A stretch of 53,495 nucleotides of DNA from Prorocentrum cordatum (taxonomy: Eukaryota), in NCBI GenBank assembly GCA_963575745.1, contig CAUYUJ010000311.1, positions 62,001-115,495 on the forward strand, read 5' to 3'. Shown here piece after piece: positions 1-53,495 of this stretch. How positions within the stretch are numbered: position 1 is the stretch's first letter; the number at the start of each line of letters is the position of its first letter. The notes beneath the pieces were generated by a model that saw nothing but the letters and a program-made list of their open reading frames with translations, had not been told where the DNA came from and did no database searches. The position numbers and the translations under genes are program-made.

Positions 1-13
1 GCCCGCGGGCACT

Positions 14-784
14 TTGCGGCACAAGTGGGTCCATCTGGTGGCCGAAGTGGCAGAGGCGCTCGAGCTGGTGGCCGGTTCGGCGCCCCCCGACCAGGCCGCC
101 CGCGCGTGGGCCAGGGCCGCCAGGCCGCGCGAGGACGACGCCGCTTTCTCTGAGACGGTCGACGGGAAGGTGTACGTGCCCGACGCCGAGGGCTTTTCGG
201 TAACCTTGCCAGATGGCGTGCAGACACAGGTCCGCTTCCAGCGGGACGCCTCGGCGCCCACGGGGTTTCGCCCGGAGTGGCTGGTCGCCAACAAATCTTT
301 CCAGATGCCCGCGCACCACTCGCTAGAGACGCGCGTGCCCCGCGCGACCACGCATTTCGAGAAGCCGCACGTAGTGTTGGAGCCGACCGTGGAAGCGCTC
401 GCCCTGCACCAATCGCACCAGGGGGCGTTCAATGTGATGTGCTATAAGCAGCGAGAGGCGGGCCGCGGGCGCGCTGGGGCCGCGCTGGGTGCGGCGCCGC
501 GGCACTTGGGGGAGTTGGCGTCGGCGCTGTGCATATTCAAGTGGCTTACGCCATTCCGCCGACCCGCAGAAGGAGTGAAAGCCACGACGATCGTGGAACA
601 TATCGAAGACGCCTACGGCGAATCACCGCCGCCCCCTGCCTTTTGGGAAGCGCCTATGTGGCCGAACGTCGAGGCCAGACCTGCCAAGCTGTGGGACCAT
701 GTGTTCCCCGAGTCGGTGTGGAAAGCCTTCGGGGAACACGTGGGCATCTTGAAGGTCATCTTGGCCGTCTGGAGGCCATTTTGA
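14..784 (+). pseudogene. Fragment of an unknown GC-rich coding sequence, cut at about 745 by a satellite-bearing insertion; may resume at about 3067
   Basis: Protein-like 256-aa ORF whose tail (ILKVILAVWRPF) is already satellite. Junctions CACGTGGG-CATCTT (about 738-750) and GA-CATCTTCTGC (about 3068) share CATCTT. No family recognised. Confidence 0.3.
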
Positions 785-2930
785 CCCTTTCGGGCCTTCT
801 TGGAGGACGTCTTGGAGGGCTCTTGGACCGTCTTGGAGGCCATCTTGGGCCGTCTTGGAGACCTCTTGGGCCGTCTTGGGGGCCTCTTGGGGCCGCGTCT
901 TGGGCCTCTTGGGCGATCTTTGGGGGCACTTGGGCCGTCTCGGGCCGTCGGAAGGCAGGAAAAAAATACCACAATCCTTCAAAAACCTATGTGAAATCAA
1001 TGATTTTGGCCTTTTCGGGCCTTCCTGGAAGCCCTCTTGGAGGCCTCTTGGGCCGTCTTGGAGGCCTCTGGGGGGCCTCTTGGGCCGTCTCGGAGGCCGT
1101 CTTGGACCATCTTGGGCGAACTTGGAGGCCATCTTGGACCATCTTGGAGGCCATCTTGGGCCAACGTGACCATCCTGGAGGCCATGTTGGGCCGTCTTGG
1201 AGGAAGAATTGGGATTGGGCGATGGCGTGTGCGTCTTGCGGGTCTTGGGAGGCGGCCGGCGGGACGGGCCGAAGCCCACTGGGAGAGTTCTTTTGGAAAA
1301 AGAGCCAAACCCAAAACCGAGGAGGTCCAGCACGCCAGGCACCCCTGCGATGAATCGACAGGGGGCGGCGGACCATCTTGGAGGCCTCTTGGGTGCTGTT
1401 GGGGCGATGTTGGAGACCTCATGGGCCGTCTTGGGCCGTCGGAGAGCTGAAAAGAAGAACATGCCAAAATCCTTCAAAAACCTGAGGAGAATCAATGATT
1501 TTAACCTATTCGGGCCTTCCTGGAGGGCGTCTTGGAGGGCTCTTGGGCCGTCTTGGAGGCCTTTTGCCGGCCTTTTGGGCCGTCTTAGACCATCTTGAGG
1601 CCATCTTGGACCGTCTTGGGTGCATCTTGGAGCCATCTTACCCGTCTTGGAGGCCATCTTGGCCGTCTTGGAGGCATCTTGGAGGCCATCTTGGGCCATC
1701 TTGGCCGTCTTGGAGGCCATCTTGGGCGTCTTGGAGGCCTCTTGGGCCGTCTTGAGGCCCTCTTGGGGCCTTCTTGGGGGCCTCTTGGGCCGTCATGGGG
1801 CCATCTTGGAGGCCTCTTGGGTGCTGTTGGGGCGATGTTGGGGACCTCTTGGGCCGTCTTGGGCCGTCGGAGAGCTGAAAAGAAGAACATGCCAAAATCC
1901 TTCAAAAACCTAAGGAAAATCAATGATTTTAACCTATTCGGGCCTTCCTGGAGGGCGTCTTGGAGGGCTCTTGGGCCGTCTTGGAGGCCTTTTGCCGGCC
2001 TTTTGGGCCGTCTTAGACCATCTTGAGGCCATCTTGGGCCGTCTCGGGTGCATCTTGGAGCCATCTTACCCGTCTTGGAGGCCATCTTGGCCGTCTTGGA
2101 AGCATCTTGGAGCCCATCTTGGGCCATCTTGGCCGTCTTGGAGGCCATCTTGGGCCAAGTTGGGGCAACAAAGGCATTGACAGATGGATTTTCGGAAACT
2201 TGCGGGTGGCCGGCGGGACGGGCCGAAGCCCACTGAGGAGTTCTTTTAGAAGAAGAACCAAAACCAAAACCTGAAACATCCAGCACGCCGTGCACCCCTG
2301 TGGCAAGACCACAGGGGGCGGCGGATTCATTGGCCTTCGGCCCATCCCGCCACCGTACCTGCGTGATGGGTCAGAGGCCTCTTGACTGTTTGTTGGGATC
2401 TCGTGGTAGGCCTCTCGGGGGCTTCTTGGTGCAAGATTTGTAACCTTTTCGAAGCCGTTTTGGGGCCTCGAGTGGGGTTATTGGGGGGTTTGGGGGGCCC
2501 TCATGGGGCCTCCTTGGGCCCTCTCGGGAGGGGGACACTAATACGTTCGGTTCGCGCCCTCCCTCTCTTAGACCATCTTGGTGCCCTCTTGGGTTGTTTT
2601 GGGCTGCACTTGGACCGTCTTAGAGCCCTCTCGGGCGGTCCCCAGGCCGTCTCTGGGGCCTTCTGGGCGGGGCCGATCATGGGGGCCTCTTGGGCCGTCT
2701 TGGGGCGTCGGACAGCCGAAAAGGCAAGAGCGCCAAGAACTTTCAAACATCAAAAGGAAATCAATGAGTTGCTCCTGGGGCTGGGGCGTCTTGGAGGCTT
2801 CGCGTGCCGCCTGGAGGCCATCTTGGGCGTCTTGGAGCGATCGTTCGGCCATTCGCGGCTCTCTTGGAACGTCTTGGAGGCCTTTTGGGGCTCTCTTGGC
2901 CCGTTTTGGGGGCCATTTGGAAACTCCGGG
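746..2930. repeat. Degenerate 10-11 bp GC-rich minisatellite (TTGGGCCGTC / TTGGAGGCCATC) with a higher-order unit of about 430-500 bp
   Basis: Dozens of gggccgtcttggaggccatctt variants. The AT-rich spacer aatccttcaaaaacct...aatcaatgatttt recurs at about 973, 1467, 1896 and, more degenerate, 2740. Confidence 0.92.
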
Positions 2931-3066
2931 GCCACCCCGGCGCGTTCAGGAGCATGACCCCCCATTGAAACGTTTTTTTGCCCCCCGGGGAGGGGGTCAG
3001 GGAGAGGGGGGCAGCCAAGTGTCTCATGCGTCTTTTCACCCCAGGCAACCAGGGGCCGGCGGATTC
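2328..3066 (+). mobile_element. Putative satellite-carrying non-autonomous element, from ATT...CGGCCCATCCCGCCAC to a hairpin plus GGCGGATTC
   Basis: The left motif recurs at 7340-7362, where it truncates the KDZ ORF. The right motif (CCCC-stem-GGGG-GCGGCGGA) recurs at about 1343-1372, 2295-2328 and 3039-3066. Confidence 0.45.
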
Positions 3067-4047
3067 GACATCTTCTGCGGCAGGCACGACGACACCGAGG
3101 AGTACACCTCGAGGAAGATTGCACCGCAGGAGGAGCACGTCGAGCGCGCGGCCCCCCTGTTGAAAGTGGTCCACTAGTTGAAGGTAGCCGCAGCGAGCAC
3201 GGAGGAGGAACCGGAGCCAGCGGCAGCGGATGCAGACACAGCGGAGCAGCGCCGGGTGGAGCTCGCTGCGTTTCTCGAGTCCTCGCAGGGCGCGTTCGAC
3301 GGCCTGTGGACCGCGAGCCAGCACGCGCGCGCGGATCGCCGGCCCGCGGATGCACCTCCTGCTGCCGGCGAAGCCAGCGCCCACGGCGGCGTCTCCAGGG
3401 GCGGGGCAAGGGAGGGGGACCTTGCGGAAGACGACCATGTCTCTCGCGAACTCACAGGAGGAGCCCGGGTCCCCTGGCGGCGAGATTGGCGACGTGAGCG
3501 CCGACGAGGCGTCTGCCCACGCGGCCCATGAGGGCGCCCCCGGGGGTGGCCCAGCGAGCGGCCCTGGCATCCTGGTGTTGGAGGACGTGAAAGGGCTGGA
3601 CTTCGGCTACGGGGCCGACGGGAGCAGCGTTCAAGACGGCCCCTTCCACGCCGCGGCCTCACTGACTGCAACATCATGCGGAGGACGCTGCTCGTAGGCA
3701 CCCCGACCGTCACCATGCGCGCCGCATGCGAGCGGATGAAGTCATCGAGGAGGGGAGGCCAGCGGCCCAAGCACCTCCCAGAGCAGACGTGGCTGCGCGC
3801 GATGGAGGCTGGGCTGCAGGGGAGCCCTGCGGCGCGCCTGGAGGGTCGCGAGATCCATGTCGCGCGCGCCCCCGGGGGCCACGCGGACCGGGTGGCTTAC
3901 CACAATGCTTTGATGCGCTTGCGCGCCCTCCCACTGCGAGACCTCGTGGAGGCCATGAAGAAGGCAAAGGAGAACAGCGATCGGAGGGAACGCGGTCGGG
4001 CAGAGGCAGTCCGCGCTCGCAGGCGCAGCCAGCGGAGGGAGTCATGA
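3067..4047 (+). pseudogene. Degenerate unknown coding remnant (overlapping ORFs 3178-3531, 3230-3697, 3676-4047)
   Basis: GC-rich protein-like stretches broken by stops and frameshifts. No recognisable domain. Confidence 0.25.
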
Positions 4048-4380
4048 GTGCCCGGCCGGACCGGGGACCCGAGATGCGTAGAACGACATTCGCGCCCGCA
4101 GCCAAGCCTGCGCTGCCGCCGCTCTCCCCTGGGGCGGGCGCTGCAAAGTGTAAGCTTTGCGTGCGTGGGCAGGCGGCGAGGTATGTGCGCGCGGGTTTGC
4201 GTGGCGTCCTCGTAAGCAAGACTGCATTGGTGGCACGCGTACAGTATATGGTCAGGAACGGTCGGATTTCCCAGCGTCCTCGTAAGTAGGACTGCGTTCG
4301 TTGCACATGTGCAGTCACGGATCGTCGCGTCCGCTTTGAAAAAATGAAGGCCCCAGCAGTCATGGTTCGTTGGCGGTGCC

Positions 4381-5383
4381 CGCCTGTCAGCGCTACGATG
4401 TCGCCACATGTCAATCTTCTCGCCCGGATCTTACGGGGGCCCCTTTGGGGCGCTACGGGGGCCACCTTGGAGCGCCCCCGCTGGGCCTCCATCGGGCGAT
4501 AGTGGGGCACTCATCACACAGAGCAATTAACTTGCATGTTAAGTGCGGGACGGTTCTAGGCGCGTGCCCCGCGGGTGCCTTCCAGGACCGCCCCCGGGTA
4601 GGAGCGCGCCCCGTGGGCGCCTTCTGCCGTCTTATGAACGTAGGTGCGCGAAGACTGTTGACCACGAGCGCAGGGGCAACAGCAGGGAGTGGCCAGAGGC
4701 AGCGGCAAAGCGCCGCCTGTCAGCGCTGCGATATCGCCCAATATCAATCCTCTCGCCCGGATCTAACGGGGGCCCCTGTGGGGCGCTACGAGGCCGCCTT
4801 GGAGCGCCCCCGTTGGGCCTCTATCGGGCGATAGTGGGGTACTCATCACGCAGAGCTATGTAAGCGCACGTTAAGCGTGGGACGGTTCTAGGCGTGTGCC
4901 CCGCGGGCGCCTTCCAGGACCGCCCCCCCGGGTAGGAACGCGCCCTTTGGGCGCCTTCTGTCGCCCCACGAACGTTGGCGCGCAAAGACTGTTGACCACG
5001 AGCGAGGAGAGCAGCAGAAGGGAGGGGCCAGAGGCAGCGGCAAAGCGCCGCCTGTCAGCGCTGCGACGTCGCTCAGCATCAATCTTCTCGCCCGGATCTA
5101 ACGGGGGCCCCTTTGAGGCGCTAGGGGGGCCGCCTTGGAGCGCCCCCGTTGGGCCTCTATCAGGCGATAGTGGGGCACTCCTCGCGCAGGGTTATGAAAT
5201 TGCACGTTAAGTGTGGGGCGGTCCTAGGCGTGTGCCCCGCGGGCGCCTTCCAGGGCCGCCCCCCGGGTAGGGGCATGCCCCGTGTGCGCCTTCTGCCGTC
5301 TCATGAACGTCAGTGCGCAAAGACTGTTGACCACGAGCGTAGAGAGCAGCAGAAGGGGCCAGAGGCAGCGGCAAAGCGCCGCC
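4381..5383. repeat. Three tandem copies of a unit of about 334 bp
   Basis: cgcctgtcagcgct starts at 4381, 4714 and 5049. The fourth copy is cut at about 5383 by a spliced-leader relic. Confidence 0.92.
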
Positions 5384-5399
5384 GCCATTTTGGCTCAAG
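5384..5399 (+). other. Relict dinoflagellate spliced leader (3' 16 nt of DinoSL)
   Basis: GCCATTTTGGCTCAAG is an exact match to the 3' end of DinoSL (DCCGTAGCCATTTTGGCTCAAG) and lies about 100 nt upstream of ATG 5498. Confidence 0.88.
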
Positions 5400-5497
5400 A
5401 CCGTCAGATCGTCGTCGTCGTGCTTCCCTACTGGGACCCGCACGCCTGGCGCCCCCCTGGAATCGCAGGTTAAGGGCCTTGCGTTCTATCGCACCGC

Positions 5498-7340
5498 ATG
5501 CCACACAAGCGTTCTGCCGACAAGCAGCTCGAAGCTGCGGTGAAGAGTGCGCGGTACTTGGGCGCCAAACACGAGTCCAAGTGCCAGACCGCCCAAGCCA
5601 TCCTGGAAGGGCGCCTGTCCGAGATCACCGTGGAGCAGGTCTTGGACGCCCTCAGGAGGCTCGAAGCGACCGCGCGGCAGGATGAACCTGTCCGGCCCCC
5701 CCTCCGCCCAGGCCTCGCCCAGCGAAGGCCCGACGGAGAACCAGCGCCTTCCTCTGCCAGCACATCCTCCCCAACACCTTCCTCTACCAGCACATCTTCC
5801 CCAGCGCGTCCCTCCACCGGGGCGCCCTCCTCGAGCTCCGCCGGGACCGCGCCCTAGCCTTCGGTTGCTCGACACGGCAGGGGCGCCCGCCTTGCAGGTC
5901 CCAGCCTTTGACTTTTCGGCTGCCGCTGAAAGCCGCCATGGCAACCCGAGCGTTGGCCAGTGCGCTGCGCGGTTGCGGAGGACAGTGGAGGCTGGAGACC
6001 CGGCCTGTCTCTTATCGGGGCCTGCCCATGACCATTTGGTTTCGGCCTTGGTCTCTGCTGGCGCGCGCCCTGACATCCCGATTTTTGGCGGGGAGGAAAG
6101 CCCCGGCGATTGATTACACATTTCGGACAAGTGCCCTGCGTGCGACAAGCGAATGGTGAAGCGGCCGGGCTCCGGATCAGATGCCATCATCTTGGACGAA
6201 GGCGGTCCCGTTTGTAAGACTCACGTCCCTTACCGCTGCAATTCGATGGACTGTCCAAAGCGCGGTTTGGTACATTGGCACAACTACTACGTGGACGCTG
6301 GACGACACATTTTCCAAAGGGACGTCGCGGCCATGAAGTGCATCATGCTTACCGCGAGTTTCGGGATCACAACAGAGTACCTGGAGGCTTTGCACGAGCG
6401 AATGCTGAGGGAACACGTATCCTTTGCCGGCGAAGCTGACGTGGCGCGCGCCCGTGCTGGTGGAACTGCGCTGCCAGCCGACTTGCGGAAGTACCTGTCA
6501 AAAGGCTGGTTCGTGTGGCGGTTGGCCAGGCGCGTCGGCGATTTGGGCCTGAGGACACCACTGTGCTCGACTTGATGCAACCACTTGAAGAGCAGATCGA
6601 GGCCACGCGGGACCAGCTCGAATTAACGTTCGAGCGTAGAACCGCAGAGAGGGCCCGAGCAGCAGGCATGAAGACCGATGTGGTTGTGGTGGATGGCAAC
6701 GCCAAGAATCGCAGGCTGACGCGCGCAGCGCCTCTGCGCCACTGTGCGACGTGCCCGCGCTTAGTTCGGCGGGTGTGCGTGGGCTGCCCCCGGACGCCGC
6801 TGCTGGGCATTGCGTTTTGTGGAGAGCATGCCCTGCGAGTACCCGGCCGTGGACTACGAGGTGGTGGGGCACGAGGCGCCCGAGGCGGGGGGCATGGGTT
6901 TGGACGGCTTGTTGAAACTGTTGGTGCGTGAGCGCCGGGGCGAACTCAGGGAGCTGTGGGCGTCGGAATCGGCCGTGGACCCGGGCATCGTGAACGTCTA
7001 CTTCCACGGTCTCGGGGAAGATCACAGAGCGGCCAACGCGGGCCGGCGGGGGGCAAAGGCCAGGTTGAGACGGGCGGCGGCCAGCGAGGTGCGTCGTCAA
7101 CTCGACGCCGCGGCCCCTGCGTGGGATGCCCTCACGCCGGTGGAGCGGGAGCAGTTCCTTTCGGAGATGTCGTGCGAGGCCGACCTGAAGGCCGTGGCGT
7201 GCAACACCCACAAGGAGGACGACTCGCAGCAGGCGAAGTGCGCACGGACCGCCGGCGTACTATGCGCTGGCCTGTCCTCTGGTATCGTCGCGTCCATGCG
7301 GGAAGTGTTCGGCTGCGAATCCTTGAGCCAAAGGTATCTA
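5498..7340 (+). pseudogene. Disrupted KDZ (Kyakuja-Dileera-Zisupton)-type transposase gene with CxC5/CxC6-like cysteine clusters, 3'-truncated
   Basis: Successive frames give YRCNSMDC...HWHNYYV (6153-6575), VVVDGNAKNRR...CVGCPRTPLLGIAFCGEH (frame of 6515-6931) and CNTHKE...RTAGVLCAGLSSGIVASMREVFGCESLSQRY (6810-7340). These resemble motifs I recognise from KDZ-associated proteins. There are several frameshifts and a repeat insertion cuts it at about 7340. Confidence 0.65.
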
Positions 7341-7482
7341 ATTGCTCGGCCCATCCCGCCACGATGCCTGCGGGGGCCTCTTGGACCGTCTTGGGCCGTC
7401 TCGGGGCCCTCTTGGGCCGTCTTGGGGCCTTCTTGCGGGCCTCTTGGGCCATATTGGGTGATCTTGGGGGCCTCTGGAATCG
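7340..7482. repeat. Short copy of the 10-11 bp GC minisatellite element
   Basis: cggcccatcccgccac followed by cttgggccgtc repeats, as at 2338-2930. Confidence 0.8.
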
Positions 7483-7889
7483 TACCTCGTAGAGCTCTTC
7501 GTCATCGATGAGCTAGAGGAATTCCGGCGCGGGGTGGAAGGATGTTGGTCGACCCGACCAGAAGAGACAATGTGACAACTTTGGGTCGGTTTGCTAAGAT
7601 TTGAAAGATATTGGACAATTCATTAAGAAAGCAGAATTTTACGCCGAGCATTGGCATATAAACTTTGTTCCCTCAGCAGCTCAGCTCTCTAGAGCCAGTT
7701 CTAGTACCAGTCCACTCCCGCGAACCGACTTCATGTTGACTCCGAAAAATCTCAATTTCACGTTTGTTCTAAAAAAGCTCCCAGAAGCTCTCCGCTTCGA
7801 TCCTGAGCTTTCTTACGGGAGCAGGGAGCTCTACGACTCTACGAGGTTCCCGGCGGTGACCAGGTTGACGGTTCACCGCCGGCGCCAGT
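7483..7889 (+). mobile_element. Complete non-autonomous Helitron2/Helentron-like element of about 400 bp (family H2), with an empty target hairpin
   Basis: 5' terminal TACCTCGTAGAGCTC. The subterminal inverted copy CTCTACGAGGT is followed by hairpin CCGGCGGTGA-ccaggttgacggt-TCACCGCCGG and the end CCAG|T. Confidence 0.6.
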
Positions 7890-7992
7890 TTTCGCGCGTA
7901 GGAAAATCGAGGGGCGACAAGGCCACGTGCAACAACAATAAGAGAAACGCAAAGTTATAACATATGGTTTCTCGGACCGTCTTCGGGGAAGC

Positions 7993-8098
7993 GGAGCCCG
8001 GAGCCCCCCGGAGCCCGGAGCCCGGACCCCGGAGGCCGGAGCCCGGAGCCCTGATCCAGGAGCCGGGGCCCCGGACCCCGGACCCCGGACCCCGGGCC
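7993..8098. repeat. 7-bp GC-rich microsatellite (GGAGCCC / GGACCCC)n
   Basis: Directly visible tandem heptamers. Confidence 0.85.
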
Positions 8099-8335
8099 CT
8101 GCACCCCCCTGCAGGTAGACGGCCCAAGGCAGGAGTGGACACTAATAACATGTCGAGCTTCCCGCTGAGGCGCCTTGCACACAGTATCTACAAATATCTA
8201 TTCTTCAGGAATAGACGCTTTTCGAAATGATTGTGCTCCCGCCGAGGCGCCGTGCACACAGTATCAAAAAAAAAAATAAATAAATCCTGGGCAGTATCTA
8301 GAAACTGGAGCCGGCAGTGAACCGCCAACCTGGTC

Positions 8336-9494
8336 TGCGATGTCTGCGTTGGCCGATTCGAGCTCCCTGGAGAGCAGGCCGGGACACAGAGAACCTAAAC
8401 AGCAAGGCTGCAAAGATTAAAGCAGAGATGCATTCAAACAGCGAAGCGGCACAGATATGCACAAGACTGCAAGTACACGAGAAAACAACTAACAAAAAAA
8501 TGAGAGAAGCAGTACAGACCATAGATATGGAAGCAAAGCTAGAAGCAGTGAGAGACCATACAGTAACCACTGGTTTATACAGCGATTACCGTCTCAACAC
8601 CACTGAGAAAAAAACACGAAAGTAAGAGAACTGAAATAGCGAATGCGCTTCAAAGCAATGCGAGACCATGCAGTAACCACATATAGCGATTACCGTCTCA
8701 GCACCACTGAAAGACAATGCACGTGAAACACAACGTCAAAATGTGGACTAGATAACGAATTAAGCGGGCAACATACAGAGTGAGCCAAGACACCCACCAC
8801 TACTTAGAGCGAACGCGGGCTCTTATCCCAACAAAGTGGAGATCAGGCGAAGCTCTTATTCAACACACGCGCATGCACGACAACACACACAGGCATGAAG
8901 AAAGGCAACGCAATGACAAATCACAAGAGTTCGAACTCGAAGTATGTGGAAATCAAATGCAATGAAATCTGAACTTCACTCGAGGCGAAGTATGAAATCG
9001 GATGCCCAAAGACCTCAATATCAAGATACTCAAATGTCACAAAATTGTCAAAGTACCTCAATGTCAAAGAAACCACACGTGTACAAGAGCAATAATGAAA
9101 CGAAAGAAACGATTCCAACCACCCCTCGAAGTTTCCCACTGCGTTGTGAATAAGAGTACTCAGACTGCGACCAAAGTCAAAATTGGATACGTGCTGAGAG
9201 CAACTCGTACAAGATAACAAGTGCGGCAAGTACAATCACAAGCGGCCTGGAAGTGCAAGCAGACAATGCAACAAGTACAAAACAAGCGGCCTGGAAGTAC
9301 AGGATAACAAATGCAGCAAGTACGCTCAAAGCAAGCGGCCTATGCACCTGCTCCAATGGGAGCTGTCTCACTTGACACAACAGAGAACCTGGTGCCTATC
9401 GTCTGTAGGCCCACGGAGAGGAGGTCGTCGCAGCCGACGAAGTACCCGAAGATATGGGACGGCCCAGTGGCGTACGATACGTGTGTGTGCACAG
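8336..9494 (-). mobile_element. Non-autonomous retroposon A
   Basis: Flanked by CAACCTGGTC at 8326-8335 and 9495-9504. Its 3' stem-loop resembles E1/B/C. It shares internal repeats with B/C and gcagccgacgaagtac with the E1 5' region (about 9430 vs 15485). Confidence 0.75.
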
Positions 9495-9734
9495 CAACCT
9501 GGTCTGCGGTCTGCGGGGCCCGATTCGAGCCCCCTTAGGGGGCAGGGCCAGCGGTAGGATCACCTACAGGCAACCTAAGCACTAACAGCGGAGCTGTGCG
9601 ATATACAAGTCAGCGTAGCTTTGCATATATGATACAACAGCGTAGCTGCACAGGAATATACACACATCAAGAAACAGTGGGGCTAAGCATGTATCTTACA
9701 ACAGCGGAGCTATGCAGATATTATACACAAACAG

Positions 9735-12700
9735 TCACCTGCCAAGTTGTACGTGTATACACATCTCGGCAATGCCATTGAGAAGAGAATGTGCAGCTGC
9801 CAACTCAGCCTGTGTGATCGTGCAATGGCTAGGGATCATGAAACCTCTGCGGCCAACTCCAGGGTGCCATCCACCCTGCACAAGTCCAGGGGGAAGCTGG
9901 TGAGGAGGAAGAGAGGGAACAAGATAAACATCAATAACCCAGCCACACGAGGTGCCACGCTCACACCGCCCACCGTCAAAAGCTCCTCTAAGTGCACGAA
10001 CAATATAATGACCCGTCTAATATGATAAAGAGTGTTATGATTCCAACGAACATCAGAAGTTACTTTACCCTCACGTGCAAGATGTGTCTCATAGTCCGCC
10101 TCATCGTTGCCCTCCCTATACACCCATTTCCACATATCCCTTCCCACTTCAGCCGTGACAAGATGATGGTCCTCACTCATTCTGTGGAGGCGGTTCTGCA
10201 TACCCTTGATCGTGCGGCGGTATACTTCATTATGACAGCGATATCTTCCATTAAGCCAGCGCACAACACACTGGCTATCCCCACGGAGCTCCAAGCCATA
10301 TCCACCCCCTTCCCCACGCCAAGTGGTTTCATCATCATTTATCGCGGCCAGTCGTTTCGCCACCCGTTCATTTTCCCGTCGTTGCTGCTCCTCAGACTTC
10401 TCCTCCCCCTCCTCCTCCTGCTTGAACTCACCCGTGAAGGGATCCCGAAGAAGGCAGAACTCGAGAAGATCATCCAAGTCCAGGGCGGCCAGGGTACCCA
10501 CCAGGAAAGAACGCCAGCCAGTTTCATTCCAGACCATCGTGCGATCCCAATGAACCCCGCGCGTGTGCTCGAAGACCTCGAACCAAGGCCTGAGTCCCGT
10601 CAAGACTCGATGACGACAGGCTCTAGTAAACCTTCGGCCCCCAGGGAGAGCTCTAACATGTACGTCACGCTGCTCAGTCCACTCCCCCGACGCGTGCATC
10701 ATCGTCAAGGCGCTCTGCATACTGGCAGTGGGCAATCCTCCTTCCTCCTCCCGTGCATAGGTATGGCGTACCCGCTTACGAACAGGCTCATGTACATGTT
10801 GTGAATCGTGATGCTCATATGCCGTGTTCTCCGATATACGTCTGCGAACTGATCTACTTTCCAAGGAAGATGCGCTCTGTGCCTTTCTCCTACACGAACT
10901 GTTGAGCTGTCTGGCATTCGGGGTAGGCGAGGGAACCGATAACTCCAAGAAACGCTGCGAACCACCAAAAATATCAGGATCTCGTGGCTCATGATAAAGA
11001 ATGCCCTGACTGAGTGCGTCCTCATCCACCCGACTATGTTCCTCATGGATTGTGCTCACAACATGTTTGGCGAAGAGCCACTGGCGATGAAGGGCGAGCT
11101 GGACCATCGAAGGCTTACGGGCCCACTTCAATAAGCGACGGCCACCCTTAATCCTCCTGCCCCAGTACTCTCCCCAGGACTCCGTGATCTTCTTTTTGAG
11201 ACGTCTCATGGTGGACAAGAAGTTGCCTTCAGCTGCATGTATCTGTTGGAGACTACTCGAATCCAGAGTCGTACCCTCCAAGCCGTACAGAAAGCAACTT
11301 CTGACCCTGCTATCATAACGCTGAAACTTACAACGAAGCGGAACCACGGGCGACGAGTAAAAAGAAATCTCACTCATGAAGACCCTCCGTGCCTTCTCCA
11401 GTCGGTGCTTAATGTCGTCATGATCCTGAAATCGTACATCCAATAGCGTGCCGAGAACCTCCATCCTCTCCACCTGCTTCACTATCATCTCCTCCGAAGG
11501 GCCTGCGGCGCTCTGGGAAGCCCCACGAGAACGCTTCCTACCCATCTCAGCAGGCAGGAGCCCCGGCACAGGCAGGCGGATATCCTGCAATGGACCTTGA
11601 ACGCCACAAGCCAAGAACTCCATCGAAGATGCTTTCCAGTTGAAACCGAAGCGGTGGAGGACCCCAGTCAAGTCCTCAAGCATATGAGTCAGTTCTCGCC
11701 TGGAAGATGCTGCCAGCAAAATATTGTCTGCCCACAGCCAGTGGTTGACCAAGAGATTGGATGCCTCATCAGTGAGCCTGACGCCGTATCCAGACTGCCT
11801 CCAACCTGCCGTCACTGGTGCAAGCATACGAAGTGTCTGGGCAACAAACAGCAAAGGCGCCTCCAAGGAGCCTGTACGTATGCAAGTATCCCACGAGATG
11901 GTCGTAGAACACTGTTGGAAGCTGATCTCTGCCGTATTACAAGCATAACTCTCAAAGACAGCATACACAAGGGCAGGATGGACATGATGGAATAAAAGCG
12001 CCTCTGCTGCACATCTCACCGTGAAATTATCAAACGCCTTTTCAATGTCAGCACTTGCAAGATAAAGACTCTCCTCCTTCCCCCACACAACGCCGTGTTG
12101 AGCAAGACGTTTGAGGGGGGCCGTGACCTCATAACATTTGTGCCCCGCAATAAAGCCATATAAGTTGCAACCTGGCGGTGCAGCCTGCCGAACGCGGTGC
12201 TCTAGAAGTACACATAGACAACTGCTATACCACTTACCAAAATGAGAAAGAAGTGAGAGGGCCCGCGTTTCTTCAAAATCACGAGCCTTGGGATTCTTAG
12301 GCATCAAGCATACCAAGATCTCTCTCCAGGACTTCGGTGAAACATGTTTCTGATCGTACAGCAAACGGAATAAGGTAAGTATGTGTCGGAGGGCTTCCCA
12401 TGGCAATGCTTTGAGCACCGATGACGTCACCCCGTCTGCACCTGTTGCCCGTCCTTCCCTGAGTCTAGACCGTGCCTCCAGCAAGAGACCCATGTTGATC
12501 GGGTTGCGGTGGGGCTCTCCAGAGTCTCGCAGGGCCTTACACTGGTTCTTAAGCTCATCCAAGCACGCGTTGGTGTCCTGTCGGTGGGGATCGCTGGAGT
12601 ACCTCAGGAGCCCATGCCGCCGAAGGCCCTCAATCCACTTCTCCTGGTCACGCGTGAGGACCCCGTCAACATACATGTGCGTAATAACAGGCCTACGACG

Positions 12701-14002
12701 GACACCATCACGAATACGGTAAAGCTCACATGCACGATCATGACGCTTACGTACTCGACGCCACCTCCTTGCTGTCCCCTTGTACTCCTCCTGGACTCTC
12801 TCGTACTCCTCCTGTCCCACGTTAGCCCCGCCATATCGTGCCACCCTCCACCTCTTCCTGACCTTAAAGAACTCCTCCTTTATCAGTAAATCCTCCTCCG
12901 AATATCTGGGATAGTCTGAAACAGGCTGACCACGGGAACGGGAGATATCCAAAGTCTCACTGGCACCCTCAAGTATACTCTGTGTCATGACCTCAAAACC
13001 TACATCCGTGTGGATCTGATTCACGAGCTCGGGCTGGCAAATCGCTCTCTCCAAGCCGGCTGTCTGCTGGAGCTCGAACCCTGGCTGAAGCTTCCAGGTC
13101 TTGAGCTGAGGCCGACGTCGATACCTCAACTGAGCATGCTGGGCGGGCATATCGGCACACAAGAGCTTGTGATCGCTAAACGTCCTTTCCGTCGCCTCCG
13201 ACCGTGGGACCTGGGACGGCACAACCCAAGAACAAGTCACCTCTGGAGTCATCCAAGAAGCTGGGACCGCAAGATAATCATAGACGTGCTCGTATGTGCT
13301 CGAATTGTGTCTCCAAGTAGGCTGACGAGTCCCAAAAGTGTTGGCTAGCTGCAACTTGAGGGCCCCCATGGTCTTCAGAAAGGCCCCCGAGTACATCTCC
13401 CTCATCCTGTTGGCTCTACTTTCGTCACCTCCACTAGACCTCCCCCTCTTACGTATAGGCCCATTCACCGCCTCCCCCGTAACCTCCACCCCATTGATCC
13501 TGTGGTGCGGGAAAACCTCCACGTTGGCGTCAGCCGAGATAACAACCTCCTCAATGTGAAATCGCTTTTTGGCCGCAGAGACATGTGCAACAAGATCCGA
13601 TAACACGTCCGTATAGAGCTTGAAACTAGCAAGAAACCCTTCAGGAGAACGGCGTGCTTCACCCTGTGCACCCCGCTCAGACTCCTTATGAGGGAGATAG
13701 ACAGAAACGAAGATGAGCTTGCGAAAGATTGCAATGACCCAGCGGCGACCACACACAACATCGATAAGCAGATGTCTCCATACACCTCGGCACAAGATGG
13801 CAGCCCGTCTCCCCACGTTCTCCCCTTCATCTGCCGAGCGATGTATATCCCAACCCGCATCTGCAAGATCCAAGTCGTGTAAGAACTGGCTCTCTTGGAC
13901 CCCGACGATGGAAATCTTTAATTCGGCAATGTGATTCATGCACTCGGAGGTGTATCTTCCCAACCTCCGAACGTTCCAACCTCCAACAGAAGCTGGGCAC
14001 CG
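9735..14002 (-). CDS. E1 ORF2: APE endonuclease, reverse transcriptase and permuted RNase H; frameshift near 10000-10040
   Basis: GWNV, VQE, SVYLP, ADAN, YDYL, SDH (APE); ADIEKAFD, IRTGSLEAP, WADN (RT); GDSQ...REGNDEAD, then in a shifted frame RGAFDGG...TITQAELAAA ending at TGA 9735-9737. The frame is open up to the ORF1 stop at 14003. Confidence 0.88.
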
Positions 14003-15537
14003 TCACGAGCTGCTATTCACCTGCCTCTCCCAAGTCTTGCAGTCCAGATCTGGATCGATGTGCTGGACCCGCTCGGACACGAACTTCCATCCCACGGTAT
14101 CCGTCCACGTACCTACACACACTTTATCACTCTGACTATCCTTCTGCAGGTATGCCCAAGCCTTTGCAGGCCCTTCAGGCTCAAAAGTGATGAGAGCAGT
14201 GGCAACAGTCTTGAGCTTATGAAAGATCGCAGTCGCCTTGCGAGTCTCCCCCACTCTACGTCGGTCCTGTGGTGCCGGTTGGACAAACCAACCGAGGTGT
14301 CGATCTTTGCATGGTCCAAAACTATTCTGACAACCGACCAGATCAGGGCACGAATTGGACCAGGCTGAGGCCCACTCGTTGCGTACTTCCCAGACCGTCT
14401 CTTTCGAAGTCCCTGGCATGAAGTATATGCGAAACTTGGTCACACCAAATCGATTGGAAGCGATATCCCGTCCGTCCTACCTCTGTCGAAGATCTTAGTA
14501 ACGTCACTCTCCCGTGCTTGCGATAGTGTGTACAACTTACCTATCATGTTCCTAACCGTGGTGACCTGGATCTTGGCCTTATCTCGAGTTTCAACCTTTC
14601 GGGGGTCCTCTTGCGCGAAGCCGCTCACCTGGATCCAAGTCGGAACATGTGGTACAAAGGGTCTCTGGAAGTCAGCAGTCCGAGAATCACGAGTAGACGC
14701 ACCTCCCAGAGATGATGAATCTGCCCAGGGATCTCTAGAGTTCATCTGAGACTGAAGTGCTTTGATCTCTTTCGCCTGGGCCTCCTGAGCTGAACGAATC
14801 TCCTGCACCGACGAAGCAATAGGGGCAACCTGCTCTGATACCCTCGTTTGAATCTGCTCTTTGATGTCAACAGAGTTCTGCATAAGCATCCTCTGCATAT
14901 CTTCACGCATGGCATCGAACTGTGCACGGAGCATAGTGGCCAGATCTCCAGCATCACCTCCTCCTCCTCCACTACTACCACTTCCATTCCCACTAACTGC
15001 CCCACCTCCACCACCCTCGGCATCACCAAGAAGACGTCTATCTTCCAGGAGCTTCCTCTGTCGCTTCTCTCCGTTGCCCTCAGTTCCCATATCATCATCA
15101 GAAGTCGGAACCATCTTCCTCTTAAGATCACACTGCCCACAACTGGAAGTAGAATACCGATAAGCTCGACAAGTAGGGCACCTACTAGCCTCCAGATCAC
15201 GATAGTGTTCGTCCTCGAGTTCTTCAAGAAACTTATCCCAACCCCGTGAAGGTGAAAGTCGGTACGTGATGAAATCTGCTGCAACAAAAACGGTCAAAGT
15301 GTCCTTCTCAACTGCCAGAGCAAAACTGGTAAGTGCCGGGCTCCCAAGAGTATCACAAGCAAACAGCAAAGATACAAGTGCAACAGGTAGCGGCCTTGCG
15401 CCTCCAGCGGCACGTGTGGGCTCACCCGCTAACACGAGCAGAGTACAAATGCAGCGACCTATGCGCAGCACGTCCAGGAGGTTGCAGCCGACGAAGTACA
15501 CGAACTTATGGGCCAGCGCGCACCCACGCGCGCCCAC
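14003..15537 (-). CDS. E1 ORF1 (coiled coil plus putative RRM-like domain), frameshifted near 14440; start uncertain
   Basis: ORFs 14440-15537 and 14003-14443. A heptad-rich segment is followed by PTWIQVSGF, matching the motif in the E2-E4 ORF1 proteins. Confidence 0.7.
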
Positions 15538-16035
15538 GGCCGCCCAGGGGGCAGCCTGAGGAGACAGGCTTGAGGAGGCCCCCGACGGGCCAGGCCACCG
15601 CTGAGATCCCCGAGGAGGGACAGCAGCAACCTGGTCACCGCCGGGAACCTCGTAGAGCTCCTTACACTGGTCAGAGTCCTCAGAATCGAAGTGGAGTCAT
15701 AAAACAAAGATTTTCCTAAAATCTTGATTTTCGATTTTTTTTTCGATGTTCATATTGACTCGGTTCCGGGAAGTCAACTCTTAACAAAATACGTCGGGAG
15801 AGCTCAGCTGCTGTCAGAGAGAAGTTTATATGCCAATGCTCGGCGTAAAACTGCTCTCACAAAAAATGGTAAATATCTTTCAAATCTTAGCAAAACCGAC
15901 CCAAAGTCGTCACATATTCTTTTCTGGCCGGGTCGACCAACTAGCTCAACCCCGCGCCGGAATTCCTCTAGCTCATCGATAACGAAGAGCTCTACGAGGT
16001 ATATTGTTGTGCGTCGGCTTCGTCGCAACTTTTAC

Positions 16036-17360
16036 GCCTCAGCCTGCCTGAGCCTCAGCCTTAGCCTGCTTCAGCCTCAGCCTCACTCTTCCTGCAGCCT
16101 CGGCCTCAGCCTCAGCCTGCCTCAGCCTCAGCCTGCCTCAGCCTCAGCGTCAGCCTGCCTCAGCCTCAGCCTCAGCCTGCCTCAGCCTCAGCTTCAGCCT
16201 GCTTCAGCCTCAGCTTCAGTCTGCCTTCAGCCTCCGCCTCAGCCTCAGCCTGCCGCGGCCTCAGCCTGCATCAGCCTGAGCCTCATCCTCAGCCCGCCTC
16301 AGCATCAACCTGCCTCAGCCTCAGCCTCAGCCTCTGCCTGCAGCCTCGGCCTCAGCCTCAGCCTGCCTCAGCCTGAGCCTGCCTCATTCTCAGCCTCAGC
16401 CTCAGCCTGCCTCAGCCTCAGCCTGCCCTAGCCTCAGTCTCAGCCTCAGCCTGCCTCAGCCACAGCCTCAGCCTGCTTCAGCCTCAGCCTCAGTCTGCCT
16501 TCAACCTTGGCCTCAGCCTCAGCCTGCAGCAGCCTCAGCCGGCATAAGCCTCAGCTCATCCTCAGCCTGCCCCAGCAACAGCCTGCCTCAGCCTCAGCCT
16601 CAGCCTGCTTCAGCCTCAGCCTCAGCCTGCTTCAACCTGAGCCTCAGCCTGCCGCCTCAGCATCAGTCTGCCTCCAGCCTCGGTCTCAGCCTCCATCTGC
16701 CTCAGCCTCAGCCTGCATCAGCCTCAGCCTCAGCGCAGCCTGCCTCAGCATCAGCCTGCCTTAGCCTCAGCCTGAGCCTGGCTCAGCCTCAGCCTCAGCC
16801 TCAGCCTGCTTCAGCCTCAGCCTCATTATGCTTGTAGTCTCGGCCGCAGCCTCAGCCCATCCTGAGCCTGCCTCAGCCTCAGCCTCAGCCTGCCTCAGCC
16901 TCAGCCTCAGCCTGCCTCAGCCTCAGCCTCAGCCTGCCTCAGCCTCAGCCTCAGCCTGCTCCGCCCGATCCCCAGTCTGCCCTCAGCCTCGGCCTCAGCC
17001 CCAGCCTGTCGCAGCCTCAGATTGCATCAGGCTCAGCCTCAGCGTCAGCCTGCCTCAGCATCAGCCTGCATCAGCCTGAGCCTCAGCCTGCAGCCTAGCC
17101 TGGCCTGCCTCAGCCTCAGCTTCGCCTTCTTCAGCCTCAGCCTCAGTCTGCCTTTAGCCTCCGCCTCAGCCTAAACCTGCCGCAGCCTCAATCTGCCTCA
17201 GCAAAAGCCTCATCCTCCGCCTGCCTCAGCATCAGCTCGCGTCAGCCTCAGCCTCAGCCTGCCTCAGCCTCAGCCTCAGCCTCAGCCTGCTTCCACCTGA
17301 GCCTCAGTCTGCCTTCAGCCTCGGCCTCAGCCTTTGCCTGCTTCAGACTCAGCCTCAGCA
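16036..17360. repeat. Degenerate (GCCTCA)n microsatellite with GCCT interruptions, about 1.3 kb
   Basis: Directly visible. It produces spurious SA/LS/PQ-repeat ORFs. Confidence 0.95.
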
Positions 17361-17805
17361 TTCAAAGTGTAGCCCGGGAATGGTGTTCTGAGAACTTGAA
17401 GAACACGCAGTGGCCCACAGCTGGCTCCGGACATTCAAAACTGGGAGCCGGCGCTAAACCGTCAACCAGATTACCTCCGGGACCCTCGTAGAGCTCTACA
17501 TAAACCAAGTCGGTTCACTGATAACAGCAGAAAAACGCTCCTCAAAACAAGCTAAAAGCAAAGATGTTGTTTCCGGTGTTACACAACGTTGGTTTCCCCT
17601 GGTCTTTTGACCGAAATAATACAGCTAGAGCCCTGAGGATTACACCATCGAAAGCGCCATGATTAACTGCATACAATAAAAATTCAAATTCGCAAAACGA
17701 ATTTCAAAATCTTGCAATCTTCGAAAATCCGATCCCAGGTCACCACATTGTCCGTCCCGGCCGGGTTGGCCAACTGGGAGCCGGCGGTAAACCGTCAACC
17801 AGGTT

Positions 17806-20149
17806 TTTGCGTCTTTTGCGAAGGCCGGTTCGAGCTCTCATGGGAGCAGGCCTAAACACAAAGAACCTAAACAGCGAAGCTGTACAGGAAGACAGCGAAG
17901 CTGCAAAGATTCAAGCAGAGGTGCATCAAACAGCGAAGCTGTACAGATATGCACAAGACTGCCAATACGCGAGAAGACAAATAAGAATAGAAAGAAGGAA
18001 GCAAAGCAGTGCGAGACCATGCAGTAACCACATATAGCGATCACCGTCTCAGCACCACTGAAAATAAAAGCAGTGAGAGACCATGCAGTAACCACTGGTT
18101 TATACAGCGATTACCGTCTCAACACCACTGAGACAGACACAAAACTAACAACTAAAAAGGACGAGTACACTTCAAAGCAATGCGAGACCATGCAGTAACC
18201 ACATACAGCGATTACCGTCTCAGCACCACTGAAAGACCATGCACGTGAAACACAACAACGAATTTGCGCCACCGTAGTGTCGACCAGATCAAAGGCCTAC
18301 TTTGAGGCACCACGTGACAAATCACGGAAAGTCACGTTCAAAGGTCAATGAGCACTCAAATCAAGGAAGCAACGAATGACCTACTTTGAGGGATCAAGCG
18401 AAGCTCTTATTCAACACACGCGCATGCACGACAACACACACATGCATGAAGAAAGGCAACGCAATGACAAATCAAGCGTGCAGGATCAATCACATGTGCA
18501 TCATCTGTGCCGTTTCCGATGCTTATTGCCGCTCCGCGTCAATACACTCCTGGAAGTAGAACTCTGAGGACCCCCTTGTTGCGAATCATCCTCCTCGGAA
18601 CTTTCAATTCCCAACTGCAGCCTGCATGCATTAAGAGCCTCAGTCCTACGCTGAAACTCCTGTGTCGGGAGTCGGTGTAGCTCAAGCCAAAGAGCCCTTA
18701 CATCGACACCGGCAAGGGCCCAGTCCCTGGCAGCTTGGCACTCAGAGCGTGTCTCACTCGGTCGATCTGCAGAACTCCCATTCATGGAACTCCCTACTGC
18801 ATCAGCTGAACTCCCAACTGCAGAACTCCCAGCTGTTGAACTCCCAACTGCATCCTCAACTGCATCAGCGGAACTCCGAACTGTGGAGCTTCCTACTGCA
18901 CTCCCAAGTGTTGAACTCCCGGCTGCACTGGAACTCCCGACTGCATCAACTGTACTCAAAACTGCGGCACTCTCCACCGCACTCCCGTTGGTCGCATGCA
19001 ATTCTGAAGTGTGCAACTTTGTATCCATCTTAGCAACTGCTTCACTATGAACATTATCCTCCTCCTCGTCCTTGCGGCCAGGGTTCGATGCCGCAGCATC
19101 AGCTGAACTCCAAACCGCGGTACTCCCAACTGCAGAACTCCCAGCTGTTGAACTCCCAACTGCATCAACAACTGCATCAGCGGAACTCCGAACTGTGGAA
19201 CTTCCTACTGCACTCCGAACAGTGGAACTCCCGACTGCGCAGGAACTCCCAACTGCAGAAGCATCACCCTGATCAGCGCGCACTCGATGACACTCCTCCT
19301 TCTCCTCCTTACCAACAAAGAGAACACAAAGATCAGTCTGAGTCCCACACTCAATGTGAACACAGGGATCTGTCTGAGTCCCACAATCGGAACACTGCGA
19401 ACACAAAGAGTTGCCAGCCAATTCAACAGCATCCATATCAGTCTGTGTTCCACAAGTGTACTCATACCACTCCTCTTCCTCAGAATCGTCCGAGCAGAAA
19501 TTCCGATAATATCTGGGCGCGAAAATGCCCGCGCGAACAAGGCACGACGGATCTGGCCCCCGAGCCGTGGACCACAAACGATACCTGACACGTTTCGCCC
19601 GCAGGCGGCGCAACTTCGATTGAGAAACTTTGACACCATGCCCATACAGCTGGTCTCGCTCATGCATGCGAGACTCACCTCCGTACGAAGGGCGACACGG
19701 CAATATAGATCACTAACACACACTTCGACCGTAGACAAACGAGCAGACAAACAAGCGAGAGACTCGGAAGTAAACAACGCCGTATCTGTCCAATCTGAAG
19801 CAAGAAAATCCGCGCCTGACAATTCAGATTAAACAAACTCCATATATAAAAACGTGGACGCGCTCTACAAGAAGGCAAATCACAAGCAATAACTAGATGG
19901 ACAGTTGAGATAACCAAGGAAAATGCTGTTCCAACGATACTCCGACAATCTCAACAATTATATGCCCTCCGACGACAATGGGCGTGGACAAGCCTTCGAC
20001 AATCAATAAGAGTGTACGGTACTCAGGCAAAACAGACACTGAAGCACCTTGTACGGTAAAGAGAACCAAACGCCAGGCACGGCACGATGCCGCTCGAGGA
20101 GGCCTCCGACGGGCCAGGCCGCCGCTGAGATCCCGAGGAGGGACAGCAG
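17806..20149 (-). mobile_element. Non-autonomous retroposon B, full length, with an E1-like 5' terminus
   Basis: Lies between CAACCAGGTT (17796-17805) and CAACCTGGTC (20150-20159). About 55 nt at the 5' end are nearly identical to the E1 5' end. The 3' stem-loop is shared with A, C and E1. Confidence 0.8.
18501..19703 (-). CDS. Hypothetical low-complexity protein in retroposon B (three CGTQTD, many AVGSS repeats)
   Basis: 400-aa ORF that is also open in copy C despite substitutions and an in-frame indel. Confidence 0.45.
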   Translation of the reverse strand: MPCRPSYGGESRMHERDQLYGHGVKVSQSKLRRLRAKRVRYRLWSTARGPDPSCLVRAGIFAPRYYRNFCSDDSEEEEWYEYTCGTQTDMDAVELAGNSLCSQCSDCGTQTDPCVHIECGTQTDLCVLFVGKEEKEECHRVRADQGDASAVGSSCAVGSSTVRSAVGSSTVRSSADAVVDAVGSSTAGSSAVGSTAVWSSADAAASNPGRKDEEEDNVHSEAVAKMDTKLHTSELHATNGSAVESAAVLSTVDAVGSSSAAGSSTLGSAVGSSTVRSSADAVEDAVGSSTAGSSAVGSSADAVGSSMNGSSADRPSETRSECQAARDWALAGVDVRALWLELHRLPTQEFQRRTEALNACRLQLGIESSEEDDSQQGGPQSSTSRSVLTRSGNKHRKRHR

Positions 20150-20159
20150 CAACCTGGTC

Positions 20160-22030
20160 TTTCGCGTCTTTTGCGAAGGCCGGTTCGAGCTCCCATGGGA
20201 GCAGGCCTAAACACAAAGAACCTAAGCAGCGAAGCTGCAAAGATTAAGTACAAGTGCAGAAACAGCGAAGCTGTACAGGAATGCACAAGTATACAATACA
20301 CGATAATGAAACTCAAAGATTGATGGAAGCAAAGCAGTGCGAGACCATGCAGTAACCACATATAGCGATTACCGTCTCAGCACCACTGAAAATAAAAGCA
20401 GTGAGAGACCATACAGTAACCACTGGTTTATACAACGATTACCGTCTCAACACCACTGAGACAAACACAAAACTAACAACTAGAATGACGAGAACACTCC
20501 AGTCCTCTTTGAGGCAACCGTAGTGTCGACAGATCAAAGGCCTACTTTGAGGCACCACGTGACAAATCACGGAAAGTCACGTTCAAAGGTCAATGAGCAC
20601 TCAAATCAAGGAAGCAACGAATGCACTCAATCAATGAAGAAAGGCAACGCAATGACAAATCAAGCGCGCAGGATCAATCGCATGTGCATCATCTGTGCCG
20701 CTTCCGATGTTTCTTGCCGCTCCGCGTCAATGCACTCCTGGAAGTAGAACTCTGAGGACCCCCTTGTTGCGAATCATCCTCCTCGGAACTTTCAGTTCCC
20801 AAGTGCAGCCTGTATGCATTAAGAGCCTCCGTCCTACGCTGAAACTCCTGTGTCGGGAGTCGGTGTAGCTCAAGCCAAAGAGCCCTCATATCGACACCGG
20901 CAAGGGCCCAGTCCCTGGCAGCTTGGCACTCAGAGCGTGTCTCACTCGGTCGATCTGCAGAACTCCCATTCATGGAACTCCCTACTGCATCAGCTGAACT
21001 CCCAACTGCAGAACTCCCAGCTGTTGAACTCCCAACTGCATCCTCAACTACATCAGCGGAACTCCGAACTGTGGAACTTCCTACTGCACTCCCAAGTGTT
21101 GAACTCCCGACTGCACTGGAACTCCCGACTGCATCAACTGCACTCAAAACTGCGGTACTCTCCACCGCACTCCCGTTGGTCGCATGCAAGTCTGAAGTGT
21201 GCAACTTTGTACTCTCGATAGTCTCCGTTCGTTTGAAACAATATCTCTTCATTCTGACAGAAGCATCACCCCGATCAACGTGCACTCGATGACACTCCTC
21301 CTTCTCCCCCTCACCAACATGAACAAAATCCTCCTCAGCCACCTCCTCCTGCTCCGTCTTAGCAACTGCTTCACTATGAACATTATCCTCCTCCTCGTCC
21401 TTGCAGCCAGGGTTCGATGCCACAGCATCAGCTGAACTCCAAACCGCGGTACTCCCAACTGCAGAACTCCCAGCTGTTGAACTCCCAACTGCATCCACAA
21501 CTGCATCAGCGGAACTCCGAACTGTGGAACTTCCTACTGCACTCCGAACAGTGGAACTCCCGACTGCACAGGAACTCCCAACTGCAGAAGCATCACACTG
21601 ATCAGCGCGCACTCGATGACACTCCTCCTTCTCCTCCTCACCAACCAATACAACACAAAGATCAGTCTGAGTCCCACACTCAATGTGAACACAGGGATCT
21701 GTCTGAGTCCCACAATCGGAACACTGCGAACGCAAAGAGTTGCCAGCCAATTCAACAGCATCCATATCAGTCTGCGTTCCACAAGTGTCCTCAACCCACT
21801 CCTCTTCCTCAGAATCGTCCGAGCAGAAATTCCGATAATATCTGGGCGCGAAAATGCCCGCGCGAACAAGGCACGACGGATCTGGCCCCCGAGCCGTGGA
21901 CCACAAACGATACCTGACACGTTTCGCCCGCAGGCGGCGCAACTTCGATTGAGAAACTTTGACGCCATGCCCATACAGCTGGTCTCGCTCATGCATGCGA
22001 GACTCACCTCCGTACGAAGGGCGAACACGG
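20160..22030 (-). mobile_element. Non-autonomous retroposon C, a 5'-truncated sister copy of B
   Basis: Lies between CAACCTGGTC at 20150-20159 and 22031-22040. Colinear with B up to ccgtacgaagggcga(a)cacgg. The right half of the host hairpin follows at 22040. Confidence 0.82.
20689..21996 (-). CDS. Hypothetical protein in retroposon C, paralogue of 18501-19703
   Basis: 435-aa ORF, near-identical to the B ORF plus an in-frame acidic insert. Confidence 0.45.
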   Translation of the reverse strand: MHERDQLYGHGVKVSQSKLRRLRAKRVRYRLWSTARGPDPSCLVRAGIFAPRYYRNFCSDDSEEEEWVEDTCGTQTDMDAVELAGNSLRSQCSDCGTQTDPCVHIECGTQTDLCVVLVGEEEKEECHRVRADQCDASAVGSSCAVGSSTVRSAVGSSTVRSSADAVVDAVGSSTAGSSAVGSTAVWSSADAVASNPGCKDEEEDNVHSEAVAKTEQEEVAEEDFVHVGEGEKEECHRVHVDRGDASVRMKRYCFKRTETIESTKLHTSDLHATNGSAVESTAVLSAVDAVGSSSAVGSSTLGSAVGSSTVRSSADVVEDAVGSSTAGSSAVGSSADAVGSSMNGSSADRPSETRSECQAARDWALAGVDMRALWLELHRLPTQEFQRRTEALNAYRLHLGTESSEEDDSQQGGPQSSTSRSALTRSGKKHRKRHR

Positions 22031-23700
22031 CAACCTGGTCACCGCCGGGAACATCGTAGAGCTCCGTTCTCGCGCGGCGCTGATCCGTCGAGTTTAAATT
22101 TTTCCTTTGCGCGGAGCTGCTCGGAACACATGAAGAGCTTCATCAAGCGTTAGCTATTGATATATATATATATATATATTAAAAACTCGAGAAATGTTCT
22201 TTCTGGGTTTTACGCAATACCGGTTCTTTTGATAGAAATAATGCAGCTAGAGCCCTACGAATTGCACCATCGAACGCCATGATTCACTGCAGAGCATAAA
22301 AACCTGGATTTCCAAAACGAATTTCAAATCTCTCACAATCTCCGAAAAACAAGTGTCACACATTGTCCGCCAGGGCTGGCTGGGTCAACTGGACGCCGGC
22401 GGTAAACCGTCAACCTTTCTTACCGTAGAGCTTGCTGACCATATATTATGTCCAAAGAATAAGCAGAGAACGAATAGTTTTTCAGCTGGAGCGCTGATAG
22501 CAGACTGATCTCAGGCGATGCAACAGACAGACGCGCCAACTTATTTTGCATTCGTTTCTGTGCGCATCACCTCTGTAGCTGCCCTAGACATCGAGTTAAG
22601 TAGAGAAACCCGACAGTCTCTGTGGAGATAACTCGAGCAATACGAACAGTTTCGCGAACCTAGCTCGAGTAGCAGAAAGATCCCAGACCTCTGGATGCGA
22701 CTGGCGGACGCGCCTGATGTCACTGAATCAGTTTCTGTAATTACCAGCCCTGTAGCCACCCTACAGCCCGAGTTAAGTCCAGAAAACCGACAGCACCTCT
22801 CAAGATGACCGAATAGTTTCGCGGACCCAGCTCGAGCAGCAGACCGACTTCAGACCTCTGGGTGCAACAGACGAACGCGCCTGATGATTCTGGATCGGTT
22901 TCTGAAAGTATCAGCTCTGTAGCTGTCCTTGAGCTCGAGTTATGCACAGAAAACCATGACCGCGTGTCAAATGACCCGAAACACCCGATCCGGCCCGTGT
23001 GCTTTTTGGCAGCAATATCTACGCCTGAGAGCGCCTGGGTACGCTTGAGAGCGCGTCTTGGCCACCCTGGCTCGGCAATCCTGCAGCACTATGCTCTGTT
23101 TCTTCGTTTATACGTTGGGAATCTGCGTCGCCTACTGGGAACTGGCGGTAAACCGTCAACCAGGTTACCGCCGGGGCCCTCGTAGAGCTCTTTTCTCACA
23201 CGGCGCTTCTCGTTAAGCATGAAGAAAGCGTCTAGAGCAAGACCTAAGAAACTCGGAAAATCCCGTTTTTCTGTTTTTATCCAACGTCGGTTCCCCCAAG
23301 TGTTTCGATAGTAATACCGCACCTACAGACCTGCAAATTTTATTGGCAAACGCGACATAACCCACTACAGGTGCGAAAAATCTGTTTTCTCAAAATGAAT
23401 TGTCAAACATCTTTCAAATCGTAGCAAAACCGACCCAAAGTCACCACATTGTCTCTTTTGGCCGGGTCGGCCAACTGGGCGCCGGCGGTAAACCGTCAAC
23501 CTTCCTTTTTTGCGGACTTTGCGGTCGACTGTGCAGGCTTTCCAGCCTAGTCGGAAGCAAGGAGCGGGCGCATCGGGAGTAGGCGGAAGCCTCACCGATC
23601 CAAACGATCAGAGGCGAAAGCCAACTCTTATTAGGAGGATGAGAGGTCAAGCACACACACACGACAAACGAAGGCATGGCGTGAGTGAGCACAATCAAAA

Positions 23701-26700
23701 TCACATCATATCCTGTCCGAAATACGCTTGTACAACCCGCGGCAAGATCATAATCGTATGCTCAACGGCCGAGACCTCGGCATCAGTCACTGTTGAAGTT
23801 GGATCAATCGAGAGTGCCGCACTGTACACCTCCGTCCAAATGATCTCATGGCTGAGTGGCTGCCTTGAGAGTCTCGATACCCTTCCAACATCTATCCAGC
23901 ACCCGACTCCCACGCCGTCGCAAGAGACACCACCATCGAATCCAGCTCTGATGGCACAAACGCGAAACACCTGTTGTAACTGAGGGGCGTGAAGCCCTAT
24001 CCTATCTCGAATCACTGGTGGCCCGACGCGGGCCGTATGAGTGAGTACATCTGCACGCGTGTTCCATTCTCTATATGTGTGGTCAACAATTTCCCTCCCA
24101 TGACAGGCAGGCCTAATTCCATATCTTTGACACATGTTGTCGAGTTGGTTTATCATTCTGTTGATCCTATCCTGATAAGTACGATTAAGCACCCTCCAGA
24201 CACCCTGCAGCCAAGACACCACCAGAAGACTGTCCCCCGAAATATACACAGGGATCCCAAATGAGTCGAGGTCGTACTCAACCTCCTTCATATTTTGTAA
24301 CGCAATACGTTTGGCCAGTTTGTGGTTGAACGCCGCAGTGCCCTCTTGGGCCCCATAGGTGTGTAGGTCGTTTTGTGTGATAGTAAGTACCTCCTGCGGG
24401 GCCCCACCTGTTGTACCGTACCCTTTTCTTTTCTGAAAATAACTCAGCATCGTCCGTGTACACATGTGCTCGCAGAACTGAACATACGCGGCATCTGTCG
24501 GCACAAAGGACCCCCACCATTTGAGTCCGTAGAATTCGCAGAAAGAAAATAGCCAGCATCTCTGGCCGACAGCTCGACCTGAACTAACATGTCCCCTTTT
24601 TAGCTGCGAAGCCTCTTGGAAATGAAACATACCCCGCAAGCACTCAGACGCATCCGTCCTGAGTCTGTCCCACAGTGGACCATACGCAACCGTAGTCATG
24701 TGGTGATCTCTCCACGTACGTTGCGTCGAAGATATTTCCTCATGAGAAGCAGTACACAACATAGAAATGAAATCAGCAGCATCCTTAGCGGAGTTCCACA
24801 CCATACGAAGAAATCGCTGCACCAAACTCGCAAATCCATAAGATCGAAATTGCTCTCTGGCCTCATGGTACCGTCGTCGGTTCCAGTCCGCCATAGTCTC
24901 CTCCTCTCTCCTCGGCCGTCGAAACATACGGCACAAACACCATCCCTCGAAGGCATTGAGCATGTGTAGCGAGGAAGTATCCGCAGTACATGTCTCTAGA
25001 CAATACAACGCCATACTCTGCACCTTGTCTTGATAACGGCAAAACTTGTCACGAACAGCTACCGCTCTGTTACGAAAGAAATTCGACTGTCCAATGAAAC
25101 AAGCTCGAGCCTCCTTGATGCGATATTCAACATCCGGATGAGCAGGCACTAAGTAGGTGGAGAAAATCTCATGCCCCAATACTTTCATTATGCAAACACG
25201 TCGAAGTCTAAAGCCCTGATGTCTCGAGCACGCAGGTATACACAAATCCTCGCTGGTAAGTATATGTCCGTCACCGTCCACTTTAGCATTTTCCCCACAT
25301 GTCATGTACAACAGGCTGCTATCCTTCCATCTCATCCCCCAGTCATGTAGTGGTAGTGTTAGATCGTGCATCATCTGAGCCAACACAGTTGAGGAGGCAG
25401 AGACAAGGTAGCAGTTGTCCGCCCACACAAAGTGGTTCACTATTGTCCGTCGCTCATACTCACCACAGACGCCCTCCAGCACATACCCCACTCCTCTACT
25501 GTCCCAATCCCGAAATATAGGTCCCCACATGGCACATATGATAAGATTAAAGAGAAGAGGCCCCTCAGGGCCGCCCGTCCGTATGCAGACGTCCCAGTTG
25601 ATGTCGTGAATGGCCATACCCTCGACAACTAACGACCCCGTAGTGCAAACCAGCGGTGATAGCAAAGCATACTGGAGATAGGCAGGAATATTGGCATGGC
25701 ACATAGCTCGCTTGGCGTTTAGAAGGCTGCAGTGGTCGAACGCTTGTTTGATATCGGCGTTAGCGATATGGACCGTCTGATCCTTTCCCCAGATGTCCCC
25801 ATGTTGAGCCAGAGCCTTGAGGGCCCCCACAATTTCCACCGTCTTACGTCCCTCCTGGAAGCCGTAGATGCCCAGGGGTCCCATGAGGCCAGCCCGAGAC
25901 ACAAATTGTTCGACCAAGATCACCACACAAGCAGAGTACCAACGGCTGAGACTGTTTTGCAGACAGAGGTACCGTGCATCTGTCAGCGATGTCAAGCTCG
26001 GCAGCTTGGGCATGAAGGCGATCAAAATGTTCCTCCAATCCTGCGGATACTGCCGTGCCAAGCGAAATATCTCATCAAACATCCGAGCAACGCCACGCAA
26101 AGTCGCCCACGGCAATGCCTTGAGGATTTCACAAGGCAGCCTGTCGGGGCCGGTGGCACGCTTGGACTTGAGACGTGACCGTGCCTGGCATACCACCGCC
26201 ATTGTCAGTCCCTCAGTGCAGTACCCGTCACATAGGTTCTGTTGTGCATCCCTCCTCAACTCCTCCAACATCGCCATATCCCGTCCTCTGACCTCCTCCG
26301 AAGTATACTTCTGTCTGGTATGTGCTCTGATCTCCTCCACCCACTCCTCCCTGTCCTCAGATATCCGTCCCTGCACAATGAGGTGCTTGATACCATGACG
26401 CTCTTTGCGCCTGGAGGCAGGAGAGGTCCACGCGGCCAACGCCGCACGATACTCCCTCCGCAGTCCGTTGGCACGTCTGCGCAAGCTGGGCACGTCCACT
26501 GACGCTGGCAGAGGCTTCCGTCGCAAAATCTCCTGGCAGGCCGTGAGCCCTGCAGGCCTAATTGGCGGTAGTCCCCGTCCCGTGGTGGCAGTCGTGAATT
26601 TGATATCCTCCTGCTCAGTACAGGCCCGAATAGTGGTCGACACAAGGTCCCCTGGAGAACAAGTAGTATTGGCATCTCCCAAGACCCGATCGATTTCCTT

Positions 26701-27672
26701 TCGCGCCATATTGAGGTCCCCCCAATTCACCGTCTTATAACCCACCAAACTCTTTTCACGAGCTGCCGTCGGGATACTACGTTTGACCAGCTCAGCGCCT
26801 GTGTCACTAAAAGTCCCCTGAAGCAGGCCATGGTCGCTGAGACGACTACGATTTGTCTTCCCCCCATTACTCATGATCGTTTCGACCGTCATCTCATCGA
26901 TCACCCACGTCCTGGGAACAAAAATGTAATCAAGAACCTTCTTACACGTCCCCCACCGAGATACTCCGTAGCTCTCCCATGTGTGTAGTCGTCGTGGCAA
27001 GAACGAATTGGCAGCCTTCATCCCCAGGCGCCCTAGAAAGCACAGAACACGCTCGCGCAACTGTTGTCGTACGTCCCTCCTCACCCGCTGTGCACCTCCC
27101 TCCTCGCAAGTCCTCCTCTCCTCCTTGGTAGCACTTCCCACCGCCTCATAGACAGTCCCAGTGCGTGAGCACTGCAGCTGAGTTGATGGGGATAGCTCAA
27201 CGTTGGCATCGAGCAGCACAGAGACAGTCGCCCCCTTCCAGCGGCTGCGCAGAGTGAGAATAACTGACTCGAGCGCGTCCAACACCACGCACTGCACATC
27301 TACGGCGTTCTCGACGCCGGGGTCGGGAAGATACGCAGAGGCAACTATCACAGGGGCACTTCCACTACCAAAGACCACCACACAGAACCGTTCATATTGA
27401 CATATTGATTCACGCACACACGTACTCCACTCTTTGTTAAATAATAACCCACACTTACCGTCACAACTCACACGATATGATAGACCACACCGTCTGATAT
27501 ATGCATCGAATTTGCCTCCAAAAAGATTCTGGCATTCCTGAACACCCCAGATGCAATCTCGCATTGAAAGGCACCTCAGAATCTCATTCCCCTTGAAATT
27601 GGCCGACCCCGCCCGATTGAGGTTCCAGCTACCCAGTCGGATCCCCTTGAACGGTGTTCGGCGTCGTCGTCG
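23701..27672 (-). CDS. E2 ORF2: APE endonuclease, RT and permuted RNase H
   Basis: GSWNL (upstream of ATG 27564), VQE, SAYLP, LDAN, LDY, SDH; ADIKQAFD, IRTGGPEGP, WADN; GDSLLVV...REWNTRAD...FDGG...TDAEVSA. Confidence 0.92.
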   Translation of the reverse strand, partial: RRRRRTPFKGIRLGSWNLNRAGSANFKGNEILRCLSMRDCIWGVQECQNLFGGKFDAYIRRCGLSYRVSCDGKCGLLFNKEWSTCVRESICQYERFCVVVFGSGSAPVIVASAYLPDPGVENAVDVQCVVLDALESVILTLRSRWKGATVSVLLDANVELSPSTQLQCSRTGTVYEAVGSATKEERRTCEEGGAQRVRRDVRQQLRERVLCFLGRLGMKAANSFLPRRLHTWESYGVSRWGTCKKVLDYIFVPRTWVIDEMTVETIMSNGGKTNRSRLSDHGLLQGTFSDTGAELVKRSIPTAAREKSLVGYKTVNWGDLNMARKEIDRVLGDANTTCSPGDLVSTTIRACTEQEDIKFTTATTGRGLPPIRPAGLTACQEILRRKPLPASVDVPSLRRRANGLRREYRAALAAWTSPASRRKERHGIKHLIVQGRISEDREEWVEEIRAHTRQKYTSEEVRGRDMAMLEELRRDAQQNLCDGYCTEGLTMAVVCQARSRLKSKRATGPDRLPCEILKALPWATLRGVARMFDEIFRLARQYPQDWRNILIAFMPKLPSLTSLTDARYLCLQNSLSRWYSACVVILVEQFVSRAGLMGPLGIYGFQEGRKTVEIVGALKALAQHGDIWGKDQTVHIANADIKQAFDHCSLLNAKRAMCHANIPAYLQYALLSPLVCTTGSLVVEGMAIHDINWDVCIRTGGPEGPLLFNLIICAMWGPIFRDWDSRGVGYVLEGVCGEYERRTIVNHFVWADNCYLVSASSTVLAQMMHDLTLPLHDWGMRWKDSSLLYMTCGENAKVDGDGHILTSEDLCIPACSRHQGFRLRRVCIMKVLGHEIFSTYLVPAHPDVEYRIKEARACFIGQSNFFRNRAVAVRDKFCRYQDKVQSMALYCLETCTADTSSLHMLNAFEGWCLCRMFRRPRREEETMADWNRRRYHEAREQFRSYGFASLVQRFLRMVWNSAKDAADFISMLCTASHEEISSTQRTWRDHHMTTVAYGPLWDRLRTDASECLRGMFHFQEASQLKRGHVSSGRAVGQRCWLFSFCEFYGLKWWGSFVPTDAAYVQFCEHMCTRTMLSYFQKRKGYGTTGGAPQEVLTITQNDLHTYGAQEGTAAFNHKLAKRIALQNMKEVEYDLDSFGIPVYISGDSLLVVSWLQGVWRVLNRTYQDRINRMINQLDNMCQRYGIRPACHGREIVDHTYREWNTRADVLTHTARVGPPVIRDRIGLHAPQLQQVFRVCAIRAGFDGGVSCDGVGVGCWIDVGRVSRLSRQPLSHEIIWTEVYSAALSIDPTSTVTDAEVSAVEHTIMILPRVVQAYFGQDMM

Positions 27673-29127
27673 TCACACCCTCCTGTTGACTTCCGTCTCG
27701 ATATCAGCCTTCGTCTTAGTAAACGCAGGTATGAGTTGATGCAACCTGTCGACAGTCTCACTCGATACCTCCCATGTCGCACGCGTCGTGGTAAACTCGG
27801 CCAGAAGCATCGGCCTCGGAGCGGCCGTCGTGGGCACTGTCCATATAGTCGATTTGGGCGGTCCCATTTCCCCTCGCACAGCAATAACCTCGATACCAAT
27901 CTGTGTACACATGCTCCGAATAGTGCCGCAGAATCTCCCCACCGCCTTAACGTGGTCCCTCTTCCACTCTGGGCATTCGACACTGACTTTGATCGACTCA
28001 GGGTTGATAACCTGCTTCATATTCTCAATGAGGCACTGTGGTGCAGCGATCTGGATTCCTGGAGGAGGCGCGGGGCGTTTAGCAGGGGGTACCGTCACAA
28101 GGTCGATGCACCGTTTGACCCTCCAAATAATATCCCTGTCGGTCCCTGGCTTGAATTTGATGTTTGCCGATCCGAACATGTAACGGCCAGCGTTAATGCG
28201 CTCAGTACCGTCAACACACACGTGCACACGATCATCCTCCGAAAGACAATGATTTGTAATGTTCTCTATGAGCACCTTCACATCCTCCCACATGAGCATT
28301 TCCTGAGACCTCCTATCCCTGTCGCTCCAGTTGGTGACCCATCCCTTGAGTTCGACATACGTTGGAGAGAAGTAGGTGGTTCCAGGAGCCTGGTATCTTC
28401 CCGTCCTGGTATTATCAGGCCTCGTCGAAGCGTCACTGGCAACTGAACCCGCACGAACCTGTCCCGGGAGCCCCTGGACGATCGTCTCGAGTCGATTATG
28501 TTTAGTCTCAAGCCCCTGAACGCTCGTCTCCAGATTAGAGATCGCAACACCCTGCTTCTGGACCTGGGCCTGAACGTTGTCGATTTTGGTCCCCTGAACT
28601 CCTATGGCATCCTGGATCCTTTCAGTGTTATCATCCATCTTGTGCATCATCTGCAACAGTAAACTCTGCATACCATCCTTCCCCTCCAAGGCGGCCTTCC
28701 TTTCAGCAAGAACCTCCTCACGATTACGCTTCACAGGGGGGGCTCCGCCATCCACCGTCATGTTATCTGCATGCTCGGGCATTGTGTCAATACACTCAGG
28801 TCCGTACCCCCACGAGTGCAACCACTGTCGTGTCACCGTCCGTTCACAGAGAGGTACAGCAGATTCACTATCTGGAGTGGAGTCGGCAGTATTCAATCTT
28901 CCGTCCAATGGGTAGTCACCTGGGGTCTTCTCAATATCCTGAAGTTGTCTTTTACGAGAAGCTCGCTCGACAGCAGTATCTGGCTTTTGACCGTAATCCT
29001 GTGAGTACTGCAAATATGGCACTGTCGGTGATATATCCTCCAGGTGAAACCTTCTCGCAAGAACCGAAAAGTCGTATCCGTCCGTCGTCACACACGCACA
29101 ACAAAAGATAACAAGCGCAGCAAACAA
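27673..29127 (-). CDS. E2 ORF1 (coiled coil plus putative RRM-like nucleic-acid chaperone); start uncertain
   Basis: 484-aa ORF directly upstream of ORF2, with a heptad repeat and PTYVELKGW. Confidence 0.8.
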   Translation of the reverse strand: MFAALVIFCCACVTTDGYDFSVLARRFHLEDISPTVPYLQYSQDYGQKPDTAVERASRKRQLQDIEKTPGDYPLDGRLNTADSTPDSESAVPLCERTVTRQWLHSWGYGPECIDTMPEHADNMTVDGGAPPVKRNREEVLAERKAALEGKDGMQSLLLQMMHKMDDNTERIQDAIGVQGTKIDNVQAQVQKQGVAISNLETSVQGLETKHNRLETIVQGLPGQVRAGSVASDASTRPDNTRTGRYQAPGTTYFSPTYVELKGWVTNWSDRDRRSQEMLMWEDVKVLIENITNHCLSEDDRVHVCVDGTERINAGRYMFGSANIKFKPGTDRDIIWRVKRCIDLVTVPPAKRPAPPPGIQIAAPQCLIENMKQVINPESIKVSVECPEWKRDHVKAVGRFCGTIRSMCTQIGIEVIAVRGEMGPPKSTIWTVPTTAAPRPMLLAEFTTTRATWEVSSETVDRLHQLIPAFTKTKADIETEVNRRV

Positions 29128-30713
29128 AGGAAGCGCAGCAACAGTTCAACCTTCCTTACCGCCGGGGGGCTCGTAGAGCTTCCTGACAATATATAATATC
29201 GACAAAAATGCAGAGAACGAATAGTGTTCCAGCCCACGGAACGCCCCGATGTTTCTGAATTGTCAGCCCGAGTTACGTGCGTAAATCGACAGCACCTCTC
29301 AAGATGACTCGAACAGTACGAATAGTTTGGCAAACCTAGCTCGAGTATCAGACTGAGTTCAGAGCTCTGGATTTGACAGGCGGACGCGCCTGATGTCTCC
29401 GAATCGATTCCTGTGATTACCAGCCCTGCAGCCCCCCTACAGCCCGAGTTCAGTGCAGAAAACCGACAGCTCTCAGGATGACTCGAACAATACGGATAGT
29501 TTCGCAGACCTAGTTCGGGCAGCAGACCAATTTCCGACCTCTGGATTCGACAGGCGGACGCGCCTGATGTCTACAAATCGATTCCTGTGACTACCAGCAC
29601 TGGCCCCCCTACAGCCCGAGTTAAGTACAGAAAACCGACAGCACCTCTCAAGATGACTCGAAAAATACGAATAGTTTCGCGATTCTAGATCGGGCAGCAG
29701 ACCGAGTTCAGAGCCTGTATTCAACAAACGAACGCGACTGATGATTCCGAATCGGTTTCTGTAAATATCAGCTCTGTAGATGTCGTATAGCTCGAGTTAA
29801 GTACAGAAAACCGAGAGCGTCTGTCAAGATAACTCGAATAATACGAATAGATTTGCGGACCTAGCTCGGCTAGCAGACCGAGTTCAGACCTTTGGATGCA
29901 ACAGGCACACGCGCCTGATCATTTTGAATCGATAAGGTGTGCTTACCAGCTCTATAGCTGTCCTGTATCTCGAGTTCAGTCCAATATACCGAGAGCGCGT
30001 ATGTATCAAGATCACTTGAAACGGCCGATCCTGCCTGCCTGCTTTTTGGTAGTAAAAGCTACCCGATGGGAACCGGCGATAGACCGTCAACCAGGTCAGC
30101 GCCGGGCACATCGTAGAGCTCTTTTCTTGCACAGCGCTCCTCGGAACACATGAAGGAAGCTTCTGAAGCGAGAGCCGAAAAATCCGAAAAATCACGATTT
30201 TTCGGGGCTCATCCAAAGTCGATTCCCCCAAGTGTTTTGATAGTGATACTGCACCTATCGGCCTGAAAATTTTACTGGCAGACGCGCCTCAACCCACTAC
30301 AGATGCGAAAAATCTCATGTGTCTTCCAAATATTTGCAAAACCACCCAAAAGTTATCACTTTGTCATTTTCTGGCCGGGTCGACCAACTAGCTCCACCCC
30401 GCGCCGGAATTCCTCTAGCTCATCGATGCCGAAGAGCTCTACGAGGTATTCCTCTAGCTCATCGATAACGAAGAGCTCTACGAGGTATCTAGCTGAGATC
30501 AAGATGGCGAGCAGGAATAAGATCGAATATCATGGAAAAATATTAGAGCTCAAACGAAATTGTTGAATTTCGAGAACAAAATTTTGAACCGACCAAAAGT
30601 CAGCAAAAGGTCAATCGAGATTTGTCCTGCCAACTGGGCGCCGGCGGTAAACCGTCAACCTTTCTTACCGCCGGGGGACTCGTAGAGCTTCCTGATAATA
30701 TATAAAGTCGAAA

Positions 30714-32583
30714 TTATCCTGGCGAAAGACCCAACCATATGCAGTTGTGAGTGCCGCAATTGTGAGTACCTTCTTCGGTGGCGCTCCCAATGGGGCCACG
30801 AACCGCATGAGGGGTATGCCGAAATATGGCGGGGTACACAACGCAAAGGAATACGATAGGTCAGATTACGAAAGAATGAACGCGGGTGAGCCAGAGCGCG
30901 AGAGAGTCTGAGTGTGAATGGGTCTGCGTGGGAGTGAGTATATTTGCATGAGTGCGATCTTGGCTACGCCTAGTGTAAATGTAAATGAATGTGCATGGCT
31001 CGAGCATGCCTGTCCGAACACTGCTGACACTGGGCGTGGCCGCCGCAGGCAGCTTCCGCGGGAACCCCGACGGCAGCGCCCGCGCGCCGCGACGCCCATG
31101 TCGGCACGCCCCTCACGGGGATCGCACCCGCTTCCGCCCCTTCTTTTCCCCCTTCTTTGCCTGCGCGCTCCAAAAATCCAAAGCTGCGGGCGCAGAGCAG
31201 CGCGGAGTCCCCGCGACGCGCGCAGGTCGCCGCGGAGGGGTCCCAGCGACGCGCGCAGGTCCTGAGATGGAGCTCCCTGTGGGGCCACGAAACGTGTGAA
31301 GGGGTGACATGCGAACTGCGCCACTGGGACCTTGGTGCAACTCCCTGAGGGGCCACGAAACGTGTGAGGGGTGTGCCAAAAAGGGGCGGTGGCGCCATGC
31401 GAGCTGCGCCACTTGGACCTCAGGTGGAGCTCCCTGAGGGGCCACGAAACGTGTGAGGGGTGTGCCAAAATGGGGCGGTGGCGCCATGCGAGCTGCGCCA
31501 CTTGGACCGTAAATGGAGCTCCCTATGGGGCCACGAAACGTGTGAGGGGTGTGCCAAAATGGGGCGGTGGCGCCATGCGAGCTGCGCCACGTGGACCTTA
31601 GGTGGAGCTCCCTATGGGGCCACGAAGCGTGTGAGGGGTGTGCCAAAATGAGCTCCCTGAGGGGCCACGAAACGTGTGAGGGGTGTGCCAAAATGGGGCG
31701 GTGGCGCCATGCGAGCTGCGCCACTTGGACCCCAGGTGGAGCTCCCTGAGGGGCCACGAAACGTGTGAGGGGTGTGCCAAAATGGGGCGGTGGCGCCATG
31801 CGAGCTGCGCCACTTGGACCTCAGGTGGAGCTCCCTGAGGGGCCACGAAACGTGTGAGGGGTGTGCCAAAATGGGGCGGTGGCGCCATGCGAGCTGCGCC
31901 ACTTGGACCGTAAATGGAGCTCCCTATGGGGCCACGAAACGTGTGAGGGGTGTGCCAAAATGGGGCGGTGGCGCCATGCGAGCTGCGCCACTTGGACCGT
32001 AAATGGAGCTCCCTATGGGGCCACGAAACGTGTGAGGGGTGTGCCAAAAAGGGACGGTGGCGCCATGCGAGCTGCGCCACGTGGACCTTAGGTGGAGCTC
32101 CCTATGGGGCCACGAAGCGTGTGAGGGGTGTGCCAAAATGAGCTCCCTGAGGGGCCACGAAACGTGTGAGGGGTGTGCCAAAATGGGGCGGTGGCGCCAT
32201 GCGAGCTGCGCCACTTGGACCTCAGGTGGAGCTCCCTGAGGGGCCACGAAACGTGTGAGGGGTGTGCCAAAATGGGGCGGTGGCGCCATGCGAGCTGCGC
32301 CACTTGGACCTTAGGTGGAGCTCCCTATGGGGCCACGAAACGTGTGAGGGGTGTGCCAAAAAGGGGCGGTGGCGCCATGCGAGCTGCGCCACGTGGACCT
32401 TAGGTGGAGCTCCCTATGGGGCCACGAAACGTGTGAGGGGTGTGCCATGATGATGACGATGATGATGATGATGACGATGAGGATGATAGGAGGGGAGAGG
32501 AGGCGGAGGAGGAGAGGAGGAAGGAGACGCGGGGCACCGTCTCTTCAAAACGAGGACCCAACACCACAGGATGGTTGGGATAA
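30714..32583. mobile_element. Non-autonomous element carrying an 89-bp tandem array, inserted into an A-run of an H1 element
   Basis: Host sequence gtcgaaa|...|aattgcagag is split. The ends are TTATCC...CCCAACCAT and ATGGTTGGGATAA (asymmetric inverted repeats), with a hairpin at the right end. Confidence 0.6.
31269..32446. repeat. 89-bp tandem repeat, about 13 copies, with two 45-bp half units
   Basis: Unit ggagctccct(g/a)(a/t)ggggccacgaaacgtgtgaggggtgtgccaaaatggggcggtggcgccatgcgagctgcgccacttggacc...; followed by (GAT)n and GA-rich sequence. Confidence 0.95.
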
Positions 32584-35500
32584 AATTGCAGAGACGGATA
32601 GTTTTTCAGCCCAAGCGATTTCAGACCTCTCGATGCAACAGCTGAACGCCCCCGATGCTTCTGGATTGTGTTCTGTACGAGCTCTGTAGCTCTCCTCCAG
32701 CCCGAGTTACGCGCGTAAATCGACAGCACCTCTCAAGATGACTCGAACAATAGAAATAGTTTCGAGTATCAGACCGAGTTCAGACCTCTGAATGCGACAG
32801 GCGGACGCGTCTGATCTCTCCCAATCGATTCCTGTGATTACCAGCCCTGCAGCCCCCCTTCAGCCCGAGTTAAGTGCAGAAAACCAACAGCACCTCTCAG
32901 GATGACTCGAACAATACAAATAGTTTCGCGAACCTAGTTCAGGCAGCAGACCGAGTTCGAGGTCTGGATTCGACAGGCGGACGCGCCTTATGTCTCCAAA
33001 TCGATTCCTGTGAGTACCAGCACTGTGCCCACCCTACAGCCCGAGTTAAGTACAGAAAACCGACAGCACCTCTCAAGATGACTCGAAGAATACGAATAGT
33101 TTCGCGAATCTAGATCGGGCAGCAGACCGAGTTCAGAGCTCTGGATTCAACAGACGAACGCGACTGACGATTCTGGATTGGTTTCTGTGAGTATCAGCTC
33201 TGTAGCTGTCGTATAGCTCGAGTTAAGTACAGAAAACCGAGAGCGTCTGTCAAGATGACTGAATAATACGAATAGGTTTGCGGACCTGGCTCGGCTAGCA
33301 GACCGAGTTCAGACCTCTGGATGCAACAGACGAACGCGCCTGATCATTCTGAATCCACAAGCTGTGCTTACCAGCTCTGTAGCTGTCCTGTATCTCGAAT
33401 TAAGTCCAATATACCGAGAGCGCGTATCAAGATGACTCGAAACGGCCGATCCCGCCTGGACGCTTTTTGGCAGCAAAAGGTACCCGATCGAGAGATCAAG
33501 ATGGCGAGCGGGAAAAAGATCGAATATCGCAGGAAAAATTCTAGAGCTCTAACGGATGGTTGAATTTCGAAAACAAAATTTTAAACCGACCAAAAGTCAG
33601 CAAAAGGTCCGTCGAGATTTTTCTTGCCAACTAGCTCTCCAGCGCCCCAGAATTACTCTTAAGCTTCCAGCAATAACTTGCTAAGGGAAGCTCTACGAGT
33701 TACTGGGCGCCGGCGGTAAACCGTTAACCTTTCTTACCGCCGGGGGACTCGTAGAGCTTCCTGACAATATATAATGTCGGAAAAAAGAGAACGAATAGTT
33801 TTTCAGCCCAAGCGATTTCAGACCTTTCGATGCAACAGCCGAACGCCCCTGATGTTGGATTGTCTTCTATACGAGCTCTGTAGCTCTCCTACAGCCCGAG
33901 TTACGTTCGTAAATCAAAAGCACCTCTCAAGATCACTCGGACAATACGAATAGTTCGGCAAACCTAGCTCGAGTATCAGACCGAGTTCAGACCTCTGAAT
34001 GCAACAGTGGGACGCGTCTGATGTCTCTGAATCGATTCCTCTGATCACCAGCCCTGCAGCCCCCCTACAGCCCGAGTTAAGTGCAGAAAACCGACAGCAC
34101 CTCTCAGGATGACTCGGACTGGACGCCGGCGGTAAACCGTCAACCTTTCTTACCGCCGGGTGACTCGTAGAGCTTCCTAACAATATATAATGTCGAAAAA
34201 AATGCAGAGAACGAATAGTTTTTCAGCCCAAGCGATTTCAGACCTCTCGATGCAACAGCCGAACGCCCCCGATGTTTCTGGATTGTCTTCTGTACAAGCT
34301 CTGTAGCTCTCCTACAGCCCGAGTTACGGGCGTAAATCGACAGCAACCCTGAAGTTGACTCGAACAATACGAATAGTTTGGCAAACCTATCTTGAGTATC
34401 AAACCAAGTTCAGGCCTCTGAATGCGACAGGCGGACGCGTCTGATGTCTCCGAATCGATTCCTGTGATTACCAGCCCTGCAGCCCCCCTACAGCCCGAGT
34501 GAAGTGCAGAAAACCGACAGCATCTCAGGATGACTCGAACAATACGAATAGGTTCGCGGACCTAGTTCGGGCAGCAGAGCGAGTTCCAGGCTCTGGATTC
34601 GAAAGGTGGACACGCCTGATGTCTCCGAATCGATTCCTGTGACTACCAGCACTGTAGCCCCCCACAACCCGAGTTAAGTACAGAAAGACCGACAGCACCT
34701 CTAAAGATGACTCGAACAATACGAATAGTTTCGCGATTCTAGAGCGGGCAGCAGACCGAGTTCAGAGCTCTGGATTCAACAGACAAACGCGACTGATCAC
34801 TCTGAATTGGTTTCTATAAGTATCAGCTCTGTAGCTGCCATATAGCTCGAGTTAAGTACAGAAAACCCAGAGCACCTGTCAAGATCACTCGATTAATACG
34901 AATGTGCAGACCTAGCTCGGCTAGCACTTCGAGTTGAGACCTCTGGATGCAACAGATGAACGCACCTGATCATTCTGAATCGATAAGGTGTGCTTACCAG
35001 CTCTGTAGCTGTCCTGTGTCTCGAGTTAAGTCCAATATACCGACAGCGCGCATCAAGATGACTCGAAACGGCCGATCCCGCCTGGACGCTTTTTGGCAGC
35101 AAAAGGTACCCAATCGAGCTGAGATCAAGATGGCGAGCGGGAATAAGATCGAATATCACGGGAAAAAATACTAGAGCTCTAACGAATGGATAAATTTCGA
35201 AAACAAAATGTTCCACCGACCAAAAGTCATCAAAAGGTCCGTCGAGATTTTTCTTGCCAACTATCTCTCCAGCGCCCCGGAATTACTCCTAAGCTTCCAG
35301 CGAAAACTTGCTAAGGGAAGCTCTACCAGTTACTAGCTCCACCCCGCGCCGGATTTCCTCTAGCTCATCGCTGCCGAAGAGCTCTACGAGGTACTATCGA
35401 AAAATCGTGATTGTTCGATTCGCTTCAGACACTTCCTTCACTCGGCGCCGGCGGTAAACCGTCAACCTTTCTTACCGCCGGGGGACTCGTAGAGCTTCCT

Positions 35501-38500
35501 GACAATATATAATGTCGAAGAAAAATTGCAGAGAACGAGTAGTTTTTCAACCCAAGCGATTTCAGAACTGGGCGCCGGCGGTAAACCGTCAACCTTTGTT
35601 ACCGCCGGGGGACTCGTAGAGCTTCCTGACAACATATAATGTCGAAAAAATGCCACCGACAAAATATTGTTCAGCCCACCCAATTTCAAACCTCTCAGAT
35701 GCAACAGCCGAACGCCCCCGATGCTTCTGGATTGTCTTCTGTACGAGCTCTGTAGCTCTCCTACAGCCCGAGTTACGTGCGTAAATCGACAGCACCTCTG
35801 AAGATGACTCGAACAATACAAATAGTTTGGCAAACCTAGCTCGAGTATCAGACCGACTTCAGACCTCAGCATGCGACAGGCGGACGCGTCTGATGTCTCT
35901 GAATCGATTCCTGTGATTACCAGCCCTGCAGCCCCCCCTACAGCCCGAGTTAAGTGCAGGAAACCGACAGCACCTCTCAGGATGACTCGCACAATACGAA
36001 AAGTTTCGCAGACCTAGTTCGGGCAGCAGACAGAGTTCGGAGCTCTGGATTCGAAAGGCGGACGCGCCTGATGTCTCCGAATCGATTACATTGATTACCA
36101 GCCATGCAGCCCCCCTACAGCCCCAGTTGAGTAGAACCGACAGCATCTCTCAAGATGACTCGAACAATACGAATAGTTTCGCGATTCTAGATCGGACAGC
36201 AGACCGAGTTCAGAGCTCTGGATTCAACAGACAAGGGCCACTGATAATTCTGAATCAGATTCTGTACGCATCAGCTCTGTAGCTGTCCTGTAGCTCGAGT
36301 TAAGTACAGAAAACTGAGAGCGCCTGTCAAGATGACTCGAATAATACGAATAGGTTTGCGGACCTAGCTCGGCTAGCAGACCGAGTTCGGACCTCTAGGT
36401 TCAACAGGCGAACGCGCCTGATCATTCTGGATCGTTTCGCTGTGCTTACTAGCTCTGTAGCTGTCCTGAAGCTCGAGTTATCTTGAGAAAACCGTCACCG
36501 CGTGACAAGAAGACCCGAAACGGGCGATCCCGCCTGGACGCTTTTTGGCAGTAAAAGGTACCCAATCGAGCTGAGATCAAGATGGCGAGCGGGAATAAGA
36601 TCGAATATCACGGGAAAAAATACTAGAGCTCTAACGAATGGTTCAATTTCGAAAACAAAATGTTCCACCGACCAAAAGTCACCAAAAAGTCCGTCGAGAT
36701 TTTTCTTGCCAACTAGCTCTCCAGCGCCCCGGAATTACTCTTAAGCTTCCAGCAATAACTTCCTCAGGGAAGCTCTACGAGTTATTTTCAACCGACAAAA
36801 ATTCCTCAAAATGACCGTCGAGATTTCTCTTGCCAACTAGCTCTCCAGCGCCCCGGAATTACTCTTAAGCTTCCAGCAACTGGCGCCGGCGGTGAACCGT
36901 CAACCTGGTCACCGCCGGGAACCTCGTAGAGCTCCTTCCACGCGTGAGAGTGCTTAGAATCGACAGAGAGAGCTTCTAGGAGCATTTCGCGAAAAAGGCA
37001 AAATTGATTTTTTTTCATGCCAATATGAAGTTGGTTCCGCCAAGTGTTTTGATAATAAATGTGCGCCTACAGGGCTCATATTGAGACGCAGAGGCCCTCA
37101 TAATCGTTCACAGGTGCGAAAAATCTGCTTTCTCAAAATGAATTGTCAATTATCTTTCAAATCTTAGCAAAACCGACCCACAGTTGTCACATTGTCTCTT
37201 CTGGTCGGGTCGGCCAACTGGGCGCCGGCGGTAAACCGTCAACCTTCCTTACCGCCGGGGGGCTCGTAGAGCTTCCTGACAATCTATAATGTTTTCAGAC
37301 CTCCCCGATGCAACAGCCGAACGCCCCCGATGCTTCTCGATTCTCTTCTTTACGAGCTCTGTAGCTTCCTACAGCCCGAGTTACGTGCGTAAATCGACAG
37401 CACCTCTCAAGATGACTCTAATAAAACGAATAGTTTGGCAACGCAGCTCGAGTATCAAGCCGAGTTCAGACCTCTGAATGCGACAGGCGGACGCATCTGA
37501 TGCCAGCGAATCGACTCCTGTGATTACCAGCAGCCCCCTTACAGCCCGAGTTTAGTGCAGAAAACCGAAAGCACCTCTCAGGATGACTCGAACAATACGA
37601 ACAGTTTCACGGACCTAGTTCGGGCAGCAGACCGAGTTCCGAGCTCTAGATTCGACAGGCGGACGCGCCTGATGAATTCAAATCGATTCCTGTAACCACA
37701 GCACTGTAGCCGCCCAGCCCGAGTTGAGTGCAGAAAACCGAGAGCACTTTGAAGATAACTCGAACAATACGAATAGTTTCGCGAGTCTAGATCGGGCAGC
37801 AGACCGAGTTCAGAGCTCTGCATTCAACAGACAAATGCGACTGATAATTCTGAATCGGTTTCTGTAAGTATCAGCTCTCTAACTGTCCTATAGCTCGAGT
37901 TAAGTACAGAAAACCGAGAGCGTCTGTCGAGATGACTTGAATAACACGAGTAGGTTTGCAGACCTAGCTCGGCTAGCAGACCGAGTTCAGACCTCTAGAT
38001 TCAACTGGCGAACGCGCCTGATTATTCTACATCGACTAGCTGTGCTTATCAGCTCTGTAGCTGTCCTAAAGCTCGAGTTATGTTCAGAAAACCATCACTG
38101 CGTGTCAAGATGACTTGAAACGGCCGATCCCGCCTGGACGCTTTTTCGCAATAAAAAGGTACTCGATCGAGCTGAGATCAAGATGGCGAGCGGGAATAAG
38201 ATCGAATATCACGGGAAAAATACTAGAGCTCTAACGAATGGTTGAATTTCGAGAACAAAATTTTCAAACGAGCAAAAGTCATCAAAACGTCCGTCGAGAT
38301 TTGTCTTGCCAACTGGGCGCCGACGGTAAACCGTCAACCTTCCTAACCGCCGGGGGACTCGTAGAGCTTCCTGACATATAATGTGGAAAAAATGCAGAGA
38401 ACGAATAGTTTTTCAGCCCAAGCGATTTCAGACCTCTCGATGCAACAGCCGAACGCCCCCGATGCTTCTGGATTGTCTTCTGTACGAGCTCTGTAGCTCT

Positions 38501-40924
38501 CCTACAGCCAGAGTTACGTGCGTAAATCGACAGCACCTCGGACGCGGACAGGCGGACGCGACTGATGTCTGCGAATCGACTCCTGTGATTACCAGCCCTG
38601 CAGCCCCCTACAGCCCGAATTAAGTGCAGAAAACCGACAGCACCTCTCAGGATGACTCGAACAATACAATAGTTTCGCGGACCTAGTTCGGGCAGCAGAC
38701 CGTGTTCCGAGCTCTGGATGCGACAGGCGGACGCGCCTGATGTCTTCAAATCGGTTCCTGTGACCACCAGCACCGTAGCCCCCCCCCAGCCCGAGTTGAG
38801 TGCAGAAAATCGAGAGCACTTCTCAAGATGACTCGAACAATACGAATAATTTCGCGATTCTAGATCGGGCAGCAGCCCGAGTTCAGAGCTCTGGATTCAA
38901 CAGACAAATGCGACTGATGTTTCTGAATTGGTTTCTGTAAGTATTGGCTCTGTAGCTGTCCTATAGCTCGAGTTAAGTACAGAAAACCGAGAGCGTCTGT
39001 CAAGATGACTCGAATAATACGAATAGGTTTGCGGACCTAGCTCGGCTAGCAGACCGAGTTCGGACCTCTAGGTTCAACAGGCGAACGCGCCTGATCATTC
39101 TGAATCGATTAGCTGTGCTTACCAGCTCTGTAGCTGTCCTACAGCTCGAGCTATGTTCAGAAAACCGTCATCGCGTGTCAAGATGACTTGAAACGGCCGA
39201 TCCCGCCTGCCTGCTTTTTGGCAGTAAAAGGTACCCGATCAAGCTGAGATTAAGATGGCGAGCGGAATAAGATCGAATATCATGGGAAAAAATACTAGAG
39301 CTCAAACGAATTGTTGAATTTCGAGAACAAAATTTTCAACTGACCAAAAGTCAGCAAAATGTCAGTCGAGATTTTTCTTGCCAACTAGCTCTCCAGCGCC
39401 CCGGAATTACTCTTAAGCTCCCAGCAAGAACTTGCTAAGGGAAGCTCTACGAGTTACTAGCTCTCCAGCGCCCCAAAACTGGGCGCCGGCGGTAAACAGT
39501 CAACCTTTCTTACCGCCGGGGGACTCGTAGAGCTTCCTGATCATATATAAGATCGCAAAAAATTGCAGAGAACGAATATAGTTTTTCAGCCTAAGCGATT
39601 TAAAACCTCTCGATGCAACATGCAACAGCCAGACGCCCCCTGCGCTTCTGCGTACAGCCCGAGTTACGTGCGAAAATCGAAAGCACCTCTTAAGATCACG
39701 CAAACAATACAAATAGTTTCGCGAATCTAGCTCGAGTATCAAACCGAGTTCAGACCTCTGAATGCAACAGGCGGACGTGCCTGATCTCTCTGAATCGATC
39801 CCTGTGATTATCAGCCCTGCAGCCCCCTTACGGCCCGAGTTAAGTGCAGAAAACCGACAGCACCTCTGGAGATGACTCGAACAATACGAATAGTTTCGGG
39901 CAGCAGACCGAGTTCAGAGCTCTGAATGCGACAGGCGGACGCGACTGATGTCTCAAAACCGATGTCAGTGATGACCAGCCATGCAGCCCCCTTACAGCTC
40001 GAGTTAAGTGCAGAAAACGGACAGCACCTCTCAAGATGACTCGAAGAATATGAATAGTTTTGCGGACCTAGCTCGGGCAGCACACCGAGTTCTGAGCTCT
40101 GGATTTGGCAGCTGGACGCGTCTGATGTCTGCGAATCGTTCCCTGTGAGCACGAGCCTTGTAGCCCCCCTACAGCCCGAGTTAAGTGCAGAAAACTGACA
40201 GCACCTCTCAAGATGACTCGAACAATACGAATAGTTTCGCGAACCTAGCTCGGGCAGCAGACCGAGTCCAGACCTCTAGGTAGAACAGACGGATGTGCCT
40301 GATGATTCGTAATCGATTTCTGTGAGAATCAGCTCTGTAGCTGCCCTACAGCTCGAGTTAAGTACAAAATACCGACAACGCCTATCAAGATGACTCGAAA
40401 CAGCCGATCCCGTCGCGACGCTTTCTTGCAGAAATATTTACCCGATCGAGCTGAGATTAAGATCGCGAGCGGAAATAAGATCGAATATGGTCAGAAAAAA
40501 TACTAGAGCTCAAACGAATTGTTAAACTTGGTAGCGTCCACTTGGCAGCGTCCAAAACCCGGAGACCAAAGAGAATCTCGGGAAAACTTGGTAGCGTCCA
40601 AAACCCGGAGAGCGAACGGAGCCTAAGGAACTGGGCGCCGGCGGTAAACCGTCAACCTTGATTACCGCCGGCGGACTCGTAGAGCTTCCTGATCATGCAT
40701 AATGTTAAAAAGTTGTAGACAGCGAATAGTTTTTCAGCCCCAGCGATTTCAGACCTCTCGATGCAACAGCCGAACGCCTCTCATACTTCTGGATCGTCTT
40801 CTGTGCGTACCAGCTCGTAGCTCTTACAGCCCGAGTTCAGAAGAGGGACGAAATCTGCCAAGGCGTTTGGTGTTTGGTCAGGCTACACAGGGCGCGTGCG
40901 CCCAAGCCTAAGGGCTAGAGCCAG

Positions 40925-43900
40925 TTAAATCCGCCTCCTCCGCTTTGCAGAGGAAATTTCTTTAACGATGTGCTCCACACCTGTGCACAGGCGCTCGGCA
41001 GCAGATAATTCTGCCTCCGTCACGGTGGCTCCTACATCAAACATGTAGGCTTCTGAGCTCACGAGTGTCCACGGGCCATTCTCTGGAGCAACTTCGATCC
41101 AGTGACCTCCTGCAGCACCCTCACTGCTCACTCCACCATCCCAGCATCCTCTGATGTATTTGATGTTTGTCCTGTTCTGTTTGATATAGTCGTGCTTGTA
41201 AATTCTGTAACAGTTTCCTTCTCTCGCATGGTGTGTAAGCTCATCAGCATAGGCATTGGCTTCCCTATAGATATGTTTCCAGAAATCCCTACCGTACGTC
41301 GGGCATCGTATGTTGTGTTGTTCACTCACGTCATACATGATATTTTGTATCCTGGCGATCCGTTTGGCATACCCACTGTTGTCACAAGCCCAGACTCCCC
41401 TCAACCATTGTACGACCGTTTTACTGTCTCCGCACATTTCAACAGCGATACCTTCCATCCCAGGGTCCCATATCGTAGTCTGTTCATTAATAACTGCAAG
41501 ACGTCGGGCCAACTCGTCATCTGTCGGTGTCTTCGCAAACCCTCCCATCCTCCTCTCCTTACTCCTCCTCACAAACATATCCTCCACTTTGGGTATCTGT
41601 GATATGCGTTCCACAAACTCCTCCCAATCCGTCGGTACAACGCACGTGTCGTGCCACAGAAGAGACCTCCATTTTTCAAAGGGTGCATGCCAGCTGCTCG
41701 CCACGATTCGTGGTCTGCCTCTGAGCCGTCTCGTTCCCTCTCTCGACATCGTCCGACTTACTGCCGCCAGCATTTCATCCCTCTGCACCGTCCACTCCCC
41801 TGATACGTGCAACATGGAGCGCAGCGTCTGCTGCCACGATTTGCTGTACACCGTGGACGGCATGTGGCACTTATATTGGGATACCTCCACGGCGAATTCA
41901 AAGTTATACCTCACAACTTTCTCCACCAACGTTTTGAGCCCCCCCTCCTTGAACATCTCCCTGGATCTATTGGTACTGCGATCCCTGAACTCCTCCCACG
42001 CTTCCGTCTCTTTTCTATGTAATCCTCGCATTGTGTTCAAACATATTCCTTCAAAGCTCCTCAATATGTTCAGCACATGTTCATTACAGCTCCACCCCAC
42101 ACATCCATGGCATATGATCTGTTGAACTCTGCTCTGGTACCGTCTGAATTTTTCCCTCATGCTCACCGCGCGTGATCGATAGAATTTAATATCAGCATAG
42201 AAACACCGCCTGCCTGCATCAATACGGTGCCGCACTGCATGGAAATCCCTCGGGTTCGCCACAAATTTAACTCCCAGTATGTCACACTCGCTTTTTCTCG
42301 GCAGAACCACTGCCTCACGTAATTGATAGGGTAGGCTGGGGTCTCCAGCCCGTGCACAAATATCATCTCCCAGTTCACAAACTAATGATTGTGGTCCCTG
42401 GTTCTGTCTCAGCCCAAAAACCAGATACTCCAGGCTCTCAATCTTCCAGTCCATACCAGCCCGTCTGAGGGCCACGGTCAACATACTCACCATATTCCTC
42501 AGCTGATTCGCTGAGGCTGCCAGCAGCACCACATTGTCAGCCCATATGTAATGGTTGACCAGCGCCTGTTGTGTCCCCTCGCCTTCCAATCGTACTCCAT
42601 AATGACATGCTTCCCATGATTCAGCAATAGAGGCCCAAATTGCCTCCAACACAATATTGAAGAGCACTGGGCCTTCTTTCCCTCCAGTTCGCACCGACTT
42701 GTTATACAGGATCTCTTCACTGCACACATCCTGGAAATCAAAAACTGCTGTGTTTCCAATCATAGGCTCCACAATTGCAATAATCAAATATGTTGGATAT
42801 CTCAGATGTTCCATCGCGCGGATCACCATCGAGACAGTGACATGATCAAACGCTTTCTTTACATCCATTATCCCCATATGTACCGACTCGCCCTTTCCCC
42901 AGAGAGTGGCATGACGTGTCATATGCAGCAAAGGGGCCGTCATGTGATGAACTTTGTGACTCTTCTGGAATCCATATGTCGCCAATTCTTTGATATGTCC
43001 ATGCTCCTCCACAAGAATAAGAGGGCACGCCATGTACCACTTGCTCATAACACTCAACAGCGATATTGCACGAGTCTCCCCAAATGTTTGGATCATGCTC
43101 ATTTTTGGAATCAACTGTACGCACAACTTTCTCCACGAATCTGGTGACGACTTTTTCTGATCATGTATTTCTTGAAATGAGTGTCGTATCAATCTCAATG
43201 CATTCCAAGGTATTGCTTTGAGAAACTCCGCCACCAGGCCATCAGAGCCCGCTGCGGTGCCGCCCTTCAATCGGGCTCGAGCCCCCAGCAACACACCCAT
43301 AGATATGACCCTGTTCGTAGTTCTGCCCTCTGCCTCCCACTGTGTCCGTAGTCGATGCAACTCTCTCTTTGCAGCTCCTCCCTCCCCATCACATGTATAT
43401 GACCGTTGTACGTGTTTGTTGAGCTCCTCCACCCATCTTTGTTTATTTTCTGTCAGTATCCCGTCACACAGCATTTCCTTGATACACCTACGGGGTCCAT
43501 GTTTGAGGCCAGTGGAGTCCTTGAGGAGCTGTTCCCGCCTGAACTTTCTTCGGAGTGTTTTTTGACGTCTCAATAATTGTTTCCTACGCTCACCGAAGAC
43601 ACCCCTCCTTAACTCCGCTTCAACGTCCACGACTTGGTCAGGTTTTTTGATTGGTTTAGTATCCGCCCTGCCCTTTGTATGCCTACACATCGTCGCAGCA
43701 CTCACAAGCATCTGTCCCACTGTTTGTATATTTATGTCACCCTGTTGGTTCATATGTTGTTGTACCTGCACATCGGCCAGCGTACTGAACACATTCGCTG
43801 ACTCATAATCCTCCGGGGCCCAATTGATGAGGCTCGGGGGCCTGGGTCGCACGAAAGGCTTGCGCACCGACGCATGTTTTATCCTCACCCCTACCTTCGC

Positions 43901-44659
43901 ATGGTCACTGTAGCGTGACGCTCGATCCTGTGTAGGATCAACAAATTCCACCGTGCATTCAAATGAGCAGTTGGTCCGAGCCTCCTCGGTACCTGCAAAT
44001 TGTGTCGGCACAAATACATAGTCCAACACCCTGGAGTAGCTGCTGGTACTCCACGGCCTGTGCGTCACTTGTCGCACGCCGTAGGTGTTGGCTGCACAAA
44101 GACCCCAGTGATTCAGAAAGCGCACGAGCATGTCCCTCCTCTCCTCATGATGTCTCGCCTCCGACCTCATCCACACCTCCTCCAATCCTTCTCCCGTGAA
44201 CCCCAAGAGATTTGGTTCCAGCTCCGTCTGCGCACCTGCCCCCACAAACTGCAATACATTGGACCCCTGGTATTGCTCGCTACATAGTTGCATGCATGCA
44301 CACAGCTTAGCTAGAACGTCACAATATTCATCGAGCCTATCATCTCCCCGCTGCACTGTGGGTAGGTACACTGAGGACACGACCACAGATGCAAATTGTA
44401 CAACTGCAAACCTCTCACCGCACTTACTGTCCGAAATAGTCGCCGCCCATAGGCCCCTGAAGGCCACAGCAGCTCGTCGGCACACACTAAAACGCACCTG
44501 CCACCCACATGCTTCAAATGCTTCGGATAACATGTACTGACACTCCTGCAAGCATAGCACATCACAATGACAAAACTCCAGCATTGCTGGCAAAAGCTCG
44601 CTATTCCTCATGTTGACATTCCAAGTTGCCACCGCGAGCTGAGTGGCAGACTGGCACCG
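40925..44659 (-). CDS. E3 ORF2: APE, RT and permuted RNase H; the APE xDxN motif is degenerate (GAGAQ)
   Basis: ATWNV, LQE, SVYLP, LDY, SDH; MDVKKAFD, VRTGGKEGP, WADN; GDSKTVV...REANAYAD...WDGG...TEAELSA. Confidence 0.9.
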   Translation of the reverse strand, partial: RCQSATQLAVATWNVNMRNSELLPAMLEFCHCDVLCLQECQYMLSEAFEACGWQVRFSVCRRAAVAFRGLWAATISDSKCGERFAVVQFASVVVSSVYLPTVQRGDDRLDEYCDVLAKLCACMQLCSEQYQGSNVLQFVGAGAQTELEPNLLGFTGEGLEEVWMRSEARHHEERRDMLVRFLNHWGLCAANTYGVRQVTHRPWSTSSYSRVLDYVFVPTQFAGTEEARTNCSFECTVEFVDPTQDRASRYSDHAKVGVRIKHASVRKPFVRPRPPSLINWAPEDYESANVFSTLADVQVQQHMNQQGDINIQTVGQMLVSAATMCRHTKGRADTKPIKKPDQVVDVEAELRRGVFGERRKQLLRRQKTLRRKFRREQLLKDSTGLKHGPRRCIKEMLCDGILTENKQRWVEELNKHVQRSYTCDGEGGAAKRELHRLRTQWEAEGRTTNRVISMGVLLGARARLKGGTAAGSDGLVAEFLKAIPWNALRLIRHSFQEIHDQKKSSPDSWRKLCVQLIPKMSMIQTFGETRAISLLSVMSKWYMACPLILVEEHGHIKELATYGFQKSHKVHHMTAPLLHMTRHATLWGKGESVHMGIMDVKKAFDHVTVSMVIRAMEHLRYPTYLIIAIVEPMIGNTAVFDFQDVCSEEILYNKSVRTGGKEGPVLFNIVLEAIWASIAESWEACHYGVRLEGEGTQQALVNHYIWADNVVLLAASANQLRNMVSMLTVALRRAGMDWKIESLEYLVFGLRQNQGPQSLVCELGDDICARAGDPSLPYQLREAVVLPRKSECDILGVKFVANPRDFHAVRHRIDAGRRCFYADIKFYRSRAVSMREKFRRYQSRVQQIICHGCVGWSCNEHVLNILRSFEGICLNTMRGLHRKETEAWEEFRDRSTNRSREMFKEGGLKTLVEKVVRYNFEFAVEVSQYKCHMPSTVYSKSWQQTLRSMLHVSGEWTVQRDEMLAAVSRTMSREGTRRLRGRPRIVASSWHAPFEKWRSLLWHDTCVVPTDWEEFVERISQIPKVEDMFVRRSKERRMGGFAKTPTDDELARRLAVINEQTTIWDPGMEGIAVEMCGDSKTVVQWLRGVWACDNSGYAKRIARIQNIMYDVSEQHNIRCPTYGRDFWKHIYREANAYADELTHHAREGNCYRIYKHDYIKQNRTNIKYIRGCWDGGVSSEGAAGGHWIEVAPENGPWTLVSSEAYMFDVGATVTEAELSAAERLCTGVEHIVKEISSAKRRRRI

Positions 44660-46279
44660 TCAATTGTTCGTCTGTCTGGGCTTCGTGAGTAACCCCTCTT
44701 GATCCACCTCAGGCTCCACCCTCCTCAGATTATTAGTGTGTAGCGCCCACCCGCTGTGTACACCCCATTCAGCAATCAGTACTCTGGTGTCTGGATCTGC
44801 TTGTGGGTTTTGTGTAAACCATATGTATGATTTTGGCGGCCCTGGCTCCCCCTTGCATATTGTCCCCGTCGTTGTCTTCACTTCCGCAAAGCAACTCTGG
44901 AACTTACCAATCTGTTGGACATGGGGTGTTCTCCATGGCGCGCATTCTACATGAAACTTTACATTCGGTGGTAGGTCAGTGTTTCCCCTCTTGTATTCGC
45001 TGTCGAAACAATTCCGAACCTGCCATATGATCTCCACTGCCGTCCCCTTTTTGAAATAGATCCGCCCTCGTGTGTATGGCCAGTACCTGCCAGTATTCTC
45101 CCCCGCAGTTCTCGCATGATCAAAAGCAGCATTATGTGTTGCGTCCAGCGATGCCAATCCCAATAATTTTGTTATGTTGTCGGCCAGCACCTGTTGTTTC
45201 AAGGCCTCCCTTTGTTTTATCTCTCTATTCTTCCAACCCTCACGTGATATCCAACCTTTGAACTCAATATATGATGGTACCCAGTTCGAATTTGCCCTGC
45301 ACCACTGCCCGCATCACCTGATCCGTATCTAGTCGAACCGCTTGCGCAAGATTGAGCGTCTCCATTTTTCAGATTCTGAATGTCAGCTTGGGCCTGCTTC
45401 ATTTGCTCAGATAACGTTTTGACATCTGACGTTGATGGTACCCAGTTCGAATTGTGCCCTGCACCACTGCCCGCATCACCTGATCCGTATCTAGTCGAAC
45501 CGCTTGCGCAAGATTGAGCGTCTCCATTTTTCAGATTCTGAATGTCAGCTTGGGCCTGCTTCATTTGCTCAGATAACGTTTTGACATCTGACGTTGTTCT
45601 ATCAATCTTTTCCTCCATGACATGTAAATCAGCTGCAACCGATGTTTTGAACTCACTAACCGTCGCAGTTACTTCACTCTGGCCCTTCAAAATCTGTCTG
45701 AACATTTCCTCGGGCGTCATTGTAGCTGGTTGAGGCGCCTGGACAGCAGCACTTTGAGCTACGGCCAGACCACTCGTAGCCTTGGGGACTTGGGCTGTAG
45801 CTAGATGAGGCGCCTGGACAGCAGCACTGGAAGCCGCGGCCAGACCACTCGAAGCACTGGAACCTTTGCCCTCCCCTTTTCGCCCTCACCTCTCTCAACC
45901 ATTCACTACTCGCATTCCCTCCCATTTTGCTATCTTCTGCTTTGTCATCCGCCATGATTGCTGACGAACGTCGTTTATTTCTCTCTTTGACTGTACGCAA
46001 TGTGTGAAGTGCAGCCTGATATCTATCTGATTGCCCAATCTTCTTGAAATCGTACGCTTCCTGCTGAACAAATGCCTCTGGTGGAGAAATTTCCAATTCC
46101 AGTGCTATCTGATCTTCTCTCTTCTCCTGCGTCGTTAATCGCGGCACAGTAGCTGATGTGTCTTTCAACCAATCACACGGATGTGGGTCACAATCCACAC
46201 CAAAGTCAGCTGACGTGAAATATTCACTCTGATCGTCTTCTGATGGTATAATATATGCTCCCTGCGAGTCCGTTTTCAA
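44660..46279 (-). pseudogene. E3 ORF1, broken by frameshifts and an internal duplication of about 161 bp (45272-45432 / 45433-45594)
   Basis: ORF pieces 45674-46279, 45217-45720 and 44660-45202. Coiled coil and WVPSYIEFKGW motif across the shift. Confidence 0.75.
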
Positions 46280-46521
46280 TCCAACAGCCCACAGTGGTCT
46301 TTTGTAAAATCCAGACAGATCCTGATCTTCCTGCGATCCCCACGATATCTTGATATCAAGAACGAGAGCGAGGATTCAATGTGAACACAGCCCCCGCGAT
46401 ACGTCAAACACGCACCGCACGAGAGGGGGGCTCGAGGCAAGCCTGCGTGCGTGCCCTGACGTGGGCCCTGTTCGACGTCGAACCCTGACGTCTCGAACCC
46501 TGACGTCTCGAACCCTGACGT

Positions 46522-46548
46522 CTTGAGCCAAAATGGCTTGAGCCAAAA
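46522..46548 (-). other. Two tandem relict dinoflagellate spliced leaders
   Basis: The minus strand reads TTTTGGCTCAAG-CCATTTTGGCTCAAG at the exact 5' junction of E3. Confidence 0.9.
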
Positions 46549-47840
46549 TCTGCCAAGGTAACTTGAAGAATGCGAAGAGCTTTGCTGAGCTAGTCCGAGA
46601 GACAAACCGAGTTCAGACCTGGATGCAACAGACGAGCGCGCAGAATGATTTCGAATCAGTTTCTGTGCGCATCAGCTGTGTAGCTCTCTGACAGCACCTG
46701 TCAAGATAACTCGAACAATACGAATGGGTTTGCGAACCTAGCTCGAGTAGCACACCGAGTTCAGACCTCTGAATGCGACAAGCGGACGCGCCTCATGTCC
46801 GAATCGATTCCTGTGATTATGCCCCCTGCAGCCCCCCTACAGACCGATTTCAGTGCAGAAACCCGACAGCACCTCCCAAGATGACTCGATCAATACGAAT
46901 AGTTTCGCGAACCTAGCTCGAGTAGCAGACCGAGTTCAGTCCTCTAAATGCGACACGCGAACGCGCCTGATGTCTCCGAATCGATTCCTCTGATTATGAG
47001 CCCTGTAGCCCCCAACAGCCCGAGTTAAGTGCAGAAAACCGACAGCACCTCTCAAGATGACTCGAACAGTACGAATAGTTCGCGACCTAGCTCTGGCAGT
47101 AGACCAAGTTCAGAGCTCTGAATTAACAGACAAACGCGCCCGATGATTCTGAATCGGTTTCTGTAAGTATAAGCTCTGTAGCTGTGCTACAGCTCGAGTT
47201 AAGCACAAAAAACCGACAACGTCTGTCAAGATGACTCGAATAATACGAATAGGTTTGCGGACCTAGCTAAGCTAGCAGACCGAGTTCAGACCTCTGGATG
47301 CGACAGACGAACGCGCCTGATCATTCTGAATCGATAAGGTGTGCTTACCAGCTCAGTAGCTGTCCTGTATCTCGAGTTGAGTCCAATATACCGACAGCGC
47401 GTATCAAGATGACTCGAAACGGCCGATCCCGCCACAGTGCTTTTCGATAGTAAGATTCACCCGATCTAGCTTAGATCAAGATGGCGAGCGGGAATAAGAT
47501 CGAACATCACGGGAAAAAATACTAGAGCTCAAACGAATGTTCAAATTTTGAGAACATAATTTTCAAGAGAGAGCTTCTCGAAGCATTTCTCGAAAAATTG
47601 AACATTGATTTTGTAAATGTCGAAATCAAATTGGTTTCCCAAATTGTTTCGGTAGTGAAAGAGCGCCTAGAAAGCTCATACTAAGACGCTGGAGCTCTCA
47701 TAACCTTTTACAGGTGCGAAAAATCTGCTTTCTCAAAATGAATTGTCAAACGGCAACCGGCGGTGAACCGTCAACCAGGTTCTAGGCGTTCTAGGCGGGC
47801 CCTAGCAGGGTTAAGCTCCTTAGGAGCCCCAGACCCAGTC

Positions 47841-50800
47841 CTACAGGGGATATCCTGACAAACTCAGGATATGCACCACTCCTAAAAGGAGCTCTCGGGC
47901 AGCTTCTAACTCAGCCTCTGTGATAGTGCATTGCGCTGGGAGAAGGAAGCTTTTGAGACCTACATTCTGGCGCCAGCCAGTCTGATTATAGTAAGAAGAA
48001 GAGGGGAGAGCACTACACACATAGCAATCCAGATACCAGCCACAGCCTACACCAAGAATCGATCTCCCACCATCAAAGCCTCCTTTGATCCCCGAGATCA
48101 CAACTTTACAAACTTTCACTTCCTGAAGAAAACAAGTGTCATAATGTTCGTAACATTCACCTCTCCGCGCGGTCCACGTTAATTCATCGGCACGAGTATT
48201 GCCCTCCCTATACACCCACTTCCACACGTTCCGTCCTAAATTGGCAGCTCGTAGTCCACATCTGTCGGCTAGATCGTTTGTAGTGTCCTGCGCCCACATC
48301 ACGCGGCTAGCATCCTTTCTATTAGTGATACTACTCAAGCCCTCCAACCACCTGATCACACATTGTGAATCCCCCATCAGTTCCACAGAAATTTTCCCTG
48401 GCACGAACTCAAATTCAGTATGATCCTGGAATATAGCAATGAGACGTTTGGCAAACTTATCTGGGTCCTCCTGCTTCTTAATCGTCTCCTCCTCCTCCGA
48501 CTCCTTCCAGGGCATAGGGTCTTTCAATACACAAAGGTTCAACATCTCAGGAGCGTCCTTCAAGACAGTCCTCCCAAAGAATATCCAGCTAGCCTCATCC
48601 CAAGCAATACCGTCGATCCAGAACTTCCCCGCCACCTCTTCGAACACCCTGGCCCACGGACACATACCCAGAAGCTTGGTTGACTGTCCCCTGGCTCTCG
48701 TCACCTCCCGTGCACTCTGCGTGTCAAGAGTCGCAATAAAGTCATCCCGTCTAGCAGTCCATTCGAAACCTGCATGCAGCATGAGAAGCCTACTTTGAGC
48801 ACCTCGGTCAACATGCTCCCCTTCACGAAAACGAAGCTTTCTCCCTGGAAATCGACCCTGCTTCTCCTGGACCCTGGTCTGCAACCTGGACGTGTTCTGA
48901 GACAACCCTTCACAAGCACGTTTTGCCTCCCTGATGAGAGCACTCTTCCTCTTCCTCCTGTTTGGCTCCTCCACCTCCACCTCCATCATCTCCTCCTCCA
49001 CGCTCTTCCCAATCAACTGAGACCCTCCCGTTGCAGAGATGCTCGAGTCCTGCAGCGAGTCTGGCATATTTTCAAAGCACTCCGTGGCAATATCCTTGGC
49101 CCACAAGAACTGCTTGTGCAGGTACAGCTGGACCAAGGACGGTTTCCCTTCCTTGAGTAGCATCGAGCGCCCACGTCGAAACATACGTGTGATGAAGGTC
49201 GCGAAGTCCTCTCCGTTGCGCTTCTGGCGCCAGCACATGCGAGAGAGCATATTGCCCTCCTCCTTATGTAGAAGTCTCAAAACACCAATATCTGAAGATG
49301 AACCCTCAACTCAATAAAGAATCTGAACTCTCACTCTTGCATCATATATTTTGAATTTTCGTCGCCAAGGAATGACCATACTCTGATAATATCGTCGATC
49401 TCGCCAAAAAGCTGAAATACCTTTTTGCAGTCTGTATCGAATATCGTGATAGTCATCGAGTGTTCTATTCAACTTCGTGCCCAAAACGATGATCTCGTCA
49501 ACCTGCTTAAGTTCCACAGTGGTCTGGTTGACAGCTTCAGATGGCGACACATCCAGAGCCCCATTTGAACTTCCACACATATGGTTTCTAACACCCGAGC
49601 TTGAACTTCCACACATATGGTTTCTAACACCTGAGCTGGAACTTCCCAATCTCTCCAGTCCTGGTGGTGTCATGGTAACCGTGAGCGGGTCGAAGACATT
49701 CTTCAGCGCGCCAATGTCCATATACTCGAGCGAGGTAGGCTTCCATCTGAGTCCCCATGCATGTAGTGGTACAGTGAGCTGCCAGATCATCTCCCTCAGT
49801 GCTGGTCTAGAATCAGCAATCAAAACAAAATTATCCGCCCAAATGAAGTGCGAGATCGTAATAGAAGCAGCCTCATGTGATAGCTTCAGGCCTATACCTT
49901 TTTGTTCCCAGTCCGAGAGCACCCTGCCCAAACATGCAATCGTGACAATATTCCAAATATCAGGGCCTTCAAGGGACCCCGTTTTGATACATGAGCTCCA
50001 CGGTAGGCTTGCTGATTCCACTGGACCAAATCGAAAAGTCGCCGTTACATCTGCATTCTGCTCCAAGATCGCATACGCTAGCTCTGGGTCAACATTAATA
50101 TCATACATCGCTCTGTCTGCCATCGGTATCGTGATGTTGTCAAAGGCGCATTCAACATCTAGAACTCCCACACATGCATTCTCGTGCTTCCCCCAGAGCC
50201 TGGCGTGCCTAATCAAGTTCTTCAATCCTGCTGTTATCTCCCTGCATTTCCGTCCCTCATGAAATCCATACAAATTGATTCCCGTCCGAGGCGTATTCTG
50301 TTCAACATGACGATTGAGTAAGATACACAAACACGCCGTATACCATTTCGAAAGCACGCTATTGAGAGCCAAAGTACGCGTACTGGTGAACTCTGGCTTC
50401 TTCGTATCCTTCAAGATGAGTGTAGCTAGTAAGTTTCTCCAAGACGGCGGTGACTGCAATCGTCTATCATACAGCTGCTGGAAACAATCCAAGACCACTC
50501 TGAGGGCCTCCCAAGATAGGCTGCGTAAAAGAGCTGCTGATATACCGTCATAGCCAACTGCCTTGCCCACCTTGAGGCGAGCTCTCGCTTTATGTAGAAT
50601 ACTCATCGTGATGGGAGAAGAATCTGCATTGAGTCGAGTGTGCTGGATTGCTCGCTGCTTAAGTCGAGCCAAGCATTCTACATTTTGTTGATGGAGTGTT
50701 TGGCTGGAGTATTTCACCCGGGCGATTTTGGCGATTTCCGCTTTCCAGGACTCTCGATTCTCTGTCATGGTACCGTCAATTTTCATGTGTGTGACGACTG

Positions 50801-52188
50801 TGTGTGGTTTACCCTCATCCCGATACTTATGTTCCAAGATACGCCTACGAAGTTCACGTCGGACCCGATTCCACCTACGCCGAGAATCTTTGAACTCCTT
50901 CTCATCCACCTCCCCCTTTCTTCCACCTCTTGTGCACCCCATAGTGGTAGTCCCGAACCTCCTTCTCCTCCTCCGTGAGTTTCAGATCGTTGCCAATCGA
51001 GGTCTTCAGCTCGAAGAGCTTTTTGTCCTCAACCGCACCAGCCTTCAATCGCTCCTCGAAGATATCTAAAGAGATCGTCCCCCACCTAGTCCTGCACACA
51101 TGCTGCTCCATCAACCCCTCCTGGTCCTCAACCTTCTCCTCGCCTCTATCCCTCCTCCTTTTCGTCGCTCTTCTCCTATCACACTCACCGTTCGAAATCC
51201 CCAAGACACGCTCAGCAATAACACGACGCACTTCCACATCTTTCCCTGGAATTGGTCTCCATCTCGCCAGGCTGCCAAGAACACGAGGTCCTTTACCAAC
51301 ACGAGCAGGGGGTCCAGGGAGAAAACAACTAACCATCTTATGATCACTCCAACGGTCTACTCTCTTATCTCCGAGCGGCTTGATAAAATCGCATCTGGGG
51401 TCTCGTCCAGTGTGACACCAATCCTTCGGTACAGCTATGTAGTCCAGGACCTTATATGTGTTCATGCTACTTCGGAAAGTCGTACATCTCTCACCGTGAG
51501 TGTTTATCAGGGTCAACTGCAGACGTGCCATGGCCATGCACAAGCTCCTACTCATGTAGTATCTGTACTTCTCACGCATTTTCTCAAACCCTCCCTGGCT
51601 GCTCTTACCTGTGGAGGCCTGCACACCTTTCCCCGTGACCTGCACCCTATCAATGGTGACATCCTGATGGACCTCAACATTCGCATCCATCATGATTACA
51701 ACCTCTTTTATCCCAAACTTTTTCCTAAGCTCGATGATCGTCTCAACAAGCTCTAACAAGATGTCCTGATAGAAAGTAAACATACGATCCATTTGGGCGG
51801 CTGGACGCCCATAGAACTCTACATGAGGTAGATACAATGAGGCAACTATTAGAGCACCGATTCTGGGACCCCGAAGGGCAACAACAACGAATCTTCTACG
51901 CTCTCTAGTCTCAAGAATGCTATCCTGCAACCCATTTGCAATCAAAACCCCTGCAGTCCCCTCAATACATCTGCGATCGCGAGCATCATCCCCAAGAACA
52001 TGTTGCGTGGACCACTTAGCTTCATACCCTAATTCGTGCACGAGGTACGACGGTACATTCTGGCACTCCTGGAGGCCGATAAGTTCCATCCCCTCATGTT
52101 TCAAGAAACCCAGGGCATGCGATGTTTCAACCCCATCACCCTTCATTTTGATATTCCACGATGCGGTCCGAATCCGCTGTGGCCGTCG
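47841..52188 (-). pseudogene. E4 ORF2 (APE, RT, permuted RNase H) in three pieces: 50902-52188, 49311-50942, 47841-49280
   Basis: ASWNI, LQE, SLYLP, MDAN, LDY, SDH; LDVECAFD, IKTGSLEGP, WADN; GDSQ...REGNTRAD...FDGG...TEAELEA. Includes a 36-bp in-frame duplication (SSSSGVRNHMCG). Confidence 0.88.
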
Positions 52189-53448
52189 TCAGAAACGATT
52201 ATGTTGGTTGAGTTCGGTCTGCCAGTTCGCAACGTGGATCGACGTGCTGATCTTCTCAACCTCGGAGGTCTTCAGCTTCCACCCCTCCTCAGATGACCAC
52301 GTGCCCAAGCATACCCTGTTGCTCATATCATTTTTGTTAGGAAAGCCCCAGGCCCAGGAAATACTGGGTGGTCCATATTCCACCCGCACAGTAGCATTCT
52401 GCTCTTGAGGAGTACTGCCCTTGCGCTTGTGATACGTAGCGATGAGCTTCGATCCCGCTTGTATTTGTTGAACTTTCCATAAGGCCGTCTCCACCTTCAC
52501 ACTGATGTAACTCTGAATCGCTGGACCAAACTTATCATCAGCCCAGAGCTCTCCAGTCCTGGACGTAACTGCTTCATGAATAGCACGTTGCAGATTCCAA
52601 ATCTGATATTTCGTAATGCTGGTCTCAAGAAAGAACTTGATCCTGAACAAGCCGTATGGTTTGCGTGTATTCTCTCTCTGAGTCGCTATATCATCAAGAA
52701 CTTTCACTGGCACCTGCTTCGAGCGATCTTCAAATTTACAAAAGATATTCTCCACCATCCACGTGACAATCCTAGTACCCCTTTCCTCCGACATGATGTT
52801 GTTTGTCCTCGCCGTCAGGTCCCTCGGATCTCCTGAAGTCCAGCCTTGCAGACTGATCCATCCTGGTTTGAAATCGGCCCTGGTTTTGTTCCATTCAACG
52901 CGTGAGGCTGTGAATCTCGTTGAACCTGATGATCCTGCCTCCGACGGTGGCGCACCCGTTCCAACACCAAGATTCTGAGGGGGGTGTCCTTGGATGGCGG
53001 CAAAGAGCTGTGCATGTATTTTCTTCTGATCTTCTTGGCCCTTCTGAAGATCTGAGATATCTTTCCGCAGCGGTTCCAATTCACGATGCACATCCTTGAC
53101 CATCTCATTCTTAATATCTGTGAAAGTCGCCTTCAACTCATCTTTCATCGAAGAAAATTCACCTCTAAGAATTGAAATCGTAACAACCTGCTCCTCACCA
53201 ACTGCTGCGCCTCTACCGAGACCTTTTGCGACAACATGGCGTGGGGACGCTGGCGCACGGGCACGTTTTGTCCGCTCATCCACTCCAGTCTCACCATCAC
53301 GCTTTCCAGGAAGAGCCATATCAGCATCCCCATCCCCCATATGTTGCTGTCCTGATACTACCACTGCTGCTGCCGCCAGTTCTCCTGCTCCCCCTTCTGC
53401 CTGCTGCTGCTGTCGAAGAAGTGCTGCCTGCTGTTCTTCAGACGTCAT
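52189..53448 (-). CDS. E4 ORF1 (coiled coil plus putative RRM-like domain)
   Basis: 419-aa ORF with a heptad region and PGWISLQGW. Confidence 0.8.
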   Translation of the reverse strand: MTSEEQQAALLRQQQQAEGGAGELAAAAVVVSGQQHMGDGDADMALPGKRDGETGVDERTKRARAPASPRHVVAKGLGRGAAVGEEQVVTISILRGEFSSMKDELKATFTDIKNEMVKDVHRELEPLRKDISDLQKGQEDQKKIHAQLFAAIQGHPPQNLGVGTGAPPSEAGSSGSTRFTASRVEWNKTRADFKPGWISLQGWTSGDPRDLTARTNNIMSEERGTRIVTWMVENIFCKFEDRSKQVPVKVLDDIATQRENTRKPYGLFRIKFFLETSITKYQIWNLQRAIHEAVTSRTGELWADDKFGPAIQSYISVKVETALWKVQQIQAGSKLIATYHKRKGSTPQEQNATVRVEYGPPSISWAWGFPNKNDMSNRVCLGTWSSEEGWKLKTSEVEKISTSIHVANWQTELNQHNRF

Positions 53449-53495
53449 TTCTGGAATGGCAAGGTGATTACCGACGTATCTGGTTCCTGGACGAT

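Follow-up and report, generated by a model that had tools for sequence, protein, structure and literature searches.

LINEs of the L1 group encode an APE-type endonuclease followed by a reverse transcriptase (RT), and an ORF1 protein in which a coiled coil precedes alpha/beta domains. They generate target-site duplications (TSDs), undergo 5' truncation and mobilize non-autonomous partners in trans; their two ORFs are separated by a spacer or overlap, and their 3' tail is poly(A). Termination-reinitiation or internal initiation has been proposed for ORF2 of human L1. Motif C of the RT carries D-D in L1, HIV and telomerase. Elements of the R1, TRAS/SART and Tx1 group insert repeatedly at one nucleotide of a multicopy sequence, and Tx1L inserts inside the Tx1D transposon. 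In the eel, UnaL2 (CR1/L2 group) and UnaSINE1 form a stringent LINE/SINE pair with a 3' stem-loop and a short repeat tail. Plant L1 elements and the oomycete Utopia contain a colinear RVT_3/archaeal-type RNase H, the hallmark of which is R at the H position of D-E-D-H-D, and 'transposons' are named among LINE targets in the same source (PMC4640811). UGA followed by CGG (or CUA) is described as the type II readthrough motif, and UGA-CGG is the context used by alphaviruses and several plant viruses (PMC3159437). In dinoflagellate genomes LINEs amount to tens to hundreds of Mb, and they are handled as a bulk class only in the accessible part of PMC8045281.

The window analysed here is the whole stretch of 53,495 nt from Prorocentrum cordatum (GCA_963575745.1, contig CAUYUJ010000311.1, forward-strand positions 62,001-115,495). 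It contains four APE-type non-LTR retrotransposons, E1-E4, all on the minus strand (Table 1). As the preliminary description had claimed, the four are divergent: their ORF2 proteins are 23-38% identical in pairwise comparisons, and no similarity between their coding DNAs was detected at E<=1e-10. Full elements encode an ORF1 protein with a coiled coil and alpha/beta domains and an ORF2 protein in the order endonuclease, reverse transcriptase, RNase H. TSDs (13 bp for E3 and about 11-12 bp for E2) and 5' truncation (of B relative to A) without LTRs, together with an APE-like endonuclease N-terminal to the RT, identify them as LINEs and resemble the L1 group. We consider it probable from the sequences that they represent a large family of dinoflagellate APE-type LINEs with a proposed readthrough, a D-N RT, a swapped RNase H and spacer targeting.

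Table 1. Features of the window (positions in nt of the 53,495 nt stretch)
Feature	Position	Strand	Remarks
C, internally deleted E1-type non-autonomous element	9493-8335	-	in tandem behind E1
E1, decayed autonomous element	~15625-9504	-	ORF1 and RNase H tail both frameshifted
E1 RNase H second half	ends ~9735	-	out of frame
E1 WADN codons	11723-11734	-	
E1 junction	TGA 14003-14005, CGG 14000-14002	-	ORF2 from 14002
E1 ORF1	~14006-15113	-	frameshift near 14440
A, non-autonomous element	20148-17804	-	402-aa ORF without Pfam family; E1-type 3' end
B, 5'-truncated A-type copy	22029-20159	-	97.5% identical to A over 680 nt
E2	~29145-23508	-	both ORFs open; TSD ~AAGGAAGGTTGA
E2 junction and ORF2	TGA 27673-27675, CGA 27670-27672, ORF2 23701-27672	-	
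E2 WADN codons	25414-25425	-	
E2 ORF1	27676-29145	-	first Met ~28746
Host retroposon array	29146-40850, continues 46546-47776	-	head-to-tail
Intact target module (example)	40626-40699	-	GCTCTACGAG..CCGGCGGTAA, 14-nt spacer with GGTTG/ACGG, TTACCGCCGG CGCCCAGTT
E3	46545-40864	-	ORF2 open 40925-44659; ORF1 broken
E3 TSD	46546-46558 and 40851-40863		13 bp
E3 swapped RNase H domain	40928-41530	-	GDS 41414-41431, RE.N..AD 41243-41266
E3 RNase H second-half motifs	WDGG 41132-41143, TEAEL 41006-41020	-	
E3 WADN codons	42533-42544	-	
E3 junction	TGA 44660-44662, CGG 44657-44659	-	
E3 5' end, spliced-leader relics	46522-46545	-	GGCTCAAG+CCATTTTGGCTCAAG
E4	beyond 53495 to ~47781	-	5' end outside window; one frameshift, one in-frame stop
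E4 ORF2 pieces	APE 50902-52188, RT 49311-50981, RNase H 47841-49310	-	frameshift between APE and RT; in-frame stop between RT and RNase H
E4 WADN codons	49830-49841	-	
E4 ORF1 and junction	ORF1 52192-53493, TGA 52189-52191, CGA 52186-52188	-	

ORF1 of E3 has two lesions that are absent from other copies: 161 nt are duplicated (45272-45432), and one extra nucleotide is inserted at 45877. An E1-like metagenome contig (L002) is intact and fully open. A Pfam scan of the four ORF1 pieces in the window and of L002 ORF1 picked up no family. The AlphaFold model of ORF1 (pLDDT 62) has a helix spanning residues 2-73 followed by alpha/beta domains, for which the best fold matches are ferredoxin-like (Z about 7).

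The endonuclease motifs WN, QE, DANVE and SDH are found in E1, E2 and E4, while DANVE is absent from E3. The E3 protein matches Exo_endo_phos and RVT_3 in Pfam as well as RVT_1; the Exo_endo_phos matches of E3 (E 2.7e-4) and of a relative, P0021 (E 5e-5), both lie below the curated cut-off. RVT_1 is recognized in all four RT pieces (E 1e-14 to 3.8e-6), with E2 slightly below the curated cut-off. Motif C reads WADN in each of the four elements, as had been reported, compared with ADD in the L1 group. Including the window elements and L002, motif C is readable in 132 aligned sequences, of which 87 have D-N; 76 of these 87 read WADN. The RT would thus have to function with a single Asp in motif C, and its activity is presumed from the sequence.

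The three non-autonomous partners A, B and C are confirmed, and all have E1-type 3' ends. About 55 nt at the 5' end of A are in common with the 5' end of E1, the 5' junction of B is located in the inverted-repeat spacer described below, and E1 and C are parted by one copy of the TSD, ACCAGGTTGC. As in the UnaL2/UnaSINE1 pair, the autonomous element and its partners have the last ~100 nt in common, and a nested stem-loop is predicted 15-35 nt upstream of a tail of short direct repeats. Unlike in the eel pair, the stem sequences vary among lineages, and the structure comes from single-sequence folds with mostly insignificant z-scores. The tail consists of two copies of a 7-9-nt unit, in contrast to the poly(A) of L1. 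Through the common 3' end, A, B and C would use the E1 machinery.

The insertion site lies between the two arms of a 10-bp inverted repeat, in its spacer; other retroposons carry this repeat at their 3' end. These host units (H units, 0.13-1.5 kb long and containing subrepeats of about 175 bp, and T units of about 370 nt) have variable 5' ends and carry the module at every 3' end. The window holds 14 intact modules, four occupied ones (E1+C, B+A, E2 and E4) and one that is partly deleted, corresponding to 17 left arms (14 intact, three occupied) and 19 right arms (14 intact, four occupied, one partial). At least six insertions (E1, C, B, A, E2 and E4) are independent, every one at GGTTG/ACGG, and with four occupied modules the target is hit repeatedly, as is typical of target-specific LINEs. 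The same loop variant is present on both flanks of E2 and also of E1+C; around the B+A array, the stem variant is TGA at the left flank but TTA at the right one. The recurrence at one nucleotide of a multicopy sequence is reminiscent of R1, TRAS/SART and Tx1, with another mobile element as the multicopy target and a TSD that regenerates the site, leading to tandem arrays. In contrast to these systems, the site is the spacer of an inverted repeat and is common to three lineages that are 23-38% identical, and the sister lineage E3 is not inserted there. Insertion into the spacer, which had been attributed to the elements as a group in the form of hairpin-loop targeting, therefore applies to E1, E2 and E4 (three of the four lineages) and to A, B and C, but not to E3, which lies outside the inverted repeat and has its own TSD. 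Integration would be target-primed, with the E1, E2 and E4 lineages nicking both strands ~10 nt apart within the 14-nt spacer at the 3' end of what would be SINE-like retroposons. The spacer would be duplicated as the TSD, and repeated insertions would build the arrays E1+C and B+A.

A nearly even case can be made that recognition depends on plain sequence (GGTTG/ACGG with the adjacent bases, GGTTGACGG sites) and that the inverted repeat is just a feature of the host 3' end. The GGTTGAC core of the spacer hardly varies, only one of the ten stem pairs has a compensatory change, 51 of 500 shuffles reach the observed covariation, and E3 is inserted elsewhere with a normal TSD. However, both nicks fall within the spacer, the TSD being the part of the spacer between the arms, and two of the three intact modules that were folded as single strands give a good fold (z -3.4, -1.7 and -1.8). 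The same site is moreover kept by three LINE lineages whose proteins are very divergent.

For placement of the family, the named anchors were solved structures only, L1 ORF2p and R2. The nearest solved protein is human L1 ORF2p (E about 3e-12), with R2 at about 3e-6. This proximity to L1 would suit a family that falls into a LINE clade already on record (for instance among the Symbiodiniaceae or Polarella entries of Repbase or Dfam) with traits familiar to curators, and given the tens to hundreds of Mb of dinoflagellate LINEs, repeat libraries surely hold such elements. We nevertheless regard this as rather unlikely. In the open full-text literature (with Repbase, Dfam and subscription journals outside the search) no WADN reverse transcriptase was found, nor any relevant report of a circularly permuted RNase H in non-LTR elements, other retrotransposons or RNase H-like folds, nor a relevant clade account of Symbiodinium non-LTR elements with an endonuclease.

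Unlike in L1, ORF1 and ORF2 of all four window elements share a reading frame, and nothing but a lone TGA, with CGR directly after it, stands between them. The same TGA-CGR is present in L002 and thus in five of the five elements with junction DNA at hand, with CGG following the stop in E1, E3 and L002 and CGA in E2 and E4. The first Met of ORF2 is downstream of the WN endonuclease motif in all five, the only elements in which this arrangement was checked at the DNA level. ORF2 itself terminates at TGA-T (E1 and E2), TAA (E3) or TAG (E4), and the TGA-T of E1 and E2 indicates that TGA is a working stop in other contexts. The preliminary description had proposed readthrough; the same-frame junction without an early Met stands in 4/4 elements, and from it we infer readthrough and an ORF1-ORF2 fusion protein. 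Most ribosomes would terminate at UGA to yield ORF1p alone, while a minority would read past it to yield the fusion, comparable to retroviral Gag-Pol. As in the type II readthrough viruses (alphavirus, tobravirus, furovirus and coltivirus; PMC3159437) and in Gag-Pol, a one-frame stop precedes the polymerase, and the UGA-CGG found in E1, E3 and L002 has a structural or nucleic-acid-binding protein on its 5' side and the polymerase on its 3' side. The differences from the viral cases are that we are dealing with a cellular retrotransposon, that two lineages have CGA, that a 3' stem-loop is without support and that the readthrough is a prediction.

Improbably, in our view, ORF2 is translated by termination-reinitiation or from an internal non-AUG start, TGA-CGR being kept for some other reason. 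A hairpin is predicted to begin 9-14 nt past the stop in each of the four elements, but folding of the 120 nt 3' of the stop (z -1.9 to +1.5) provided no supported common structure, and no RNA run is among the public runs listed for E3. Many more distant relatives carry a Met upstream of the endonuclease, in some cases an ORF2 Met of their own, and readthrough may therefore be confined to one subclade. Yet reinitiation does not need a shared frame, whereas one frame, zero spacer and TGA-CGR are retained in 5/5 elements from four lineages that are 23-38% identical, and UGA-C, in particular UGA-CGG, is a documented leaky context (PMC3159437). Readthrough thus continues to be our preferred reading.

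The C-terminal domain of ORF2 is, as judged from its motifs and predicted structure, an archaeal-type RNase H in which the C-terminal half precedes the N-terminal half, with all catalytic residues kept. In agreement with the permutation put forward earlier, the motif order in all four elements is D70-R-D134 first and D10-E48 second, the H being replaced by R as in archaeal-type enzymes. In plant L1 and Utopia the order is colinear (PMC4640811). The motif series GDS..RE.N..AD..[FW]DGG..T.AE[LV] is in frame in E2, E3 and E4; E1 retains the second half, but out of frame. Among the 29 aligned sequences spanning the domain, D70 and D134 are found in all 29 and D10 in 28, the exception being the decayed E1; the D-E-D-(R)-D residues as a set are kept in 28-29. 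The AlphaFold model (pLDDT >90, residues about 125-320) follows the order b4-aB-aD-b5-aE, then b1-b2-b3-aA, instead of the colinear b1-b2-b3-aA-b4-aB-aD-b5-aE. In RNase H 3u3g, which has 140 residues, positions 147-222 of the family profile align with residues 69-134 (E 0.0019); 4e19, 3aly, 2ehg and 4h8k are matched in much the same way. All of these archaeal-type chains match the first half only, via their own C-terminal halves. VIA-align retrieves the same chains with Z 3.4-3.6 and 21-27% identity, confined to model residues 141-232. In a WADD relative, P0042, the C-terminal 74 aa correspond to positions 5-55 of Pfam RNase_H (E 6e-4) and an upstream segment matches RVT_3 positions 105-122. 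The D70-R-D134 half comes first in every inspected family member with a complete C-terminus except P0135. This WADN relative has an RNase H in the ordinary order, followed by a stretch that resembles the first half of the family domain and has lost the catalytic Asp, which suggests gain and replacement of the RNase H domain as a module.

That the region comprises the C-terminal half of a degenerate RNase H plus an unrelated beta-beta-beta-alpha module, inactive or with another role, is less probable still than reinitiation at the ORF junction. The second-half profile gave no significant RNase H match among solved chains, the structure searches matched the half-domain only, and the ordinary-order RNase H of P0135 gave no hhalign match. 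A Foldseek search also gave no RNase H match, which is expected for a permutation yet does not prove one. Against this, the D..E pair is kept in 28/29 sequences in the typical [FW]DG..G.G...T.AE context, the corresponding segment of the WADD relative is recognized as the N-terminal part of RNase_H, AlphaFold packs both halves into one domain, and the order of elements is an exact rotation of that of RNase H. The swapped RNase H would fold as a single domain, with putative RNase H activity.

A full HMMER scan identified 217 representative proteins at E<=1e-30, and the tree of relatives was built from unnamed database proteins only. Many of these proteins, marine sequence data included, have WADN and the swapped RNase H. 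All three traits (TGA-CGR without an early Met, WADN and the swapped RNase H) co-occur in E1-E4 and L002, but the swapped RNase H is found with WADD too and hence is older than the D to N change. The earlier statement that the shared oddities are lineage features rather than decay is supported by their recurrence in 23-38%-identical copies, the intact L002 and many database proteins. Although E1, E4 and ORF1 of E3 are broken, decay or assembly artefacts in dead copies can be dismissed, as E2 and L002 are open throughout and the database proteins that keep the traits number in the hundreds and come from several sources.

E3 starts with spliced-leader relics in a dinoflagellate pattern of the kind described in PMC12014239, which points to a dinoflagellate origin. 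Trans-splicing would give transcripts a spliced-leader cap, and copying into DNA would include the leader, as in E3 and L002. E3-family contigs of at least 99% identity occur in four public runs alongside empty-site joints and, together with the fully open L002, indicate recent activity. More tentatively, and with the odds somewhat against it, the family could be a widespread active dinoflagellate LINE superfamily outside the described clades, with a permuted RNase H, a one-Asp RT, UGA readthrough and hairpin-loop integration. If so, its RNase H would be the first in a retroelement to show a natural circular permutation, and the hairpin loop that it targets would belong to its own SINE-like cohabitants. 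Given transcripts that have a spliced-leader cap and are copied over their whole length, the family would then also be a likely engine of the very many dinoflagellate retrogenes with spliced-leader tags.

Dinoflagellate genomes are huge and LINE-rich and contain many retrogenes tagged with spliced-leader relics, and the window supplies the anatomy of one large dinoflagellate LINE family. A natural circular permutant of RNase H is relevant to protein-fold evolution and to the arrangement of RT and RNase H on the template, and the RT is functional-looking with D-N in motif C in place of the usual D-D. A virus-like readthrough signal would fix the ORF1:ORF2 ratio, and a target inside other retroposons would account for the nested tandem arrays. 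If the enzyme also copies cellular mRNAs, it may, speculatively, be a candidate source of dinoflagellate retrogenes.

Past about 8.3 kb, a nest of mobile elements, all of them on the minus strand, fills the window; it includes four autonomous elements (E1-E4) in which ORF1 is followed by a long ORF2 of 1244-1388 amino acids. The Pfam family RVT_1 is matched by the reverse-transcriptase (RT) pieces of all four, and E3 additionally gives weak matches to Exo_endo_phos and RVT_3. E1, E2 and E4 carry the full set of endonuclease motifs (WN, QE, DANVE and SDH); E3 keeps WN, QE and SDH, with GAGAQ in place of DANVE (ORF2 residues about 150-157). A profile of the four elements recovers human L1 ORF2p (E about 3e-12) and R2 proteins (E about 3e-6) among solved proteins which, together with the domain and motif content, identifies them as APE-type LINEs. 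Their proteins are clearly divergent, as the preliminary description had it, with pairwise ORF2 identities of 23-38% and no similarity between their coding DNA at E<=1e-10.

The reading frames of E2 are open throughout, E1 is frameshifted in ORF1 and again in the RNase H tail, and E4 carries one frameshift and one in-frame stop. In E3, ORF2 is open and ORF1 is broken by a tandem duplication of 161-162 nt and an insertion of 1 nt, neither of which is present in same-family contigs of other public runs. The RNase H helix of E1 with its conserved T-Q-A-E-L is out of frame and extends past the listed ORF2 stop at 9836; the real end of E1 ORF2 is near 9735, which leaves the element a shorter 3' UTR than the ORF list implies. 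No known Pfam family was found in ORF1. A low-confidence AlphaFold model of this protein (pLDDT 62) has a 70-residue helix and a linker followed by alpha/beta domains, and the fold search returns coiled coils and ferredoxin-like folds at Z about 7, none of which stands out; this is compatible with an L1-like ORF1p.

Features of the nest and its surroundings (L002, a related metagenome locus, in its own numbering)
Feature	Position	Strand	Remark
E1	about 15625-9504	-	autonomous element
E2	about 29145-23508	-	autonomous element
E3	46545-40864	-	autonomous element
E4	beyond window end to about 47781	-	autonomous element
E1 RNase H helix	9735-9827	-	out of frame
E3 GAGAQ	about 44190-44215	-	in ORF2
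E3 ORF1 duplication	45272-45596	-	lesion
E3 ORF1 insertion	45877	-	lesion
E3 spliced-leader relics	46522-46545	-	
A/B ORFs	18501-19709; 20689-22038	-	in the non-autonomous partners
B+A flank, left arm	22041-22062	-	G variant (GGTGA)
B+A flank, right arm	17781-17800	-	T variant (TTTACC)
H/T arrays	29146-40850; 46546-47776	-	head to tail
One truncated H/T copy	35565-35439	-	about 127 nt
3' stem-loop regions	9496-9565; 8331-8400; 17801-17870; 20161-20230; 23502-23571; 40871-40927; 47777-47840	-	
L002 3' stem-loop region	5660-5729		
Tandem array between elements	16036-17360		
Tandem array between elements	31258-32453		89-nt unit
Spliced-leader relic-like match	5379-5399	+	2 mismatches to 21-nt pattern
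Tandem repeat	4380-5383		337 bp

All four elements have WADN in RT motif C, in agreement with the preliminary description. A full HMMER scan of 1.84 billion representative proteins with a profile running from the RT to the end of the protein yielded 17,373 proteins at E<=1e-3, 3,454 at <=1e-10 and 217 at <=1e-30. The best 150 matches were aligned to the profile together with 10 + 2 proteins from a word-indexed search, the window elements and L002, and 132 of these sequences have a complete motif C. WADN is found in 76 of them, WADD in 20, FADD in 16, YADD, WSDN and WVDN in four each, WMDD in two, and YADN, FADN, WFDN, WANN, FAED and WADS in one each, such that 87 of the 132, window elements and L002 included, end the motif in D-N. 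In a FastTree phylogeny of the 89 sequences that cover at least 80% of the RT core, rooted on FADD/YADD database proteins and read without support values, most D-N sequences belong to a single large group. The database protein P0135 is part of a smaller set of WADN sequences that clusters with WADD sequences, and FADD and YADD fall outside. We infer that a D-N reverse transcriptase works, because E2 and L002 have open frames, TSDs are intact and near-identical copies occur in several runs.

The word-indexed protein search gave ten weak matches for E3 ORF2 and three for L002 ORF2, none of them named, and LINE-like clusters are found among the matches in the ESM Atlas. The database relatives reside on ENA, JGI/IMG, Logan and NCBI contigs of mostly 4-9 kb. 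A search for related loci gave two from JGI metagenomes: L002, a complete and undisrupted element that has all three protein and translation traits, and L001, an incomplete one that shows WADN and the swapped RNase H described below. The same search in viral and prokaryote collections gave none. Contigs of the E3 family are present in marine metagenomes and in three coded organisms, with no RNA runs among the public runs listed for E3. Aligned to E3, such contigs document presence and sequence variants only.

The order of residues in ordinary type 1 RNase H is D10 (DG), E48 (AE), D70 (DS) and D134 (N..AD). The domain that follows the RT reads GDS..V..WL.G, RE.N..AD, [FW]DGG and T.AE[LV], placing the half with D70-R-D134 ahead of the half with D10-E48. 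Among the 29 sequences that cover the domain, D70 and D134 are present in all and D10 in 28, the exception being the decayed E1, and E48 is kept in all of the commonest variants listed for that segment. Positions 147-222 of the family profile correspond to residues 69-134 of 3u3g, an RNase H of 140 residues (E 0.0019); 4e19, 3aly, 2ehg and 4h8k match the same profile, each through its C-terminal half. For P0042, a WADD relative, the C-terminal 74 amino acids match positions 5-55 of Pfam RNase_H (E 6e-4) and residues 1050-1067 to positions 105-122 of RVT_3, and P0001 matches RNase_H positions 6-57 at E 0.08. The arginine of RE.N..AD is a hallmark of archaeal-type RNase H (PMC4640811).

For the last 325 amino acids of E3, AlphaFold run on a 25-row alignment gives a model whose pLDDT exceeds 90 over about residues 125-320. 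Its elements run strand, helix, helix, strand, helix, three strands and a long helix, a predicted order of b4-aB-aD-b5-aE-b1-b2-b3-aA. VIA-align against 48,161 chains retrieves RNase H1 chains at Z 3.4-3.6 and 21-27% identity, limited to model residues 141-232. No RNase H was present among the Foldseek matches of the model in the PDB, nor among solved chains when PDB sequences were searched with the second-half profile. Given the rotated motif order, the conserved residues, the half-domain matches and the modelled element order, the C-terminal region is very probably a single rotated domain, in line with the permuted RNase H of the preliminary description.

The swapped order also occurs in the WADD relatives P0001, P0031, P0042, P0050, P0078 and P0100, so the swap is older than the change from D to N. 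The three protein and translation traits had been expected to co-segregate; they do so in E1-E4 and L002, but the presence of the swap in WADD relatives separates it from the D-N motif. When RNase H order was scored by regular expression over the 89 tree sequences, 20 D-N and six W.DD sequences have the swapped order, eight end after the first half, and the order went undetected in 27 D-N, nine W.DD and 17 F/Y.DD sequences. The remaining two were flagged as possibly ordinary. By eye, P0046 was rejected as such a case as its sequence stops after the first half, and in P0135 (1604 amino acids, WADN) the RT is followed by an RNase H whose order is truly ordinary. Downstream of this RNase H lies a family-type first-half stretch that has lost the catalytic Asp; the stretch may be what is left of the swapped domain, and P0135 may be a case of RNase H domain replacement. 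In hhalign, the half-profiles missed the ordinary RNase H of P0135 and matched the degenerate family-type segment instead. Of the long sequences that the regular expression had left undetected, P0045 and P0122 are swapped by eye with an N..SD variant, and P0076 and P0052 end ahead of the RNase H region.

In all four elements a TGA closes ORF1 and ORF2 resumes in the same frame at the immediately following codon (CGG for E1 and E3, CGA for E2 and E4). The junction of L002, an intact E1-like element with an ORF2 52% identical to that of E1, is likewise TGA CGG. The first Met of ORF2 is located downstream of the first endonuclease motif in E1-E4 and L002 alike (5/5), so that an AUG-started ORF2 would lack that motif. 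Reassignment of TGA is rejected since ORF2 ends at TGA-T in E1 and E2; the terminator is TAA in E3 and TAG in E4. In the scheme of Beier and Grimm, UGA-CGG is the type II context for readthrough, on which alphaviruses, tobraviruses, furoviruses and coltiviruses rely (PMC3159437). A predicted hairpin begins 9-14 nt past the junction stop in each of E1-E4, but shuffled sequences fold just as well (z -1.9 to +1.5). The most likely reading of this arrangement, and a reasonably probable one, is that readthrough would give an ORF1-ORF2 fusion, as first proposed. Many distant relatives carry a Met upstream of the endonuclease, hence the arrangement may be restricted to the subclade of E1-E4.

The target is a recurring 60-nt module composed of GCTCTACGAG, a 10-bp arm CCGGCGGTAA, a 14-nt spacer with GGTTGACGG, the complementary arm TTACCGCCGG and CGCCCAGTT. 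The window contains 19 right and 17 left arms, giving 14 intact, four occupied and one partly deleted module; the left arm of one occupied module lies past the window edge. The sequence beyond CCCAGTT varies between copies. Two other retroposons share the module as their 3' end: T, which measures about 370 nt, and H, whose units span 0.13-1.5 kb and contain subrepeats of about 175 bp. They are arranged head to tail with variable 5' ends. A recurrent target inside another mobile element, as claimed earlier, is thereby seen for the E1, E2 and E4 lineages; E3 sits elsewhere, in an H subrepeat. The module as a known RNA gene was rejected, as neither Rfam (gathering threshold) nor ARAGORN found RNA genes in the window. 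New H/T copies, often 5'-truncated, begin exactly past the preceding CCCAGTT end, and H/T insertion seems to be site-specific too, at a position other than that of the LINEs. No partner LINE with an H/T-type 3' end is present within the window. Two unrelated tandem arrays also lie between the elements.

The modules are occupied by E1+C, B+A, E2 and E4, where A, B and C are non-autonomous partners of E1 type. The left junctions follow GGTTG(A/C) and the right junctions restart with the same part of the spacer (AAGGAAGGTTGA for E2 and ACCAGGTTG(C) for E1, C and B). By this repetition at both junctions the TSD is the spacer, with both nicks placed between the arms. Tandem pairs are divided by one extra TSD copy, as would result if a regenerated target site were struck again. 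The B+A flanks, a G-variant left arm and a T-variant right arm, do not look like two halves of one module. The right arm as part of the LINE 3' end was rejected because E3 and L002 lack it. The E3 site has a perfect 13-bp TSD, and its flanks are joined without the element in contigs from two other runs. E3 is also the sole element both with GAGAQ and outside the hairpin spacer; its TSD is still clean. Pairing of the stem is kept in 95.7% of cells with a compensatory change in only one pair (A-T to G-C in two of the 14 intact modules), the covariation score is equalled by 51 of 500 shuffles, and single-strand folds of three intact modules have z-scores of -3.4, -1.7 and -1.8. The proposed hairpin-loop targeting thus holds as insertion into the spacer for E1+C, B+A, E2 and E4, but not for E3. 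Covariation of the stem is weak, and what is read may be its structure or the sequence alone.

The partners A, B and C were rightly grouped with these LINEs, as at least the last 100 nt are common to A, B, C, E1 and L002; the first 55 nt or so of A are also common with E1 and L002. B is a 5'-truncated A-type copy and C an internally deleted E1-type element. The ORF of A and B (402-449 amino acids) is rich in AVGSS repeats and matches no Pfam family. The 3' tail of each element is a 7-9-nt unit present twice (CGCAGAC CGCAGAC in E1, CGCCTAGAA twice in E4 and ACCAAAC twice in E3). A nested stem-loop precedes the tail in all eight elements (seven in the window and L002), with an outer stem of 3-6 bp, an inner stem of about 5 bp, a loop of 3-6 nt and lineage-specific stem sequences. 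Its single-sequence z-scores are mostly insignificant, and MAFFT/RNAalifold misaligned E2-E4 and gave no usable consensus. As a lead only, this stem-loop may be an RT recognition element.

Directly after its 5' TSD, E3 begins with GGCTCAAG and then CCATTTTGGCTCAAG. A truncated followed by a full spliced-leader relic is a pattern described on dinoflagellate retroposed genes (PMC12014239), and it marks the host as a dinoflagellate. It implies two rounds of trans-splicing in the ancestry of E3, whose source transcript was trans-spliced, copied, transcribed and once more trans-spliced. CTCAAG and GGCTCAAG fragments occur at the start of L002 (19-46), and a degenerate CTCAAG lies about 55 nt into E1. 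A further relic-like match, in the GC-rich left part of the window adjoining a tandem repeat, may be a retrogene 5' end. The relics at LINE 5' ends indicate that LINE transcripts were probably trans-spliced and then copied in full.

The new clade of the preliminary description stays a candidate. The dinoflagellate genome literature covered here handles LINEs as a bulk class (PMC8045281), and the open full-text literature, with Repbase, Dfam and subscription journals outside the scope, gave no description in LINEs of any of the four peculiarities of E1-E4. In their working mode these elements resemble L1-group LINEs, to which they add an archaeal-type RNase H, as do plant L1 and oomycete Utopia, and they behave like site-specific LINEs in living inside repeats. 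They differ in the swapped RNase H, the D-N of motif C, the in-frame UGA-CGR and a target within the spacer of an inverted repeat.

Follow-up and report, generated by a model that had tools for sequence, protein, structure and literature searches.

APE-type LINEs probably target the 3'-terminal hairpin loop of an abundant Helitron2-like repeat in Prorocentrum cordatum

The stretch of DNA analysed here (the window) comprises 53,495 nt from Prorocentrum cordatum (assembly GCA_963575745.1, contig CAUYUJ010000311.1, positions 62,001 to 115,495 of the forward strand). It contains 19 copies of a hairpin with the consensus CCGGCGGT(A/G)A-ACCGTCAACCnnn(n)-T(T/C)ACCGCCGG: 14 are intact, one is partly deleted and the remaining four are interrupted by a total of six non-LTR retroelements, or LINEs (Table 1). 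These copies were defined from 21 matches to the loop core ACCGTCAACC with at most one mismatch (2.63 expected), by keeping those with a left arm of at most two mismatches; the matches at 28207 and 48687 were dropped as chance matches. For the half-arm CGGCGGTRA the count is 30 (0.65 expected), a value that 0 of 100 shuffles attain.

Table 1. Hairpins, LINEs, junctions and host copies, in window coordinates.
Feature	Position	Strand	Description
Y-type host copy, complete	7483..7890	+	inverted; hairpin empty
Uninterrupted hairpin	7851-7882		inverted
Other uninterrupted hairpins (starts)	17458, 23152, 30083, 30651, 33720, 34136, 35458, 35585, 36896, 37235, 38330, 39496, 40648		
Hairpin with deletion	22406		right arm deleted
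Split hairpins 1 to 4	8321, 17791, 23492, 47767		
Left half, split hairpin 1	8311..8335	+	decayed arm CCGGCAGTGA, ACCGC, duplication CAACCTGGTC at 8326-8335
Junction, split hairpin 1			8326 CAACCTGGTC / E1 / 9495 CAACCTGGTC / A / 15627 CAACCTGGTC-ACCGCCGG
E1	8336..9494	-	non-coding LINE derivative, 1.16 kb
Middle duplication copy, E1/A boundary	9495..9504	+	CAACCTGGTC
A	9505..15626	-	full-length LINE, 6.1 kb; ORF1 14440-15537; ORF2 9836-13963
Right duplication copy, split hairpin 1	15627..15644	+	CAACCTGGTC overlapping right arm TCACCGCCGG, then host Y body to ~16006
Left half, split hairpin 2	17781..17805	+	arm CCGGCGGTAA, ACCGT, CAACCAGGTT
Junction, split hairpin 2			17796 CAACCAGGTT / B1 / 20150 CAACCTGGTC / B2 / 22031 CAACCTGGTC-ACCGCCGG
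B1	17806..20149	-	2.3 kb; single 400-aa ORF 18501-19703
Duplication copy, B1/B2 boundary	20150..20159	+	CAACCTGGTC
B2	20160..22030	-	B family copy, 5'-truncated; ORF 20689-21996
Right end, split hairpin 2	22031..22048	+	CAACCTGGTC and right arm TCACCGCCGG
Left half, split hairpin 3	23482..23507	+	arm CCGGCGGTAA, ACCG, duplication TCAACCTTCCTT at 23496-23507
Junction, split hairpin 3			23496 TCAACCTTCCTT / C / 29146 TCAACCTTCCTT-ACCGCCGG
C	23508..29145	-	full-length LINE, 5.6 kb; ORF1 27673-29127; ORF2 23701-27564 (1287 aa)
Right end, split hairpin 3	29146..29165	+	duplication TCAACCTTCCTT and right arm TTACCGCCGG, then host X body to ~30067
X-type host run	33702..40845	-	head-to-tail copies of about 1.1-1.4 kb, 175-bp internal tandem repeats
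Empty Y-type site	36878..36918	+	terminus AACTGGCG, then hairpin CCGGCGGTGA-ACCGTCAACCTGG-TCACCGCCGG
Empty site	37216..37258	+	loop variant CAACCTTCC, as at C's site
D	40864..46545	-	seventh LINE, same clade, outside hairpin; ORF2 40925-44632; 13-bp duplication AAATCTGCCAAGG at 40851-40863 and 46546-46558
Left half, split hairpin 4	47757..47781	+	arm CCGGCGGTGA, ACCGT, CAACCAGGTT
Junction, split hairpin 4			47772 CAACCAGGTT / E4
E4	47782..53495	-	LINE, 5' part beyond window end; ORF1-like frame 52189-53448; ORF2 in three broken pieces, 47841-49280, 49311-50942, 50902-52146

The inserts are non-LTR retrotransposons. The LINEs encode an APE endonuclease, a reverse transcriptase and an RNase H-like domain, the last forming a C-terminal region in the 1375-aa ORF2 of A. 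Pfam detects RVT_1 in four ORF2s, and additionally RVT_3 and Exo_endo_phos in D, Exo_endo_phos in D only and with a score under the Pfam cut-off. The APE motifs QE, YLP, DAN and SDH are conserved in an alignment of A, C and E4, and a moderate-confidence model of the LINE N-terminus (pLDDT 62.9) has the APE1/ExoIII fold, with 119 structure matches at E<=0.001. A, C and E4 are best explained as autonomous members and E1, B1 and B2 as short non-autonomous derivatives; over its 3' 400 bp, E1 matches the 3' end of B at about 75% identity, and the mosaic B1 resembles A at its 5' end and E1 at its 3' end. Recent activity of A and of C, which has a short A-rich tail, is suggested by their intact ORFs and perfect duplications. 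In the polyA RNA run X8 the LINEs are covered (bin depth 62-2888 over B and 157-1265 over C), and the depth is 0 over host repeat bins 21756-22943, the deepest bins of the DNA runs.

All six insertions (E1+A, B1+B2, C and E4) share one break position and lie on the minus strand, with the loop core of their sites on the plus strand. Their target duplications, 10-12 bp from (T)CAACC onward, are loop variants of corresponding empty sites, CAACCTGGTC of those at 36896 and 7872 and TCAACCTTCC of that at 37235. Three kinds of loop tail are in use at filled sites (TGG, AGG and TTCC); the commonest X-type loops (TTTC, n=6; TTTG, n=1) are filled in 0 of 7 copies, and occupancy in the window is only 4/19. 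Thus, the census and the junctions confirm the description given by the first-pass annotation, in which elements had entered the hairpin in one orientation with 10-12 bp duplications and divergent elements sat at different loop variants; its coordinates for insertions and empty sites all check out, and its identification of the inserts as retroelements is borne out by RVT_1, the aligned APE motifs and the predicted fold. Two sites show irregularities: (i) the left half-hairpin at 8311-8325 carries two substitutions, the host terminus AACTGGAG starting at 8303; and (ii) the repeats flanking B1 are mismatched at 3/10 positions, the host halves on the left and right being different variants. Such unequal duplications need an additional recombination step, which is supported, without being proved, by a jump in B1/B2 identity from about 83% to 97.5% in the self-comparison of the window.

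Was the hairpin hit repeatedly, or were a few ancient insertions multiplied by segmental duplication, unequal crossing-over or gene conversion? Head-to-tail arrays of the host invite recombination, and the mosaic B1 with its unequal flanking repeats would suit such copying. However, A, C and E4 belong to different families: ORF2 identity between A and C, D or E4 is 26-38%, and A, C and E4 have no mutual DNA-level similarity in the window self-comparison. Moreover, each duplication matches its own loop variant, and the host flanks at the four filled sites align only partially (65-83% identity) and are no more similar than those of other host copies. Given this ORF2 divergence and the differing host flanks, the insertions are independent, and we consider multiplication by copying very improbable. 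For random insertion into 1 of 19 positions in fixed orientation over 53.5 kb, p is about 2e-4 per insertion, so that four independent sites are not plausible by chance. That diverged families inserted independently at the same nucleotide, always in one orientation, supports targeting. The evidence comes from one 53-kb window, in which four sites record no more than six events, and independence may be incomplete within the tandem pairs E1+A and B1+B2. D, a clade member, is the exception in its location. Scans for the LINE 3' end gave no matches.

The host repeat is separate from the LINEs and far more abundant. On the minus strand it begins with an inverted repeat that forms a 5' hairpin; tandem repeats in the centre are followed by a 3' subterminal inverted repeat, situated about 43 nt before the end, and then by the hairpin, 8 nt from the terminus, and the whole has T flanks. 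The complete Y-type copy is inverted, so that its Helitron-sense strand is the plus strand. In the X-type run, the copies start on the plus strand at 33702, 34118, 35566, 37216, 38311, 39477 and 40629, and their hairpins are all empty. Marine metagenomes contain this terminal module in more than 110 unrelated contexts; among 124 unique contexts the right arm is kept in 114, a CTCGTAGAGC-like repeat also in 95 of these, and outward of the hairpin conservation ends after 8 nt. Of the roughly 117 true hairpins in the metagenome contigs, no more than 2 are interrupted. Contigs L101 and L116 break at the position of the window insertions; the inserts in the two interrupted hairpins have no protein similarity to the window LINEs.

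This architecture fits that of a non-autonomous Helitron2/Helentron, an assignment made by structure because the window yielded no RepHel gene. PMC3627910 and PMC4067079 give asymmetric inverted repeats, a 3' palindrome, tandem repeats and T flanks as features of Helitron2/HINE elements; the repeat shares with HINE and DINE-1 a 5' end repeat that forms a 5' hairpin, a 3' repeat just upstream of the palindrome, T flanks, tandem repeats in the centre and copies arranged head to tail. It differs in that a RepHel partner is not seen in the window and in its terminal module of roughly 45 nt, including a 13-14 nt loop, which is unusually constant across unrelated elements. Targeting could be real and the host nevertheless some other repeat, such as a satellite unit or a transposon of unknown class, with a hairpin that happens to stand beside a short inverted repeat, given the missing RepHel ORF, the often satellite-like head-to-tail copies and the distance of the 3' inverted repeat from the end, about 43 nt versus the 20-30 bp stated for Helitron2 in this literature. 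Such a host seems unlikely to us, since all the structural features listed above are present, the terminal hairpin is only 8 nt away from the end and the distances agree with the 38-60 bp and 8-35 bp given for HINEs in the same literature; in addition, more than 110 copies with unrelated flanks and interiors argue for transposition and not satellite amplification. The hairpin position and this architecture also bear out the earlier proposal that the target is the terminal hairpin of another transposon.

What is the mechanism of insertion? We favour, with a probability of about 0.8, site-specific, one-orientation integration of an APE-type non-LTR clade into the 3'-terminal hairpin loop of a very abundant Helitron2/Helentron-like rolling-circle family. 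If these LINEs use the standard route of target-primed reverse transcription, the first nick would fall on the window plus strand (the complement of the Helitron sense strand), directly 5' of ACCGCCGG where the loop meets the 3' arm, and the freed 3' OH would prime reverse transcription of the LINE RNA. The other strand would be nicked 10-12 nt away, at ACCG(T)^CAACC, which would yield the duplication. Recognition most likely involves double-stranded sequence including the loop core, whose asymmetry would account for the single orientation; because the duplication regenerates this core on both sides, a second element could enter beside the first. Every insertion would break up the terminator hairpin of that Helitron copy. 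The target is multicopy and would be held constant by the Helitron's need for a terminator, and may thus offer a harmless and durable landing site; in Helraiser, the 3' hairpin loop sequence is functionally required.

Alternatively, DNA structure could drive insertion through cruciform or hairpin extrusion or a fragile site, with structure-specific nicking or pre-existing loop breaks and no sequence recognition. The terminal hairpin, with its 10-bp stem, is indeed stable as single-stranded DNA (-13.7 to -16.1 kcal/mol), the predicted first nick is at the loop/stem junction and all three loop tails are used, but fold z-scores are modest (-1.5 to -2.5) and integration that depends on an endonuclease typically leaves staggered duplications like these of 10-12 bp. 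The arms are symmetric, yet six of six insertions have one orientation. Furthermore, E1+A and B1+B2 imply that a palindrome was used again after several kilobases had separated its arms; a half-site can thus serve even when the palindrome is broken, which favours a sequence-specific endonuclease. We consider insertion driven by structure improbable, and where the first-pass annotation had left the choice between a sequence-specific and a cruciform-specific endonuclease, the former is favoured and the latter disfavoured.

The closest precedent for targeted integration into the hairpin loop is that of Tx1L into Tx1D, a DNA transposon probably of another kind than Helitron2-like elements; Christensen et al. 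2000 is reportedly the source cited for Tx1L/Tx2L. The earlier suggestion of this precedent is borne out by PMC6719617, where Tx1L and Tx2L of Xenopus laevis are APE-type LINEs targeting the DNA transposons Tx1D and Tx2D. Both systems join an APE non-LTR element to a fixed site, entered in one orientation, inside another multicopy transposon. In contrast to an internal DNA-transposon repeat, the window target is the terminator hairpin loop of a Helitron2-like element; several diverged LINE families occupy different loop variants, and their ORF2s bear a C-terminal RNase H-like domain. Related LINEs specialised on the hairpin loop of an abundant transposon would be an instance, rarely seen, of one mobile element specialising on another.

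R1 and TRAS/SART, APE LINEs of the R1 clade, have 28S rDNA and telomeric repeats as their specific targets. They share with the window LINEs a multicopy harmless target, head-to-tail reinsertion and 3' ends related to the target sequence. The TRAS1 endonuclease ranks 43rd among the structure matches of the LINE N-terminal model, and a sequence-specific APE endonuclease, which the window LINEs would have in common with this group, is described for R1Bm. The window target is a mobile element, whereas theirs is a host gene or telomere, and the host organism is a marine protist, not an insect. At the 3' tail of A, E1, B2 and E4, the earlier unit ends with the first three bases of the element's own duplication (GAC or AAC), and B1 retains GAC despite its AAC site; these echoes fit long residence in the hairpin target.

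In the window, the half-arm CGGCGGTRA of the host repeat's terminal hairpin occurs 30 times (0.65 expected), and the loop core ACCGTCAACC, allowing at most one mismatch, 21 times (2.63 expected). With loop core and left arm both required, 19 of the 21 core matches are hairpins and the remaining 2 are chance matches. Fourteen hairpins are uninterrupted, one of them in inverted orientation (7851-7882), the one at 22406 has lost its right arm through deletion, and the others are split by long inserts (see the table). The first-pass annotation had placed retroelement junctions with target duplications at the loop core, all in one orientation, and our reading of the junctions gave the same coordinates: six elements in 4 of the 19 hairpins, beside 14 empty sites, share one break point and one strand, all six lying on the minus strand, with the loop core reading ACCGTCAACC on the plus strand. 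The annotation also held that different loop variants are used, and this was borne out by duplications of CTGG, CAGG and CTTCC type, for which matching empty sites are present, for instance at 36896 and 7872 (CTGG), 23152 (CAGG) and 37235 (CTTCC). Of the seven hairpins whose loops are of the commonest X types (TTTC in six, TTTG in one), none is filled. Within the window, six of the seven members of the LINE clade sit in hairpins. We read these data to mean that the LINEs here target the loop of the host hairpin, with a probability of about 0.8.

Table. Split hairpins of the host repeat and the LINEs or short LINE relatives inserted in them.
Feature	Coordinates	Strand	Flanking sequence
Hairpins split by long inserts (n = 4)	8321, 17791, 23492, 47767		
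E1 + A, in tandem	8336-9494 + 9505-15626	minus	flanked by CAACCTGGTC
B1	17806-20149	minus	flanked by CAACCAGGTT and CAACCTGGTC
B2	20160-22030	minus	CAACCTGGTC on both sides
C	23508-29145	minus	flanked by TCAACCTTCCTT
E4	47782 to window end	minus	preceded by CAACCAGGTT

Could the real target be a known RNA gene, or could the hairpin halves be parts of the LINEs themselves? Rfam searches at the gathering threshold gave 0 matches and ARAGORN 0 tRNAs, and we rejected the first possibility; we rejected the second as well, because more than 110 LINE-free contexts have an intact hairpin in which the duplicated sequence stands once. Compared over 200 bp, the flanks of the four filled sites align only partially, at 65-83% identity, as for any pair of host copies. 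Because the flanks align only in part and the inserted families are deeply different, the filled sites are separate insertions rather than copies of one locus. We also considered whether a joint from 23495 to 29146 with 12 shared letters, found in sequencing runs X1 (5 contigs), X3 (5) and X11 (1), represents an empty allele of the LINE C site; its shorter side spans 21-22 letters and it most likely stems from paralogous empty hairpins, as do the listed loose ends at 22031 and 29146.

What are the inserts? Pfam RVT_1 is matched by ORF2 of the LINEs A (E 8.6e-8), D (E 9.8e-15) and E4 (E 3.6e-8) and, just below the cut-off, by that of C (3.6e-6); ORF2 of D also matches RVT_3 (RNase H-like) and, alone among them, Exo_endo_phos, weakly and below the cut-off. 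In the aligned N-terminal 300 residues, QE, YLP, N, DY and SDH are invariant in all four proteins and DAN is present in A, C and E4 only, with GAG at that place in D; we take these positions to be catalytic in APE-type endonucleases. A structure model of the A N-terminus (pLDDT 62.9) gave 119 Foldseek matches in the PDB at E<=0.001, with APE1 and exonuclease III as best matches (E about 3e-6) and the TRAS1 endonuclease at rank 43; phmmer searches of the LINE proteins against the PDB gave 0 matches. E1, A, B2, C and D each lie between duplications of 10-13 bp, which are perfect in E1, A, B2 and C; no terminal repeats (LTRs) were seen on the LINEs. By sequence and modelled structure, the inserts are APE-type non-LTR retrotransposons, with the reverse transcriptase, the endonuclease and the target duplications of the group.

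The ORF2s of A, C, D and E4 are 26-38% identical and group in a single clade; self-comparison revealed no nucleotide similarity among A, C and E4. An RT-region profile of the four drew 20200 proteins at E<=0.001 and, at E<=1e-30, 185 cluster representatives, of which the ten best full-length ones are environmental and carry no informative names. Word-index searches returned 3 and 8 proteins, likewise environmental, none of which names a LINE clade, two of the three having generic names (exonuclease III and Bombyx endonuclease-reverse transcriptase). In a language-model atlas, A falls among generic APE, RT and RNase H clusters only. The seventh clade member, D (40851-46558; 30% identical to A in ORF2), is inserted in an internal repeat of a host copy, outside any hairpin, with a 13-bp duplication, AAATCTGCCAAGG.

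The short LINE relatives share sequence with A. E1 is non-coding, B1 and B2 each carry a single ORF of 400-435 aa, and the 5' end of B1 is that of A; B2 is 5'-truncated relative to B1. We considered the B ORF as a homologue of A ORF1 and found no similarity. A, E1 and B have in common a 3' module, a stem-loop followed by GCTCGAAYCGG, and therefore E1 and B are probably mobilised by an A-type enzyme. Over their 3' 1.2 kb, B1 and B2 are about 83% identical, and over the 5' 680 bp identity is 97.5%, a jump that suggests recombination or gene conversion. The best explanation for this jump and for the unequal flanks of B1 is that B copies residing at two sites have recombined.

Both ORF1 and ORF2 are long and open in A and C, and ORF2 of E4 is broken into three frames. 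The runs that contain the stretch are marine metagenomes and those of three organisms. When depth was compared in four runs over 17400-29260, the host-repeat bins of the DNA runs reached 30-100 times the depth of their LINE bins. Bin depth in the polyA RNA run X8 was 62-2888 over B and 157-1265 over C, figures that indicate presence only, contig depth being a poor measure of level. Because X8 covers B and C but gives 0 on the host-repeat bins 21756-22943, we take the LINEs to be transcribed and the signal not to be DNA carry-over. Neither viral nor metagenome contigs contained any match to exact patterns for the 3' end of LINE C. The B1/B2 region (17806-22030, about 2 kb each) is the deepest of all parts in the polyA RNA run.

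The host repeat has an ordered architecture, described here on the minus strand. Copies of family Y (about 340-420 bp) start with (T)ACCTCGTAGAGCTC, and those of family X (about 1.2 kb, carrying tandem repeats of 175 bp in their centre) with (T)AACTCGTAGAGCTTCC; a T precedes the 5' end in 8 of 8 window copies. By pairing with bases a short way downstream, the terminal 5' motif forms a 5' hairpin (Y -9.4, X -10.0 kcal/mol; fold z -4.6 for X). At the 3' end, GAGCTCTACGAGGT, the reverse complement of the 5' motif, is followed by 2-6 nt, the hairpin and 8 nt ending in T, so that a repeat lies directly upstream of a near-terminal hairpin. PMC3627910 describes Helitron2 elements with asymmetric terminal inverted repeats, a 5' hairpin, a 5' T and a 3' repeat that directly precedes the 3' hairpin, the short 5' inverted repeat lying 0-4 nt from the 5' end and pairing downstream into a hairpin. 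For the non-autonomous Helentrons HINE and DINE-1, PMC4067079 gives T flanks, repeats in the centre and two features near the 3' end, subterminal repeats at a distance of 38-60 bp and a palindrome at 8-35 bp. The host distances lie inside these HINE ranges; its 3' distances exceed the 20-30 bp given for Helitron2 in PMC3627910. No duplication was seen around the two host copies at 7483-7890 and 8303-16006. Pfam scans of 45 of the 102 window ORFs of at least 130 aa matched no Rep or helicase family. The assignment is therefore a structural one, and on these features the host is quite probably a Helitron2-type element.

A single plus-strand A, which is T on the Helitron-sense strand, borders host copies at either end (33689-33711, 15988-16006 and the metagenome loci L014, L020 and L104), and head-to-tail junctions share one T on that strand (33689-33711). 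This flanking base resembles the TT target described for HINE/DINE-1. At 23476/23477, 17773, 22388 and 37217, a Y-type copy ends prematurely after ...GGCCAACT and leads straight into the terminus of the next hairpin-bearing element; X11 contigs at 23476 run on into Y's own end instead. The cut point looks like recurrent nesting or end-bypass.

The terminal module is found well beyond the window. The 20-nt left arm plus loop core gave at least 133 matches in metagenome contigs, at no fewer than 124 loci, which are the unique contexts examined for hairpin state. Among the matches listed, the right arm is present in 114 of 124 contexts, absent in 7 and undecidable in 3 that are too short; a CTCGTAGAGC-like repeat (at most 2 mismatches) follows 1-6 nt beyond it in 95 of the 114, and interiors and outer flanks are unrelated between copies. 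Upstream, conservation among these listed matches begins exactly 8 nt before the hairpin with an A (the 3' terminal T in Helitron sense) in 105 of 114 copies and is absent at -9 to -12, which fixes the terminus there. The Helitron2-type terminal module, of roughly 45 nt, is remarkably constant and widespread in marine plankton DNA. One 5555-nt metagenome contig (L088-L091) carries five copies of the module, showing that head-to-tail clustering is not peculiar to the window. Two hairpin matches in viral contigs, both lacking the right arm and sharing one unrelated context, were set aside as chance.

Among the loci lacking a right arm, L032, L039 and L107 look like chance matches, and L003 and L034 are decayed. 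L101 and L116 leave the hairpin right after CAACCNGGT, the entry position of the window's LINEs, and the insert of L101 ends in ...GCGCTAG, like the ...GCCTAG of E4. Because neither locus shows protein similarity to the window LINEs within 300 nt, we regard them only as leads.

Why would a hairpin loop be so constant? In the Helitron Helraiser, mutation of the 3' hairpin loop was as harmful as deletion of the hairpin, and a stem swap was tolerated (PMC4778049). By analogy with this element, a Helitron1, function may keep the host loop constant, which offers a reason for its being a dependable LINE target.

What is the mechanism of insertion? We assume that integration would proceed by standard target-primed reverse transcription. 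The priming strand would be the plus strand of the window, cut directly 5' of ACCGCCGG at all four sites, and on the minus strand a second cut, 10-12 nt distant, would fall at ACCG(T)^CAACC. Since the symmetric arms cannot set orientation, the asymmetric loop core must be read. The first-pass annotation had suggested a sequence- or cruciform-specific endonuclease. The tandem pairs imply that the site was reused after its palindrome had been separated by kilobases, and such reuse of a split site makes it likelier that duplex sequence or a half-site is recognised than a cruciform; of the two suggestions, the sequence-specific one is thus preferred.

Short units in tandem make up the 3' tails of the LINEs. 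The earlier unit of A, E1, B2 and E4 finishes with the three bases that open that element's duplication, as in CGCAGAC-CGCA/GAC and GCCTAGAAC-GCCTAG/AAC, and the B1 tail retains GAC at an AAC site. These units are suggestive of read-through into the target followed by re-priming, and hence of long residence in the target. A bolder joint reading is that the LINE clade has co-radiated with the Helitron2 lineage as a true hyperparasite, which we consider unlikely. Under co-radiation, each LINE family would be matched to one loop variant by its endonuclease and by target-derived bases at its RNA 3' end; the hairpin may be recognised in extruded or single-stranded form while Helitron DNA is replicating; and insertion would disable termination of that Helitron copy, which could lead to read-through and to the head-to-tail arrays observed in the window. 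If true, it would amount to an arms race between two classes of mobile elements at a functional cis-element.

Returning to loop targeting itself, the targets of site-specific LINEs given in PMC4640811 and PMC6719617 are rDNA, telomeres, small RNA genes, microsatellites and one Xenopus DNA transposon, and target-specific LINEs belong mostly to early-branching clades, the Tx1 clade or the R1 clade (PMC4640811). The Tx1 precedent invoked in the annotation holds: Tx1 elements targeting Tx1d transposons are the named case of a transposon-specialised LINE (PMC6719617). Like Tx1, the LINEs here are specialised on another transposon. In contrast to Tx1, (i) the target is the terminator hairpin of a rolling-circle transposon; (ii) several families use different loop variants; and (iii) the LINE lineage is probably different. 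We found no account of the module or of LINEs targeting Helitron ends in the full-text literature, a scope outside which subscription journals and Repbase Reports lie. A clade specialised on a rolling-circle terminator hairpin would add a new target class for LINEs, and a constrained cis-element of one transposon would serve as a durable safe harbour for another. The three loop variants, each with a different family, would provide natural variation for studying the specificity of APE endonucleases.

The window holds other repeats. Positions 1-7400 are G+C-rich (60-66%), with long ORFs in several frames, 21/32-bp GGCC-rich tandem arrays (747-2157) and a 335-bp repeat in three copies (4380-5383); this region has no Pfam family above threshold and one weak match to CxC5 (KDZ transposase-associated) at 6114-6572. 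A degenerate 1.3-kb array of about 238 GCCTCA hexamers (16036-17360) separates a Y-type host copy from the next repeat that bears a hairpin. At 31258-32453, inside a host-like copy running from the hairpin at 30642, an 89-bp unit is repeated about 13 times with 92-97% matches, a central repeat that differs from the 175-bp unit of family X.

Follow-up and report, generated by a model that had tools for sequence, protein, structure and literature searches.

The window, that is, the whole stretch of 53,495 nucleotides that was analyzed, carries on its minus strand the ORF2s of four elements, E1 to E4 (Table 1). As judged by the sequence of their LINE-type reverse transcriptase, the four elements are LINE (non-LTR) retrotransposons. 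E2 and E3 have an intact ORF2, whereas the other two copies are disrupted, E1 through a frameshift within the C-terminal domain and E4 through broken frames upstream of it. E4 extends beyond the window edge. The reverse transcriptase region of E3 finds human LINE-1 ORF2p and R2 proteins as best PDB matches (8c8j, 8sxt, and 8gh6; E 2e-5 to 1.5e-3, with 8c8j_A at 2e-5) and hence has a homologous reverse transcriptase core. The Exo_endo_phos match of E3 covers residues 2-45 only and, at 21.3 bits, lies below the cut-off of 24.5. Further hallmarks were shown for E2 only: a target-site duplication, with the same 10-12 bases (GGAAGGTTGA) at both ends, and an A-rich 3' end reading ...GCAAAAAA.

Table 1. 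Features of the four elements in the window. Residue numbers of E3 (D75, D136, D171, E214) refer to a 241-residue piece, window 40928-41650.
Feature	Position	Strand	Remarks
E1 ORF2 frame, 1375 aa	9836-13963	-	leaves RNase H frame after first half; RVT_1 32.6 bits
E1 RNase H first half (GDSQCVV ... REGNDEAD)	10094-10321	-	RVT_3 17.0 bits, profile 63-117
E1 RNase H last half (FDGG ... TQAELAA)	9762-10001	-	other frame than first half (frameshift)
E1 motifs, ORF2 frame	GDSQCVV 10262-10282; REGNDEAD 10094-10117	-	
E1 motifs, other frame	FDGG 9969-9980; TQAELAA 9795-9815	-	open stretch 9738-10016
E2 intact LINE ORF2, 1287 aa	23701-27564	-	RVT_1 27.3 bits, below cut-off 29.6
E2 RNase H first half (GDSLLVV ... 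REWNTRAD)	24025-24276	-	motif mapping and conservation
E2 RNase H last half (FDGG ... TDAEVSA)	23725-23964	-	motif mapping and conservation
E2 motifs	GDSLLVV 24217-24237; REWNTRAD 24049-24072; FDGG 23929-23940; TDAEVSA 23767-23787	-	
E3 intact LINE ORF2, 1235 aa	40925-44632	-	possible endonuclease-like N-terminus, reverse transcriptase (RVT_1 55.2 bits), probable C-terminal permuted RNase H
E3 conserved helix DDELARRLAVINE	41483-41521	-	model residues 44-56, directly before strand 4; pLDDT 91-96
E3 RNase H first half	41213-41470	-	strand 4 (GDS, D75), helices B/D, strand 5, helix E (RExNxxAD, D136)
E3 linker, helix E to strand 1	41171-41212	-	short extra strand and helix (model residues 148-159)
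E3 RNase H last half	40958-41170	-	strands 1-3 (WDGG, D171), helix A (TEAEL, E214)
E3 motifs	GDSKTVV 41411-41431; REANAYAD 41243-41266; WDGG 41132-41143; TEAELSA 41000-41020	-	
E4 last open ORF2 piece, 479 aa	47841-49280	-	
E4 upstream ORF2 pieces	49311-50942; 50902-52146; 52189-53493		other frames; reverse transcriptase in 49311-50942 (RVT_1 33.8 bits)
E4 RNase H first half (GDSQCVI ... REGNTRAD)	48159-48410	-	motif mapping and conservation
E4 RNase H last half (FDGG ... TEAELEA)	47862-48098	-	motif mapping and conservation
E4 motifs	GDSQCVI 48354-48374; REGNTRAD 48186-48209; FDGG 48066-48077; TEAELEA 47901-47921	-	

The C-terminal end of all four ORF2s shares the motifs DG[GS], AE, GDS, and RExNxxAD with the archaeal/plant-type RNase HI (RVT_3, PF13456)—a group that includes LC11-RNase H1 (3u3g) and the enzymes of Sulfolobus tokodaii (3aly) and Halobacterium (4e19). 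In contrast to these, the window domains have the two halves in swapped chain order: by translation and motif mapping, GDS...RExNxxAD comes first and [FW]DGG...TxAE second. The preliminary description had claimed this order for every element, and its motif strings and coordinates are reproduced in the translations. Its further claims—that the domain of E1 continues across a frameshift and that the four catalytic acidic residues are retained—hold likewise: the halves of E1 lie in two frames separated by a single frameshift between about 10016 and 10040, and equivalents of D171, E214, D75, and D136 of E3 are present in all four copies. RExNxxAD occurs exactly four times in the six-frame translation of the window, once at the end of each ORF2. 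Pairwise identities among the four ORF2s are only 27-34%, so their common motif order does not stem from recent copying.

The homology of each half to canonical RNase HI was assessed with hhalign by comparing half-profiles from a 66-sequence family alignment with a 125-sequence alignment of canonical RVT_3-type RNase HI. The first half matches the canonical C-terminal half (probability 96.1%, P 3.1e-9) and the last half the canonical N-terminal half (83.3%, P 8.6e-6, 65 columns)—the latter in a register that places FDGG on DGS and AEL on AE, i.e., with D and E aligned. Column shuffles matched the observed score in 0 of 100 cases for either half (54.2 against a shuffle maximum of 23.9 for the first half; 34.0 against 15.2 for the last). 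The same pairing was recovered with a canonical template of five sequences (96.9% and 52.0%) and, weakly, with E. coli-type RNase HI as template (P 0.0089 and 0.0049). In a PDB profile search, GDS..RExNxxAD aligns to residues 59-134 of LC11-RNase H1 (E 0.0013). By these sequence comparisons, the half-to-half resemblance is not a matter of chance. A language-model look-up, to be taken as a lead only, places the domain among RVT_3/RNase_H clusters with a best score of 0.93.

No end-to-end match to the RVT_3 profile is found in any of the four window copies, as is to be expected if the halves are swapped. E3 is the only one of the four ORF2s to pass the RVT_3 cut-off of 21.6 (25.1-25.6 bits; residues 1022-1136, profile 19/20-117/123); E2 and E4 have no RVT_3 row. 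Across the relatives, Pfam gives the picture of swapped half-domains that had been predicted: 35 of 78 have an RVT_3 row at E <= 0.05, and the best stretch in 33 of these covers approximately profile positions 55-123 and lies before or at RExNxxAD. The other two, P0095 (21.8 bits) and P0153 (18.1 bits), match profile positions 2-57 after RExNxxAD. In P0141, profile positions 2-56 are matched at residues 488-544, past RExN at 448 (28.4 bits), and in P0077, positions 6-56 of PF00075 are matched after its RExN (E 0.038). The homology of the last half is hence based on the profile-profile comparison at 83% and on Pfam rows in three to four relatives. With a probability not above 95%, with no Pfam match of the last half alone at E <= 10 in any of the four window copies and no RNase H match when profiles of 4 or 23 sequences were searched against PDB sequences, the last 80 residues might be taken for an unrelated β-hairpin-plus-helix module carrying DGG and AE by chance or convergence, so that only the first half would derive from RNase H. 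This is very unlikely in view of the P value, the correct register, and the shuffles; of the N-terminal profile matches in P0141 (above cut-off), P0095, P0153, and P0077; and of the predicted structure, where three long antiparallel strands and a long helix starting from the invariant E correspond to the N-terminal half of RNase H.

The family to which these domains belong would amount to at least 218 clusters at the 50% identity level, and its ORF2s diverge to approximately 27% identity. Among the 150 best of the 218 library matches, 112 have both halves, and the order is swapped in all 112. A further 28 of the 150 have the first half only, each ending at most 47 residues after it. Since 66 of these relatives also went into the half-HMMs behind the counts, the HMMs locate the halves rather than test them. 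Conservation at the four catalytic acidic positions amounts to 97-100% of the residues present—D75 in 112 of 116, D136 in 127 of 130, D171 in 115 of 116, and E214 in 97 of 97—in relatives that are only 20-45% identical. The enzyme is apparently functional, judging from this conservation only. Degenerate RNase H-like "connection" or "tether" domains occur in other retroelements, and a genuine permuted fold could similarly have ceased to be an enzyme and now bind nucleic acid or play a structural part in ORF2p. The Pfam scores are low in all window copies, and the new linker with its extra strand and helix (model residues 148-159) could disturb the site. However, degenerate domains of this kind typically lose the carboxylates, whereas here they are retained at the frequencies given, as are two other positions of RExNxxAD, E130 (125 of 132) and N132 (130 of 131); a loss of activity is, hence, improbable.

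The AlphaFold2 model of the last 241 residues of E3 features a single compact domain with a mean pLDDT of 91.2 and a pTM of 0.81; the first ~40 residues are disordered. The first half consists of strand 68-74, helices 77-84 and 92-112, strand 124-126, and helix 129-143; the last half consists of strands 165-175, 178-188, and 195-203 and helix 210-240. The linker in between forms strand 148-151 and helix 153-159 at a pLDDT of approximately 97. Identical elements are found again in a 441-residue model. The secondary structure elements are those of archaeal/plant-type RNase HI, and in addition, the window domains feature the linker of approximately 25 residues between helix E and strand 1 and a conserved helix before strand 4. 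The order of elements—strand 4 to helix E, followed by strands 1-3 and helix A—is not the canonical one, which leads from strands 1-3 and helix A to strand 4, helices B-D, strand 5, and helix E. D171, E214, D75, and D136 sit on predicted elements that match strand 1, helix A, strand 4, and helix E, respectively, and the four residues would be expected to meet in one site.

Sequence-order-bound fold searches miss the permuted family as a whole. Foldseek with the high-confidence E3 model found no RNase H, and the VIA-align matches to RNase H chains are confined to model residues 57-148 (3u3g_D: Z 4.0, rmsd 4.6, 82 aligned residues, 27% identity; 4e19_A and 3aly_B: Z 3.6). None of the sequential structure searches aligned RNase H over the complete domain; the top rows that span the entire domain are generic alpha/beta folds with Z 5.5 or less. 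Half-only matches are what such aligners should give for a permutant. The sequence would also be compatible with halves that pair between two ORF2 molecules in a domain-swapped dimer—in some LINE clades, ORF2 proteins probably function as dimers—or that find a partner half hidden elsewhere in ORF2. AlphaFold2, however, places both halves in one confident unit, and a pTM of 0.81 despite ~40 disordered residues would require a confident mutual placement; moreover, either half is present once per ORF2 and none recurs upstream, which makes such a pairing extremely unlikely.

The 267 residues before the GDS strand of E3 are predicted by AlphaFold2 to be helical throughout and, hence, leave no hidden N-terminal half. 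In agreement with this, an HMM of the C-terminal half gives one significant match per long ORF2, with all remaining matches at i-E >= 0.5, and no second FDGG/AE-type half upstream of GDS. Each of the two halves has a single significant match in every long ORF2. The preliminary description, which had seen no such half and named its presence as grounds against a permuted domain, is thereby confirmed on this point. Its suggestion that the permutation arose by tandem duplication and trimming found no support: the helix upstream of GDS does not resemble helix A (P 0.81 and 0.45), and no tandem-domain intermediate occurs among the 150 best of the 218 relatives.

The homologies of the two halves, the swapped Pfam half-matches, the conserved order with its D-E-D-D residues, and the confident single-domain model argue together for a permuted domain, as had been claimed: the ORF2 of each element most likely ends in a natural circular permutant of type-1 (archaeal/plant "RVT_3"-type) RNase H. 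The chain would enter the fold at strand 4 (GDS) and run through helices B/D, strand 5, and helix E (RExNxxAD); the linker would then lead to strands 1-3 (xDGG), and helix A (TxAE) would close the chain, the two halves forming one RNase H-like alpha/beta domain. The carboxylates D171, E214, D75, and D136 are expected to bind two metal ions. The predicted nuclease would act on the RNA:DNA hybrid that the reverse transcriptase of the element generates in target-primed reverse transcription, cleaving its RNA strand, and its role would be the removal of template RNA.

The LINE clades I, Tad1, LOA, Ingi, and plant L1 bear an RNase H as C-terminal domain of ORF2, in canonical order as far as is known. 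The window domain is likewise located behind the reverse transcriptase and a helical region, and its part in target-primed reverse transcription is presumably the same. Human L1 and R2 are not known to have an RNase H domain, unlike the window elements with their probable permuted one. No description of a permuted RNase H in retrotransposons was found in the literature searched. A paper of 2025-26 reports a natural circular permutation of the RNase H-like fold from structure comparison of AlphaFold database clusters, in passages that name no protein, organism, or retroelement; it may or may not be that of the window family. The chances are about even that the present domain is the first described natural, catalytically active type-1 RNase H permutant, fixed throughout an old and diverse LINE clade of aquatic microbial eukaryotes.

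Few folds have been studied as thoroughly in enzymology and protein folding as that of RNase H, which is also a core module of all retroelements. If many lineages have long retained a natural permutant, the fold would be able to accommodate new termini between helix A and strand 4, and the domain would be the evolutionary counterpart to engineered permutants. Since Pfam sees half a domain and Foldseek no RNase H, elements of this kind would be annotated as lacking RNase H or as carrying a truncated one—which affects LINE classification because the presence, absence, and phylogeny of RNase H are used in classifying LINE clades. In addition, the permutation would make strand 4 instead of strand 1 the attachment point of the nuclease to the reverse transcriptase, and the nuclease site may thus be held differently relative to the polymerase site.

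E1–E4 are four minus-strand LINE ORF2s that carry a LINE-type reverse transcriptase (Pfam RVT_1) and, in addition, a C-terminal RNase H whose two halves are swapped. The solved structures closest to E3 are human LINE-1 ORF2p and R2 proteins. The four ORF2s share pairwise identities of 27–34% and, hence, represent old, separate families within one clade. The preliminary description had placed the motifs of the first half (GDS and RExNxxAD) ahead of those of the last half ([FW]DGG and TxAE) in all copies; translations and motif mapping recover all of the quoted motif strings in their places and in this order. The frameshift described for E1 is borne out as well: GDS and RExNxxAD are in the ORF2 frame and the last two motifs in another (open over 9738–10016), which places the frameshift in the linker joining the halves. 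Across all six reading frames of the window, there are exactly four RExNxxAD motifs—one per ORF2 end.

The structure of the last 241 residues of E3 (window 40928–41650, minus strand; residue numbering follows this segment) was predicted by AlphaFold2 with the 66-sequence family alignment A3 at a mean pLDDT of 91.2 and a pTM of 0.81. Since this pTM is reached although the first ~40 residues of the model are poorly ordered, the two halves appear to be placed confidently against each other. The catalytic residues D75, D136, D171, and E214 are each found on the same element as in canonical RNase H. The same elements recur in a 441-residue C-terminal model, in which the 267 residues upstream of strand 4 form twelve helices and no strand. 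The last-half HMM gives one significant match per long ORF2. The strandless upstream region and the single match together exclude a canonical N-terminal half concealed upstream, in agreement with the earlier claim that no FDG/AE half precedes GDS. A basic tail (SAKRRRRI and similar) closes helix A in E3 (40928–40954) and in the relatives P0014, P0037, P0042, and P0032 and is missing from E2 and E4; in E3 and its closest relatives, it might be a nuclear-localization or nucleic-acid-binding tail.

Features of the four elements, their surroundings, and the predicted E3 domain (window coordinates; residues of the 241-residue segment where marked)
Feature	Position	Strand	Remark
E1 ORF	9836–13963	minus	RVT_1 32.6 bits
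E2 ORF	23701–27564	minus	RVT_1 27.3 bits, slightly below cut-off
E3 ORF	40925–44632	minus	RVT_1 55.2 bits
E4 ORF	47841–49280	minus	RVT_1 33.8 bits in piece upstream of it
E2 junctions at hairpin site	23484–23513, 29146–29179
E1 5′ junction at hairpin site	15620–15658
E4 3′ junction at hairpin site	47759–47776
Repeat-unit array stretches	29264–30067, 32579–40526, 46690–47566
Helix preceding strand 4	H44–56 (residues)		AlphaFold2 model of E3
Strand 4	E68–74 (residues)		AlphaFold2 model of E3; GDS at its end
Helices	H77–84, H92–112 (residues)		AlphaFold2 model of E3
Strand 5	E124–126 (residues)		AlphaFold2 model of E3
Helix E	H129–143 (residues)		AlphaFold2 model of E3; holds D136
Short strand and helix	E148–151, H153–159 (residues)		AlphaFold2 model of E3
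Strands 1–3	E165–175, E178–188, E195–203 (residues)		AlphaFold2 model of E3; D171 in first
Helix A	H210–240 (residues)		AlphaFold2 model of E3; starts at E214

A Foldseek search of the confident E3 model against the PDB yields no RNase H, the top rows being PelC and ribosome hibernation factors at a TM of 0.2–0.3. With VIA-align, RNase H is matched over model residues 57–148 only—3u3g_D at a Z of 4.0 and an rmsd of 4.6 with 82 aligned residues and 27% identity, and 4e19_A and 3aly_B at a Z of 3.6 each. Among the 48,161 chains compared, there is no whole-domain RNase H match, the best-scoring alignments over the whole domain being to generic alpha/beta folds with Z ≤5.5. Matching of one half only is what order-bound aligners would be expected to give for a permutant, and it falls short of proof; the missing whole-domain match in such aligners is no evidence for a different fold.

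At the level of single sequences, only the first half is detected. E3 matches the archaeal/plant-type RNase HI family RVT_3 (PF13456) from profile positions 19/20 to 117/123 at 25.1–25.6 bits and E1 over positions 63–117 at 17.0 bits; E2 and E4 have no RVT_3 row in Pfam. With a three-sequence profile against the PDB, the stretch from GDS to RExNxxAD matches residues 59–134 of LC11-RNase H1 (3u3g, E 0.0013). Last-half profiles of 4 and 23 sequences give no RNase H match across the last half among PDB sequences, their sole RNase H match being a RExNxxAD stub to 3u3g/4h8k at E 0.38. Because single-sequence tools are limited to the first half, relatives were collected for profile comparison. A word-indexed homologue search with residues 990–1235 of P0002 returned nothing among proteins of 679–2162 aa; an exhaustive scan through 1.84 billion representatives returned 218 proteins with E ≤0.001, and the best 150 are used here.

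At a domain E of ≤0.001, 112 of the 150 relatives contain both halves; every one of these has the swapped order and none the canonical order. The half-HMMs behind this count derive from 66 of the counted relatives, so that the count locates the halves and is no proof of homology. Another 28 relatives contain the first half alone and are fragments, since all of them end within 47 residues of it; the last half alone is found in six and neither half in four. Among the residues present, D75 is conserved in 112 of 116, D136 in 127 of 130, D171 in 115 of 116, and E214 in all 97, and within RExNxxAD, E130 is conserved in 125 of 132 and N132 in 130 of 131. As the catalytic positions are kept while the relatives are only 20–46% identical to E3, this sequence pattern indicates that the active site is under purifying selection. 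The relatives stem from metagenome and run assemblies, and a cluster look-up of ten of them returned "hypothetical protein" as the only name. A sequencing-run search with the E3 stretch gives at least 20 rows containing part of it and at least seven containing half or more of its words; the matches listed are labeled mostly as marine or other aquatic metagenomes, with no RNA dataset among them.

The Pfam rows of the relatives agree with the swap. For 33 of 35 RVT_3 rows (78 relatives), the best stretch covers approximately profile positions 55–123 and lies before or at RExNxxAD. After RExNxxAD, RVT_3 positions 2–57 are matched in P0095, 2–52 in P0153, and 2–56 in P0141—the latter at 28.4 bits, exceeding the cut-off—and PF00075 positions 6–56 in P0077. 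Across the relatives, the HMM matches appear as swapped half-domains, as expected. In the window itself, none of the four last halves matches RVT_3.

Profile–profile comparison assigns both halves. The first- and last-half profiles are two cuts of A3, and the canonical RVT_3-type RNase HI alignment consists of five genes, which were detected in five out of 301 bacterial genomes, and 120 relatives of one of them. The E. coli-type template is shallow, the E. coli RnhA homologue search and genome contig scan having given only close relatives at ≥75% identity. In hhalign, the first-half profile aligns with the C-terminal half of canonical RNase HI at a probability of 96.1% (P 3.1e-9) and the last-half profile with its N-terminal half at 83.3% (P 8.6e-6), the latter in a register that sets FDGG on DGS and AEL on AE. 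The scores are 54.2 and 34.0 compared with maxima of 23.9 and 15.2 in 100 column shuffles and with 13.1 and 15.2 for the reversed profiles. The half pairing is identical with a five-sequence template (96.9% and 52.0%); with the shallow template of E. coli type, it is faint, at P 0.0089 and 0.0049.

In the known RNase H fold, the loop between helix A and strand 4 is located on the face opposite the active site, as are the points where strand 1 begins and helix E ends. In the permuted domain, this loop would be opened, and the latter two points would be bridged by a linker of ~25 residues. The active site should stay intact, since the opened and bridged points all face away from it. The domain most likely acts as any LINE RNase H would, using a two-metal mechanism to hydrolyze the RNA strand in the hybrid that forms during target-primed reverse transcription. 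The permutation shifts the point of attachment between the nuclease and the remaining ORF2p: the tether would reach the nuclease at strand 4, via the conserved helix that precedes this strand.

The textbook explanation for a permutation is duplication with subsequent trimming. No tandem intermediate occurs among the 150 listed relatives. The idea that the helix before strand 4 is a relic helix A of a tandem duplication finds no support in hhalign, with P values of 0.81 and 0.45 for the comparisons with the family's helix A and with canonical RNase HI, respectively—a weak test for so short a segment. Full-text literature searches found no retroelement for which a permuted RNase H has been described. 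The CIRPIN papers report a circular permutation that relates two RNase H-like domains in AlphaFold database clusters and present it as novel; passages on this permutation name no protein (PMC13552848, Fig. 5D).

The divergent LINEs E1, E2, and E4 share one insertion site, which suggests a site-specific LINE clade. The site is a hairpin loop, and the hairpin, GCTCTACGAG.CCCCCGGCGGTAA-(GAAA/GGAA/CCT)-GGTTGACGGTTTACCGCCGG, is conserved. The E2 insertion is full-length with a clean target-site duplication of 10–12 bp (GGAAGGTTGA at both ends) and an A-rich 3′ end (...GCAAAAAA). An extra right arm of the hairpin without a left arm (17783–17800) resembles a further 3′ junction. E3 lies outside the hairpin site, its downstream hairpin (40640–40685) being intact. 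Repeat units of ~0.9–1.4 kb form an array in which the LINEs are embedded; the units are 79–90% identical to each other, and every unit contains the hairpin. The 18-mer GGTTGACGGTTTACCGCC occurs 18 times with ≤2 mismatches compared with 0 expected, 17 of the 18 on the minus strand.

Scans of the window for tRNAs and Rfam families gave none. Probable ORF1s lie directly upstream of E2, E1, and E3 (27673–29127, 14440–15537, and 44660–46279; minus strand) and belong to no Pfam family except for weak coiled-coil-type rows in 45217–45720; the candidate of E3 is broken into three frames. The segments 19024–19703 and 21353–22033, spaced by ~2.3 kb, are 97.5% identical across 681 bases and sit within the minus-strand ORFs 18501–19703 and 20689–21996 (400 and 435 aa), which have no Pfam match. 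The window has the character of eukaryotic DNA. Its GC content is ~0.50 across most of the window and 0.60–0.66 over the first 8 kb. Positions 1–8000 carry numerous overlapping ORFs on both strands, with no Pfam match for those tried, and internal repeats (741–1372/1660–2325 and 4380–5052/4713–5383); the GC skew is positive here, whereas it is negative in the remainder of the window.

Follow-up and report, generated by a model that had tools for sequence, protein, structure and literature searches.

In four LINEs of the dinoflagellate Prorocentrum cordatum, motif C of the reverse transcriptase (RT) reads W-A-D-N, so that the two consecutive Asp residues of the canonical YXDD motif are absent in 4/4 copies and only the first Asp is retained. 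The Asn is real, and its homologue in F/YADD is the second Asp. Furthermore, comparison with relatives indicates that WADN is the norm of the family, namely an inherited and selected state and not damage, because most lineages of the superfamily have Asn in the place of the second Asp. With a probability of roughly 0.68, we consider that the Asn-type RT of this superfamily is active, with WADN inherited and selected, and performs ordinary target-primed reverse transcription.

Motif C and the class of the proteins

The window, i.e., the whole stretch of 53,495 nucleotides analyzed here, was searched for TGGGCNGAYAAY, and four exact matches were found, all on the minus strand, with 0.05 expected by chance; four matches were obtained in 0/100 shuffles of the window. 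Exact matching and translation locate the WADN codons at 11723-11734 in Element 1 (E1; TGGGCAGACAAT), 25414-25425 in Element 2 (E2; TGGGCGGACAAC), 42533-42544 in Element 3 (E3; TGGGCTGACAAT), and 49830-49841 in Element 4 (E4; TGGGCGGATAAT). These sites, as well as the synonymous differences among the copies (Ala GCA/GCG/GCT/GCG, Asp GAC/GAC/GAC/GAT, Asn AAT/AAC/AAT/AAT), agree with the original prediction. Translation and coordinates also bear out its readings of motif B on the same strand, namely CIRTGSLEAP (E1, 11855-11884), CIRTGGPEGP (E2, 25558-25587), SVRTGGKEGP (E3, 42668-42697), and CIKTGSLEGP (E4, 49962-49991), together with motif A (D-x3-AFD, there called motif 3), which is intact in 4/4 copies as ADIEKAFD (12029-12052), ADIKQAFD (25735-25758), MDVKKAFD (42845-42868), and LDVECAFD (50139-50162), again on the minus strand. 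Upon alignment with hmmalign, WADN shares the profile columns with FADD/YADD of LINE-1-like relatives. In the AlphaFold model of the RT, which is of high confidence (pLDDT 92.1, pTM 0.90), W268-A269-D270-N271 forms the motif C beta-hairpin between the strands 265-268 and 271-276, and the strand of motif A ends at D161.

The WADN ORFs are ORF2 of LINEs and represent divergent members of a large and old non-LTR superfamily. Indeed, Pfam, a PDB search with the profile, and Foldseek all identify an RT of the LINE/group II type: RVT_1 matched P0003 (E 9.8e-15) and P0001 (8.6e-08), with P0002 at 27.3 bits just below the cut-off of 29.6; the best sequence match in the PDB was LINE-1 ORF2p (hmmsearch, 6.6e-12); and the RT model best matched human LINE-1 ORF2p (E 1e-18) and R2 (1.9e-17). 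LINE-1 ORF2p is hence the nearest solved protein, with R2 scoring nearly equal. In the N-terminal part of the ORF2 proteins, Exo_endo_phos matched under its curated cut-off (P0003, 21.3 bits vs 24.5; P0014, 23.6), and the strings WN..., QE, DAN.E, and SDH, which we take to be motifs of EEP endonucleases, are conserved in the alignment. The four ORF2 proteins (putative endonuclease, RT, RNase H-like) share just 28-39% identity. ORF1 lies upstream of ORF2 in E1-E4 and also in L002, an intact WADN relative (ORF1, 364 aa; ORF2, 1358 aa) that is identical on two metagenome contigs; a search of ORF1 against Pfam gave no family match. In the L1 clade, ORF1 is typically of the Transposase_22 or RRM type. 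Also, we noticed that ORF1 and ORF2 share one frame and are parted by an in-frame TGA-CGR junction.

LINE-1 ORF2p (8C8J, 8UW3, 9HDO) and Bombyx R2 (8GH6) served as the solved APE-type/non-LTR proteins for comparison. The elements resemble LINE-1 in the layout of ORF1 and ORF2 with a putative AP-type endonuclease at the N terminus of ORF2, in the order of the RT motifs A, B, and C and the fold (Foldseek 9hdo_A E 1e-18; 8sxt_A TMq 0.73), in the retained Ala-Phe of motif A, and in the target-site duplications (TSDs) with an A-run. They differ from LINE-1 in motif C of the window copies (W-A-D-N vs F-A-D-D), in motif B (Gly-Gly-x-(E/D)-(T/S/G)-Pro vs x-x-Leu-Ser-Pro, with Thr instead of Gln in the subclade of the window), in the Pfam-less ORF1 joined to ORF2 through TGA-CGR, and in a C-terminal RNase H-like domain with a permuted motif order.

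This RNase H-like domain, located by alignment and modeling at 40928..41480 (minus strand) in E3, is apparently circularly permuted. While the catalytic motifs of canonical RNase H (type 1) are ordered D, E, D, D, those along the chain here are GDS ... RE-N-x2-AD ... DGG ... T-x2-EAEL in 17/17 aligned sequences; the permuted order occurs also in E2, E4, L002, L003, and 12 database relatives. In the model, a sheet of three strands (200-238) and a helix (245-275) come after the strand-helix elements at 103-178. With hhalign, the first half of the domain was matched to the C-terminal part of canonical RNase H, whose N-terminal part was matched by the second half (P 0.001 and 0.0024), and VIA-align gave a partial match to RNase H1 over the model residues 93-183 (Z 3.9, 27% identity). 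RNase H is known in several clades of APE LINEs, i.e., I, Tad1, LOA, ingi, and some L1-like elements of plants and protists. The elements examined here share with those an RNase H-like domain after the RT, which is itself preceded by a putative endonuclease, but do not keep the canonical RNase H motif order and carry Asn in motif C.

Four LINEs inserted in dinoflagellate nuclear DNA

All four LINE copies lie on one strand of the window, and insertion into satellite and palindromic repeats was observed. Three of the four (E1, E3, and E4) are damaged, and only E2 has both ORFs uninterrupted. E1 (9495..15626, minus strand, delimited by its ORFs and 3' end) has ORF1 in two parts that lie in different frames (14443-15696 and 14006-14476), an in-frame TGA at 14003-14005, and ORF2 at 9836-14002 with a frameshift ahead of the C-terminal RNase H half; its amino acid identity to the metagenome element L002 is 54%, and its 3' terminus ends ...CCAGGTTG at 9502-9495. 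In tandem behind E1, we read a mini-element with no ORF (8326..9494, minus strand), which is composed of an E1/L002-like 5'UTR at about 9460-9150, including a 16-mer common to the E1 5'UTR, and an E1/L002-like 3' end at 8440-8326 that again ends CCAGGTTG. Judging from these ends, it probably arose by internal deletion as a non-autonomous derivative. E2 (23508..29145, minus strand, from ORFs, TSD, and A-run) has ORF1 at 27676-29145 (490 aa), an in-frame TGA at 27673-27675, and ORF2 at 23701-27672, both of which are open as originally claimed; an A-run tail is found at 23511-23506, and a 12-bp TSD, AAGGAAGGTTGA, at 29157-29146 and 23507-23496.

In E3 (40864..46545, minus strand, from ORFs, TSD, and leader relics), ORF1 is distributed over three frames around a 162-bp tandem duplication (45272-45596), followed by an in-frame TGA at 44660-44662 and an intact ORF2 at 40925-44659. 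Its 13-bp TSD, CCTTGGCAGATTT, is located at 46558-46546 and 40863-40851, and joining the flanks rebuilds one unit of an about 177-bp satellite. From the run X1, which is probably DNA, 1450 contig pieces matched E3, and the identity was >=99% in 766. The ORFs read for E4 (47841..53495, minus strand), whose 5' part lies beyond the window, are ORF1 at 52192-53493+, an in-frame TGA at 52189-52191, and ORF2 in pieces, namely 50902-52188, a frameshift, 49311-50981, an in-frame stop at 49311-49313, and 47841-49310; a 36-bp tandem duplication is present at 49565-49646.

The 5' end of E3 (46545-46522) consists of a truncated relic and then a full 15-nt relic of the dinoflagellate spliced leader, and these relics directly adjoin the TSD. 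When the window was searched for the leader relic with <=2 mismatches, three matches were obtained against 0.15 expected: two exact 15-mers at 5385-5399 (plus strand) and 46522-46536 (minus strand) and a third with 2 mismatches at 46537-46551 (minus strand). The window is therefore considered to be nuclear DNA of a dinoflagellate. Both the relic sequence and the relic pattern of retrocopies were taken as printed in the accessible text of PMC12014239. As in the dinoflagellate retrogenes described in the available portions of PMC12014239 and PMC8045281, E3 opens with a truncated relic and then CCATTTTGGCTCAAG; unlike in those retrogenes, the copy that bears the tag is the retrotransposon itself and not a host gene. 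The same portions of these papers credit retroposition in dinoflagellates to unnamed retrotransposons and call LINEs of Symbiodiniaceae old remnants.

The original prediction of clean TSDs thus stands for E2 and E3, while the 8-mer CCAGGTTG flanking E1 is ambiguous, as it doubles as the 3' terminus of E1 itself, and E4 leaves the window. LINEs, which have no LTRs, are recognized by TSDs around a full copy and by an A-run or conservation at the 3' end; here, TSDs flank E2, which also has the A-run, and E3, and a conserved 3' end is common to E1, the mini-element, and L002. Given the TSDs, the A tail, and the spliced-leader relics at a 5' end, the elements did retrotranspose, as had been proposed.

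Asn in motif C of the relatives

Among the best 150 of 19,622 profile matches, ranked with a profile that was built from four WADN sequences and slightly favors WADN, 133 cover motif C, and 87 of the 133 have xxDN (WADN 73, WSDN 7, WVDN 3, FADN 3, and YADN 1), whereas xxDD was found in 42 (WADD 21, FADD 10, YADD 8, and others 3). The suspicion that most members of the family would carry YADD/FADD is hence not borne out in these best 150 matches. A tree was built without the columns of motif C, for which 57 of the 150 best relatives were too fragmentary. It contains a superclade with Trp (77 rows, support 97), in which two clades of 30 and 25 rows are all Asn; the branches of these clades sum to 26.1 and 21.7 substitutions per site, i.e., about 48 substitutions per average site in total, with zero change at Asn. 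This Asn is thus strongly constrained, even among lineages that have diverged far from one another. The 61 Asn rows also keep the Asp of motif A (61/61), its Ala-Phe (58/61 and 60/61), the Gly of motif B (61/61), and the first Asp of motif C (60/61). In every informative pair, dS was saturated with dN of 0.42-0.82, and ORF2s of 1200-1450 aa are open in many lineages.

The D/N state is not strictly bound to clades, and at least four changes are needed on the tree. A single clade of all Asn rows, a group named after the tree had been seen, was rejected (p-AU 0.017). Also, the fragment P0041 with WADD is nearest to WADN sequences. Hence, the superfamily includes Asp forms as well, which could function in trans.

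Probable activity of the Asn-type RT

From the retrotransposition of the elements, it is most likely that their own Asn-type RT did the copying, and the Asn form of the RT is probably active. The Asp of motif A and the first Asp of motif C would hold two metal ions, and the side chain of Asn may serve as a neutral oxygen ligand or form a hydrogen bond at the site of metal A and the primer 3'-OH, by analogy with RNA-virus polymerases having GDN or ADN. A likely consequence would be a weaker or altered metal dependence and not loss of function. According to the accessible text of PMC9752661 and PMC12518664, motif C functions as GDN in negative-strand RNA viruses and as ADN in birnaviruses, with Asn following the invariant Asp in the same palm fold; for the birnavirus ADN, lowered activity is reported in that of PMC9752661. 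Those enzymes are, however, RNA-dependent RNA polymerases and not RTs, and the motif order of birnavirus VP1 is permuted; no shared descent of the Asn substitution is thus implied, while by analogy the dinoflagellate RT most likely works like them. In HIV-1 RT, furthermore, the available portion of PMC11618517 describes the second Asp as not seen touching Mg2+ and 3.9 A from site A in a classic structure.

Alternatively, the Asn-type RT might be dead or nearly so, and Asp-type LINEs in the same genome, with WADD or F/YADD, might copy the elements in trans in a way similar to SINEs and processed pseudogenes. Both D702 and D703 of LINE-1 motif C are described as metal-binding in the accessible part of PMC10830416, where the standard RT-dead mutant alters both. 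Relatives with WADD do occur inside the superfamily (21/133 in the best 150 of 19,622), the damage in three of the four window copies would fit, and the mini-element, bearing E1-type ends with no ORF, indicates that trans-mobilization does occur in the family. We nonetheless regard copying in trans as an unlikely source of these elements, given that a dead RT would not be expected to keep its catalytic residues (61/61, 60/61, and 61/61) and Asn over the roughly 48 substitutions per site, nor its long ORF2 open in many lineages, nor dN of 0.42-0.82 against saturated dS; also, no Asp-type LINE was found within the window.

Another possibility is the rewired active site of the original prediction with a compensating Glu; here, the new Glu of motif B (E224) would bind metal in place of the lost Asp. 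The four window copies and P0004 all have this Glu, and an acidic residue occupies this position in 68/84 Asn sequences, compared with Leu in most F/YADD relatives. In the RT model, the motif B helix (224-246) begins with E224. This helix is known to pack under the catalytic sheet. The original prediction called this Glu invariant and Gln replaced by Thr; both hold for the four window copies, but not family-wide, where E/D is found in 47/61 and Thr in 16/61 Asn rows. Thr is limited to subclades, with 16/17 of its occurrences on Asn backgrounds. A role of Glu as a specific compensator is not supported, since WxDD relatives have the acidic residue just as typically (15/22; 10/15 on the tree) and 16/84 Asn sequences lack it. 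Phylogenetically independent D/N contrasts revealed no linked change in motif B, albeit in a test underpowered with only 3-4 contrasts. The acidic residue is, from its distribution, a feature of the whole Trp superfamily that predates or is independent of the change from Asp to Asn; it would be at most permissive, and a dedicated rewiring by Glu seems doubtful.

Far less probable is that AAY is edited from A to G (or A to I) in RNA to give a protein with canonical WADD. A single transition would suffice, and RNA editing of nuclear transcripts has reportedly been found in a symbiotic dinoflagellate. The mRNA of a LINE is, however, also its template, so that an edited base would be copied into new DNA and AAY soon replaced by GAY; AAY instead persists in four divergent copies, L002, and 87/133 relatives (best 150 of 19,622), and the X1 contigs, though probably DNA, showed no variant at >=10% at the WADN codons of E3. 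It is hardly credible that the ORFs represent host genes, i.e., a LINE-derived family of a domesticated RT-like protein that abandoned polymerase chemistry. The arrangement on one strand as in dinoflagellate gene arrays and the deep conservation at the protein level would fit, but the TSDs, the A tail, the leader relics at a 5' end, the accompanying ORF1, and the conservation of 3' ends are features of transposons, as are damaged copies, a deleted mini-element, and insertions into satellite or palindromic repeats. Against host genes are also the many near-identical pieces in X1 and the retention of RT and RNase H-like motifs together with those of the putative endonuclease.

In our literature search, no description was found of an RT lineage with an equivalent natural Asn in motif C, including any LINE RT of the Asn type, for which RT activity is predicted here from sequence comparison. 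The natural use of Asn in place of the second catalytic Asp departs from nearly all known reverse transcriptases, and yet these elements bear clear marks of having made copies of themselves.

Four minus-strand LINEs in dinoflagellate nuclear DNA

When the window was searched with the exact pattern TGGGCNGAYAAY, exactly four matches were obtained in 53,495 bases, all on the minus strand (11723-11734, 25414-25425, 42533-42544 and 49830-49841 in elements 1 to 4, respectively); 0.05 would be expected by chance, and none of 100 shuffles reached four. The original prediction of WADN at these sites is hence borne out, as are the synonymous differences between copies, which affect the Ala, Asp and Asn codons alike, and the motif B strings (CIRTGSLEAP, CIRTGGPEGP, SVRTGGKEGP and CIKTGSLEGP) together with an intact motif A, present in all four copies. 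Every WADN site lies inside a long minus-strand ORF, the translation of which comprises an N-terminal endonuclease-like region, a reverse transcriptase (RT) and a C-terminal RNase H-like region. Pfam RVT_1 was matched in all three full ORFs, in one case slightly under the curated cut-off, and the protein P0003 additionally matched RVT_3 and, under the cut-off, Exo_endo_phos. In terms of their RT, target-site duplications, ORF1 and 3' ends, the elements fit the APE-type LINEs, but they have neither the YXDD of canonical RTs nor the motif order of canonical RNase H. The four ORF2 proteins share a full-length identity of only 28-39% and thus represent four old lineages rather than recent copies of one element.

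The window is dinoflagellate nuclear DNA. The 15-nt spliced-leader relic, as printed in the available text of PMC12014239, was searched with up to two mismatches and gave three matches against 0.15 expected in the window: exact ones at 5385-5399 (plus strand) and 46522-46536 (minus strand), and one with two mismatches at 46537-46551 (minus strand), abutting the second. The relic at 5385-5399, which immediately follows a 335-bp repeat in three tandem copies (4380-5383) on the left side of the window, where the GC content is high (60-66%), may be the mark of a retrocopied host gene. Tandem repeats abound in the window, among them satellites with a unit of about 177 bp. Satellite arrays with a unit of about 172-178 bp (22643-22955, 29264-29919, 32675-40399 and 46690-47418) surround and separate the LINEs, element 3 being inserted into one unit; a degenerate (GCCTCA)n microsatellite of 1.3 kb (16036-17359) stands directly upstream of element 1, and a well-preserved tandem array (31308-32447; 92-97% matches) has an 89-bp unit with higher-order periods of 223, 312, 401 and 490 bp. 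Two similar minus-strand ORFs of 400 and 435 aa (18501-19703 and 20689-21996), rich in internal repeats of 15, 27 and 51 bp, have the appearance of a locally duplicated repetitive gene or pseudo-ORF.

Element 2 (29145 to about 23508, minus strand) is apparently intact, with an ORF1 of 490 aa, an ORF2 open from 27672 to 23701, a run of six A and a 12-bp duplication, AAGGAAGGTTGA; its flanks, when joined, form one palindromic host repeat unit. Element 3 (46545 to 40864, minus strand) has an intact ORF2 and a 13-bp duplication, CCTTGGCAGATTT, and its joined flanks form one satellite unit. Both the uninterrupted ORFs of element 2 and the clean target-site duplications of elements 2 and 3, from which mobility had been argued, were confirmed; the duplications were read by eye, an automatic search for exact 11-mers being swamped by satellite repeats. 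The 5' end of element 3 consists of a truncated leader relic and, after it, a complete 15-nt one. A relic at this extreme position indicates copying from a trans-spliced mRNA, and two relics indicate at least two rounds of such copying, a reasoning made for retrogenes in the accessible part of PMC12014239.

ORF1 of element 3 is spread over three frames in the window copy, and contigs of the sequencing run X1, probably a DNA run, differ from it by 1-nt indels at 45292, 45712 and 45877, so that other copies may be intact. Element 3 was matched by 1450 contig pieces of X1, including 766 with an identity of at least 99%, and at the WADN codons these contigs showed no variant reaching 10%. Two further runs, X2 and X3, presumably of RNA, yielded no matching pieces. 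The pieces point to a multi-copy, recently amplified family, while contig depth gives no copy number. As for the remaining minus-strand copies, element 1 has its ORF1 in two frames and a frameshift ahead of the last part of ORF2, and element 4 carries one frameshift and an in-frame stop and extends beyond the window. An ORF-less mini-element of about 1.17 kb (8326-9494, minus strand), which shares its 5'UTR and 3' end with element 1 and stands in tandem behind it, probably arose by deletion as a non-autonomous derivative and was copied in trans. Outside the window, L001 and L002, contigs of different metagenome records, share one intact element, with 100% identity between them across 2700 nt of ORF2 and, for L002, 54% protein identity to element 1; the 15-nt leader relic was not found in 30 metagenome loci.

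Elements 1 and 2 also share their insertion point within a palindromic host unit (..CCGGCGGTAA..GGTTGACGGTTTACCGCCGG..) that recurs in the window, at 15627-15660, 29146-29200, 23460-23507 and 8300-8333 and also at 40630-40700 and 23150-23215. Element 1 terminates at its 3' end in CCAGGTTG, which agrees with the target sequence, and the element of L001 and L002 is flanked by the host repeat motif as in the window, the flank in L002 carrying the neighbouring repeat motif. These observations hint at a target-site preference, perhaps with microhomology at the 3' end.

Conservation of the motif C Asn among relatives

A profile of the four window RT regions was compared with 1.84 billion representative proteins; this exhaustive search, used instead of a word-indexed homologue search that gave a single match, returned 19,622 matches at E ≤ 0.001 and 121 at E ≤ 1e-30. 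We aligned the best 150 of the 19,622 matches to the profile, of which 133 cover motif C and 17 do not. Had most family members carried YADD or FADD, the original prediction of an altered active site would have been undermined; instead, xxDN was found in 87 of the 133 (WADN 73, WSDN 7, WVDN 3, FADN 3 and YADN 1), with a small ranking advantage for WADN in a profile that was built from WADN sequences. The others have xxDD (42 sequences: WADD 21, FADD 10, YADD 8, and YSDD, WMDD and FVDD 1 each) or another motif C (WANN, WADS, LAGS and FAED, 4 in total).

A tree was then calculated (quick IQ-TREE, LG+G4, four motif C columns removed) from 97 rows, namely the four window copies and 93 database rows with motif C covered and at least 80% of the profile columns 16-325 filled; 57 of the 150 database rows were left out as fragments. 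A "Trp superclade" of 77 rows stands apart from 20 LINE-1-like rows, 18 of which have F/Y-x-DD, with a support of 97. It contains an all-Asn clade of 30 rows (support 92) including all four window copies, a second all-Asn clade of 25 rows (support 95), and a mixed group of 20 rows (13 WADD, 5 WADN and 2 FADD). At least four changes between Asp and Asn are required on this tree. A single clade of all 61 Asn rows was rejected (p-AU 0.017, for a group defined after seeing the data).

In the two all-Asn clades, branch lengths sum to 26.1 and 21.7 substitutions per site with zero changes at the Asn, Asp and Asn being one transition apart. NG86 dS was saturated (undefined) between copies 1 and 4, between copies 2 and 3, between copy 1 and L002, and between copy 4 and L003, a further relative, with dN of 0.42-0.82; L001 and L002 were identical. 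The 61 Asn rows furthermore retain the motif A Asp (61/61), the following Ala (58/61) and Phe (60/61), the motif B Gly (61/61) and the first motif C Asp (60/61). An unchanged Asn, saturated dS and a preserved catalytic set are together the signature of a polymerase selected for catalysis, with Asn as the preferred residue.

The fold predicted for the element 3 RT is that of an ordinary LINE RT. In the AlphaFold2 model (88-row alignment; pLDDT 92.1, pTM 0.90), D161 terminates the strand of motif A, the motif B helix starts with E224, and W268-A269-D270-N271 form the hairpin joining strands 265-268 and 271-276; the best Foldseek matches were human LINE-1 ORF2p and R2 (E 1e-18 to 1e-17; TMq up to 0.73).

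Motif B had been proposed to supply a new Glu possibly compensating for the lost Asp. Among the best 150 matches, however, this position is acidic in 15 of 22 WxDD sequences as well as in 68 of 84 Asn sequences, and is mostly Leu in the F/YxDD relatives; the acidic residue is thus a hallmark of the Trp superfamily, with no link to the D-to-N change. No signal of co-change between the Asn and the acidic residue emerged from independent contrasts, only three to four in number. A specifically compensatory role of the Glu is accordingly not supported. The reported replacement of Gln by Thr in motif B holds for the window copies but not for the family as a whole, since Thr occurs in only 16 of the 61 Asn rows of the tree (and in 0 of 35 Asp rows). 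In a larger set, 16 of 17 Thr cases are Asn sequences, the exception being a WADD fragment (P0041) nearest to WADN sequences. Thr is thus nearly confined to Asn sequences, most of which lack it; the Asn does not need the Thr, whereas the Thr may depend on the Asn background.

Probable reverse transcription with Asn in motif C

These elements are LINEs with a record of retrotransposition, and in their RT the second motif C Asp, replaced by a strongly constrained Asn, is the one catalytic residue that has not been preserved. We infer that their own Asn-type RT is active. It is possible that the elements were instead mobilised in trans by relatives with an Asp-type RT, but the conservation of the Asn-type RT would then be left unexplained. 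RNA editing of the Asn codon back to Asp is unlikely in principle, because the mRNA of a LINE is also its template and edits would be inherited as GAY, and yet AAY persists. Spontaneous deamidation of Asn to Asp was set aside because the Asn is followed by a hydrophobic residue (Ile, Val, Phe or Leu), a context in which deamidation is slow.

If the Asn-type RT is itself the active enzyme, the metals would be bound by the motif A Asp together with the first Asp of motif C, and the Asn could serve as a neutral ligand or a hydrogen-bonding residue near metal A and the primer 3'-OH. According to the available portions of PMC9752661 and PMC12518664, motif C is GDN in the polymerases of negative-strand RNA viruses; in birnavirus VP1 it is ADN, a variant with lowered activity. 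In the time-resolved structures of HIV-1 RT, as far as covered by the accessible text of PMC11618517, D186 was not seen on a metal, and its distance to site A in the classic structure is given as 3.9 A. Against a reading with two carboxylates, both D702 and D703 of LINE-1 are treated as metal-binding in the available part of PMC10830416.

ORF2 expression, the RNase H-like domain and implications

In all five elements compared (elements 1-4 and L002), ORF1 ends with a TGA, the next codon is CGG or CGA, and ORF2 carries on without a change of frame; the TGA is at 14003-14005, 27673-27675, 44660-44662 and 52189-52191 (minus strand) in elements 1 to 4 and at 1441-1443 in L002. Between this TGA and the first ATG of ORF2 lies a conserved W-N strand, which presumably carries a catalytic Asn of AP-type endonucleases. 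With this strand upstream of the first ATG, ORF2 probably needs either UGA readthrough or non-AUG initiation, and the arrangement suggests readthrough yielding an ORF1-ORF2 fusion. No conserved RNA structure was found downstream of the TGA (consensus energy -0.52 kcal/mol).

The C-terminal RNase H-like domain (23704-24300, 40928-41480 and 47844-48400 on the minus strand in elements 2, 3 and 4; about 5000-5580 in L002) has its halves swapped in all 17 aligned sequences, among them WADD members: GDS and RE-N-x2-AD come before DGG and T-x2-EAEL. Indeed, the C-terminal half of the Pfam RVT_3 profile was matched first, and the protein P0145 has the N-terminal half at its very end. With hhalign, the two halves map crosswise onto canonical RNase H at weak P values (0.001 and 0.0024). 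A model of the domain is confident over residues 90-270; in VIA-align its RNase H1 matches were partial only (Z 3.9 and 3.7), with the highest identities among the matches listed, and no RNase H was among the matches listed by Foldseek against the PDB. Pfam gave no RNase H family for the last 96-110 residues alone. The catalytic motifs hence appear to stand in a circularly permuted order, on which hhalign and the partial RNase H1 matches agree with weak scores. We found no description of a circularly permuted RNase H in non-LTR elements in the searchable literature, nor, with subscription journals and Repbase outside the scope, of an xADN RT lineage or of the other features of these elements.

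Taken together, we consider it somewhat less than an even chance (a probability of roughly 0.45) that these elements represent an ancient, still mobile LINE superfamily of dinoflagellates, which performs reverse transcription with just two carboxylates in the active site, contributed by the Asp of motif A and the first Asp of motif C, together with an Asn, and would be the first natural RT lineage without the second Asp of YXDD, also having an ORF1-ORF2 fusion by UGA readthrough and a naturally circularly permuted RNase H, and which could provide the enzyme, long sought, behind the massive formation of retrogenes in dinoflagellates. A YXDD box with two aspartates is taken to be diagnostic of RTs, and annotation pipelines rely on it when calling RT genes "intact" or "dead"; if the above reading is true, a large mobile xADN family would demonstrate that an RT can do without the second Asp. 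Asn-type RTs may differ in metal dependence, speed or fidelity, which could interest technology, and would offer a natural system for probing the role of the second Asp, left open by the HIV-1 RT structures in the accessible text of PMC11618517. The LINEs of Symbiodiniaceae are described as old, diverged remnants in the available part of PMC8045281, and our results advise caution against scoring dinoflagellate LINEs as inactive remnants by motif. The RT behind dinoflagellate retrogene formation is left unnamed in the accessible part of PMC12014239; the Asn-type LINE RT is a candidate for this enzyme.
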